The notes under the pieces: generated by a model | The model's database searches: none | What the model saw: the letters and a program-made list of their open reading frames with translations, nothing else | Told to the model about the DNA's origin: nothing | Source: Vicugna vicugna | Lineage: Eukaryota | Assembly: GCA_013265495.1 (NCBI GenBank) | Contig: MU057651.1 | Location: 124,001-188,000, forward strand | DNA length: 64,000 nucleotides | Direction of reading: 5' to 3' | Translations under genes and position numbers: made by a program | Part shown: positions 1 to 64,000 of the stretch, one piece after another | How positions within the stretch are numbered: the stretch's first letter is position 1 | Layout of the letters: every line of letters starts with the position of its first letter

Positions 1-30
1 ACCTAATTACCTCCCACCACCAAAAAAAAA
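1..30 (+). mobile_element. 3' tail of a camelid-type tRNA-derived SINE, truncated by window start
   Basis: acctaattacctcccaccacc+A-run resembles the tail of the SINE at ~7907-8022 (aaacctaatccccccc) and the reverse complement of the tail of the SINE at 52758-52888. Confidence 0.5.
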
Positions 31-2149
31 TTTTCAAAAGAAATAGAAAAACAGATCTTACTTTAATTCTATGATATTGTTGTTACAGAATTAAATTAAC
101 TTGTTCCTCATTGTAAGACATTTAATTTCCTTCTTAATTGTTCCTATTATAAAGAATTGTGTTGAATATCCTAATAGTCATTTTCCACTTCTAAATGGTA
201 CATACCATTGGTGCACTTTGAATTGTTTTAACAGAATTACAAAGTTTACTTTCTCTCACCTGTAGCAAACTCATCTGGGAGAATTGTTGCTTTATGAGAG
301 AATGTGTGCACACATGTGTGAATTGTAGGTGCAATGTGTACATGCTTGGCTGCACATCTGCTGTTTCCTAGAACAATTCTCTTTCCTTCATCGCTGCTTT
401 TCACCTGTGGCTTCTCTTTGTATATTTAGGTCCTAGTCAAAGAACTGATGCCAGGAATTCAGGTCTACAAATAAACCGTGTGGTTGTAAATCATTGTAAC
501 TACTGTTAAATATTTTCTCAGGGTGAATACCCAAGAATGGATTTACAAGCTCAAAAGGGAATGCATATTTTAAATACTTTGCAATTGCCTAAGTACTATC
601 CAGAAAGGTCGACCAATTCACATTCCATAACCTGGAAACAAGTGAGAAAGTCCTTGGGGGTAGCGCAGAACATGTCAAAAAGTGTTTGCCCTGAACCTGC
701 TTTCAGACAAGAGCACGTCAATAGACATAAACACCAGTAAGGAGGAGCAAGTGGACTTGACCCACCAGGGCAACAGGAGACAGGCCAGGTAATGGTAAGG
801 AAGACCCAGGGCCTAGGGTCAGTCAGACTGGTCTCCTCTTTCCTTCCCACCCTCCATCTAGGTCCTGCCCACCTTCTGAAGCCCAAGTCAAGGTCTTTTA
901 CTTCCATGAGGCTTCCTCTGATTACATCAGGCTAACTGGCGTTTGCCTCCTCTGAGCTCCTGTTGGCCTGGCAGTCCACCCTTTCCTTTAGCTCTTTCTC
1001 CAGATGGCCTCATGTGAAAGGGGCCCTTCCTCTCCAGCTAGATCATCTATTCCAATCCTAGGGTAATCCCACAGGGGATGTGGCTCACTCTCAGGAGGAT
1101 AGACCTGGAGAAGAGGCAGGAGCAAGCCTTGGATTGGGGTCCCAGGTCCTTTGTGCAGGGTGTTCTAGGGTCCTGGGAGTCCAGAATGTGGTGCAGAAGG
1201 ATGGAAGTGAAAGTTCCAAGTCAGCACATCTTCTTGCCTCACTGACCCCTCAGTACCTGGGGAGAGAGCATCCAGAGGACCAAACACTGACCCTTCTAAA
1301 AGTGGGGCCTTGGGTGGAGGACTTTTCTGCTCAGATCTAAGGAGATAATTGCTTTGTGCATGGTGCTTAAACCCTCTGTTTAGCTTTTTTCATATATAAA
1401 ATGGATATGACAATAGTTCCTTGCAGTTGTTGTTGGTAGTATACAATCAGATAACGGCAGCAGAGCACCTCTCCCTTTTCAGGACCTTCTAAGCATTTCT
1501 GGAACCCTTTCCATTAAGCTGGAGAAAAGCAACTGCTAATCAGGATGCTTCAACCTTTTTAAGGACAATGTATTCAAATGTTTTTCTAATCACATGCTTC
1601 TTTCTATGGTCCTGAGAGCTGGCCCGAGCTCTCCTGTTTTAGAGGTAAAGCCAGGACAGGGAGAGCAACTTACTAAGTGTCCCAGAGTCAGTTCTAGGTC
1701 GGGCACTGGGACTAACACCACCTCCTGTCTTTCACACCAGTGTTCTGTCCAGCAGACCCAAATCATTATATCTTGGGTTTTCTGGTGCTCAGATACACAT
1801 GCTTCCCAGAAGATAGAACATGGTGATAGAAGAGCAAGTGAAATAAAACAACATGGGGTGAGAGTTTTTTTCCTTTCCACATAATCCATTGAGCTCTTTA
1901 TTCTGCCTCACAAAGGGGCACCAAAACTTATACAAAACAAAAATAAATGTTTATGCCTCTTCCTGTTATTTTTCAAATTTTACCCTCAGAACTATGTGGT
2001 TTTTATTGGCAAATTTGTGACTTTTATCAAAGACTGAGGGGAAGTTGAAAGGTAGCCAATGTCTGTTGAAAACTGTATATGATCTGAGTGCTTTGAACCA
2101 AGTGTTATCCAGAATTCCCAACAGATATGGTGGGGAGTAGGAGAATGGT

Positions 2150-2242
2150 GGGAGGAGGGTGGTACAGCTCAGTGGTAGAGTGTGTGCTTAGCATGCATGA
2201 GGTCTTCAGTTCAATCCCCAGTAACTCCATTAAAAAAAAAAA
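2150..2242 (+). mobile_element. tRNA-derived SINE (Vic-1-like)
   Basis: Pol III A-box (agctcagtggtagag), B-box (gttcaatccc), A tail. 14-bp TSD agaattcccaacag at 2111-2124 and 2243-2256. Confidence 0.9.
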
Positions 2243-2567
2243 AGAATTCCCAACAGTCAATTCTGTGAGGTGTTCGTTATTAGTCCCCTGTCCCAGATGA
2301 GGAAACTGGCTCACAGTGTGTACCAGACAACTGAGGATGCTGCAGGCAGCACAGCTTCCTGGCAAATACCACCACCAAGACTCCGGCGTCAAACATTACT
2401 TAGTTTCATTTTGAATCCTTTTCCCCAAATGAAATCCTAATATAATAAGAGCTTGCATTTTTAAAGCACTTACCATATGCCAGGCACTATTCTCAGGACT
2501 GTACACCTACTAACTCATTTAACTAATTTTATTTTTTTCTTTTCCGACTATAAAAAGATGTAAGTTC

Positions 2568-3016
2568 GTTAGACAGAAAACCACAGGCCCAAAACCCAAT
2601 CTCTGGTGCTAAAGCCTGTGATACCAAACCTAGACTTAATACCTGACCTAACTGCAGTTTCAGCCTCTCCCAGAAATGTAATCTTAAATCAGCCAGTCTG
2701 GAATTTTCTGGTCAAGCAACAGTAAAGTAATCTGTCACGTAGGCCCTCTCCATCCCCTAGAGGAAGAAGCAATCTGTATGATAAAACCCTTGCTGATCCC
2801 TTCCTCCCCATCCCCCCGCAAAAGGTGTTCTAAGATAAAAATAATCCTTTCTTTTATTTTGCTAATAGCTCCCTTGCCCCACTCTCCTAACCTTTCATTT
2901 TGCACAGCCCCTGGGAACACCCTTCTAGAGGCTAGATGGATGGGATGCTGCGGGAATTGTCGAATAAAGCCAATTAGAGCTTCACATTTACTCAGTTGAA
3001 ATTTGTTACTGTTTAA
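2568..3016 (+). mobile_element. ERV1-like solo LTR upstream of TCEAL9
   Basis: LTR-like composition with AATAAA (~2964) followed by a U5-like end (gccaattagagcttcacatttactcagttgaaatttg). Termini degenerate, no clear TSD. Confidence 0.6.
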
Positions 3017-3431
3017 AAATACAAAATACATAAAAGTATTAAGTATAAAATCTAAAACTACATTAAAAAAAACCTTACTCTTGTCCCAGGCTCCTTTTTT
3101 TTTTTAACAACCTGCTGTCAAATCAACCCTGTTCCACAGCAGGCAAGGACCAGATTGCAGATGAAATGGAGGCTGGGGGAGGGGCGATGGATGTAGGTTG
3201 AAGTTCTCAGTCCTGGGAGCGGAAGGTAGGAAAAGACAATTCTTGAAAGAAGTAAGAAAGTTTAGCTCCAGAAAAAGATGCAGCCCCTCTCTAGTAATCG
3301 GAGAAAGGCAAATAACAATTTTCCCTCTGGGATAGGCAAAAAAGACGGACAGGGCCAAATGAATAAGGGGGGAGGGGGCATAGGGCCGGCCCACTTCTGC
3401 CGCGCTTTTGGTGGGAGTGGAAATTGAGGAC

Positions 3432-3535
3432 CCGAGCTCACTGGTGACGTAGGTCTCACGTGACCAGGAGTCGACGTGTGCAGAAGTCCTGCTAGTCTGG
3501 TCCTGATTCCCGTCTGGGTACCAGCTTCCTTCAAC
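3432..3535 (+). promoter_or_regulatory. TCEAL9: TCEAL9 promoter/exon 1 conserved module (BGW-type): half-CRE plus palindromic E-box
   Basis: ggtgacgt (3443-3450), TCACGTGA (3456-3463), gtctgggtaccagct (3513-3527). Collinear with BEX3 17602-17700; locally CpG-rich. Confidence 0.85.
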
Positions 3536-3596
3536 AGCGCAGACAGCGGGGCCCGCGGCTAGGGGAAGGAGGAGTCAGTTTGCTGGAATTTTGCAG
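3470..3596 (+). other. TCEAL9: TCEAL9 non-coding exon 1 (start approximate; donor GT at 3574 or 3597)
   Basis: Follows the E-box module. Candidate donors GA|GTCAGT (3574, positionally homologous to the BEX3 donor) and CAG|GTTGGT (3597). Confidence 0.55.
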
Positions 3597-4091
3597 GTTG
3601 GTGGCAAAATAGCTGCTGCCCAGGGATTTCTAGGGTGGGGGTGGCCAAGAGCAGATACTTGAGGGAGTCCTGGTCTAGTCCATCTCTCCACTTCCCACCT
3701 CCACGTCTGCGGGGAATGATAACCCTTGGGAAACGGACTAGGGGGGGTCTCGGGAAAAGGACAAGGACACCTGTGATAGTTTAAAAATAATCATCCTCCG
3801 CCACCTCAGACCGCTTTCCTAACACCTCCCCTCCTTCCAGCCCCCCACCTCTGTCTTAAAGATAGTTTGGAAATAATCTGCTTTTCCTACTCCCTGTCTG
3901 ATGGAAAATTCGAGCTATCTGGCATTGTGGAGAGAGGGAGAAATGGGGGAAGCAGAAGGTGGGAAAGTTACCAAAGCCGAGAAGCTTAATGGAGAAAAAA
4001 GTGTGGGGTGCTGGTCGGCCCACCAAGCGCTCGCCCCACCCCATCCCACTCCTCCTCTCCCCTCCCCCTCCCGTTTCCCGTTTGTCCGCAG

Positions 4092-4165
4092 GTCTGCAGG
4101 TCTGTTGTTCATAGCAGTACGCAAGGCTAGAAAAGGCAAGGAAGAAAGTGACTGGATCAGTACAG
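4092..4165 (+). other. TCEAL9: TCEAL9 non-coding exon 2
   Basis: Pyrimidine tract ending tgtccgcag| then gtctgcaggtct (BEX3 exon 2 starts gtctgcgggtct). Donor CAG|GTAGGT at 4166, alternative GTGAGG at 4170. Confidence 0.8.
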
Positions 4166-4628
4166 GTAGGTGAGGGAAATATTAAAAAGACCCCCAGGGT
4201 GGAGGTGGGCGAGGGAGGGACTGGGGTTGTCGGCCTCACTGCGCCTCCCCCTTAACCCCTTCTCCCAGCCTACTCTGTCTAGAAAGCTCTTGTGTTATGC
4301 CTAGTGCAGGAGAAATGGTTGAGGAGGGCCTTGGAAAAGGCTGGTGGGAGGGACAAGAGAGAGGTGAGGAGGTGGAAAGTGAAGGTAAGAGCTGCAGGCT
4401 CAGTGAATCCCTGATGGCTGATTGAGTTTCCCAGATGGAAAATATTTGATGATACCTCTGAATCAATAAAAGCAAATACTGAGACCTATGTCCGGAGCAC
4501 TGTTCCATTCACCAAACCTTTGACTTAACGTCTCCTTCTCGTTCCCTAGAAATAATTGTTTTCAAAGAGGAATAAGCGGAGAAAAAGTAAGGAAGAGGGA
4601 AAGGAAGAAAGGAAGAGAGGCAGACAAG

Positions 4629-4925
4629 ATGAAACCCTGTCAAAAAATGGAAGGAAAACCAGAAGATGAGAGTGAACCAAAGCTTGAGGAAGAGCCAAAG
4701 CCTGAGGAAAAGCCAGAGGAGGAGGGAAAAACAGAAGGAACTTTTAGAGAAAGGCTGATTCAGTCTCTACAGGAATTTAAAGAAGATATACACAACAGGC
4801 ATTTAAGCAAGGAAGATATGTTTAGAGAAGTGAATGAAATAGATGAGATAAGGAGAGTAAGAAACAAACTTATCGTGATGCGTTGGAAGGTTAATCGAAA
4901 TCATCCTTACCCCTATTTAATGTAG
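4629..4925 (+). CDS. TCEAL9: Transcription elongation factor A-like 9 (WW domain-binding protein 5), 98 aa, single coding exon
   Basis: MKPCQKMEGKPE...GTFRERLIQSLQEFKEDIHNRHLS.EDMFREV.EIDEIRRVRNKLIVMRWKVNRNHPYPYLM is recognisably WBP5/TCEAL9. Acceptor ttccctag| at 4549; lies next to BEX3 as in other eutherians. Confidence 0.97.
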   Translation: MKPCQKMEGKPEDESEPKLEEEPKPEEKPEEEGKTEGTFRERLIQSLQEFKEDIHNRHLSKEDMFREVNEIDEIRRVRNKLIVMRWKVNRNHPYPYLM

Positions 4926-5345
4926 TTTACCTTGATTTTTCTTTTTTCTGATGTTAACGTTACTTTTGATTTGCGTCCTCTTGATTTACCTTTGGCCATC
5001 TTTCTACTTTTAACTTGTTGCTATTAGTGGCTTTAGATGCGTCTCATTGTTTCTTGTATTTCAAACCAATCTACAAATCTCTGCCTTTTCATAGGAGAAA
5101 TCTACTCATTTGTACAAAAAGAGGTTCCTGAATAGATATAAAATGAAAAAAAGATTACTAAGTAATATGTGAATATCATATTTTTGAAAGGGGAGAGTAC
5201 ATTTGTATATTACATATATGCACAGAAGAACATGTGAAGGATGAAAGACAAAAAGTACAATCAGTGGTAGGATTATGAGTGATTTTTTAATTCAGCTTAT
5301 TTGTATTTTTCCTTATTCCTAGAATGTACACACATTGTTAGAAAT

Positions 5346-5351
5346 AATAAA
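5346..5351 (+). terminator. TCEAL9: Probable TCEAL9 polyadenylation signal
   Basis: First AATAAA seen after the stop, ~420 nt into an AU-rich 3'UTR. Confidence 0.6.
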
Positions 5352-7273
5352 AATTTTATAAAAAAAAGAAGTAACCAACAGCACTTAGTGTATTTCTAAA
5401 GGCATTGGGACACATAATATTTATTGGCAGAATTTTAGAAGCAAATGTAAATTCAAATTACCACCAGACCGCTTAGCTAGAAGAATAAATTTTACATCTT
5501 CTCTCATCTGTAAAATAGAGATAATGATCTCTTAAGGATCTTGTGGGGACCAAATAAGGCAATGGGTGTGAGCTCTATTTGACAGCTTTTGTCCCCATCT
5601 GCCCATGCAGGATCCCAACTCCCAAGAGGTTTTAGATACTTTGGAGGCTGGAGAAAGTAGTTCTCACCTGTGCTTAAGAACAAATTCAGGCAACTTTTAG
5701 GTGGGTACCACCCTTGTGTTTTCTCTCCTGCTGTGCCTGCCCAACCCTCCATCTTCTTCCCCTTGATATAACCATGTATATTGGGTATATATGTCCCTCC
5801 ATCCAGGTCCTGTACCTCTCAGGCACCTAACATTGCTGATATGCTAGAAATCTCAAATAATGAAGCTCAACATGTTTCTTTTGGGCCCCCCTACAATGGG
5901 CTGACCGCCCCCCCACAGACTGACCTCTACAGAAGTGGGGAAAATGCCCATCTCTTCAGTTTAGGTTATGCAGGGCCACTTGGGCCATGATATCTTATAG
6001 ATACTTGAGCAACTTTGGGATTTTAATCAGAGATCCATTCTTCCCCTTAAGACTCAGACACAGTGGGTCTGTTTGGGGGTTGGATCAGAAGATAAGTCTG
6101 AGTAACAGACACTATGCTTTAGTCAGAATTGATTCTCTGAGTCTAAAGATTGGTTTTATCTTCTGTCTCTTATTTCCTTAGGGTGAGTGATCTCCCAAAA
6201 GACTGGTGGCAGGCCCTCCTCACCAGTTCAAAAGATACCCCTAGACTGTAAATTTTAAAGGGAGTTTCAAGTCAGATTTGGGAGATATATCCATTCTTAC
6301 CTGGAAACATGGAAGTGCTGTGTAAGACTTACTGTTCATCTATATTTATATCCAAATCTTCATAACTATGTATGTTTCTGTATGTGTATGTGTGGCCGAC
6401 AGCTGTGCCAGTTGTGTCTTATTTTTCCTCTGTGATGCTCTTTTTGGGACAATCTCCAGACTATTCAGGGTTATGGCAGCCTGATGGATGCTGGTCAGGC
6501 TGGATTCTGGCTGAAGCGAGATGAGGGTCCAGAGACTCCCTGTGCCAGTTTTATGGGACGGGATGAATCCAGCCCCCTGGCCCTCTGAGGCGTGGAGCTG
6601 GGGCAGGACGTGGAAGGTCTCCCCTCCCAGGCTCACCTCTCTTCAGGGTGGTCTGACTTTGTCGTCTCTGCTCCAGCCTGCAGCAGACACCAGACTCTTC
6701 TAGGCTGATGGCTGGACTGTCCTGGCCATACATACCTGGAGGACAATGACTGTCCCATTGCGAGTCAGAGCACTAGACTTCCTTTCCTCCTTTTTTCCTT
6801 CACAAAAGGGCTTGATGGGAACTTTTAAAAGGGAAGAATATAAGACTTCAAAATTCACTAACTAAAAATATTGGTTGTGATACTCTTTGTCCCAGCCATG
6901 ACTACTCTGGATGTAATCAGGTAACTTGGGAATAAAGTAGAAGGGCCTGGTGGTAAGTGGAGATGATTTTAGATAGTCCACAAATATTTTAAGTTGTAAT
7001 GTCCATGTGTTTATTTGAATATGTGTTAAATGAATACTCTCTAACACTAAAGATGATAGTTTAGATTTAAGGTGGTGTTATAAAGTTTCTTTTTCAAAAA
7101 AGTACCCATATTTCCTTTTCAAAAAGTATTCAAATTTAATGAGTCAGTTGGAAGACAAACATGAAGTAGAATATATTTATAGCAAAGGTGGTACATAGTG
7201 ATATGGCAGAAATCATTCTAGTGGGAAACATTGCCCTAGCGTAATTGATCTAGTGATAATGTCATGAAACACC

Positions 7274-7740
7274 TGTCATACAGTCTTGAGATTTTACCCT
7301 ACTTACAAATTAACAAGTTAACCTGCTACTGTTTAACTCATGCTATGGCAGGAGACATCAGAATCCTGGGTCAGAAATGAAGGACATTATTACTCATGGC
7401 AAAAGCAGTAACCACAACTTCATATTGGTTTGTACAGTTCCTTATGATCCTTAAGTCCCATAGGGTGACACAGCCCACTATGGGTGTGTTATATCCAGTG
7501 CACTGTATTCTAGGGAAGATACTCTGAGTTTGGAGAATTCACTCATGAGCAGAAGCAAGCCTGCTCTGTGTCCTGGAAAAGACGTTACCTCATCCCTCAA
7601 AGTTGCTTGCTGCAGACACAGCCCTCAGAAATGGCCTGTCTATGTAAAGAGTGGTCAGGGCCCTACCTTCTTGGTATACCCAATAAGAATGTGCAGGGAT
7701 GCTCAGAGCCCAAGGTAGATTGCCTCTCCCAGTAGTAACA
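7274..7740 (-). mobile_element. Old LTR element (ERVL-class, MER74/MER77-like)
   Basis: TG...CA bounded ~470 bp segment with motifs recalled from old ERVL LTRs (gaatcctgggtcagaaatgaaggacattattactcatggc). Family uncertain. Confidence 0.45.
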
Positions 7741-7906
7741 GTTTTTTTCCGGGCAATAAACCTTAATGTGCATGGCAAGTCTTTCCTAACATCACAAATT
7801 TTGATTTTATAATTAAAATTTAAATAAAGTTGATAATGCATTATACTGTAGAGTGTAAATGGAATTTATAACTCTGTCTAGTTTTTACTTAAATACGTAA
7901 AATTTG

Positions 7907-8022
7907 GAAGGGGGGAAGGATATAGCTCAAGAGGCAGAGTGCATGTTTAGCATGCACAAAGTTCTAGGTTCAATCCCCAGTGCCTCCTCTAAAAATAAAT
8001 AAATAAACCTAATCCCCCCCAA
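7907..8022 (+). mobile_element. tRNA-derived SINE (Vic-1-like)
   Basis: tatagctcaagaggcagagtgcatgtttagcatgcac...ggttcaatccccagtgcctcc, (aaat)n tail. Degenerate TSD taaatacRtaRRattt on both sides. Confidence 0.88.
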
Positions 8023-9289
8023 ACTAAATACATAGGATTTTGAATGAATCCTAATTAACTGAATGAAAAGAACGTCAACTAAGAACATAAAAGTAAATAA
8101 TCTATGAGGAACTTTGAAGTTACAGTAAGACATAGCTACCATGACACACAAAGTTAAAGAAGTAGAGGAGCAAAACCAGTGGATTTATCAGGATGCTAAG
8201 GACAGGAGTAATCTTATGTAAAATTTTTCACTGAGAAACTGCCAGGAGTGTGTGCACGTTTGAAGGTCAGCCCCAGATCCCATACACGTGTAATCACCAC
8301 TGCCTCTATAAAAGGAAAAGGCAAAAGCTAAGAGAAAGGCTGGTCTGTTCCCTCTATAAGGTAGAGTAAGGGTTGTGGGAGGGGGGCTTTTCACATATAA
8401 TGGTATCCAAAAGCAATTATTTGATATTATGACACCAGCGTTTTGTAAGAGCCATTGCAAAAAAGCTGCATCATTTTCCGGATAATTTAATTGGGTATGG
8501 AGCATCTCTTCATGTGCTTATTGGCCATTTGTACATCTTACTTTGAGAAATGTCTATTCAAATATTTTGCCTAAACAATCCCTTAATATTTTCAGTACAG
8601 TGTAGGTAAAAAATCTGTTTAAAAGAATGAGGTAGATCCATATGTACTACATATTCATCAGTAAAAGAAAAATGAAGGACAGTATTACACACACACACAC
8701 ACACAAATATTAAGATGAAGCCCTTTAGCTCACAAAGGGGAGGGATTGTGTCTTTTAAAGTGACATTTTGATATCTGATGAGGCCTCCTGCCATCTGGTT
8801 GTTTAAGAAATAATTATTTTTTTAAAAAATTCTCCTAATACGTAATTTTATTATCCTTGAATTGCAACTGTCAAAAAAGTTTCTTGGACTTATGCAGAGC
8901 CCTTCTTCCCTTCCATGAGCTCTGAGTCTTTTTCCAGATGTTATGTCATTAACCTACGATTTAATTGAAAAGGAAGTAAGGCTTAGAGAGATTAAGTGTC
9001 TTGGCCAAGGTCACCCAGCTATTAAATGGAATGCCTGCCTAAGGTCAAAGCCCCTTGCTTCTAATCTCTGCTCTGCAACAGTTGGTATATAATAAATAGT
9101 AACAACAACAACCAACAACCATTTGTGCTAAATGGACTCCTATCAATTCCTTAAAGCTCCATGCCCTTTCAAGTCCTGATCTTTGTTCCCACAGTTTTCC
9201 CTACCTGAAACATTCTCTTAACCACTCCTTACCCACTTAGCCTGGATAACTTCTACTCATTTATCCCAGAATTAATGTTACTTCTTTTT

Positions 9290-12110
9290 TTAAAAATAGC
9301 TTTTTTGAGATATAATTCACCTACCATACAATTTACCCACCTAAAGTGTTCAATTCAGTGGTTTTTAGTTTATTCACAGTTATGTGCAACTATCACCACA
9401 GTCAATTTTAGAACATTTTCAAGTCAAAAAGAAACACCATACATTAGCTATGACCCCTCCCCCATGCCTTTATCCCTCCAGCCCTAAGTAAATACTAATC
9501 TACTTTCTGTCTCTACAGATTTCCTTATCTGTAACATTTCATAAGAATGTGCTCATATAAAATGTGGTCTTTTGTGACTACCTTCTTAGCATATGTTTTC
9601 AAGGTTCAACCATTGTGTAGCATGTATTTCTTCATTTCCTTTTATGGCTGAACAATATTGTATGGATATGCTACGTTTTGTTTATCCATTAATCCGTTGA
9701 TGGATATTTGGGCTGTTTTCATCTTTTGCTTATTATGAATAATGCTACTATGAACATTTGTGTACAGGTTTTGTGAGGACATATGTTCTTATTTCTCTTA
9801 GGTAGATATCTAGTTTACAAGTGGCTGTCTAGTTGTTCCAGAACTACATGTGAAAGGACTACTTTTTTCCCCATTGAATGGTCTTGGCATCTTTGTGGAA
9901 ATCAGCTGACACATGGTTTTATTTCTGAACTCTCAATTCAGTCCTATTGACCTATATGTCTATCATGTGCCAGTATCATACTTTCTTGATTGCCATTGCT
10001 TTGAAGCAATTTTGAAATCAGGAAATATGAGTCCTCCTACATTATTCTTTTCAAAGATTGTTTTGGCTATTTAGGGTCCCTTGCAATGCACACAAATTTT
10101 ATTTACATCCCCACCCTCACATATGAATTTTAGAATCAGCTTATCAATTTCTACAAAGAAATCAGCCAAGATTCTGAAAGGGATTGCACTGAATCTGTAG
10201 ATCAATTTGGGAAGTATTGCCATTTTAACAACGTTAAAATTTTCAGTTCATACACATGGGATTTTTCTCCCATTTAATTACATCTTCTTTCATTTCTTTC
10301 AATAATGGTTTGCAGTTTTCAGAGTATAAGTTTTGTACTTCCCTTATAAAATTTATTTCTAAACATTTTGTTCTTTTTGATACTATTATAAATAGAATTG
10401 TTTTTTAATTTTTTTCAGATTGTTCATTGCAAATGTAGAGAAATACAACTGATATTTGTATATTGATCTTGTATCCTGCAACCATGCTGAAGTTGTTTGT
10501 TAGTTCTATTAGTTTATCAGTGGATTCCATAAGACTTCCTATATATAAGATCAAATCATCTGTAGAGATAGTTCTACTTATTATTTTCTGATATGGATGC
10601 CTTTTATTTCTTTTCCTAGCCTAATTGTCCTGGATAGAGCATCCAGTGTAATGTTGAATAAAAATGGTGAGCGCACACATCTTTGTCTTGTTCCTGTTAC
10701 TAGGGGCAAAGCATCCAGTGTTTTAACATTAAGTATAATGTCAGCTGAGGGTTTTTTGTAATACCTTTTATTACACTGAGGAGTTCCTGGTTTGGGGATG
10801 TTAAAGCAACCTTGCATTCTGGGATGAATCCCACTTGGTCATGATGTATAATTGTTTTTTATATGTTGCTAGATTTGTTTTCTTAGTATTTTATTGGGGA
10901 TTTTTGCAACCATATTCATAAGAGATACTGGTCTGGTTTTTTTTTCTTGTATCTTTGTCTGGTTTTAGTATCAGGACAATACTGGTCTCATAAAATAAGA
11001 GGAGAAGTGTTCTGTCCTTTTCTATTTTTTTGGAAGAATTCTTGGAAGATTCTTGAAATGTTTGATAGAATTCAGCAGTAAAGCTATGTGGCCTAGAGTT
11101 TTCTTTCTAGGTGGTTATAGGTCTATTCAGATTGTTTACTTCTGAGATGGTATTGATAGTTTATGTTTTTCTAGGAATTTGTCCATTTCATCTGTTATCT
11201 AATATAATGGCATGCAATATTTCATGCTATTTCATTTATAATCCTTTTTCATATCTGTAAGGTCAGTAATATTGGCCCCTCTTTCATTTCTGATTCTAGT
11301 AACTTGACACACCTCCCTCTCTCTCCCTCTCTCTCCCTCCCTCTTCTTCTCTTTCTCTCCCTCTCTCTCTCTCATATCAACCTAGCTAAAACTTTGTCAA
11401 TATTGTTGATCTTTTCAAAAAACCAGCTTTGGTTTCACTAATTTTCTCTATTCTTTTTCCATTCTCCATTTCATTAATTTCTGCTCTAATCATTATTATT
11501 TCCTTTCTTCTGCTTGCTTTATTCTTAGTTTACTCCTTGTCCCCAGTGTTTTAAGGTAAAAAGTTAGGATATTGATTTGAGATCTTTCTTCTTTTTTAAT
11601 GTAGGTATTTACAGCTATATATTTTCGTCTAAGAATAAGTTTAGCTTCACCCCCATAGGTTTTGGTATATTGTGTTTCAACATACCAAAGTTCCATGCCA
11701 TAAGTTCTCATATGCTGTATGTTTTGTTTCATTTTTCATTCTTCTCAAAATATTTTCTGATTTCCATTTTGATTTGTTCTTTGATGCATTGGCTATTTAA
11801 GAGTGTTTTGCTTAATTTCCAGATATTAGTGAGTTTCCTAATTTTTTTGTTATTGATATGAAATTTTGTTCCACTGTAGTCAAAGAAGCATCTTATATTA
11901 TTTCTAATTCTTTAACTTTATTGAGGCTTGTTTTATGGCCTATCACATGGTCTACTTTGAAGAATGCTCCACATGCACTTGAGAAGAATGTGCATTCTAC
12001 AGCTGTTGGGTGGCATATTCAATGTCTATTAGGTCTAGTTGGTGCATAGTGTTCTCAAATCTTCTGTTTCCTGGTTGATCTTCTGCCCAGCTTGTCTATT
12101 TTCCCAAATA
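9290..12110 (-). mobile_element. Decayed LINE-1 (3'UTR plus ORF2 fragments)
   Basis: Minus-strand ORFs give L1 ORF2 peptides (KPSADIILN...[37 protein letters not shown]). T-rich L1 3' end at ~9290. Confidence 0.9.
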
Positions 12111-14207
12111 GATGTTCTTCTACTTAATATATGCCCTTAAGACCATTTCTAAAGACTTTAAATTTTTGTTTTTATAAATTTCACTAGTTTCACTGGAAAG
12201 CAGGTCCACAGAGCTCCTCATGCTGTCATAACAGAAGCTGACCTCCTAGACATTGCTTCTTCCTGGATGACTTCACTGGCAACTGGGTTAAGTCCTCTTA
12301 CTCAGTGCTCTAATTGCCCCTTCATTACTTACCACACTCTCCTTCTGGTTTCCTCCCATTAAGCCATGAGCTCCACAAGAATATGAAGGCTTTATCTGTC
12401 TTACTGTCTTTTATATCTCCAGGGCTTGCCTAGCACATAGTAGATATTCAATAAATTATGGATTGAATAAAAAGTGTACTTCTTATATTTTTATTAAGTG
12501 GAAAGTGCTATGTCCTGGGAATCAGAACTCCTAAATATAGTACTGAGATTCAGATGTGGAATGGGCAGGCAGTGCCTATCACGAAAAACAGCTCTAACAA
12601 CAGATGAGATATAGATTTGGGATTTATTAATAAATGAAACTGAGTAGACACTAAGAGCATGAACTTAGGAACTAGACTATATGGTTTTGAATTCCTGCTC
12701 TACCACTTCCTATCTGTTGCACAGTCTTGTTTTCCTCCAATTCTCTTATTTGTAAAATGGGGGATAATATAAGCAACAACCTCATAGGTTTGGGGGAGGA
12801 TAAAATGTAATAATGAATATACATACACAAAAATGCTTGACATATACAGCATTTATATAGGTGCTATTATATTTTATCACTGTATATTTAAGAAAACTAG
12901 GATAATTCTGTACATACTATCTTATAACTTGAATTTTAAAAAATAATAATTAATGATTTTTTTCCTTCTACTTGCAAAAAGGATACATTTTCCTTGGAGA
13001 CAATTTAGAAGATAGGGTTAATTACCATCTGATGTCCAGTATTAGAAATGCATCTTTAATCTCAAAGATGAGGTCAACTATATGGGAGAGGATGAGGGAG
13101 GTACAGGGAGACACCTAAGTGTAAAATATGGCCCAAGATACTATCATGCTGCTAATGCCTGAGTCTCAGATTCCTGGTGGGAAAGGTAGACCCTGACTCT
13201 GAAGCTGGGGTAGAGGCATAAAAGAGAAGAGGAGGAAGGGAGGAAGGGAAGAATGTATGTGTGTCTGTGTGCCCTGGTTGGGGGGAAAGAAGGAGAGTTT
13301 ACTCTTTAGTTAGAGATAGATAAAAATCATCTGCACTAAAAACACATAAAAATTATCAGTTTTACTAGTCTTTAAAAACAATTTCTTGCATATTCTCATA
13401 TCTACCTAATTTATCACAGAATATTTAGAAAATGTGGAAAATCATACATTGGATTTATGATTTTGGCCTATCTCCCATCATCACAAGAGCCAAAAGCAAT
13501 TATAAATGAAATGTTACTGTATTTCCTTTGATTTTATGTACAATATGTATAAACCTACAAGGCTAATTAATTAATGAGTAAATACATTAAAAAAAACAGT
13601 ATTAGCTAAGAAAGTATAGGTAGCTCTATTTATAGTTCTGCCACTGTCTTGTTTGGTAACCTAGCCAAGCCTCTTAATTTTTCTGTCTCAGTTTCCCAAT
13701 TTGTAAAATAGGCTCTTGGATTAAAATAATTCTAGGGTGTTCCAGTTTTGACAATACATGATCTGTGAGAGCTTAGGACTGCCAGTGAGATCATAAATCA
13801 TACCCTATAAATCCAAAATTAAGCAAAAGCACAGAACACATGACTGTAAAATCCAATGTTCTATAACCCTGCTAATCCATTCTTTTAGCCTCACCATTTA
13901 TTTTGTTCTCCTATTTCCAATTCTTTCTGGTGCCTTTGCATATCAGTACCCAATCAGTACACAGACAGATAACTGTGTGTAGACAAATATTCAAATATGC
14001 TAAACATTTTTCAGTAAAAATTAATTTCTTAGAAATCCTTAAGATAGGAAAAATATGAGTGGAACAAGGCTGGGGGACTTCCATTTTAGGTCCTATTCTA
14101 AAGTTATTTTGTACTTAACAATTGTAACCAAACAAGGGTCACTAACATATTGACTGCCTTATCTAGCTGGAGGGAAAGAAATTGTAAGAGGTACATACCA
14201 GTAAGGT

Positions 14208-14501
14208 GTGTGATGGTTTTAAAATTCGGCTCCAGATTATTTGGCATTCCTTCCATCAAAAGTTGGAGTCTATTGTCCCTCTCCTTGAATCTTGGCATAG
14301 GACTAGTAACTGTTTCAACCAATGGAGTATGGCAGAACTTATCTTATGTGACTTCTAAGGTTAGGTCGTAAAAGGCCATATAACTTCCACCTTGTTCACA
14401 GGGAACATTTGCTTTTTTTTTTCTTTCTATTTTATTGAGTTACAGTCAATTTACAATGTCGTGTCAATTTCTGGTGTACATCACAATTCTTCAGTCATAC
14501 A

Positions 14502-14535
<34 letters not shown>

Positions 14536-15110
14536 TTTTCATATTCTTTTTCACCATGAGCTACTACAAGATATCGAATATATTTCCTGGTGCTGTACAG
14601 TATAAACTTGTTTATCTATTTTATATATACCAGTCAGTATCTACAAATCTCCAACTCTGAGTTTATCCCTTCCCACCCCTCTCCCCACTGGTTACCACAA
14701 GTCTGTATTCCATGTCTGTGAGTCTGCTTTTGATATAAGCTCATTCGTCTTTTTTTTTTTTAAGATTCCACATAGGGAACACTTGCTTTTAAAGCTCTGA
14801 GATGGCCATGTTGGACAGGCTACACGTGGGAACTCTGGCTGATGGCCCTACTTGAGTCTGTTCTTCAGCCATTTCAGTCTCAGCTCGTGCAGGACTCAGC
14901 TGTTTGAGTCATCTACAGCCTTTCAAGTTACCCCCGGTCATCCAAGCCATGCCAGCTGAAGCCCCAGATATCCTGGAGCAGAGAAAAGTAGTCCCTGCTG
15001 TGTACTTTCTGAACCTCTGACTCACAGAATCTGTGAACATAGTATCAGTTATAGTTTACACCAGTGAATTTTGGGATGGTTTGTTACCTATCAACAGGTA
15101 AATGGAAGAG
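14208..15110 (+). mobile_element. MaLR LTR (MLT1-like), interrupted by an L1 3' fragment
   Basis: Starts tgtgatggtt; contains ccaatggagtatggcagaa...tgtgacttctaaggttagg and the typical end ttttgggatggtttgttac. Confidence 0.75.
14417..14773 (-). mobile_element. 5'-truncated young L1 3' end with TSD
   Basis: Poly-T plus L1 3'UTR containing (TA)n. 17-bp TSD agggaacaYttgctttt at 14400-14416 and 14774-14790. Confidence 0.88.
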
Positions 15111-17601
15111 TTGATGTGTCATGCTGAAGGTGCTAGCCATAGGCATACAATAGTCATGAAGCCAGTGTGTTATCAAGTCAGCCCAACAGAGTTGGATAAA
15201 TGTGAAAAAAGGTGAGAAAATGAATGCAGAGACTGAGTCTACTCTTCTATTATTTCAGGGTAAGAGCCATCAAACCAGTTCACCCTCTCTCTGTCCCCTC
15301 AGGGCACACGAGTCCCAAACTAAGACTCTTGTGTCCTAACTCAGCCTTAGAAATTTAAAATTTTTTCTGCTCAACAGTTTGTTATCTATCTTCAACTCCT
15401 CAGAAAACTCCAAGGACAAGAGAAGTTCTCAATCAACACCTCATAACATTTTAGTGAAGGTAACATTTCTAGGACAATTTTCACCTATCTTTAAAACATC
15501 ACTTTGTTTTAAAGATCACTTTAAACAACACCAACCTCGTTTTAGCATGACATCTAATCTGGAAAAATACACAAATGTATTTTTTCATCTAACATTTTGT
15601 AGTTTCAAACAAAATACTTATTCAAGATGAGTCAAAAAGAGGACTAAAATCTCCACTTCTTAAACTTCGTATTCAATGATTTGTTATGTCACAGCAGTTT
15701 CTTTACTTTCAGGGGGTTCTTTCTAGATAATTCCTAATTTTCATAAAAGCTTTTCCACATTGCTCTAAATACAGACCTCCGAATGAAAAGCAACCTATTA
15801 GCCTCAGTAGTGGATGCATTCAGCCAACAAGTATTCACTAATCAGCTACTGGGTACAAGGAATTCTATAAGTCACTGGGTTTGCAAAATAGAAGACAACA
15901 GATATGTTTTGGGTCCTCACAGATTTTAAAGACGAGTGGATCTAGCTAAGGACAGAACTATGTTCTGCCTACTCTTCAAATCTTGTTAGAAACCATCTAA
16001 TAATAGTACAAAATTAATGAATCAACCTTCATTGACGATTCCTCGGTCTCTGTGGTAAGTAGTTGATATATGTGATTTACTTCTTCTAACAACCCCTGTT
16101 TCACAGAGGAAGCACAGTGACTTTGCTAAGTAATCAACCCAAAGTCACACATCAAGTAAGTAGTAGAAACAGGATTTAACCCCAGACATTTCTGATGCCA
16201 CAGCTCATGATGCTAATCAGCATCCTTCGAGTCTATATCACTAATAGAGATACCTGTATGAAGAGTTATTAACTGTGAGACAGAATCCAGGAATTACCAG
16301 CATTCTTTTAAAAGACAATTATTTTGTAATTTGAGCTTTTGGAGCTATATATCAATATCTCTATGTATCTCTAAAAGCATGTGTATATATACATACATAC
16401 ACATATGTGTATACATTTAATTTTATATATTTCAAACTACATATGCACTAGGCATATACTTTTCTTCTGTTCAATATTTCAGCTAGTTTAGCAGGGTAGG
16501 AGATTACATAGGAGTTTGAAGTCAAAACTAGAGGCAATAAGCATTTGCCTAGCCTGCCTTGCCTCAGTACAAATAACTCTTGGTTCCTTTATCACAACCA
16601 ACACTTACTAAATTTTTTTTTTAATAATAATGCCACTTTCCTAAAGACATCTCTATTTTCTAGCTGAGATAGGATTTTTTTAGTTACTTCAAGTTAAAGA
16701 AAGGAAAAGTTACACTAAAGATGAGTTTCAAGTTTAGTTGCTTAACATACCCCCTGTTTATTTCTAATATCTTTTTTCTCCAAAGACTGTGTCATCAAAA
16801 ACATCACATAAATTTACATAAAATGTCCAAGAGCTGACAACTGGACTTCTTCCTGAAGATTTACTTTACAGATCATTTTCAAAACACCAACTGTATTCAG
16901 GAAGATGCCTCTATTTTAAAAAAAAAATTTTTTGAAGTAAGCTAGTATGTTTCAAAAGTGATGTTGATATCGTGTGGAGCCCAGAAAAAATATTTTCTCG
17001 GTGGTACAGGTGAACATAAACTATAAGGCTTTTCCATTCCGCAGGATGAAATATTTCCTTCAAAAATGAAACCTGGTAATTTAAAAAATTTTAATGGTAT
17101 GTTGATTTTTTTAAAACAGGAAATAAAGGGAAATTATCAGGAAAGACATGTACAGCCTACTCCATTCTGTTGCTTCTCTTTCTGTTAAGTCCCTTGCTCT
17201 CTCCTCACTCCACCCCTCAATCTAAATTTCCCAGAAGGGTATGAATTCAGGGAAAGTGGTGGACATTGGTGACTGTGCACATGCAGGGTGTGTGTGGTGA
17301 CGGGGCGGGGGGGTCACGGCCAGCGGAGAATAGGAAAAAAAGCAGGAAAAGCCAAAGCCAAGGCCTGGAGCGGGAGTGGGAGGGGTGGAGGGTGTTGCAG
17401 ACCCTCCCTGGTAACCAGAGAAAGGAAAACTCCAACCGCAGGGAGGTGATGCCACTTGTAGGCCCTCAGATTGGAGAGGAGCGAGATGAGTGACAGGGCG
17501 GTGTGAGCTGGGGCCCCGCGCACAAACAGGAGGAGGGGTTTGTGCGTGTGCACTAGGCGGGAGGGGGGCGCTCCTGCTGCACCGACCGCAGGAGTTGGGG
17601 G

Positions 17602-17749
17602 CGAGCTCGGCGGTGACGCGAGGCCCTCACGTGACCGGGAGCTGCAGAGCGACGCAGCCTTCGGTGCAGTCGTCACTCCTGTCTGGGTACCAGCTCCCCA
17701 CTGCCCTGCGCGCGGCGGGCTGGCATCGGGCCCAGGGAAAGCGGAGCAG
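17602..17749 (+). promoter_or_regulatory. BEX3: BEX3 BGW-type module and non-coding exon 1
   Basis: cgagctc..ggtgacg..TCACGTGA (17627-17634)..gtctgggtaccagct; strong donor CAG|GTAAGG at 17750. Confidence 0.85.
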
Positions 17750-18132
17750 GTAAGGGCCCTGGGGCCCGTGCGCCGACGCCAGGGAGGCAGCGGCCCGGGA
17801 ACGCCAGAGGCCGGCTCAGGGGATCAGCGCAGCGAGTCCCGGCCACCTCTCTCCACACCCCAGCATTCTCCGGGGCACAAATACGGCACCCCCTGGGGTG
17901 GGGTGCAGGGGCCATACGGTTTCAGGGAGGGCAGCAGAGCAACTAAGAGCGATGGGAAATCATCCCCGAGTTCCTGCAGGGAAATGGTGAACCCGGGAGG
18001 GGGGCGGTGGAGGGTGGGGGCGGGGGACGCAGGGCCGGGGCCGGCCCGGGTTGGGGGCGCACGGCCGGGAGGGGGCCGAGCTCCCGGCTGCGGCAGCCCC
18101 CTGCCCTACCCCCCGACCCCGGCCCTCTGCAG

Positions 18133-18210
18133 GTCTGCGGGTCTAAGTGTCGCGGCGGCGCACTCGTGGCGAGCATCGGGAGAAGCAGGAGACAGCAAGG
18201 ATAGGCCCAG
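18133..18210 (+). other. BEX3: BEX3 non-coding exon 2
   Basis: Acceptor ccctctgcag| at 18132 and donor CAG|GTCGGT at 18211; homologous to TCEAL9 exon 2. Confidence 0.8.
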
Positions 18211-18490
18211 GTCGGTGCGGGGGACAGCGGGGGTGGGGCGGGTGTAAAGCCCAGTCTGAGACCCCTCCTAACGCCCCCAGGCTCCATCCCCGGTCCTCCA
18301 TTTTGGTGCCTGCTGCTCTCTGGGAAAGAATCCTGGGCAGGGAAAAATGGTGGGCTTTGGGTGTGGGGGAGGGAGGTAAAAGGAGAGAGCTGGGGAAGGG
18401 GCTCGAACTGGAAGCTACCTAGAGGGCGCCCGAAGCTCCTGAAGTGGGAAAAAAAATAAATTTTAAAAATCTTTGATATCAGAGCTCTGA

Positions 18491-18925
<435 letters not shown>

Positions 18926-19151
18926 CTCCTGCCATTTTCCGTGAGATTGATACTGTGATTCCCCACTATTGTTCTTTTCCCTTGCATTTTCCTGATATGC
19001 CTTTACTGATCCGTTTGCTGTGAACCTTATGTAATTTCCATGTGTCAGGTGGGTTCTGTGTTACCAGCTTCTAATTGGAGATTGCCTTGGCACCCAGTCT
19101 AAGTTTCTGTCAACAGTAGTTTCACCCATTTGCATGGAAAAATGTTAAGTT

Positions 19152-19157
19152 AATAAA
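19152..19157 (+). terminator. BEX3: BEX3 polyadenylation signal
   Basis: AATAAA ~225 nt after the stop, with ATTAAA just downstream. Confidence 0.8.
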
Positions 19158-22100
19158 GCAATTAAAAAGCAATCTATACATTTATTATTGTCTTATTACA
19201 ATATACATATATAGTATACGAACCCTCCAAATATCTGAAATCAAATACCCTAGGATGTTAATTGGGTCACCTGTTTCTGTGGTTGGATAATATGTGACTT
19301 TTTTTCCCTTTTTTTATTTGGAGTTTCAGAGGCAATGAAAACAATTTTTCAATAAGTCTGTGAATGTACATAATTACTGGTTCAACAACCTTAAAGAAGA
19401 GTGAACTTCACATGTTTTCCAGTCTTAACTGGAAGAATAAACCCTCCCTTTAGTAGATACATGCGTTTAAAGAGTCAGTCTTCTCTTCTGTGAAATTGGG
19501 AGTAATGCTTGCCTTACAAGGCTGCTGAGTGGAATAATGAGCTGTGGAACTGTTGGGCTGCCTCCTATGCAAATCCCCAGCATTTGACAGGACCCTGGCC
19601 CTCATCAGGTACTTGGGAAGTACTAAAGGGAGTTTTCATGTAGGCTCACAAGTCCAGAGGGCAAAATAGGTGGGTTCCACCTTGTCATTCCTCTCATATT
19701 TGCAGTACCCCTGCTCCCCTGATTACTGCCTTGTCAGTTGGGCATACTTTCCCTTCTGCTGGGTGCTGTTTCTGTTCCTGTTGCTGATGTGCTGGAGTCC
19801 ACAAGGTAACAGAAATCCACTGATCCGCTTTGCAATCCCTGGTGAGCTAAATCCTCCCTCCACCTTTGACTTCTATAGAAATATGCGGAATGCCTTTATC
19901 CCCGCTTTGGAGTTACATTTACCCAAGTGAGTACCATTCCCATGGTTCTTGCCCCTACAATGGTTCTGAACAGAATAGTGCTTTTTGGTTTTATTTTTAT
20001 GCCCCTCCTTTTGAAAGAACTCAGATATGAAAGCACTGGGTCCTAGCTCAGGAGACACATCTCGATGTCTTAGCATGGTGTGCCCATAATTGCACTACTG
20101 CAAACCTCCAAAACACAAACAGGCTGAAGATTTGTTTTGCCTGTGTTTGTACCCTATGTGGGGGGGTTTCTCTTAAAAGAGTCTGGGCCGGCCTGCCCAA
20201 CCAGTTTAACACAGCCAAAAGACATGTAAATTACATTAGAGGAACACATTTTAAAGCTGAAACACACTTCTTTCCCATTTCTATCCCTTCTATACCTGAA
20301 ACGTGAAATTGCTTTGTGAGTTCTTAAAAACTTCATTAAGTATTTGGCATTGTCATGTTTATATGATTGTGTGCCCCCCTCAAGACAGTGATTTTGTTTT
20401 AATAATCCTGGAGCTCAGTTTCTAGTTAGTGTCTGACATATTAGATATTAATTATTTTGATTGATATAATTAACTGTAATGGAGTTCAATACTGTTCTTA
20501 ATTAAGTGGCTCAAGCAAGTAACTTTACCTGGAAAGCATGACTTTTAATTTCCAAAGGACCATAGCAAAAAAAATCTCTAACCTAAAATCTGTAATCTTT
20601 TTAAAAAAACTTCGTATGTGCCAGTGTTTACATAAACATAGACCCCTTGCTTGCATCTTAACTACCTAGAGGAAATGTTAACAATGCCGACACTTGGGTG
20701 CCTTTCCCAATCCCAACTCCCCTTGTCATCCCTTGAATCACCTGAATAGGAATTACCGTTTTGACAGTCCCTCAGGTGATTCTGATGCATTTGAGTTTTG
20801 CCAGCATAGGCGTGGAGAAAAGCTGATGGTGATCACACCATTTTACAAACATTGTGATCTAAATTACCTTACATACTTGATTTTGCAATGAATATACCTT
20901 CCTGAAATTTGATATATCTAAAATTGGATTGCATTAAACAATCAATGTATGTCTATCTTTAAACGACTACTGTTTTTTAATCTTCCCAAATATCCTGTTA
21001 AATTAATGCATTATTATGAATTTATTATTACTAATAAATTTATAAAAATTATAAAATTATTAAATGCATTAGGCATTCTCATTTCTATGCAAGCCTGTGC
21101 CCTTTTACAGCAATGATTTTTGTCTTAATCACCCTGGAGCTCAGTTTCTAGCAGTCTCTGATACGGTAGATATTTAATAACAATAATGCATTTAATTATT
21201 ATTAAAGATTTTAGCATTGTAATTTATCTAAAATAATATATAACAACAGTTAATATTGAGTCTTTGTGGGTGGTTTATTTCTTTGCACTCATGTTTTTAA
21301 AGTTTCTATGAGGAACATTTTTAAATGAAATATTTTTTATAATTATGTAACACAAGATCATTAGACGTACTTGGATTATGCAGAAAATATAATGAAAAAT
21401 ATAAACAAACCATAATCATCCAAAGAAAGCACTCATAAAATTTTTATCATCATCCCATATTTAGTCATGATTAAACGAGGCTCAGAGCCTCTTAAGAGGA
21501 ATACTGCCTCTTTCAAAGCCCCTGCCAAGGAGACATGTTTAGCTTGTTTATTTTTTCTCTCTCTTATCCACTCCTTAAAGCTAATTGGATCACATTTGAC
21601 CAACTTTCATTTAAGTCCAGTTTTTCAAAACTGTGAAAATAAGAGTCATCACATTTCAGCAGGTCCACTCCCAGTTGTCAAATGTGGGAACATTAAGTGA
21701 ATACATTTACTTACTAGAAAAGAACTATTTATGAAGCTTAAAAGTTGTCACATTAAGTAGAAAAAGGGCTGGAAATGGTAATAAAATGGGCTAAATTATA
21801 TGTCTATTTGTCTTCTTCCATGAGATCACATATTTCATGTAATAAACATGCTGATTTTGTTTAGAAAGATCCCATTTAAAAAATTTCAAGCATATTGCAT
21901 GTAATGTAGTTGCTATCTCGTGTACAGTCGGAATGCTTTCTAAGTAACATAAATATACATAACCAAATAAGTAAGTCATCCCTATAAATTAAAAAAATCT
22001 TAACATTTATTTGTATTTTTTATTTCCCCCCAAACATTGTTTAAAAAGTTACAATTAGCCTGTTTAGAAATTTACTCTTTCTCTTGTAGTTGATGGAAAT

Positions 22101-22714
22101 ATTTTCTATTTAGTAAAAATAAACTTTGGTGAATTTTATATGAAGAGAGAAATCTTCAGATCAATGCCAATTAAAAAAATCATTTTCCCATAAATGAAAA
22201 GAGCTGGTGTTTCTGATTGTAAAATAGCCATCCCAAAGTGGTTTTGTTGTTGCTGTTGCTTTGGAACAGAAGAGAAAATGTATTAAGAAGAAAAATTTTG
22301 AATCTTACTTTCAACACCCTGTTTCCTTTACTGAGATCACATGAGTGTAGACTAATTTTAAGTTTTTACCTGTTTTTCCTAAATTAATAAGTATTACTTA
22401 ATCACTAATTATATTAAAGTTTGAGTTTTTAAAAGAGGATGCAAACTAAATGGGTCAATTAACTTAAAGACAGTGAAAAACTTGATGGAAACTTGTTAAA
22501 AAAGCAAAAACAAACAAGAATAATGAATTTCAGATTATTTTTGAATCATTTAGCTAGTAATATAAACAGTGGTTATTGTCATGACAATGCCTTAGTTCAT
22601 TTTACTCTGTTCATTGGTAAAATGGAGGTAATTTCCAGGGCTGCTGTGAGAACCAAGATAGGTAAAGAGTGTGTGAGCTGTGTTGAACTACTGTACTCAA
22701 TGGTGAAAGAGTGA

Positions 22715-22915
22715 ATGGTTTCCCCCTAAGATAGGAGCAAGACAAGAATGTCTGCTCTCTCCTCTCTTGTTAAACGTAGTTCTGGGAGTCCTAGCGATTG
22801 CAGGAAGGCAAGAAATTGAATGAAAGGCATACAAATTGGGAAAGAAGAAATAAAGGAAGAAATAAAACTGTTCCTGTATACAGATGACATGATTGCCTAG
22901 GTAGAAGATCCAAAA
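22715..22915 (+). mobile_element. L1 ORF2 reverse transcriptase fragment
   Basis: aaaggcatacaaattgggaaagaagaaataaa...tatacagatgacatgattg encodes the KGIQIGKEEIK...(F/Y)xDDMI region. Confidence 0.8.
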
Positions 22916-23770
22916 AAACCTACATTTTATCTTCTAAATAACTCCCACATGAACTTGCAAAGAAATGTGTTTCAAAGAATATCTTAAAAAATAAAATAAG
23001 AGCATTATTTGCTGATGTGTAGAGTCTCTCTACTCTCTACCATTGTGACATCAGACTACTTATGAAATGCTGGTAGGCTTGGCTCTCCTGACTCTCCACC
23101 AGGCTACAGTCTAAAAGGAGTTCATGTTAAGCTAAGGGAAAATTGAAGTGACCAGGAGAAATCATCCCATCTCACCAAGTTGTACACCCAGGACCACAGA
23201 AGACTTGTCACTCTCTGCCCACCAGGGAACATCATAGGGGTTGAGAGTGAGAGTCTAGTGGTCATATAGGCTCAAGGGGTTTGAGTCCCAGCCTTGTCAC
23301 TTTTAATTAGCTGGTGCTGCAGACAAATCCCTTCAGCCTCCACTTCCTCTTTGGTAAAGCAAATATAATAGTGGTAGCTACCTCATAGCCTGGTGCTGAG
23401 AATTAGATGACGCAAGTAGAGCACTTAGCACAATCCCTGTCACGTAGTACAGGGTATTTACGGTAAAGGTTACTTACAAAATCTGTACAAAATGAGAAAC
23501 TTTTCGGTAGATAATGACAAAAATATGCAGAGGCAGAGACAAGGAAGTTTGCTGAGCCTTATATGTCCTGCTCTTATGTCACATGGCGTGGAGACCCGTG
23601 GTTCGTTGAGCAAAGCCAGAGCCAGCTATTCAGTACCAAAGGCAATAGTAAAGGACTCCACCATCTTCTCTTTTAGTGTATTCTGTTATTTGTTCTTTTC
23701 TTCTGAGAGCTGCCGACGCCAACGGAGTCTGAGACTCTTTCATCTCAGGGAGGCTGCATCACCTGGCATT

Positions 23771-23913
23771 AAGTTGTCCGACGTTGTTTCCAAATTTGAA
23801 AGGCCATGCGGGACACTAATGTGATGAGGAGCAGAAGAGAGAGGATCAGCTGCAACATGAAACAGTGGTAGGGAATTGTGTCTGACCAACCAGCCATTGT
23901 GACAGACAGATTT
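23771..23913 (+). pseudogene. Possible highly degenerate BEX-family remnant
   Basis: Three collinear blocks resemble BEX3 CDS 18705-18910 by eye (ccgac.ttg...aattt.ga..ggccat; atg.aggag..gagaga..atcag..cagt.g..ggaattgt; tgtct.a.ca..ccat..tga). No ORF. Confidence 0.35.
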
Positions 23914-25951
23914 CTCACTCAAAGAAGGCCCTCTTCTCTCTGCCAACAGCACAAGTCCATAATTTTGAAGTGTAGGAAGTGAGCCTTCCCACAACACAAA
24001 TTCTCTGGGTTGTCCTCTTTCACTCACTCTAAGTTCATGGGGATGTGTGACTTGGGCAAGAGGCTTAAAGGGAGTCTGGCCACTGGGGTGCAATATCTGT
24101 TGTCCTGGCAACAGGCAGGCTTCATTATTACCTGCCTGTTTTTCTCCTCTCTGAAACATCCTTTATTACCCTAGCATTCAGGGCTGCTCATCAGAGTCTT
24201 GGCTTCCAGTTCAGCCTTGTGTAGAGGAGCTATCCCTAGTTTTCTTAGAAACTTTATTCCCTGGCTAATTTATTTAGTGTTTCCCATTTTGTATTGAAAA
24301 AATGACTTGTGATTCTTTTCTGCCAATGTATTGGGGGGCGGGGGCAGAAATGCTGCAGCATCACCAAGTGTCCAGTCACTGCTTTGTCACATACGGTCAT
24401 CTCCTTCTGGGCTTACTCTTGTTTTGGGTAGATTATGCTGGACATGGGGTTCTTTCCCCAGGGCCCTCAAGGAAAGACCTCATCCAGGGGTTCTCTTTTC
24501 ACCCTCCTCCTCAATTAGTCTCAGGGAGTGGAGGTCATTTCTCAGAAGCACTTTGCCTGACCCTCACTGGAGGCAGCACCCCTCATTTTGCTGGGGGTGG
24601 GGGGGCTAAATTAATTCTTTTAAAAGAATCTACTCCATGAACGACCTTACTCTATGACTAAATCTCTCCACATTTAAAACTGCTGGAACTTAACAGAACA
24701 TCCCTCACAACAAAGAGCTCCCTGACCCAAAATGTCAACAGTGTTGAGGTTGAAAAACTTGCTCTAGAGCAAGGTAAACATTACTATCCATCCTGTGTGC
24801 ACAGATTCGAGGGTAGAATCCAACTTTAGAATCCAACAACCCTGGATTAGAATAACCACGCTGCCTCTTACCAGGCATGTGTTCTTGGGAAATGTATTTA
24901 ACCTCTATGAACCTTAGCAGAATGTGCTTTGGGGGGAATGTGTTATAACAAGGAATACTGGTATTTGCATGGACTTCACACATTTTCTAAATGGACAATG
25001 GGTTACTTGCTAATTAAGAGATAAAGCCCACTAGAGCTTTATTCATGTCAAATATGTTATAACTCAGACTTTTTAAAAAGTATAGTAAGTACTATAAAAC
25101 GCAAACATGGACACAACCAAGGTTATGAAGTAAAACATTACAGAAAGTAGGTGCCCCTATGTAACTCACTGATTGCCTCACCCTCAGAGGGAACCACTAT
25201 CCAAAATTTGTCATTTACTCACAAATTCATCCATAAATGAAACATGTCATCGCTTTACACATTTTTAGCTCTAACTATATAAGTAATATATTCATGTATC
25301 ACATATTGACATTTTTTTCTCTGAAAATCGTGATCTTAAGATTTCTCTAATAAGGTGACTTTGGGACTGTTTTGATACTTTTAGCCATGCTACCATGAGC
25401 ATGCTTGCACATATGTGCGAGAATCTACAGGCCAGACCTAAGAGTGCAACAGCTGACAGGACCTCACTTCTCTTTCTCATAGATGTTGCCAAATGTCTCT
25501 GCAAAGAGATTGTACCAGTTTGTCCTCTCCCAGCAGTATTTGGAGTTTTCGTGGCTCTACAATTTCAATGTAAATAGGATGCAACATAGATACAAACTCA
25601 ATAGTCAGGTTTTCTTTTCAAACTCAAGAATTACTTCAAGATATATTCTGAAGCATAAAGCTGAACATTAAGAAATAGGCATGTGAAATGTACCAGTTAT
25701 AGGGAAATATAATAGAGAAAAATAAGATGTACTCTAACATTCTAACAAGATCATAGTGGTAAATATTAAAAACATCATGAAATCCATTGTTTGCATGAAT
25801 CTTGGAAAACAGGATCTCTCATCTTGAAGTGGGTTGGGATACCCATTAGTAATGAGATTTCAAAGTTCGACAAGACAGTAAATATTTTAAAATATTAGAT
25901 GATCATGCTCTTTAACAAAGCCTTCCCACTTGTGGGAATTTATCCTCCTGA

Positions 25952-26568
25952 TGTAACCAAGCAGGATTCTATGGGGTCTTCCCGGGACAGAACCCACCCC
26001 CACCATGTCCTCTGCCTGCCTCTTGTTTGTAGAAAAACTTCAGCCTTCTAGGCCTTCCCCGGGTTCCAAAGAATAAATTTATTCAAAGAAGTGAGAAAAT
26101 GCAGAAACAAAGGAAAATGGTCAAGCAAGACAAAATGATAATAGTTTAGCCATCAAATTCAAGGAACTTTAGTTCCTCCTTAAAGGCTATAGATAATATT
26201 CTGAGCCATATCCTTTGAGCTGTTTTGCAGATACTGAAACCCCACCAGGTGGAAGAAGTTAACCGTATGTTGCCCATAAGCACACAGTCCCCAGATTGCG
26301 TGGAACCAGACTCCTGATTACCTCACCACCAACCAATCAGAAGAATGTCCATGAGCTGATCATGCACCCTGCAATCCTTTCCCTCACCCTGTCTTTAGAA
26401 ATCTTTCCCTGAAAGCCTTCGGGGAGTTCAGGCCTTTTGAGCATTAGCTTCCCATACTTCTTGTTTGGCGCCCTGCAATAATGCTGCACTTTCCTTGACC
26501 ACAACCTGGTGTCAGTAGATTGGTTTTATTGTGCATGGACGAGTGAACCCGAGTTCGGTTCAGTAACA
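25952..26568 (+). mobile_element. ERV1-class solo LTR (617 bp)
   Basis: TGTAAC...GTAACA termini, perfect 4-bp TSD CTGA (25948-25951 and 26569-26572), CCAAT box. Confidence 0.9.
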
Positions 26569-28494
26569 CTGATGCAGTCAGGGGAGGCCCATACATCATC
26601 ACTCATATTTACACTAAAAGAGTATTGTTTATCTGAAATTCAAATTTAACTGGGTTAAATTCAATCTGGCAACCCTACACATGGAGGGTAGAACCAAGGT
26701 GCTCCAGACAACAGCACCAGCTGAACTAGCAGATGCCAGCGCCAACACTCACTCATGTGAGTGAGGGCTCCTGGATGTCCCAGCCAAGTGGAGCCTCCAG
26801 CTGACGGCAGTCCTGGGTGACAGACAGCACGTGGAGCAGAAAAACACCCAGCTGAGCCCAGTCAACCCAGAAAATTCCGAGAGAGAAAAAATGGGTATTG
26901 TTTTAAGGTGTTTTGTTTAACAGAAATGGATATACAAAACATGTGGCTTTGTTAACTCTCCCTCTTTTTCTGTGGTCTGTTATCATTGGATATGATAGGG
27001 ATTCTTTTATTATCCTTCCAGGCTCAATAGGACTTTGTTAAAAATTTGGCTATGGTCCATGTTTAAGTTTATGTGTGTATACAGATTTTCAAACATTTCC
27101 TCAGATTCTTCTTGAAGAAATCTCCAAGGGAAATTTTCTTAATATGTGATTTTCACCCTATTCTTGGAATTTAATCTAATTCCAACTTTCCTCCATAAGA
27201 TGTCTCCATGCCACTCATGCCTGTTAAGTAATAAAAGGCTGTTGCTAAAAACTGTTCAATGAGCCACATGGAAAGCTATATCCTCAGAAGGTTACTTGGT
27301 GAGTATTCAAACAGAACAAGGGGAATTTATTCACTTTGAGAAGTATTCCTCAAAGAAGTTGTCCTGAAACCCTTTCTTTTGCTACAGGGACAGCTTTGTA
27401 AGGGAACTTCTTTTGTTGGGCACATGTAGACAGGGCTCCTCCACCAGACAGCTAATAGATATGCATTGCAGTCCTTGGCCTTTGTGACTATTCCATTGTA
27501 GCACTATTGGGTAGATAAGTCTATCCAATTCTGGGGTTCATTAATAGGAAATGCCTTGCCTACAGATCTAAGCCACTTTTCTCCAATATGACTTTTATAA
27601 GGAATAAAGTTGATACATTGTTCTCTGTATTCTTTTTTCGTATTTCTTAATTGGTTTAGAGCTCAGATGTGAAGCAGGGATGTATTAGGGGTCGGGGAGC
27701 CCTTTAAAGCCTAAGCATTTTGGAGCAAGACCATAGGGAATAATTGGGAGCCAGCAAGACACAGAAAGGGAAGACTATGGGCCAACTGTAAGACCCATCT
27801 CTGCAGGCAGAGCAGGACGTGTGCTCCATAGGGTCAATTTACCACCAAGAATCTTGAAGTGAGCAGTCCTGGGCTGTGTAATTAGTTTCTTCTTCCAGCC
27901 TCACTAATCAGGTGAGTCGTTCCTGTGACTGAGAAGTGAGTGTATAGAGAGGCTAGGAGTGTTTTGGTCATGGATGCCCCTTCATATGGAAGAAATTAAC
28001 AGGAATGGATGATCAGAATTCCCCAGGACAAACCATTGTATGACCCAACTGACTTAAGTTTCTGCCTACTAAATAACTATAATATTCTAGGCCTGCTTCC
28101 TTGAAATAATTACCCAAAATTGCTTAAATAATATTTATCTTGTGTGTTCCTAGATCATCCAGTCACTTGATTACAGTCTCTTAGTTTTCTGCACGGGTGT
28201 CTAAATACTTAGCATGGGCTGTGATTTTAAATGTTCATTCTCTGAGAGCTAGTTCATGTCCAAGGACCCTAAGATACCTCCTTTGATTTCTTTATACTGA
28301 TACTTCCCTCCTGCCTCACTTTAAAGAAAACAAAATTCCTGAGGACAAGCACATGCCTTATTACAACAACGTGGGCAGAGTTCCACCAACCGCCCGGGTC
28401 CCAGTCTAGTGCCTCTGTTTCTCCGGTGGCAGCCTGAAGGGCAAAGATGCTCGGCTTTCAGCGAAATCCAGGGGGTGGATCGCAGTAAGGAGGC

Positions 28495-28551
28495 ATTTCC
28501 GGTGTGGAGAACTTGCCCGCGCATCGCGGTTGCCATAGAAACCTGACGTCA
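28495..28551. promoter_or_regulatory. Promoter cassette A: ETS site + RFX X-box + full CRE in a small CpG-rich island
   Basis: atttccgg 28495-28502, GTTGCCATAGAAAC 28529-28542, TGACGTCA 28544-28551. Confidence 0.75.
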
Positions 28552-29225
28552 TTTGGGCGACCGTGGCGTATTTTTAATGAAGATGGACGCTGCCTGGAGA
28601 GAACAGCAAGTCCCGCCTTCAGGTGTTTGGGGCTGAGCTGAGGGTGTGGGTCCCCGCGGTGGGGGCTGGGCCGCCCTGGGGTGTTGGGAGACAAAGAGAC
28701 CCACATCCAAGTCGGTTCTTTCCCGCTTTGGGCCTCGGTGCCCCGGCTGTCTCATAGGTAAAGACATTGGGGTCCTCCCGGCCCCCTGAGTGCGGTGTCC
28801 TGCTGCAGGGGTGTCCTGGAGCCACTTTCCTTCTAAAGGCAGGGGCGCGGGAGGTGAGACCGGTGACGATTCTCTCTGAGCCTCAACTTTCCCTTCTGTA
28901 AATGGGGATAAGAATGCTTTACCCACAGGATCGCTGTGAACGTTCAGTGGTAACACAGGAGTAAGTTGATGGCTCTGGTTATTGCGGGATCATGAATGTC
29001 TGTATGAATTCAGGACACTCCTTATTCCTTTTCAACTTTTTTTTTAAACAGAGGGGGAAAAAAAAAACCCTGATGAGAAACCCGTTGTAACATCTGGTTG
29101 TTAGGATCACTAACCAATTTTATCAGTGTCATTGTCACTAACCCAGTGCCTAGCATGGTGCCAGGCACACAGTTACATACAGCAGTAAAGCACAGCGATT
29201 GCTGGATCTGTCTCTCCCTGTGCAG

Positions 29226-29388
29226 CATTTCATGCCGGTGGCCCAGCTCATATCAGGTGTCTGAAGGAGGCAGGTTCTGAGGATTTGTGTTCTGATGACT
29301 TCTGAAGCTCCTACTCCAGGTTCAAGGGCAGCAGCTTCCAGGAGACCGCAAACACTTCACATTTTTGGTGGCATGACTCCTGGCTCAA
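29226..29388 (+). other. Candidate internal exon of an unannotated transcript (copy A)
   Basis: Acceptor tgtctctccctgtgcag| and donor AA|GTGAGT, both conserved in copy B (55754-55915). Confidence 0.5.
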
Positions 29389-29989
29389 GTGAGTTCATAG
29401 ATCTGAACAAAAGCATGTTGTGGAATAGCTCCTGTGAGGCTCACAAACTAGCCTAGAAGTAGAGACGCTATTTGACCTCAACATGGGAGAAGAGGTGTAG
29501 CAGAATGGAATTTCACTCCATCAGCAGTTACCTGCTTTGTAGTAGCCCTTGAGGCCCATCAGAGATGCTTTTTTTGTTTGAAAGCAATGAATTGTCCAGC
29601 CTGATGAAGGAACTTGATCTTTAACATGCATTTGGAATAAATATACCTAAATTGTTCTCACTGGGTAAATATTATTCAGTGATTCCCATGTTTCTTTCAG
29701 GGTGGTTGTTGAAATATGCATTTGGTTAGAAAGTCTTTCCAGCAATTTGACATTGTAGTATAGTTTCTTCCCTGGTAGCCACGTTTTTATCCATTCTATA
29801 ATGAAAAATTTTAAGAAGCCAGAACATTTCCAAATGTTAGTTTAAAATGTTTTAAGAGTTTATATATTTTTAAAAATAATTACTTTAGACTGTTTTATTA
29901 ATCTTTTAAAATAACTAAATACTCTTAAATATAGTTCTGTTTACTTTCCCAGTACATAACAGTTTCAGCTCTTTATTACCTGGCCCTTC

Positions 29990-31590
29990 TACCCCTCCCC
30001 CTGCAGTGTACTCAGGCAACCACTGATCTTCTCTCACGACAGATTAGTTTTCATGTCCTAGAATTTTATTTAAATAGAATCATAAAGGGATTTCTGGTTG
30101 GTTGGTTTTGGTCTGACTTCTTTCATTCAGCCTATTTATTTTAGATTTATCCATTTTGTTGCATGTATCAATAATTCATTCTTTTTTATTGATGAGTAGT
30201 ATCTATAAATAGATATATTGCAATTTGTTTGAAATTTGTTGTTTTTTAATTAAAGCTCCAGTGAACATTTGTGTTTAAATTTTTGCACAGACATATGCTT
30301 TCTTTCTCTAAGGTAAATACTTAAGAGTGCAATGGCTGGATCATATGGTAGATGTAAGATTAACGTTGTTAAGAAATTGCCAAACTGCACCATTTTTCAT
30401 TTTCTTCAGCACTGTACCAAAGTTCCATCATCCACAATCTTGCCAATGCTTGGTATGGTGAGTCTTTTTAATTTCAGCCATTCTCATGTGGATGCAATGG
30501 TATCAAATTGTAGTTTTAATTTAAAATTCCCTAATGATGTTATTGAGCACATTTTCATGTGCTTATTTGCTGTTTCTATGTCTTCTCTGGTGAAATGTCT
30601 ATTTAGAATTTTCCCACATTTATTTATTGTAGTGTCTTTTTCTGCCTAATTGACTTTTCATAGATTTTCTGTATTCTGGATACAGATCCTTTGTCAAATA
30701 TGTAACTGGCAAGTATTTTCTCCTACTCAGTGCCTTGACTTCATTCTCTCATCAGTGTCTTAGGGAGGGCAGTTTTTAGCTTAGAAGAAGTCGAATTTAT
30801 GTATTAGTTTACTTATGGATTGTAGTGTTGATGTCTCATCTATGAAATATTCACCTAATCCAAGGTCACAAGGATTTTCTCCTGTGTTTCTTCTAGAAAG
30901 TTGATGGCTTTAGGTTGTATTCAGGTCTGTGATCCATTTTGAGTGGGCTTTTGTGTATAATGTGATATGTGAATCACAGTTTATATCTGTATATATGATA
31001 TCCACTTTTCCCAGCACTTTGTTGATAAGACTATCACTTCTCCACTGAATTGCATTGCCTCTTTTTCAAAAATCAGTTCTCCATATATGTGTGCATGTAT
31101 TTCTGGACTCCTTATTCTTTTCCTTCAATTTACTTGTCTACCTTGATTCCAATACCATACACCCTGTCTTGATTACTGTAGGTTTATAGTGAGTCTTCAG
31201 ATCTGAGAGTGTTCATCCTCCAGCCTTATTCTTCTTTTTCGAAGTTGTTTTTTTATAGTCCATGGCCTCTGCATTTCCACATAAACTTCATAATTGGCCC
31301 ATAATTTTCTTTAAAAAATATTTCCTAAGATGTTTGTTGGGATTGCACTGAGTATATAGGATCAACTTGGGGAGAAGGGACATCTTAACAACATCTTAAC
31401 AATACTGAATCTTCTGATCCATAAGGACAGCTCTCTCTCTGCTTATTTAAGTCTTTAATTTTTCTGAACAATGTTTTGTAGTGTTCAATGAATAGGCCTT
31501 GCATGTTTGTGGACAGATTATCCATAAATATTTCATACCTTTTGATGCAATTGTAAAAAGCATTGTTTTGTAAATACAATTCCCAATTAT
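29990..31590 (-). mobile_element. Old LINE-1 (3'UTR and ORF2 end)
   Basis: Typical antisense L1 motifs (gctggatcatatggta, tccctaatgatgttattgagcacattttcatgtgc, gggattgcactgagtatatagg). Confidence 0.85.
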
Positions 31591-33267
31591 TATATTTTCA
31601 CTGAACTATCAGCAAGCAGATGTTTAATAATAGCCATTGCAGGAAATTTTTGGTGGAACGCACAGGCTACTTTAGGATGGAAAAGCTACTTGATGCATAA
31701 CGTGCTTTGACTGTGTTTCTATATCAGCTTTTAGACATTATTGGCACTATACTGAAACTAGGGAGGAGATATCACAGAGATCATTCTATAGGACATCTCC
31801 CAGGAAGTCCATCTCAATGAATTCCTGGGTTCTTAGGGGGTGAGACAGATAGAAGGAGAGAGCATGTGTGTATGCGAGCACATATGTCTGTATGTATATG
31901 TATGTTGAGGAAGCTGCAAGGAATCTTTATTGTAAGGAATACTTGAGGTTAATACTGTGGTCATGTCAGCCCTGTTCACTTCCTGCCACATAACAGGAGC
32001 CGAATCACAGTGGTTGCTATTTGTTTTTTTCCAGCTTCATTTGGCTAGCATGGTTACCATGGTGACTCAGTGACTGCTGTGGGATTTGGTGCTGATTGAG
32101 AATCATGTTATAATTCTAACCTGAATTTATGACTGTGATAGTTGTCAAGTGTTGCTTTTCTGATTTGCTCATTCCTTTCAGGTTTATTCATTGAAATTTG
32201 CCTAGAGATAGAGTTTTCTCTTCTCCCTGTTTATTTATTTTTTAATTTGTATCAGTATGGCTCATAGATTCCTATTTTGCTCAAAGGGCTACTGTCTGAT
32301 TGTATAATTATTTTGTTGTCTAAATTGTTCCAGAACTGGCCAATAGAAGCCCCTTTAAGCTGGCTTCTGTGTCCTTAGAATTCTTTGAGCATATACTTTG
32401 CTCTTTGAGCCTGAGTATCTCCTAATCTCTAGAAAGAAAATTATGATGCCCACCTCAGAGCATCGCTTTGAGGGACTGAAGATAAGAAGTCTGATAATTA
32501 CAACCTTCAACCTGTGGCATCTAGTAGGCCCACAGCAATGTTCATTTCCCAATCCAGTTTGCCCACTTCATCCTGTCACTGTGATGCCTCTGACGTTACC
32601 ATAATAGCATGACCTCCAGGGAGAACACTTGGGCATGTGACACAAGCAGGGATAAGCCCACATGTCCATGATGTGACAGCTTCAGTGTCACTGCTGTGTG
32701 TGGAGGGGGTGGTGTGGTGGAGCTGGGGGAGGGGCAGAGCATCACTGCACAGCTTCCAGTGAACTGAGTGGGGACGGGCAGAACATCCTCACCCCTTCCC
32801 CTGCATTTCATGTGCTTTACCATCCTCTCACTTTTCTCTGTATTCCATGTGCTGTCTGATCCCCTGTCTCTCCCTTTTAGTGGAACATCTGAGGAGGGTG
32901 AAGACCCTAAGCCCCAGAAACAAGAGCTGATAGAGAAGAACCAAGTATGATGTTGAGCCTGCTAGACAGGTTCCTGGAGCAGGATTGAAGAAGGGGTCGG
33001 CCTATCATTGGGACACTTTAGTTAAGTCACTACCCTTTCCGCCATTGTCTTCTTTACAGCAGGTTAACAGTACCCAGTGCTCTGGACCACCCAGGAATAT
33101 TGTGGAGTTTAGGTATGATCCCATGTGAGAAAGCAATCTGTGCTCATAGGTGGGAGAGAAGAACCAGTGCACTTTCCAGTAATTACATTAACAGACACAC
33201 CCCAGATATCATAGAATTCTGCTTGGCAGGCATTAAATTAATGCTACACAAATGTCAGCTGTTTGGG

Positions 33268-33460
33268 CCAAGATTTCTCCAAGTGGAAGCCTCAGAGGAC
33301 TTTATTAAACTCACGTGGGGGTGCTTGTTAACATTCCAGATCCCTGGGCCCACTCTACGTCTACCGAATCTAAAGCAGGGATGTGGAATGAGAGGTATCT
33401 ACATTTTGAGTAATATCTCCAGTGTTTCTGATACTTATTCAAGTTTAAACACCTCTGCTG
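33268..33460. mobile_element. MER5-like hAT MITE
   Basis: gtgcttgttaacattccagatccctgggccca...gaatct...ttctgatacttattcaagtttaaacacctctg matches the recalled MER5 layout. Confidence 0.6.
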
Positions 33461-33569
33461 TGGACAAACACGTCTTAAAATTTTGAATCCTTTAGTATCT
33501 AATTTCTTTTCCAACCTCAGCCTTAAATATCTGTCTCTGCTCCTGCATGTCAAATAGGTTAACAGTTCC

Positions 33570-34400
33570 TTAATTTAAGTAATATTTATTCAGTGATTTA
33601 TATGTGTGGCATTGAATGAGACACTGGGGACACAGCACAGAGAACAAGACAGGCAGGGTCCCTGAAACTTTCATTCCAGTTTGGGAAAACTGGCCGTAAA
33701 GAGGTGAATCAATAAATGGGGCAATTTCATGTGGGGATTTGCACTTTGATGAAAACAAACACATAAAAAGAATACAAAATGACGGGAACAGGGATTATTA
33801 TAGATGAGGCTGTCAGTGAAGCTCTTTCTCAGGAAGCAGCATTAGAGCTGAATCCTGAACGACAGGAGGACACCTGGACTGGGCGGGTCTTTGGGTCATT
33901 CACCCTGTGATGTGCGTGGCTCTGGTGGTTGCAGGAGTGGATGATGAGCTCGCCTGGGTGGGGCCTGGCAGATGAGGTGCAGGTGGCAGGAGATGAGGGC
34001 GGGCGGGGCAGACAGGAGCCACATGGTCCGGGCCGTGTCAGGAGTTTGGAGTTCATTCTTAGGGCAGAGGGTTAGCGTGTGGGGGTGACAGGCTCTGATT
34101 CACGTGCTCACAAGTTGACTCTGGCCGCTGTGTGGGGAGTGGACTGGACAGGGATGGGATAGCTGTGGGGATAACCCTTAGGAGAAGCTTGCAGAGTCCA
34201 GAGGAGGGACGAGAGTGGATTGGCCCTGAGCTGCAGCAGTGTGCAGAGGGCGGGGTGGCCTGGACAGCGGGTGTAGGAGGTAGGACAGGTGGGACCTGCA
34301 GTGGCTGTAGGGGGTGGGTGTGTGAGGATCAGACAGGATCCAGGATGACCCCTTGGCTTTACCTTTGGTCACGTGTAGAAATGGTGATGTGTTTCCTGAA
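33570..34400 (-). mobile_element. LINE-2 fragment
   Basis: tatttattcagtg...actggggacacagcacagagaacaagacag...gagctgaatcctgaa...ggagtttggagttcattct are typical antisense L2 3' motifs. Confidence 0.65.
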
Positions 34401-35143
34401 GTCAGTTGTTCCAAGTGCTTTTGAGAAGTTCTCAAGATAATTAGGTCATTCAGCAGTGGTTACAGTGAAAGTTAATGATGTACACAATCTATCATTTGAT
34501 GAGTAGCATTCAGTTATAAGACTAATTAACTTTATTGAACATACATGCAAACTATAAAACTATAAAAATATATTATAAGTATTTGTTTAAAGCATGTAGT
34601 GTTTATTGAGCTGTTATTGTGTGCCTAGCACTGTTCTAAGGGTTTTCATGTATTAACTCAATTCTCAAAACAACATCCCATGACATAGGAATGGTTGTTT
34701 TCCCCATTTTACAGAAGATGTAAATGAAACAGAATGGTTCTTTCAGTCTCCTAAGATCACAGAGAGCCAGTAGAATTTTAAAAATATTGGTGTTTAGGAC
34801 CAGTTATCTTTGTTAAGACCAAAGCATGGAATATTATTTGTTTTAAAATGGTTTGTCTTTTACAGTAAATACTGCTTAATCCCAATTTTATATACTCATA
34901 CAGTTTATAAATGACAGAACAATGGTTTGCACCTGGTCTATCTCCAGAACCCACACTTCTAGCCAATACACTTAGGAAGAAGAAAATAAAACATAACTAT
35001 ATCAGGCCACGATGGATGATGTTAGGTTAGAGCCATCCGTATCTCTTTGGGTGGAAACTATGCATCATTAGGCATTTTGCCATGTACCAGATGGTATTTA
35101 TTTAATAAAAGGACAAGGGTAATGATTATAGGAAAAAAAAGCG

Positions 35144-35667
35144 TGTTAAAGATGAACAAACCAGACCTTAGTTAAAGTGGTAAGGACAGATTTTTAATCA
35201 GTAATATACTGTTGTGACAGGAAAAAGAGTCTAGCATGAACTGACCTCAACTTCCATTTGTACAGAGGTGACTAGGCTTTTTAAAGGGAGTATGAGGGAA
35301 AAGGGAGGGGGCTGAGTAGGAGCTCCATACAGTCAGGGAAGGAAAAAGAACAAAAAGCAGGAAGAGGGTGTTCATCCATGTGAAAGCCATCTGGGTTTGC
35401 TACCTGGCACTTATTCAAGTTAGATTTCTACCTCCCACAGAGGCTGGGAGACGCGGTCCTCTCTTCAGCAGTAAATTGTGCTGACAGCCTTGAGTGTTCT
35501 CAGGCGATCACTTTAAAGGAATTTAGGATCATGTTAGGGATGAGGCCTTGAGCTCTTAGAAACTACGTTAGTATTTTGTACAAGACTATTGGCCAGGTTG
35601 AAGCCTGGTTGGAAAGAGAGCTGGGAGGAGTCTGACTAGAGTGTGGTCAAGGAGAGAATCTTTGTCA
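35144..35667 (-). mobile_element. ERV solo LTR
   Basis: TG...CA bounded 524 bp segment with a degenerate 4-bp TSD (agcg / aggg). Confidence 0.65.
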
Positions 35668-35966
35668 AGGGCAATATTTATTAAAAAAAAAACCCACAAA
35701 CAATAAAAGGGAATAATTATTATAGTTCCTATGCATTAGACAACTTGGTTGTTAAAATAATTCCTTGGACTTCCACGATGAATTATTTTCCCTTTTATGA
35801 ACTAACTCAAAGTGCTTTTCAGATGGGAATCACAGTACCCTGTGCTTTAGGCTTCAGTGGTTTGGAGGGATGGTCTGACCCCCTTTGATAGGTGAGGCCA
35901 GTGGAAAAATTCCTAGAATCATGCAGCATGTACTCTTGAGTATGGCTCCTTTCAGTCAACATGGGG

Positions 35967-35992
35967 TGTGTGTGTGTGTGTGTGTGTGTGTG
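35967..35992. repeat. (TG)n microsatellite
   Basis: Perfect GT dinucleotide run. Others seen at ~8687-8705 (CA), ~50777-50803 (GA) and ~52249-52269 (TG). Confidence 0.95.
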
Positions 35993-38900
35993 ATTTAAAT
36001 TATTGTCCACAGTTGCAGGTCATTCATTCTCATTAGTGTATAGTATAATATGACACTGTGTGGATATTTTACAATATATGTATCTGTTTTGGGGATTTCC
36101 ATGTTTAAAATTTTTACTTATGAATTATTGTACTATGAATGTTCGCTTACGTATCTTTTTGATGGACATTTATTTTCATTTCTCTTGGACATACACCAAA
36201 AAGTGTCATTTCTAAGTCGTAGACTATATACGCTAAGCAGTTTTTCAAGTGGTTGTTCTGATCTACGTTCCCACCAAAGTGTGAGCGAGCCCTACCTGCT
36301 CCAAATCCTTGTCAGCACTTGGTGTTTTCCATCTTTTTCATTTTTGTTGTTCTGGAGGGCATGGAATGGTATCTTGCTGTGGTTTTAATTTTAGTTTCTT
36401 TGTTTTAATTTCTCTTTAACTCCTGAAGTGTTAAGTCTCTTTCAATGTAAAGAAGGCCTATCCTCATTTTTTTAACCTTCTAATTTATTTGCTGAAGAAA
36501 CTGGATCTTTTCTCCTATAGAGTTTAAAATCTGTTTATAAAAATTATGTCTTTTCATTGGGAAAAAAAATAACCTGTAGAAAATGGAGAAGGATGCTCCC
36601 TGGTGATCTCAGTCAGACTTGCAGATGTGAAAGTCTCATCAAGGGGGCTTAGCAAAGGGGGTGGTGATGAGAAGGAGTAAGGGAAGTGAACGGATTCTAT
36701 TGTATAGGCCAAAGCTTTCTGAAATTCCCTACATGCTGGTGGTGTCCAGCTGTTTTCCTGACTGTTGGGAAGAGAAGCCTCATGTGTACAGTCTTTCAAA
36801 ACCCCACTGAAGCACATAAGTGTGGGCCTTGGGCCTGGTACACTTCCTTATGAAGAGGCAGAGAGCCCACACAGCCTGGGCCAGGCTTGTCACCTTGTGT
36901 GGGAGTATTTCTCTCTATTTCAGATTCAGTGAATATTCCTTTGTTTTGCTTAAGCATGTGTGCCAATGGCGCTCAGGCATGCCCCTACCTTTCAGTTTTG
37001 TCACATTACCAATTATTTTGTTGTTTAAGACATATCAGACAATATCAAAATGTATATTAGAAATTAAAATTGTTCTGTCTGTCCTTTTTGTCTTTGCTAT
37101 ATCCCCCTTCATAATACAAAGACAGTCTTTGTGAATTTATTGATACCTATTCTCCAGATTTTTTTTCCTGTGTGACACATTAACTTATATTTAATTACAA
37201 ACACACACATATATATATAAACCTATGTTGATATATATTTTTCTGCATAATGAGACTGTATTCTACATTTTATTTTATGATTTACTTGACAGACTAAATA
37301 TGATTTTTTTCATTTTATTTATTTGCTTTGGTGTGTTTCCAGGTATTGGTGGGGGATTTATATTGTTTTTTTATGTGTAGTGTCTCTTTTTTTAATTGAG
37401 GTATAATTGACATATAACAGTATAATAGTTTCAGGTTACAACATGATGATTCTATATCTGTATATATTGCAAAATGATCACCACAATAAGTCTAGTTAGC
37501 ATCTATCACCACACAGTTATAAATCTTTCTGTTTTGTGACAAGAACGTTTAAGCTCTGGTCTTTTGGCTTTTCTAAACAAAATGTAGTATTGTTTTGCAC
37601 ATTTTCACTATATACACATATAGTTATCCTCCAGCTTGCTGATTTATTTAAATATATGATATTTTATAGTATATTATATATAGGATCTAATTTTATACAT
37701 AATTATATATATAATGTTAAATAAATTGTATGTTATATACATCACCTGGTCCTTGTGAGGAGTTTAAAGGCAAAACTTCATCAAGATCCCAGTACAGTAT
37801 TGGGCACATCATCCACAATGCAAACGTTTCCAGCCTTCCCATCCTAACTCTTCCAGTCTTTTAACTGGGAGGTTGTTTCTTAATCTCAGTAGAATTTTAG
37901 TGAGTATTTGGGAATATCAGAAGACGGGAACCACACACACTCCTTTATGTAACATAGGAGTTGCATTGCCATCTCTGTGATATGCAGTGTAATGGAGCTG
38001 GGCTAAGGGAAACTACTCACCCTTCCCATGGAGTTATCGAGCTCTTCCTCTCCTTTGTTGGTGCCCTCTGTGTTCACATTAGGCATACACATGACCTGAG
38101 AGTCTGGAACCCACTTGAAGTTCTAGGAAGAGGTGACTGGTGGGGGGTTGACAGGAAGGGACACTGGAGCAAGAATTAGGAGCTCTTTCTAGGTCCCAGA
38201 GCCTAAGCCATTCCAGGGTGAGTTCCTTCTCCTGCTGTGACTTGCACTGTCACACGGGTCTTTACTCAGCATCCATCACTCTTTGCACCTCCAGTGACCC
38301 AGGGACTACAGAGGTCACAGTTATGGTTTCACGCAGTCCAGGTCCTTGTGGAAGTTGTGGTCACCTCTGTAGATCCCCCTTAATTTATAAAGAGGAGGAC
38401 ATGATCAGAGACTCCTCAAAGAGGAGCTGGGCCTGGGACATTGGGCAGGATTCATGGGGCTGGATGGGAGGGAGGGCACGGGGAGTCCATCCTGGCTGGA
38501 GTGAAAAGTGGGGACTCCCAGGGAAGCAGACAGGGCTCAGAGGTGGGACACTCCAGGGGCATGAGGCCATCCAGATGTAGGACTGATTGGGGAAGGAACA
38601 CATTTGCTTCCGTGGGACGCTGCATAGTATCCTCTGGATACACTGAAATGGCACAAACGATGGGAAGAAGGACAGTGCCCTGCTCGTCTGTCTCTGGTCC
38701 ACGGGAGCAGGTTCAGAACCAGGAGCACTGACAGTCGTAAAGCTGAGTTGATGCTCGGTTCCCTCAACCTCCCTTAAAGTAGGAAGCAGACATCAAGGGG
38801 AAGGACTTATGACTAATGGATCCCCCACACCGTCTGGAAACCATACACCCTCTTTAGTTTCTCTCTGACCCCAGGCCCCGGGGACTCTAGTCAGTGAGGT

Positions 38901-40934
38901 TCTCTCTCCCTCCTGGAGTCACATTCTTAGGCAGGACACTCTGTCCACATGTTCGCTCTCTCTACCCTCTCATTTGTTTCATCTCAGCATTGCCCCAGAG
39001 ATCACTCAGGTTTTTCTTCTGTGTTACCTCAACTCCTTTCATCAGCTTAGTGAGGTGTATCACACCACACTGCTTTCTTTTTCACTCATTATGATTTATT
39101 CCCTATAATAAGCTTCTTTAAAGAGTTCAATGATTTGCACTCAGAAGTTACATAGCCAAGAGGCAGCCAAGTATAATAACAAAGATTGATCTGAATTCTT
39201 TGCACTGAAGGCTGTCCAAAGTCTCTTGCTTCAGGGGAATCACAATGAAAATGAACAAAAAGAACACATGGCTCCTTTGGCTCCGGAATCTTAACTCTTA
39301 ATAGAAAATACCATCAACAATTGGTGAAATTGTTTGTGTTAGCATATCATTGAAAACAGATCTTATGCAAACATTAAAATTAACGCCCATGACTTTTCTA
39401 TAGATGACTTTTATTATAAACAGTAAAATATATGTAATGTCTCAACTACAAACCTTTCATGTTGAAAGGGTCTCTAGCATGAGTTACTTTAATATTTTGA
39501 AGTGAAAAAGTTTAAGAACCTCACAATGGGAACAATCCAATACTGACAAACTAGTGATCAAAGATATACTCTTTCAGTTAATGTAAAACAAGGATATTAT
39601 GAGGAAGACAACTTTCTAGACCGAAAGGCGGTCACAGCTAGGAAGGAAATAATCTATGATTCAAACCAGCCAAGTGGGACTGGCTTTTGCTTTTTTTACT
39701 CTTTAAAACTAAAAACACAACTTAAACACAACACAGTAACTGACCTTTTTGACTGTGTTTAGTAGAATCTGTACATACGATTTCCTCTGGGATGTGATGC
39801 TTTATTTCTGGATTTCAGCTGTGTTATCTGAACATGTTACCACATACACATTTGGCCCTATCACTTTCGTGGCTTTAATGCTACCAAAACAGGTGAGCCC
39901 ATAACACCCCTTTCATTTGTCTCTAAATTCATCTCTCTGCTAACTTCCTGAAGGTTGGGATTAACAAAGATGCAAAGGATAATTCCTAGGCTTCCCTGAA
40001 TCCTTTGACCTTACAGAAGAAGTATTTAATGACTAGGGAATTGATCTGGCAAAATGAGATAAGGATTGTTAGTACAGTTTAGAACATCTGGAAAGCGTTA
40101 CATTCCAATAGAGATAATTTTTTAAGAAGGAGAGAAGATCATTGAAGCCAAAGTAACCAAATGGCTAAGGAGGTGATACTCAATTCCTGTCTATTTAGAA
40201 TATGTGGTAAATATATGCCCTTATCTCAGGATATCTCTCATTCATTCATTGATTCATATATTCATAAATAATAGGTGCCCAAAACAGCAGTGAGTGCCTG
40301 CATGCCCAGCTCCCTCTGTTGGTGTGGTCTATAAAGTCCTTTAACCATCCACCATCTGTGGAAGAATAGACTTAAAAATTTCCTCTGCATACACTGAGAA
40401 CCACATCAGTCAGTTTTATACTTTTTGTTTCAAATATCAAACAGAATTTGGAAATTTCAAGGGGAAAAGGAAAATATTTAACCATATTTTTTGTGCTGCT
40501 GTTCTTTTTTCCTTCCAGATGTTCCTAGAGTTCTTCTTTTATCAATTCCTTTCTGTTTCTTCTAGTCATTCTTTAGGATGTATCTGCTGGTGAAAAATTT
40601 TCTTAGTTTTTCTAATGTCTTTTGAAAATGTCTTTTGATAATCCTCATTAATTACTGAAGGATAATTAAGCTGGATATAGAATTTGAGGTTGATACTTCC
40701 TTTATTTTGGCACTTGGAAAATGCTGTGGACTACTTGATTTCTGTTGAGAAATATGCTGTCCTTTATACCGTTTTTCTCCTGTAGGTTGTACATTGTGTC
40801 TTTCTTCCTGATTTCAAGATTTCTTTTTTGTCTTTACTTTTCTGAGCTTTGACTGTGATGAATTTCTTTGGGTTTCCTGAATTTCTTGGGGTTTACTCTG
40901 TTTTGGGTTCACCTAGCTTCTTAAAAATACAGGT

Positions 40935-41855
40935 TTAGACACATGTATGGTCAATTAATTTATGACAAAAGGATCCAAGAATATACAGTGGGGAAAGGAC
41001 AGTCTCTTCAATAAATGGTGTTGGGAAAGTTGGACAGCTGTATGCAAAAGAATGAAACTTGATGGCTATCTTACACCACACACAAAAATCAACTCAAAAT
41101 GGAATTAAAGACTTGAACATAAGACTTGAAAACATAAAACTCCTAGAAGAAAACAAGCAGTATGCCTTCCTGTCATAGGTCTTGGCAATGATTTTTAAAA
41201 TCTGATGCCAAAAAATATGCAACAAAAACAAAGATAAACAAGTGGGACTACATCAAACTTAAAAGCTTCTGCACAGCAAGGAAACCATCAACAAAATTAA
41301 AAGACAACCTACTGAATGGGAGAAAGTAATTGCAAATATCTGAAAAGGAGCTAATATTCAAAATATACAAAGAACTCATTTAGCTCAAAATCGAAGCAAA
41401 ACAAAACAAAAAACCAAACAATCTGATTTAAAAATGAGCAGAAGATCTGAATAGACATTTTCCCGAAGAAGACATACAGATGGCCAACAGGTACATGAAA
41501 AGATGCTCAACATTACATTATTAATCATTAGGGAAATGCAAATCAAAACCACAATGAGATACCACCTCACACTTGTTAGAATGACTACTATAAAAAAAGA
41601 CAAGAAATAACAGTTGTTGTCAAGGATGTGGAGAAAGGGGGATCCTTGTACACTGTTGGTAGGAATGTAAATTAGTGCAGCAACTATGGGAAACAGTATG
41701 GAGGTTCCTCAAAAAATTAAATGTAGAACTACCATATGATCCAGCAACTCGACTTCTAGATATTTATGCAGAGAAAATGCAAACACTAATTCGAAAAGAT
41801 ATATGCATTCCCATGTTCATTGCAGTATTATTTACAGTAGCCAAGATATGGAAAT
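40935..41855 (+). mobile_element. LINE-1 ORF2 3' part
   Basis: gacagtctcttcaataaatggtgttggg, ggactacatcaaact, gaaatgcaaatcaaaaccacaatgagataccacctcac. ORF gives [16 protein letters not shown]. Confidence 0.92.
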
Positions 41856-41889
41856 TTTGCTCGATATTTTCAAATTCCCCTCCATAGTG

Positions 41890-42370
41890 GGTATGTTAGT
41901 TTCCTATGGCTACTATAACAAGTTAGCACAAACTTAGTTGTTTAAAACAAGAGAAATTTATTTCCTCATATTCTAGAAGCCACAAGTCTGAAATTAGTTT
42001 CACTGGGCCAAAATAAAAAGTGTTGGCAGAGCCATGTTCTCTTTGGAGGCTCTGCAGGAGAATCTGTATCTTGCCTCTTCCAGTTTCTGGTGGCAGCCAG
42101 CATTCCTTGGTTTGTGACTACATCACTCCAATTGCTGCCTGCACAGTCATACTGTTTCCTCCTTTTCTGTGTGTGTCAGCTTTTCTTCTGCCTCCCTCTC
42201 TCAAGGGTACTTGTGACTGCACATAGGGCCCACCCAGATTATCTAAAATGAACGCCCTGTTTCAAGATCCTTAATCACATCTGCAAAGCCCCTTTTTCCA
42301 TTTAAGGTAAGATTTATGTTCCAGGGATTGGGACCTGGTGTCTTTGGGGACCATTATTAAGCTTATTACA
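41890..42370 (-). mobile_element. MaLR LTR (MLT1-like)
   Basis: gttagtttcctatggctactataacaagttagcacaaacttag...cttaatcacatctgcaaag...tttggggaccattatt. Confidence 0.8.
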
Positions 42371-43319
42371 GTGATCATACCACTTTGAATCCGCATGAGC
42401 AGTGTATGAAAGCACATGTTGTTTTGCATCCTTACCAACTGAGTGTATTGACAAACCTTTGGAACTTTGCCAGTCTAATAATTTAGAAATGGTGTCTCAT
42501 TGTAGTTTTAATTGCAGTTCTACTTTACAAGCAATTTTGAACCTCTTTTTGCATATTTAAAGACAAGTTACATTTTTTCCCTTTAACTGTTTATTGTTTT
42601 TACATGTCTGTATTAGGGTCATTGGTTCTTTTCTACCTCTCAATTTATAAGCTTGTATATAGATGGGAAATTAGTACTTTTTTAGAGATGTTAGTTGTGG
42701 ATATTTTTCTCAGTGTGTGTTTATTGACGATCATGTTTTTTTTTTTTGCCATGCAAAATTGTTATTTTTTATGTAGTCAAATTTATCAGTTTTTCAAATT
42801 ATGCTCTTGAATTTTGATCATAGTTAGGAAATCTTTCTCCACTTCTATTATAGGTGTTAGCAGGGCTGTGCTCCCTTTGGAGCTTCAAGGGGAGAATCTG
42901 TTCCATCCCTCTTTTGACTTCCAGATTCTTATAATACTTGAATGGTTTTATGTTTTTACACTTAAATCTGAGACATTTGGAATTTATTCTGATTTAAGAC
43001 ATAAAAATGGATCTGTTTTTAAACCTTTTTAACCCTATAGTTATCAACCTATTGCAATACCACTTATTAAATCATCCATCCTTTCTCCAATGATTTGAAA
43101 TGCTACCTTAATCATATTCTAACTTTCCAAATATAATTTAACATATGGCAGTATTTTCTATTCTGCTGCATTAGTCATTCTGTCAATTCCTGGGCCAATA
43201 CCACACGCTTATATTGTACAAGCTTTATATTCTGTTTTAATATCTAGTAGGACCAGCTGCAACCCCTTCCACCAACCGTCACTCTTTCTCTTATTCTGAC
43301 TTTGACTGAAATATTATAT

Positions 43320-44863
43320 TTCAGAATATGCATAGAATCAGAGATAGACCACACAGCTTTAAGGAACTGAGGCTGACTTTATGGAGCCAATAAAGCCCCT
43401 TGGAAAACCAGAAGTCTGTTGCCTTGCTTGCAGTATTCCCAGCAGCTTTCCCAGGTAAGTGAGGAATATCTCTTCCTGCAGACCCAGAAACCTCAAGGGA
43501 CCTCAAGAAAAAAGGAATTAACCTAAATCTATAGGCATTGTAGGTAAAGTTTGATGGCAAGTCCTAGCCTCAAGAAGCTTTTAAAGGTCCAGTTAAGATT
43601 CCTTATGAAAAGCTCCAGCAAAGCATATTTTAAAAGAGCCTCTATGGTCAGCCACTACTCTTGCTACAGTTATGTAAATAACAGGCCAAGTTTAATGGGA
43701 CTAGACTTATTTTGCAAACAAATAGTCTAACTGTAATTTATCTTTGATAGAAGTGAGAGTGGTTTTAGAGAGAAAAAGATGTTTAGTAAAAAACTATAAC
43801 ACATCCTTGTGGATATTAGATTCTAGTCCTGTTCATCATCTTTGAGGTTTTGTTGTCTACCTGTGAACTGGACTGGATACTGAATGCAAGTTTCTTCGGA
43901 CACTGGCTACAACTATGCAAACAAACACTTCCAATTTTCTCCCACCCTTCTGATCTAAAATCAGTAAGAACAAAGACTTCCCTTGAGCCTCCTCAAAAGG
44001 GACCATACCAGGTCCTCCTCACTACCCAGATGGAAGCCAAGCTTCAGACACTTCAATCTTGAGTCCACGTCTCCCAATTAAAGATCACTTCTAGACTCTT
44101 AGAACTGCATCCTAGCTGGAGATCTAAAATTAAACTTGACTAGGGAGATTGCTCTGTAGAAGCAGACAGCATCTTGAGGTGGTCAGTTCTCCCAAGGTCG
44201 TGGATCAAGATCTTTATCTCTAATATGAAACTTTTTTTCGTTTTGCCTTTTTGGTACTTGCTTTTCCTTCTGTTAATGCATGGAAGATGGTGCCCCTTAA
44301 CTCTAGCAACTATTGCTGAATCTGAAAAAAGACTATAGCTACACAACAAAAGTCCCTAGGCTTTCTTGCTGTGGTAGTTTTAAATAACAGAATTGTTTTA
44401 GATTACTTACTGGCTGAACAAGGAGCCTGTGCCATAGTAAATATTGCTGTAAGTGAATCAACACCTCTGGTATTGTAGCAAATTAAAGGACTTAACAAAC
44501 AAGATACTTATCTAGAACGGATAATGCCTTTTCAGGTACATTCTTTGATTTATTCGATGCCAACTGGCTTGGTTGATGAGGGCATTAGCTAAAGAGTACA
44601 TGTTACTCTCTTAGTATTATCCTCCTGATAGTCATCATTGTAGTCTCCCTGGTGCTCTGTGTTCTTTCAAAGGTTTTAAATGCATGTTCACAGCCATCAG
44701 ATGGTCTCACTGTGCTTGAAGAAACAGGAACAAGATGAACAATGAGATAAATAACAAAAGTAATTCTTCTATAGACCTGATATCATAATCTACAAGTTTT
44801 CATGGTGAGACAGGAACAACTTTAATGGCAGCTGAGAGTGGCACAATTACCAAAAGGTGGACT
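43320..44863 (+). mobile_element. Decayed ERV1 (gammaretrovirus-like) internal region with integrase C-terminus and env TM remnant
   Basis: 43975-44085 encodes SLEPPQKGPYQVLLTT..AKLQ...*VHVSQLK (GPY/F motif). The env remnant follows, then a polypurine tract caaaaggtgga before the LTR. Confidence 0.85.
44335..44700 (+). pseudogene. Retroviral env transmembrane subunit remnant
   Basis: QQKSLGFLAVVVLNNRIVLDYLLAEQGACAIVN, frameshift, CCK*INTSGIV, then FFDLFDANWLG** and hydrophobic IILLIVIIVVSLVLCVLSKVLNAC. Confidence 0.88.
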
Positions 44864-45198
44864 TGTTTAAGTAATTAAACAAGGAGATCATTAGACTGAG
44901 GTGGCCCTAATACCGCAGTGGCCTATGTAAGCAAACCAAAATCTAAGCCTGTAAATGACTCAAGGTCACAAAATTATAAAGTAAGGACAACCAACCACAA
45001 ACAGCCAAGTGGGCTTTAAGCCATTGCTAGCCATATAATTTCTTCTCTTAGCTTCCGTACCTTCCTTAAGTAAGTCACTCTCTGAGCTCCTGTCAGTGGA
45101 GCGCTCCTAATCACTTCCTATTTGGTGCTCAGTCAGAATCAATCTTTGCTCACCTAAACCCTCAAAATTCTTAATATGCTTCAGTTTATCTTTTAGCA
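44864..45198 (+). mobile_element. 3' LTR of the decayed ERV
   Basis: Begins TG immediately after the polypurine tract and ends ttttagCA. Confidence 0.7.
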
Positions 45199-45719
45199 GA
45201 ACTCAACAACAGTCTATTATATTTACCTAGATATTTACCATCCTGTTCCTTTTCCTCTGCAAGTACAGTCATATTTCTGTCTAAAAATAAAATGTCATCT
45301 TCCTCACAATGTTATACCCTGCCTTTCTTCACTAGCAACACAAATTGAATGTCATTCAATATCAATAAACAGCCATCTGCATCATAATTTCCATGCTTAC
45401 AAGAATACTAATGACCCATAAAAATAGGAAAGTTTTAAAATTAGTTAACATTTGTTTTGGGTCAAGTAACATTTATTTTCAGAATTGCACTGTGACATTT
45501 TTCATCCTTATTTTACATATAAAGGTAATAAAGAACTGGGAGGTTAGATACTTTGCTTAAGCTTGTACACTTAGAAAATGACACATCATGGATTTAAACC
45601 TAAATAGCATGGCTCCAGAGCTCATAAATATTTAGGGGGATAGAACTTGAGACACAGAAGCACACAGATTAATTATCAAGTTTCAGCCACAGAAACCCAA
45701 ACTGAGACACACTTATGCA

Positions 45720-48250
45720 TACAAATGTTTGTCTTGACTGAAACCTGGTAATAAGATATTTGAAAGGATTTCTTTTTAAAAGGAGCTCTATGGTCAGAAG
45801 TTGGCCAAATTGGACACTGATGTTAAATACCTAATAGGAACTTTTTATGGACATCTCTCCTAAGCTGAAATAGAGCTGTGTACCCAGAGAAAAAGAAATA
45901 TGCTGAAACCTTTGTGGAGTGATTTGCTAAAACATTCCACACACACAGCCCTAAATCTAGAACAAGGGAATCTTTTGATTTCCATCTTGGTTGGAAATCT
46001 CCCTGATGTAAAGAAGCAAATTGAAGATAATGTAGTTGGATGGGCAGGTCAGCTCCTTGATCACTTTCAGCCCAGTTCTTTGAGAAATTAAAAGACAACT
46101 ATCCCTTTCCTGCAAATTGAATCTTTACAAGAACAGAAATCTAGAAGTAATTCAAAGCCCACATATCCTTACTGATATTCAGACCTCTGCTAGTCATCTT
46201 AAAACACTTACAAATATCGTAAAAGATTGGAACATTAGAGTCAGAACTGTCCTGCATTTAAGGGAAAAAAGGAAAATTTAAGAAGTAATTATCCTAGGAC
46301 TTTAATAATAAGCAAATATGCTCCAAAACTCATTCTTGGAGAAAGTTTACATCATTTATCAGTGCCTTTGAGATATAAACTTTCAACCCTGTCTTTTCTA
46401 GGGCCTGAGAGCCATCTCTTTTAAATGCAGACTTCAAGGATATGGTTCTTGTCAGAAGTTAAATAAATAAAAAAAGAACTATTTGGAAACTAGACAAATA
46501 AAAAAATCTTAAAAGTCTTCTCTACAAATATTAGTAAAAAGCTTTAGCCATCTGAGCAGATAACCTTAACTTTTTCCATCTGCCAGAAACAAAATTTGGA
46601 TCCAACCATTCTTTTATAAATTAGTGAGTTTTTAAAACTATTGTACCTATATCATTGCTAATACTTTAAAATGAACGTTATAATTTCTCTATTTGTCTGT
46701 ATGTCTAATGCATATGTTAGAGATGTGTGATATTTCTCTACCTCCAGATGGTAAGAGATTTGTAAAAGATCTCTATTTAATTGGCTTAAAGAAAAATAAG
46801 TGCTTAAATAAATTGTGTTCCTAAACTCTCAGAAATAAGATAGAAACTAACCCAAATGTTTTTCAATTTCACATGATCTGAGATAATCTTCAGTAAGTAA
46901 AAGCTAGTTTAAGTTTGTTGGATTAATTAAGACATACATATGGCTTCAGAGTTATCAACATTAAATATAATGCAGATACAACTTTCATTCTGTCTAAATG
47001 TACTAGTCATAAGTTCATATTACCTCTTAAAATATTTGTTAGCAAGAAAAGTAAGAAGATTATGGATAGCTGTTTAATGTCTGTTAAAACTTCATGAGTG
47101 ATCTAAATATAATTGTTAAAAGCAAGTGAATTAAAAAAATGTACATAAGACAAAAGTTTATAAAATAACTTTCAAACCATAATTATGTTTTATAATGTCA
47201 TCTTAAAAATAGTTTCCCAAATATTTTTAGTAACTTCCAACCTTAGAATTTTGCAAAGTTAATTTAAATGTTGGATACTCTTGGAATATTGATATCATTT
47301 CAAAATAAGTTAAGGTACTGAAACATTAATTGTTAAACACAAGTCTAGGTTTACCTACTTTTATCCTCTTGTTAAAAAGGAACAGAAGATATTTGGGTTT
47401 GTTAGTAAAAATGTTTTGTGCCACACTGAAAGATTGTACTATAAGGAAGGATATACTTTTAGAAATTATCAAATGGATTCATAAATCCACCAATTTACAG
47501 AATGTAGGGATAGAACAGACAGTTCACAATTGCTTACCTCCTAGTTTTCACTGTAGACTATGGTTTGTAAGCATTAAGAATTCTAATTAATACATATAAT
47601 TTAAACTACTAAATATACTATGGGAAATTATTTCATCTCTGTAGGTAAGAAAAGGTATGAGATATGGAGATGTATTTTTGGTAGAGGAAAAAGGTAATTT
47701 TGCCCTAAAGTAGAATGACTTTTTCAGAATGAGAAAGAAGAGAATACAGGACACTCTAAATAGTTATAAAAAGCAGAGGGGAGAGAGAGAGAATTTTACC
47801 TTGTATGGTCTAACTGACTAAAATGGAATGAATTTATTATAAAGGTTTAAATAATATGCTTTAATATAAATAGTATGTTTATGTTAAACTAAAACTTAAT
47901 TTTCTTTTATCAGCTGAAAGGTCAAAGTTTCACTGTTGGTCTGTTCTTGAGAAGAGATTGGGAAAAAATTTCTGTGCCTTTTAAAGTATTTGCCTAGAAA
48001 GGTGATATTTTTTGTCTTTCTAAAATAATTTCCTGTGCTTCCTTGTTTTTATCAGGTCATTGATTACATAAGAAAATTGAGTCTTTTCAATTTTTAATTA
48101 AAAGAGCTAAATTTTGCTCACAACTATGTAAACTTTTATATTTGCCTTTAAAATCTTTCATTGTCACTTAGGTTCAATAGATAATTAGATATTGTTCCAT
48201 AATGATCTGTGATCCTATTTAGTCAAATGTCCTTTTAAATTATCTGTAAC
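45720..48250 (+). mobile_element. AT-rich ERV1 internal sequence (MER4-group-like)
   Basis: Long AT-rich non-coding tract with motifs recalled from MER4-group internal regions (aaggagctctatggtcagaagttggc, gaaactaacccaaatgtttttcaa). Boundaries approximate. Confidence 0.55.
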
Positions 48251-49336
48251 CTCGTGTTATTTTGGAATCCTTAAAAGATCAAAATTCAAGATAGAAAAAA
48301 ATCATTAGAAACCCTTAAAAGTCTACTATTTATGGTTAAGTACTCTTAGAGTTGAGTGTATATTTGTTTTCAGAAATTTTGTTATGCAAATACAACCTGC
48401 ATATTTAAGATGAACAATGAGATGATACCCAACATACAGTTTCGTAAACTGCTTTTTTTTTCTACAAACAAAATATTATGGAGGTCAGAACAAGCAAATC
48501 AGTATAATCCCACATAATAATAAAATGGCCTTATAAACACTCATGGTCAATTTAGGTATGATAATGATAAGAATGGTTATTTTTTGACTTCCTCTGTCCC
48601 TACAGTGTTGTAAGTGCTAAACCTATACTTGCTTATTTAATCCTCACCACATCCAATAAGGAGGAGCTATGGTTGCCTGACTTTAAGCATCAGGGAACTG
48701 GGGCACAGTGAGGGCAGGGCAGGCAAGTCACAAGACTAAGAGATGAACAGATTCTGGGTGGCTACTGAGCCCCACGTATAACTAGTGTCTGCTAGTGCTT
48801 CTCATCTGGTAAGACCCTCAACCTTACTGTTCATCAGGGCACAGCAAACAAACCAAACTGAGATCCCATGTTTTCCTTTCTCAGTTAACTAGGTAAAAGT
48901 TTAAACAACTGATCTTAATCAGTGTGGTTTGGAATTTGGGAACCTATGTCCTATTACATTGTAAAAGGGGCTCCTCCAACATTCTGTCCCACTTCCTGTG
49001 CCTCTGGGATATTGCCATTCTAAAGTGGATAGCTTTCCTGTGCTTGGGTCAGAAAATGCCTATGTTTCTCCAGCCTTTTTAATATTTTGTATAATTGCAA
49101 GTACAATAGGAATTTATTTAGTTAAAAATAGATGACATACAAAGAGAAATAAAGAATACCTCAATGCCCACCACCCAAAGAAAAGCCCTTCTAATGTTTT
49201 CATCTGGATTATATTCCTCCAGAGTGATTCTTATGCAGATATCATATATTTATACAGGGATGCATACATTTATATGTTTACACACAAAACATAGGATCTC
49301 ATTTTACATTTAATTTTGTAACTTGCTTATCTCACT

Positions 49337-49762
49337 GTTGTGGGTTGAATTGTTTCCAAATCATGACACTCCCATGTCTTATTTGGAAACAGTGTCTTTG
49401 TAGATACAATTAAGTTAAAGATCTTGAGAGGAGATCATCTTGAATTTAGGATGGTCCCTAAACCCAGTGACCAGTGTCCTTATAATAGAAAGGAGATGGA
49501 GCTTTCACACACACAGGGAAGTAGGTCATTTGAAAATAGAGGCAGAGACTGGAGTTACGTTGCCAAAAGCCAAGAAAGCCAAGAGCTACCAGTAGTTGGA
49601 AGAGGAAAGGAAGGAGTCTCCTCTAGAAGCTTCAGAGGAAGCTTGGCCCTACCAACGCCTTGATTTCAAATTTCTGAGCTCCAAACCTATAATATAATGA
49701 ATTTCTGTTGTTCTGAGCCACAAAGTTCTTGTTAATTAATAAAGACAGCCCTAGGAAACTAA
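49337..49762 (+). mobile_element. MaLR LTR (MLT1C/D-like)
   Basis: tgttgtgggttgaattg...ttatttggaaacagtgtctttgtagat...gatttcaaatttctgagctcca...cagccctaggaaactaa. Confidence 0.85.
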
Positions 49763-49880
49763 CGTACTCACTAACCATACACCTCAAATGTCACTGATTG
49801 TGAATAAACATCACTCTGTATCCTATTTTTTAATGCCTGTGAAGATAGGAATACCAATAAAACTATATAAGAGAAATAGG

Positions 49881-50281
49881 GGCTTCAAGATGGCAGAATC
49901 GAAGGGCGTGGAGCTCACCCTCCCCCACAAATACATCAAAAATACATCTACATGTGGAACAGCTGTCACAGTACCTACTGAACTCGGACAGAAGATCTTG
50001 TACAAGTGGATCTAAAGGAAAATCTTCACAAAACCAGATAAACAAGAAGGTCTTTCTGTATAGCACAGGGAGCTATATTCAATACCTTGCCATAGCCTAT
50101 AGTGAAAAGAATATATATGTGTACAGCATATGTATATATATATATACACATATATGTATGTATACATATATATGTGTATGTGTGTGTGTGTATATATATA
50201 TATATGCAGCTGAATCACTATGCTGTACACCAGAAAGTAACACAGTATTGTAAATCGACTATACTTCAATTAAAAAAAAAA
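49881..50281 (+). mobile_element. Internally deleted L1: ~155 bp of 5' end joined to ~245 bp of 3' end with poly(A)
   Basis: 5' part ggcttcaagatggcag...cacaaatacatcaaaaatacatctacatgtggaac. 3' part is the reverse complement of the L1 tails at 14417-14773 and 61034-61408. Imperfect TSD taaga..aaatagg. Confidence 0.75.
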
Positions 50282-50776
50282 GATATCTAAGAAAAATAAA
50301 TAGGTTAAATTCTTAAGTCCTAGTGATTTTCCTGTATTGATTCATTTAATGTTCCCAGCACTCCATAAGATAGATACTGTTGTTCATCCCCATTTTGTAG
50401 ACAAAAAGCTGAGGGACACACAGAACTTGGCCCAGGAGTGCACAGTCAGGGAACGGGACAGTTTAGGTTTGTACCCAGCACCTCATGTTCCAGAGCCTGA
50501 GAAACTGTCAAAGATTTGTTGTGTAGTGACAGAAGCAGCTGGCAAAGGCATGCATAATTTAGGAGGTCATGAAGCAATATTCATATATTACATATTTATA
50601 CAAATAGCTGGACCTAGTGACCTTGGTGAGAGCACGTTCCTTGCAATCACAGGGACAGGTTCAAATAGTGCATTGAGATAAGAGGTCAGTGGGAAGTGAA
50701 GAATGTTAACAGGGAATGCTGCAAATGCTTTCTGGAACTTTGATTTTGTTGGATGGGGGAGAAAGGGAGAGAAAAG

Positions 50777-50807
<31 letters not shown>

Positions 50808-52757
50808 CCTGTGACCAAATGGGGAAAAAGGGTGGAAAGACGAATTTTTTTTAACATCTTCAGTTCCTTAAAAGTATAAAAGTTGATGTGCAGGAGCCAT
50901 GTCATCTCAGGTTTAACCTTTGAATTTTCCCATACTTCCCTCTTATTTCCACTTTAGAGTTAATGAGATGCCTCCAATGAACAGTATGAGTCTTTGAGCT
51001 CAATATATATTTAGCCATGAGTGAATAGAAGAATGAATAATTGTGTGTCAAAGAAATGCTAGTGGAATTTTGCTTCTCAGGGAGGCAGCAAATGGCTCAA
51101 ATCCTGGTGTGATGTGGCTAGATGATGCATGATCTGAGGACCCCTGCACAGGTGACTGAGATGGGTCTAGAATTTTCCTATAAATATGTTAACATATGGA
51201 GCAGTCCAGGAGCAGCAGTTAGGTAAACACCACAGCTTGCTGCCCTGGTGCCATCTCTCACTGAGCTCACCAGGTGAGTCAAAGGCAAGACTGTCTTCCC
51301 AGCGTGGGGAACTGGATTAGGATCAGCACACAGGCATGATGTTGGCAGCTCTTATTAGCTTCTGAATCCCCCAAGAACCTAGAGCTCCTTCTGTCTTTAA
51401 AACTTTGAACTAAAGGCTTATCAAAACGATATTTGCTTCCTTCATAAAGATATCTGTCTCATTAGGAGAAACTATGAGAAATGACTTTTCACAGTGCCTG
51501 TCTTAGCACCCATGGCTCAGCCAACTTGTACAGCTGTATCTCAACATTTAAAGGGCCCTTGAAATCCCACCAGGTGTCATATACTCTGGGCAGGCTTTCT
51601 CATTCACCCCTCAGGACACTGTGACACAGGTATCATGAGTCCCACATCATAGATGCCCAAGTCAGAGCCTCAGTCACCTCTCTAGATAAATGACCCCTCA
51701 GATACTGGGTTCATATCCACAATTTGTGTAGCATCCTTACTATCAAACAGAGAAATTGACAAGTAATTTAAACTAAGAATTCACATTAAAATATACAGGA
51801 ACAATCAACATGTTAAAATATGCCAAAAATCACAAGAGCTAATATCATGAAAATATTTCAAAGATCCTGAGAATTAATATTAAGTCAAGACAAGACAAGA
51901 TATGAAAGAAGGAAGAAAATGTGAAATCTCTTGGAAAAGGCCAGGAGCCTGTGCAGGTGTCTATGTTTGTGTGCCCTCACCTACAGGGACATGTCTGGAT
52001 AAGAGGCACTGTTCTATGACAACAGGCCCCTTTGGGTCAGGGAATAGGAGTAAGACTTGAGAGACGCAGGACAATTTCAATTTGTAAGTATACTTGCATA
52101 CAATGTTTAGAAATACTGTACTCAGGAAAAACAGTACTTTGGTAAAACTTTGAAAACAAAATAATTGCAAACAGATTGGCCAAAGTAATTTGTATTCATT
52201 GTATTGTATTTCATGGGGAAATGAAGTAGATAAAAAAATTGAATTGACTGTGTGTGTGTGTGTGTGTGTTTCTATGTCCCTTCTGGCTCTACCACCTCAA
52301 ATACATGCCCGCAGTTGAAGCTTTACCCTTAGTTAATACCTAAGATGGACTTCCAGCCTCATGTTTAGATATCCTAGAAAATGTGTTTCTTTATATCCTA
52401 GAAAAGTGATGGAATACCCTGCTTTTGTATAGGCTGCCGAGCCTTCCTCTCACACACGGTGTCATCACCTGTCAAGACACAAAACACTACTGTACAGGCT
52501 GCCCACACCACGATCCCAAACCTCACACTCTCTCAGTCGCCTCCTTCCTGCCCTTCACCTGCCCACTGACTGCCAAGGTGCGCTGCTGCCACTTGGCATT
52601 TCATCAAGCTGTGGAGTATATGTGTTTACAGTCTTCTTTTACACCTGTCAGATTTTTTCAGATAGAATTAGAATCATTCTGTACATAGATCCATAGGCTG
52701 GATTTTAAGGGAGGGTACCGTAGTTTTGTTGAATTAAATTGTTCGTAAGAAATTTTA

Positions 52758-52888
52758 TTTTTTATTTTTTATTTCTTGGGGTGGGGAATTAGATTTATTT
52801 ATTTATTTTTAATGAAGGTACTGGGGATTGAACGCAGGACCTTGTGCATGCTAAGCAGGCGCTCTTCCACTGAGCTATACCCCTCCCC
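52758..52888 (-). mobile_element. tRNA-derived SINE (Vic-1-like)
   Basis: Reverse complement of ggggaggggtatagctcagtgg...gttcaatccccagtacc. 11-bp TSD aagaaatttta at 52747-52757 and 52890-52900. Confidence 0.92.
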
Positions 52889-55011
52889 GAAGAAATTTTA
52901 AAATGGCGATATGTTCGCGCCACCTCGTGACCGAAACCTGAACTGCAGCTTGAACATTGCAGAAAAGGAGAGTGGGAGGGAGGGGCTGTGACAAAAACCC
53001 AACACCACAGAGCTTTTTGAAAGTCTGGGTGTAAAGGGTGGAATTCCTTGGGTACAGCTATACTGATGGCCTCTTTCTGGACATTTCATATAAATGGAAT
53101 CATACAATTCGTGGTATTTTGCATATTCGGCTTCTTTCCATTGGCATATTGTTTTCAATGTTCATCTGTGTTGTAGTATGCATCAGTAATTCATTCCTTC
53201 CTATTGCCAAATAGCTTACCACATTTTCATTATCCATTCGGTAGTTGGTGGATATTTGGGTGGTTTTTGCTTTTGGCTATTGTGAATGATGCTACGTACA
53301 TTTGTGTACAAGTTTTTATGTAACTGTATGTTGTCATTTCTCTTGGCTGTGTACCTAGGTGTGGAATTGCTGAATCATCTGATAACTCTGTTAAACTGAG
53401 GAACTGCCACACTGTTTTCATGACCCTGACAGCCTTGAGGAGTATACGCAATTAGTTTACTCGTGATTAGACTGTGGTTATTGGCTTTGAGAAAGGATAC
53501 CACAGAGTAAGTGTCCTCGTCACATCATATATGGGAGGTCATGACACTCTGGTGAAATCACTGGGTCACTGGAGATGTTGACCTTCATCACTGGGTTAAT
53601 GTGGTGTTTGTTGAGTTTCTCCAGTGTACAGTAACTGTTTTCCATTTGCTTCCTCTGTTCTTTAGAAATGAGTAACTAAGTCTGCCCTGACCTCAGCAGT
53701 AGGAGGGGGAAGGTTCACCTCATGGAAGGAAGGTATATATATAGATTTTTTGGAATTATTTGATAAACACAGTTTGCTGTCACCAATTTCTTTTGTTAAT
53801 TCAAAATTTTATTTAATCAGTATGGATTCATGTATACTTATGTTGTGGGTTTGTTCTTTTATTTCACTTAATGCATACAGAAGAAAGTCCAGCATCATGA
53901 TTTCTGTGCTGTGATAAAAGAGTTTTGACTTAACAGTCAGGAAACTGCAGAAGAGTTCCTTATTACCACAATTATATTGTCTGAATATGACATAATAGAT
54001 AATGCTTTTAGAAAATATATTTAATCATGGCAGAGTTGGAACAGCAATATAATTTAAGGCTATTTTATTTCATACATGGCAATCCCTTGAGAAAGAAATG
54101 AAGACCAGATAAGTTGGTTTTCTTATTGAAGTGACCACAAATAATTATTGCTAACTTGCACTAAAAATATTTACAAAATCCGTTTCAGTAAAGCAAAAGT
54201 ATGAGCTATGTCAGAGAAAAAGTGTGCTTCATTTGAAAGCCCATTATTCAGAGCACTGCCTTCACATTATCTGGCTCTGTCTCCATGGAAGGTATTTCAC
54301 AACCTGAGCTTTTCAGTGACTGATCACACTCTAGTATGATCTTGTCTATATCCAAACAATCGAATTCTTGGGGGGAAGATAATCCTTTCCTCTTGGGGAA
54401 ATACCTGTTTGCCTGTATTTAAACAATCATTTCAACATTCTTGATGTATAGTAGAAGTGACAAAGAGGTGGTTGTTGAGTTGGCAAGTGTAATTTCAGTG
54501 GAAGTGTTGGGGGAACCCAGCCCCATTAATGAGGGATAGAGACAGAGCTGGAGAGGAGGTGCAGGGAGATGTGAACTGAGTGTGGAGAATTCTTTGTAGA
54601 ACTTTGGTGAAAGGGGAGACAATATATACAGAGGACAGTAACTAGAGATGAGAAGAGAGGCTTAGAGCTTAAAGCAAAGCATATTTTAAAATCATTTATT
54701 ATAAGAAAACTTGAGCAGGTTGGAATCTTAATGGGAAGGAGCCATTTCTTCTTAGATTTAATATCTGAATTTAGGACACCAGACTTTCCACATGTTAATT
54801 CCTTATTTCCATTCTGGAGAAGCCTGAAACTTAACAAAAGGGATGGGGTAGAGTTTGGTTTTAATGCCTGTTAACTGGAAGAATGGATAGATGGATGTCA
54901 AACTTGTGCTGACTATTCACGGATTTGTATGTCCCAGTGCAGAGCTCTTTATGCAGATGACAGAACCTGTGCTGTTGGGAGGCTGAGAGGAGGCAGCAAA
55001 TGATATCAGGT

Positions 55012-56168
55012 AGGAGGCATTTCCGGTGTGAAGGCCTTGCCTGAGCATCGCGGTTGCCATAGAAACCTGACGTCATTGGGGCGACAGTGAGGACTTTTTA
55101 ATACAGACTAACATAACCCTAGGGAAAGAGAAGGACCCGCCTTCAGGTGTTTGGGGCTGAGCCGAGGGTATGGGTTCCTGCGGTGAGGGCTGGGCCGCCC
55201 TGGGGTGTGGGGAGACAAAGGGATCCATATCCAAGTCTCCTCTTTTCCCGCTGTGGGGCTCGGTGCCCCGGCTGTCTCATAGGTAAAATCTGGGGTGCCT
55301 TCCGGCCCCCTGAGTGTGGTGTCCTGCCTCAGGGGTGTCCTGGAGCCACTTTCCTTCTAAAGGCAGGGGAGCAGGAGGTGAGACCGGTGACAAGTCTTTC
55401 TGAGCCTCAGCTTACCCCTCTGTAAAATGGGGCTAAGAATGCTTTACCCACAGGATCACTGTGAACATTCAGTGATAACACAGGAGTAAGTCCATGGCCC
55501 TGTGGTTATTGCAGGATCATGAATGTTTATATGAATTCAGGCCATTGCTTATTCATTTTCAACTGTGTTGTTAGGGGATGGACAAGGAAACGAGAAAAAA
55601 AAGGCTCTGATGAGAAGCCCGTTGTAATATCTGGTTGTTAGGATCACTAACCAATCAGTGTCATTGTCACTAACCCAGTGCCTAGCATGGTGCCAGGCAC
55701 ACAGTTACAGCAGTAAAGCATAGTGATTGCTGGATATGTCTCTCCCTGTGCAGCTCCTCATGCCAGTGGCTCAGCTCATATCAGGTGTCTGAAGGAGACA
55801 GGTTCTGAGGATCTGTGTCCTGATGGCTCCTGAAGCTCCTACTCCAGGTTCAAGGGCAGTGGCTTCCAGGAGACCCCAACACTTCACATCTTTGGTGGCA
55901 TGACTCCGGACTTAAGTGAGTTCATAGATCTGAACAAAACTATGTTGTGGAATAGCTCCTGTGAGGCTCACAAACTAGCCTAGAAGTAGAGAAGCTACCT
56001 TGATCTCATCATGGGAACGAGGTTTAGCAGGTGGAATGTCATTCCATCAGCAGCTATGTGTTTTATAGTAGCCCTGAAGCCCATATTAGAGATGTCCTCT
56101 TTTTGCTGAAAGCAATGAATTGTGTAGCTTGACAAGGAACTTGGCCTTTAACATGCATTTGGAATAAA
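55012..56168 (+). repeat. Local segmental duplication, copy B
   Basis: Direct repeat of 28488-29640 at an offset of ~26.5 kb. Confidence 0.95.
55019..55075. promoter_or_regulatory. Promoter cassette B: ETS + RFX X-box + CRE
   Basis: atttccgg 55019-55026, GTTGCCATAGAAAC 55053-55066, TGACGTCA 55068-55075; motifs identical to copy A. Confidence 0.7.
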
Positions 56169-57879
56169 CACACATATATGTTTCTGACTGTATAGATAAT
56201 AATTGGTGAATCTTGTTTCTCTCAGTTGGATGTGAAAATACAGTTCGTTAGGTCTTTCTAGCGATTTGAAATTATAGCATGGATTCTTGCCTACTAACCA
56301 TGTTTTTATCATTTCTGTAATGAATTTTTAAGACCTGAAAATGTCCAAGTATTAAATAAAAATTCAGTTGTAAGAATGTAGAATTTTATAAGTTAATAAT
56401 TACCTATGTGTTTGCCCTATTATAATGACACCTAGTAATGTCCCTTTATAATAACCAGATATTCTTAAATATATTATGATTATAATGTCAGGACATCACC
56501 TTTTCACTTCTCTAATCACAGACCATCCTCTCCCTCACCAGACCCTGTCCCCAAGAAACCAGTGATCATCTGTCAATGGAACAGTTTTAATTTCCTAAAA
56601 TTTATGTAAATGGAATCATACAGGTTGCATTTTATTTTCATCTGGCTTATTTCATTCAGTCAGTTTTTTATTGTTTATCCATAGTTTTAAACTTATCTTT
56701 TCTTTGACATGAATATATGAAATATATTTATGAACACTGGAAGATACTTTCTTGAATATTTAATATCTAATATCTCCCAGAAGATTAGTTGTATTTGGGA
56801 AACATATAGATTACCAGTTCTTTTGTGATCTTCAGATTATCCATTTCATATACACTGAAGTAGAAAAATCTCCAGAGTTTTATCTTCAGATTTAGGGTTA
56901 TGGTAAATAATTAATAAATTAGTATAAAAAATTAGAGTTATTAAATGGTCCCAAGAAGGGACAATAAAAATATTAGTATTTTTTCCAGCTATAATTAAAA
57001 ATTTTGAGCTTTAATGATGATAAAAACCAAAGCACAGAAATGCATTGTTTTTATTTCCTACTTACACATTTAACACTCAAAATAGAATAGTAGGAACATA
57101 ATAATCAGATGAATGTTATTAATTTCAGAAATTTATTTTATAGTCATTTCATATAACACCTATCTATAGATATAATTTCTTGCATGTATGTGGGCTAATA
57201 AATGTTAAAACATTTATGCTACATCACAATTGTTGTATACCTGTGTAATGTCAATCAGCTGTAGAAGAGACTCTTACTACCTCTTATAGATTAGTTTTTG
57301 TCAGTCTTCTTTTTTGGATCAGAATTTACAAAAATATATTTTATATACTGATGAAGTACAAATATACATATATTTTTTAGCCAAAAGCAATAAAAATACC
57401 TGTGTCACAGTATATATTTTATTCTATTTATCTTTAAACTCTCATTTAGTTCACGTTTTAAAAAATGCTGGTAATGCCTACTGAATTGATGTTACAGCCC
57501 ACTAATGGGTTTCATCTCCAATAGGTTAATTTCTAGGACAGAGATCAGAGTTCAGCGGTTGCTAATTGATAGACCCTGCCTTCCTACATATACAGGTGAG
57601 ACTGATGATGTAAGGGCTTATTTTATTTTATTTTATTTTTTTTTGTTTTTTAATAGGCTTTATTTTTTAGAGCAGTCTCAGGTTTATAGCAGAATTGAGC
57701 AGAAAATGCAGAGTTCCCACATAGCCCTCCCCACCCACACATATAAGGGCTTCTTTTATAGGGGTTTTTAATCCCATTTATGAGAGTTCCATTCTTATAA
57801 CCTAATCACCTCCCAAAGGTTCTGCCATCACATTGTGGATTCATTTCAACATGTGAATTTTGGAGGACCACAAACATCA

Positions 57880-60505
57880 ATCTATGGCTTAGTGGTTTCA
57901 TCTATTTCTCTTTGCAGTTCTATCAGATTTTGCCTCATGTATTTTGATGGTCCTCTGTTAGGTGCATACACATTCAGGGTTTTATGTCTTCTTGGAGAAT
58001 TGACTCCTTTATCATTATGTAATGCCCATCTTTCTCCCGGATAACTTTCCTTATTTTAAAGTCTGCTCTATTTGAAATTAATATACCTACTCCCACTTTC
58101 CTTTGATTAGTGTTAGCATAGTATATCTTTCTCCATACATTTACTTTTAATCTAGATGTTTCTTCATATATGTTTCTTGTAGACAACATATAGTTGGGTC
58201 TTATTTTTTGATCCACTCTGACATCTCTGACTCTAGTGTATTTAGACCATAGATGTTAAAGTGATTATTGATATAGTGGGATTAATATTTATAATATTTC
58301 TTATTTTAAATTGTTTTCTATTTATTGTCCTCATTCTCTATTTTTATTTTGTCCTCTACTCTTTCTCTGCTATTTATAATTTAATTGAACATTTTATATG
58401 ATTCCGGTTTTCCTTCTTTCTTAACTATTAATTATACTTTTTTTCTTTTTAATGACTGCCCTATAGACTGCAATATACACTTACTAAACCAAGTCCACCT
58501 TCAAATAATGCTATGCCTGCTTCACAGGCAGTGCAAGTACCTTATAATATCAAAAAAATCTATTTCCTTCCTTCTATTCCATTCCATATCATTACTGTCA
58601 TTCACTTCGCATATACATAAGTATATATAAGCATATATATTTATGTAAAAGCATATACAATTAAATACCTTGTTGCTATTATAATTTTGACAAGCTATTA
58701 TCTGTTAGCTCAATTAAGAATTTTAAAAAATTTATTTTACTTTCATTTATTCCTTTTTCAGTGCTCTTCCTGTCTTTAGATCTGAATTTCTAACCAGATC
58801 ATTTTCCTTCTCTCTAAAGAACTTCTACTAACATTTCCTGCAAGGCAAGTCCACTGGCAATATATTCCCTTAATTTTTGTTTTTCTGAGAAAATCTTTAT
58901 CTCTCCTTCACTTTTGATGGATAATTTTGCAGGGTGCAGATTTCTAGGTTGGTAGGGTTTTTTCTCTCAACATTTCAACCATTTCACTCCACTCTCTTCT
59001 TGCTTGCACGGTCTGAGGAGAGTTGGATGTAATTGTTACCTTTACTCCTTTATAGGTAATGTGTTTTTTCCCTCTTGCTTCTTTCAGGATTTTTTCTTTG
59101 TCTCTGATTTTTTTTAGTTTGAAAATGATGTGCCAAGGTGTAATTTTGGGGGTAGGGCTGGGGGTTTATATCCAGTTTGGTGTTCACTGAGCTTTCTAGA
59201 TCTGTGGTTAGCTGTTTTTCATGAAGTTGGGGAAATTCTTAGTCATTGTTTCAAATATTTATCTGTTTCTTTCTTCCTGTGGTGCACCCATATGTGTATG
59301 TTACCCCTTTTGTAGTTGGGTAGTTTTTGTAGTTATGTAGTTTTTACATATTCTGCTCTGGGTTTTTTTTTTTTTGTCTTTTATCTCTTTTCTTTTCAGT
59401 TTTGGAAGTTTCCATTGTGATATCTTCAATCCCAGAGATTTTTTTTTTTCACCAAAGATTTGGCTCTACTAATAAAGTCCTTCAGAAGCATCTTCATTTC
59501 TGTTACAATGTTTTTGATCTCTAGCATTTCTTTTTGGGTCTGTCTTCAAATGTCCATCTCTCTGCTTACATTGCCCATCTGTTTCTGCTTGCTGTCTACT
59601 TTACCCAGTGATGCCCTTCGCATAGTAATCGTAGTTGCTTTAAATTCCCAGTCTGATAATTTGAACATCCCTGCCATATCTGAGTCCGATTCTCATGCTT
59701 CCTATGTCTCTTTCAACTGTGTTTTTTTTTACCTTTTAGTATGCTTTTGTACATGATATACTGGATAAATGAAACTAGTGTAAATAGGTAATTAGTCCTG
59801 TAGAGGTAAGGTATGGGGGGAGGGTAAGCATTTTCTAGTCCCATGGTTAGGTTTGAGTCTTATGGTGAGTCTGGGTCTCTGGACTGTGTACTACACATGT
59901 ATTACTTCTCAGATTTTTATCTTCCCCTTTGGTGAAACAGGATAGCTTGAACCAATTGGAGTCGGGTATTTCCCTTTCCCCAAATCAGTTAGGATCTGAT
60001 AAAACCTCAGCTTACAGGCTAAGGTGAAATAGTTTCTCCAGATGGCCGACCTTGCTTGTTAAGAAAAGAACAATCTGGCATATTTCAGAATGGTTCCTTT
60101 TTGCCTCCCGCTGGAGGCACAAGAGGATTTTCTCCAATATTCACTGTGAGAACCTAGTAGAAATCCAGGAGGTAAAACTCACAAAAGGGACCCCTGATGA
60201 CTATTTCTCAGGAGTTTTTAGCTCTCAGGCCTGTCCACACTGAGCCTCCAAAAACAGATCACTTACATTTCGGGTTTTCCTACCCTGATACTGGCTCCTG
60301 CTGATGGGTTTCTGCTCTGAAAAGTTGTGATTCTGTGCATTTGCCTGACTATCTCTCCAATTTGGGGGGCAGCAATTTGCCTTGTGTCCTCACTTCTCTG
60401 CTAGATCTAAGACGAGTTGTTTTTTTCAGTTTGTTTGGCTTTTTACTTGTAGGTAGGATGCAGTACTGACTTCTAAGCTCCTTACATGCCAGACCAGAAA
60501 CTGAA
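57880..60505 (-). mobile_element. Old LINE-1, 5' half (5'UTR, ORF1 remnant, ORF2 endonuclease start)
   Basis: ORF 58216-57974 gives RLKVNVWRKIYYANTNQRKVGVGILIS..ADFK...KDGHYIMIK (L1 endonuclease). ORF1-like sequence at ~58750-59600. Confidence 0.85.
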
Positions 60506-61033
60506 CACCTATTTATTTTTGGATTTATCTGTTTTGTTGCATGTGTCAATAGTTCTTTTTTTAAAATTGCTGAGTAGTAATCCGGTATATGGGTGTACCA
60601 ATTTGCTTTATTCATTCACCTCTTGAGGGACATTTGGGTTGTTTCTGAGTTGCATTTCTCCTAAATAAAGCTGCTATGAACATTGGTGTATAAGACTTGG
60701 AATGAACATATGCCCCCTTTCTCTAGAATACATCCTTACCAGTGCAACAGCAGGATCATATGGTGGATGTAAGGTTAATATTGTAAGAAACGCACAAAAT
60801 ATTTTGTAAGGTGGTTGCACCGTTTTCATTTGCTGCCATTAGTGTGTGAGAGTTCCATCCACTACAGCCTTGCCGAAACTTGTTTTGGTCATTCCTTTTT
60901 CATTGTGATCATTTTCCCTAAGGTGTTGTTGTACCTCATTGTAGTTTTCAGTTACATTTCCTTACTGACGATAATAATGAGCAGATTTTCCTGTGCTTCT
61001 TTGCCATTTCTATGTTTTTTATGAAGTATTCTT

Positions 61034-61408
61034 TTTTTTTGAAGTATGGTCAGCTTACAATGTTGTGTCAATTTCTGGTGTACAGCACGATACTTCAGTC
61101 ACACATATACATACATATATTCCTTTTCACATTATTTTTCATTATAGGTTACTACAAGATATTGACTACAGTTCCTTGTGCTATACAGAAGAAACTTGCT
61201 GTTTATCTATTTTATATACAGTAGTATCTGGAAATCTCAAACTCTTAACTTACCCCTTCCCACCCCCTTTCCTCCATGGTAACCATAAGTTTGTTTTCTA
61301 TGTCTATGAGTCTGTTTCTGTTTTGTAAATAAGTTCATTTGTGTCTTTTTTCCCTTAGGATTCCACATATGAGTGATATCACATGGTATTTTTCTTTCTC
61401 TTTCTGGC
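61034..61408 (-). mobile_element. 5'-truncated young L1 3' end with TSD
   Basis: Perfect 15-bp TSD ttatgaagtattctt at 61019-61033 and 61409-61423; same family as 14417-14773. Confidence 0.92.
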
Positions 61409-63049
61409 TTATGAAGTATTCTTGAAATCTTTGTCAATTTATCTATGAGAGTGTCTGCTTTCTTCTTATTGACTTTTGAGAGAGTCTGTATATAAGGCCT
61501 TTATCAAACATGTGATTTGTAAATATTTTCTTCCGGTCAGTGGCTTGTCTTTTCGCAGGATGAGGTTTTGCATTTGAGTTTTAGCAGTCTCTGCCCTGTG
61601 GCTACAGGAAATAATGATCTTCTTCTGGGCACAAATAGAAGCTTACAGATCACTTGTGAGGTGTTTGAGCTGGGAATTCCATTCCCTGAGCTCATCCTTT
61701 TCTTTCTCCATTTCATCTTGAGATAATAGGAGCAATCAGCCAATTTCACTATATTTGTTATTTTGCAAAAATGTTCTAAAGTATCATATACACAGTCATT
61801 CACATCCTTTCTTCTTATAAGTGGTTGATTAGGAGTACCCAGTAGTGACATTTGTGTCATATCTATTCCCAGATCACACCATGGACTATCAGAGCTTTCT
61901 TAAACTCCTGGAAATACAGTCCATAGTACCTTTAAATCTTAGCAGATTAGACAGCCAATTCCAGAAACCCCAGAATCAATTCAGAATACTCATCCTTAAA
62001 TTTCTCTTCCTTTAGAAACACTTTTGGTACCAAAACCTGCTGATTGTATCCTTATTGTGTTGTTAATGTTCTTCTGTTCCCCCTCTCCCCATTTCTATTA
62101 CACTGATGATTAGATTTAGATCCAATTCAGATTTTTGGCAAGAGTACCTCAGATGTGATGTTGTTTACTCTTTAAAGCCTTACACCAGGAGGCTCATTAT
62201 ATTCGATTGTCTCTCCTCTTGTGACAGTAAGATTGATCACTGGGTTTGTCAACCAAAAAAAAATGCAGAAGTCTGCAAATAAGAAAATAATTTATTTGGG
62301 ATCTTAAGAATTGTAATTTGGGATATAAAGACTGGGGTAAAACTGAAATAGTCTTCCAGGGAAGAGAAAAAGTCAGGGACTTATAAAGGCAAAAGCCGTG
62401 AGGCTGTACTCTGACACAAGAAAGGAAATATTTGTCCTCAAGGGATGGCCGTCACAAGTTGTTTTAGGGTACAGGTCTGATAAGTATCTTTAGTTTCTGG
62501 CAGATATTCTGGATGCCTTCCCTAGGACAATAATTGGTACATAATCAGACCACCCAAGAAAGCTGTTGTCTTGCTCTCTGTACATCGCCTGCTCCCCCTC
62601 ACCCCACTCACAAGACTGACCTTCCCTGTTAATCGTAGAGCCTAATCAGTAAATGCCTACTACTTGCCCCTGGCCCCAGCTAGTGATTGTTCTAATCTTT
62701 AGATCAGAACTACTCCACTAAGATAGTTTATCAAAGGGAATATATCTACCCTATGAAGGTTGTTAGCCCAAGGGGCTATGATGAACTTGCCTCTCTGCTG
62801 GTTTCCCTGGTAAGCAATGAGACAACCTGATGTCAGTTACCTCTAAAACTGGTAACTGTCATGGGACAAGGCAGGCTGGTACTGCGGGCAGTAAAAGAAT
62901 TTAACAGAAACAAGGAAAACTGAAAGAAAAGTTTAAAAGAAAAGAAAAGGTTAGATATGCTGCTACAGGCAACAGCGGGCAGACAGACGAGAGGTGTCTG
63001 TGCATCGAGGGTTGATTGCTGAAGTCTTTTGTAAGGGAGGGTAAACTTT

Positions 63050-63564
63050 TGTTACCAAGTCCAAACTTGTTCTGCTCACCACACAACAGGCCAATAAACC
63101 GGGAGACAAGGTGTTGGGGCAAGGAATAATGACTTTATTCGGAAAGCTGGCAGACCAAGAAGATGGCAGACTAATATCCTGGAATTCAGGCTCCTTTTAT
63201 ACTAAAAAGGGGAGGAGGGGGTATGCTTGGTTGCTGCAAACTTCTTGGTATAGAAATTCTTTGTTCTTGGAATCCTTTGTTCTTGCAGCTGTCCATGTGC
63301 GTCAGATCATGGTGTCCCTGTAAACCAACAGAACAAGCATTATTTTCTATTCTGCATCTTGCTATCTTTATATGAATGGAAAAGTGTTAATATCCTTAAA
63401 GGTTAGGGCCTTAAGAATAGACTATCTTGTATATTTCCGGCTATAGGCAACATTCTTTTACAAAAGATGCAGAACCAGCAAGACTAAGCCTAGGAAACAG
63501 AGCACAGGGTTAAAGCCAAAGAAACAGATCTAATATGGAGTTAGATTTGGTCTTTTCTATTACA
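63050..63564 (-). mobile_element. ERV1-class solo LTR nested in other LTR-like sequence
   Basis: TGTTAC...ATTACA with perfect 4-bp TSD CTTT (63046-63049 and 63565-63568). Its left end resembles the reverse complement of the end of the 25952-26568 LTR. Confidence 0.85.
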
Positions 63565-64000
63565 CTTTAACTCCTTGTGCTTATGTGACATCAGGCTCAA
63601 AGGGAGTCGCAGGGTATGTGATCAGTTGTGCACAATTCTCTGATTGATTGATTTTGTGGTAACAGGCAAGGAGGATGTTGTGAAAGGGTAGGGCTAGGGA
63701 TTTTGGTAGAGCATTTAGACCAGTTCTGGAGGTCAGGCTTCCAGGCTTCCAGGCATTGTATAGATGATCATTCTCTCTGCTAAGTCTTTATTATCTTTAA
63801 AGGCCAGCAGCTGGGCACCTGAGGGGCCTTGGAGCAGGGATCTGACAGATGTCTATGGACCCCACAGAAGCTAGTTCCCAAGCTATTACTTTACATGTTG
63901 GGACAGGAATGTTCTTTGTGTTTTCTGGTTTATGTCTTCATGATGTGAGTGGGGTGCAGGCAGACGTCTTGTGACTGGCGCCCACTTTGGCTCCCTATGG

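Follow-up and report, generated by a model that had tools for sequence, protein, structure and literature searches.

The window analyzed here, a stretch of 64,000 nucleotides from Vicugna vicugna (contig MU057651.1, positions 124,001 to 188,000), belongs to the BEX/TCEAL cluster of the camelid X chromosome. It holds the coding sequence of TCEAL9 (4629 to 4925, plus strand), which matches a camelid record in 97 of 98 residues, and that of BEX3 (18587 to 18925, plus strand). Just 3′ of BEX3, at distances of 10.9 and 37.4 kb from the first exon of that gene, lie two copies of a unit, both on the plus strand: copy 1 at 28488 to 30154 and copy 2 at 55012 to 56682, with 80% identity to each other. 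This exceeds the extent given in a first-pass annotation of the same DNA, and an old LINE remnant, also shared, carries the homology on to about 30740 and 61550 (30131 to 30741 versus 60508 to 61551). No homology was found upstream of about 28480, where the local score of 30 equals the shuffle mean of 30.

The first-pass annotation had described an RFX X-box, a CRE one base further on, and an ETS site before them, together with a 33-nt block identical at 28521 to 28553 and 55045 to 55077; the block and this arrangement were confirmed in both copies. In copy 1, a CCGGAA core on the minus strand (28495 to 28503), which we take to be an ETS-type motif, belongs to a stretch of 19 nt without differences between the copies, and the X-box (28529 to 28542) is two mismatches away from a perfect palindrome. 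The X-boxes of both copies match what we take to be the RFX consensus pattern, as found in RFX target promoters. The palindromic CRE follows at 28544 to 28551 (consensus according to PMC3091680). The motifs of copy 2 (55019 to 55075) are intact as well, with the ETS core at 55019 to 55027, again on the minus strand, the X-box at 55053 to 55066, and the CRE at 55068 to 55075. With up to three mismatches allowed, the X-box/CRE composite occurs only at these two places in the window (shuffle mean, 0.01), and none of the 14 loci (12 distinct) found in a motif scan of metagenome contigs is homologous to the window. Among 70 of 134 nearby open reading frames, Pfam revealed no recognizably ciliary family.

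A CpG island is commonly defined by a GC content above 0.5 and a CpG observed/expected ratio (o/e) above 0.6 over at least 200 bp. The promoter region of copy 1 (28380 to 28900) passes these thresholds over 521 bp with a GC content of 0.61 and an o/e of 0.64, compared with less than 0.3 in most 1-kb bins of the window. The CpG-rich region begins at the motifs and extends downstream. Copy 2 is CpG depleted and fails the thresholds with an o/e of 0.42 to 0.44. It keeps 13 of the 27 promoter CpGs and has one without a counterpart in copy 1. The asymmetry is significant for all differences (13 versus 1; P = 0.002) and for those of the deamination type (8 versus 1; P = 0.04), while the motif CpGs at 28500 and 28547 (copy 1 numbering) are intact in both copies. 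Copy 2 appears to be eroding, and copy 1 is the likelier active one.

Consensus scanning and alignment of the copies point to a short exon-intron layout on the plus strand. A predicted first exon, with a putative start just after the CRE, spans 28555 to 28960, and four candidate donors, with the first intron base at 28623, 28758, 28854, and 28961, are all kept in copy 2. The predicted second exon of 163 nt (29226 to 29388) has a polypyrimidine-CAG acceptor and a CAA/GTGAGT donor, and its counterpart in copy 2 (55754 to 55915) is one base shorter. An AATAAA signal at 29636 to 29641 ends a 23-nt run common to the two copies, on the distal margin of the high-identity tract; in copy 2 it lies at 56163 to 56168. 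Donors, acceptors, and AATAAA are thus intact on the plus strand in both copies.

Homologues of exon 2 (P0032, P0034, P0041, and P0042, none with an assigned name) were found in DNA from other mammals. Their reading frames are shifted relative to the camelid copies, so exon 2 is probably non-coding; the lack of a conserved reading frame expected of a long non-coding RNA (lncRNA) applies here to exon 2 only. In homologues of the P0034/P0041 type, SINE-like sequence stands at the expected position of the acceptor, which indicates that the predicted exon is not kept everywhere. A search with exon 2 in genome and viral contigs gave no match, and protein searches with its frames found nothing by word index and 0 of 6 by exact look-up. 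Two of four phmmer matches, the repeat proteins P0031 and P0033, were discarded as chance hits.

That the 33-nt block stands out was not confirmed. Three perfect runs exceed it in length (52, 51, and 40 nt), all further downstream, and a run of at least 33 nt appears in 83% of shuffles of the 28488 to 29640 alignment and in 41% of shuffles of the whole copy alignment. The reading that the block shows selection on the motifs is unsupported. The motif cluster itself (28488 to 28570) is 87% identical, compared with 89% across 28488 to 29470. As for the diverged flanks noted before, the divergence beside the block consists of a single 41-nt patch just after the motifs (28571 to 28611) with 54% identity.

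This high-identity tract extends over 1.15 kb at 88% identity, and a changepoint with support at 29466 to 29653 marks a drop from 87% to 72% that exceeds all of 2,000 permutations. The Kimura two-parameter distance is 0.13 (0.10 to 0.15) within the tract and 0.32 (0.26 to 0.38) beyond the step. Repeat-like remnants within the tract are 91 to 100% identical between the copies, which means that motif selection does not explain the identity of the tract. Among them are a remnant at 28865 to 28960 (91% identical), which we presume to be MIR-like and which weakly matches another copy in the window at 50330 to 50425 (E value, 0.09), and one, presumably L2-like, that contains the longest perfect run of 52 nt (29122 to 29173). 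In a 36-residue frame of exon 2 shared with the homologues, the camelid copies are identical to each other at 33 of 36 positions and to the others at 23 to 26. This fits a grouping of paralogues by species, but P0042 may be no paralogue at all and instead the orthologue of a different species. Such a sharp step in identity between paralogues, neutral sequence included, is the pattern expected of gene conversion, and 5′ non-coding regions of the BEX/TCEAL cluster are known to have undergone conversion (PMC1274310; PMC2724270), including the BGW element (PMC1274310). The unit was probably duplicated long ago, with later non-allelic gene conversion of its first 1.0 to 1.15 kb; the perfect runs would be the product of this homogenization. 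Alternatively, a short transcript under constraint could account for the step.

No coding gene was found 3′ of the unit among 300 of the 328 stop-to-stop open reading frames (ORFs) of at least 45 amino acids between 26 and 64 kb, in agreement with the first-pass annotation, which had noticed no recognizable downstream gene. These ORFs gave only L1 ORF1, endogenous retrovirus (ERV) remnants, and three matches below the cutoff, and no BEX domain. A tblastn search with six TCEAL9 and BEX3 proteins matched only TCEAL9 and BEX3 themselves, and the only Rfam matches in the whole window, two tRNA-like ones, lie outside the unit. The genes of this cluster are known for the BGW element, a motif of about 60 bp with an internal E-box. 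The unit had been described as unlike this E-box module of BEX3 and TCEAL9, and it is: TCACGTGAC is confined to 3456 and 17627 in the window, and BGW segments score 18 to 21 against the unit copies (shuffle maxima, 30 to 33), compared with 66 against each other.

We looked for words of copy 1 in public sequencing runs. Seven runs from three studies contain 0.26 to 0.33 of them; the range estimated for spliced forms (0.14 to 0.63) is broad enough to include these values and does not discriminate. Three of the seven, which come from the same study, have RNA-seq as their recorded type and “reproductive system metagenome” as their label, which specifies neither sex nor tissue; the RNA nature of the remaining four is only a guess, and an RNA run may also contain a stretch as DNA. 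Lower shares (0.14 to 0.18 in seven further runs and 0.03 in one) were left out of the argument, as were three unindexed raw-read runs, and six runs of unknown kind with shares of 0.74 to 0.91 are probably DNA and uninformative on expression. In mouse ependymal cells, peaks of RFX1 and of RFX3 fall together at two places downstream of Bex3, at 20.7 and 43.2 kb (PMC7498320, Table S8); on position alone, these are possible counterparts of the unit copies. At the genome-average rate, two RFX peaks would fall within 45 kb with a Poisson probability of 0.007 to 0.011, but this overstates the significance because RFX peaks are frequent elsewhere in the mouse cluster.

Taken together, the CpG-rich promoter, the kept splice signals, the homologues in other mammals, the RNA-seq words, and the mouse RFX1/RFX3 peaks support a duplicated start unit. 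Of the second transcription unit proposed in the first-pass annotation, the start unit in two copies distinct from BGW is supported; motif selection, a microprotein, and the pointer to spermatids are not. To judge from the sequence, this is a real, apparently undescribed pair of promoters of an ordinary RFX/CRE type, and there is a reasonable likelihood that a non-coding, so far unannotated transcription unit begins with them, either an lncRNA or the untranslated leader of something outside the window, in two old tandem copies. The X-box would be bound by an RFX1/2/3 dimer and the CRE next to it by a CREB/ATF/CREM dimer; together with an ETS factor, these would keep a small CpG island open, and polymerase II would start just 3′ of the motifs on the plus strand. 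One of the four donors would then be spliced to the 163-nt exon, followed by further splicing or by an end at the AATAAA near 29640. Activity would be expected wherever RFX1 to RFX3 and CREB-family factors coexist, such as ciliated epithelia, the lining of the brain, the reproductive tract, and germ cells, and not in spermatids alone.

The copies might instead be mainly RFX/CREB-bound distal enhancers of BEX3 or neighboring BEX/TCEAL genes, with RNA as a by-product. Their distances from BEX3 and the want of a coding gene of their own would suit this, as would the mouse RFX peaks at similar distances, which are assigned to Bex3 by proximity (PMC7498320), and the occurrence of X-boxes in enhancers with promoter activity (PMC5838959). 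We consider it unlikely, however, since both copies retain their splice signals and AATAAA on a single strand, functional X-boxes mostly lie less than 500 bp from a start site (PMC5838959), and Bex3, with at least three occurrences in other tables, is absent among the matches listed from the Rfx2/Rfx3-mutant differential-expression table. A promoter specific to spermatids and under the joint control of RFX2 and CREM-tau, as the X-box and CRE had first suggested, is decidedly improbable. It would draw on the near-consensus X-box, the full CRE, and the three “reproductive system metagenome” runs, but those runs come from a single study, the target genes of RFX2 and CREM show little overlap (PMC4498915), CREM regulates only about 1% of the promoters it occupies, and a full CRE does not predict such regulation (PMC3091680). 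The mouse peaks are ependymal, and among the matches listed none assigns an RFX2 peak to Bex3 (PMC7498320); no CREM/CREB peak row was found in seven supplementary files at the putative mouse positions, computed by arithmetic on a presumed orthology; and none of six neighboring gene stems is named in an RFX2 testis supplement. Testis activity of the predicted promoter as such is possible.

Three further readings were weighed. Both copies could be relics, 5′ ends of a lost gene with functionless residual transcription that resemble each other only through conversion. The missing coding partner, the frame shifts and SINE-like insertions of exon 2 in other mammals, the CpG loss in copy 2, and a motif cluster conserved no better than its surroundings fit this, but the CpG richness of copy 1 against most of the window and the intactness of all three motifs with their CpGs in both copies make it quite unlikely. 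It is far less probable that exon 2, continued past its donor, codes for a microprotein of 53 (or 27) residues. Copy 1 has an open frame at 29295 to 29456, there is one indel in 29226 to 29456 and eight in the following 185 nt, pN (0.058) is below pS (0.113) on seven and four changes, too few to test, and the ruminant-like homologue P0034 has an equal frame length up to the donor. However, copy 2 is frameshifted, P0032 matches in changing frames with both methionines missing at the aligned places, SINE-like sequence breaks the C-terminal half in P0034, P0041, and P0042, no annotated protein was found, and the Atlas leads are only unnamed or Kelch-like. An interspersed repeat, such as a long terminal repeat, could be imagined from two dispersed copies amid LINE and ERV remains; with only two copies in 64 kb, older repeat-like remnants nested inside, no terminal repeats found, and shared unique AT-rich sequence continuing beyond, this is extremely improbable.

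The preferred reading, a promoter and leader of a non-coding unit, has partial parallels. Like the BGW element of the BEX, TCEAL (WEX), GASP (ARMCX), and HNRNPH2 genes (PMC1274310; PMC7586669), the unit is a GC-rich, multicopy promoter/5′ non-coding module of the same X-linked cluster, with apparent homogenization by gene conversion and a similar layout of short non-coding exons. Unlike BGW, to which it has no sequence similarity, it carries an X-box, a CRE, and an ETS site instead of an E-box, and no BEX/TCEAL coding exon follows its non-coding exons. It resembles RFX1/2/3 target promoters with full X-boxes in having a 14-bp near-palindromic X-box by the predicted start in CpG-rich DNA (PMC7498320; PMC5838959; PMC4498915), but no known ciliary or other coding gene lies downstream, and RFX binding is a prediction. 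The unit was not found described in the open-access literature, where unnamed elements mostly escape such searches. The 5′ non-coding ends of human RAB40A and LINC00630 at Xq22 are candidate relatives of the unit. At up to three mismatches, the window contains neither of two published siRNA target sequences of LINC00630, so the latter lead was not supported, and a placement of A730046J19Rik in this region was not borne out, that gene being listed as Sertm2. RAB40A is the next annotated human gene after BEX3 and lacks the BGW mark (table in PMC1274310), and RAB40A/RAB40AL gene conversion has been reported (PMC2724270); it lies in the same cluster as the unit, but on the opposite strand, about 140 kb from BEX3.

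There is a small chance that the unit represents, besides BGW, a second eutherian-wide Xq22 promoter/leader module, driven by RFX/CRE, present in several copies, converted lineage by lineage, and recruited by unrelated genes, such as RAB40A/RAB40AL in primates. RFX, a regulator of cilia genes, would then control parts of the cluster. Duplicates of CpG-island promoters are frequent among lncRNAs, and nothing points to a function of this one, so its value lies in annotation and evolutionary detail unless it is eutherian-wide and shared with RAB40A-type genes. If transcribed as predicted, it would add an unannotated RFX-responsive unit to the Xq22 BEX3-TCEAL interval, and the conversion would be a second case at the promoter level in this cluster. 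In its RFX site adjoining a CREB-type site, the unit also recalls the S-X-Y module of MHC class II genes, where RFX5 sits next to CREB, but its X-box is full and palindromic where that module has an RFX5 half-site, and its CRE is a full one at one-base spacing. The Xq22 interval itself has been linked to neurodevelopmental deletions and duplications (PMC7586669).

The window derives from the camelid X chromosome, and two open reading frames were named by the clusters in which they fall, TCEAL9 (4629-4925) and BEX3 (18587-18925); of the 98 residues of the TCEAL9 protein, 97 are matched in a camelid record and 89 in cattle. Downstream of BEX3, a putative promoter unit is present twice on the plus strand, as copy 1 (28488-30154) and copy 2 (55012-56682), and neither a BEX/TCEAL coding exon nor an Rfam family was found in it. 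The first-pass annotation had seen no recognizable gene downstream, and a Pfam scan of 300 of the 328 stop-to-stop ORFs of at least 45 amino acids between 26 and 64 kb agreed, returning an L1 ORF1 at 58.8-59.2 kb, remnants of ERV integrase and envelope at 43.8-44.5 kb, and, below the cutoff, three further matches. A decayed endogenous retrovirus (43300-48300, plus strand) sits between the copies, with its weak integrase/envelope matches at 43820-44059 and 44326-44475.

Both copies carry the 33-nt block, the RFX X-box, the palindromic CRE, and the ETS-type site where the first-pass annotation had placed them. The X-box/CRE composite matches twice in the window against a shuffle mean of 0.01, which chance does not explain; the two matches count as one event because both sit inside one duplication. 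Of the divergence said to flank the block, a single 41-nt patch of 54% identity directly after the motifs and the upstream edge of the duplication, beyond which no homology between the copies was detectable, are real, but the block itself is unremarkable. Perfect runs of 52, 51, and 40 nt exceed it within the duplication, a run of at least 33 nt turns up in 83% of the shuffled versions of the 28488-29640 alignment, and the motif cluster is 87% identical between the copies versus 89% for the tract to 29470. A third X-box (32053-32066), fully fitting the degenerate consensus, lies 3.5 kb downstream of copy 1 and outside any CpG island, and a weaker palindrome-like X-box-type site is found at 24099.

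In copy 1, a 521-bp CpG island (GC 0.61, CpG observed/expected 0.64) starts near the motifs and runs downstream. The predicted splice sites, all consensus matches kept in both copies, comprise candidate donors with first intron bases at 28623, 28758, 28854, and 28961, a candidate acceptor ending at 29225, a strong candidate donor at 29389, and a further candidate acceptor at 29700; an AATAAA at 29636 is also kept. Between these splice signals lie remnants that we take to be MIR-like and L2-like. At 32880-32950, a polypyrimidine-AG acceptor precedes an exon-like, purine-rich stretch that may serve copy 1 as a downstream exon; no Pfam match was found there. Mild CpG enrichment is seen at 52380-53070, 2 to 2.5 kb upstream of copy 2, where a AAAATGGCG word, presumably YY1-like, adjoins a tRNA-derived SINE.

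The copies are 80% identical overall, with 87% identity ahead of a changepoint (support 29466-29653) and 72% beyond it. This changepoint beats all 2,000 permutations, and the K2P distance is 0.13 before it and 0.32 after. Homology continues across AT-rich unique sequence and reaches a LINE remnant that sits at the same place in both copies and is broken up in copy 2 by later insertions. Most simply, the pattern reads as an old duplication whose first 1.0 to 1.15 kb later underwent conversion. Alternatively, the step might reflect constraint on a short transcript with its end at the AATAAA, where the best changepoint lies; however, indels already increase after 29457. Repeat-like remnants within the tract are 91 to 100% identical between the copies, which selection on the three motifs would not produce. 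Gene conversion in the 5′ noncoding regions of this cluster is described by Winter and Ponting (PMC1274310). Copy 2 retains 13 of the 27 promoter CpGs of copy 1, plus one of its own, and this asymmetry, seen by comparing the two copies with each other, suggests that copy 2 is methylated and decaying.

No BGW, the E-box-bearing promoter/5′ noncoding element of BEX/TCEAL genes, was found in the duplicated unit, which upholds the earlier distinction from the E-box module of BEX3 and TCEAL9; the unit is like BGW in evolutionary behavior but is not a family member. The BGW elements of TCEAL9 (3433-3529) and BEX3 (17602-17698) are 71% identical, and in each a half-CRE directly precedes the E-box.

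The 53-codon frame in the predicted exon 2 (29226-29388), used as a phmmer query, gave four matches, two of them true homologues, and a subsequent profile search added two. These are unnamed gene-caller products, all from host or mammal-like DNA; the flanks of P0034, P0041, and P0042 read, as we take it, like ruminant SINE translations. Against both camelid copies, tblastn gave E values of 1e-14 to 1e-19 for these three and of 6e-23 and 3e-12 for the fourth, P0032. Because such homologues occur in the DNA of other mammals, the element predates camelids, the homology seen outside camelids covering exon 2 and not the promoter motifs. Over a shared 36-residue frame, the camelid copies match each other at 33 positions and the others at 23 to 26, and P0042 matches P0036 and P0041 at 30, a pattern that would fit lineage-wise homogenization, provided P0042 is a paralogue. 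The frame has a pN of 0.058 and a pS of 0.113, based on 11 changes. A microprotein gene, an option raised by the first-pass annotation, is very unlikely, since frames and methionines vary among the homologues, the copy 2 frame carries a frameshift, and SINE-like sequence breaks the C-terminal half in homologues.

Among the 24 runs listed for a copy 1 query (28470-29420, 88 sampled words), seven that are RNA or guessed to be RNA, drawn from three studies, contain 0.26 to 0.33 of the words. Three of the seven are recorded as RNA-seq, all from one study labeled "reproductive system metagenome," which specifies neither sex nor tissue, and RNA runs can contain DNA. In mouse ependymal cells, the rows listed from Table S8 of PMC7498320 place coinciding RFX1 and RFX3 peaks at −15.9, +20.7, and +43.2 kb from Bex3 and RFX3-only peaks at +36.2 and +43.8 kb. 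The camelid X-boxes, at +10.9 and +37.4 kb, are 26.5 kb apart and the shared downstream mouse peaks 22.5 kb, so that a correspondence, judged by position only, is suggestive. Further RFX peaks in these rows lie near Bex4, Nxf3, Kir3dl2, and Tceal3. One shared RFX1/RFX3 peak falls between Tceal9 and Bex3 (Tceal9 +9.3 kb); the camelid TCEAL9-BEX3 interval holds no 14-mer within three mismatches of the palindromic X-box. Another RFX1 peak, 75.5 kb upstream of Tceal3, is near the human RAB40A start relative to TCEAL3 (88 kb).

We favor, at somewhat better than even confidence, a CpG-island promoter that RFX, CREB, and ETS factors would drive and that would feed noncoding leader exons; the unit would have been duplicated long ago, conversion would then have homogenized part of it, and copy 1 would be active in tissues rich in RFX factors, which may include the reproductive tract. 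A spermatid-specific promoter, to which X-box plus CRE had been thought to point, is distinctly improbable: genes controlled by RFX2 and by CREM are largely separate (PMC4498915), and CREM dependence holds for about 1% of the promoters that CREM occupies, a full CRE not being predictive of it (PMC3091680). Neither an RFX2 peak assigned to Bex3, among the PMC7498320 rows listed, nor a CREM/CREB peak at the computed mouse positions, among the published supplementary rows listed, was found. That the unit is a distal enhancer of BEX3 seems unlikely, that it is a functionless relic rather improbable, and that it is a repeat element scarcely credible. We also doubt that it represents a second module, of RFX type, that spans the cluster and is common to RAB40A-type genes; the lack of a match in the window to two LINC00630 siRNA targets is a weak test of this idea. 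No description of this RFX/CRE promoter unit was found in the open-access literature, where unnamed elements mostly escape searching.

The arrangement of X-box, one base, and CRE is not confined to the window: 12 distinct, unrelated loci from metagenomes share it, all with G or A as the spacer base versus C in the window. Their contigs have CpG observed/expected ratios of 0.5 to 1.3, several with a second CRE, and probably come from non-mammalian eukaryotes. Because 12 unrelated loci carry it, the composite is a pairing of motifs that recurs and is not unique to this locus; it may be widespread as a promoter pairing.
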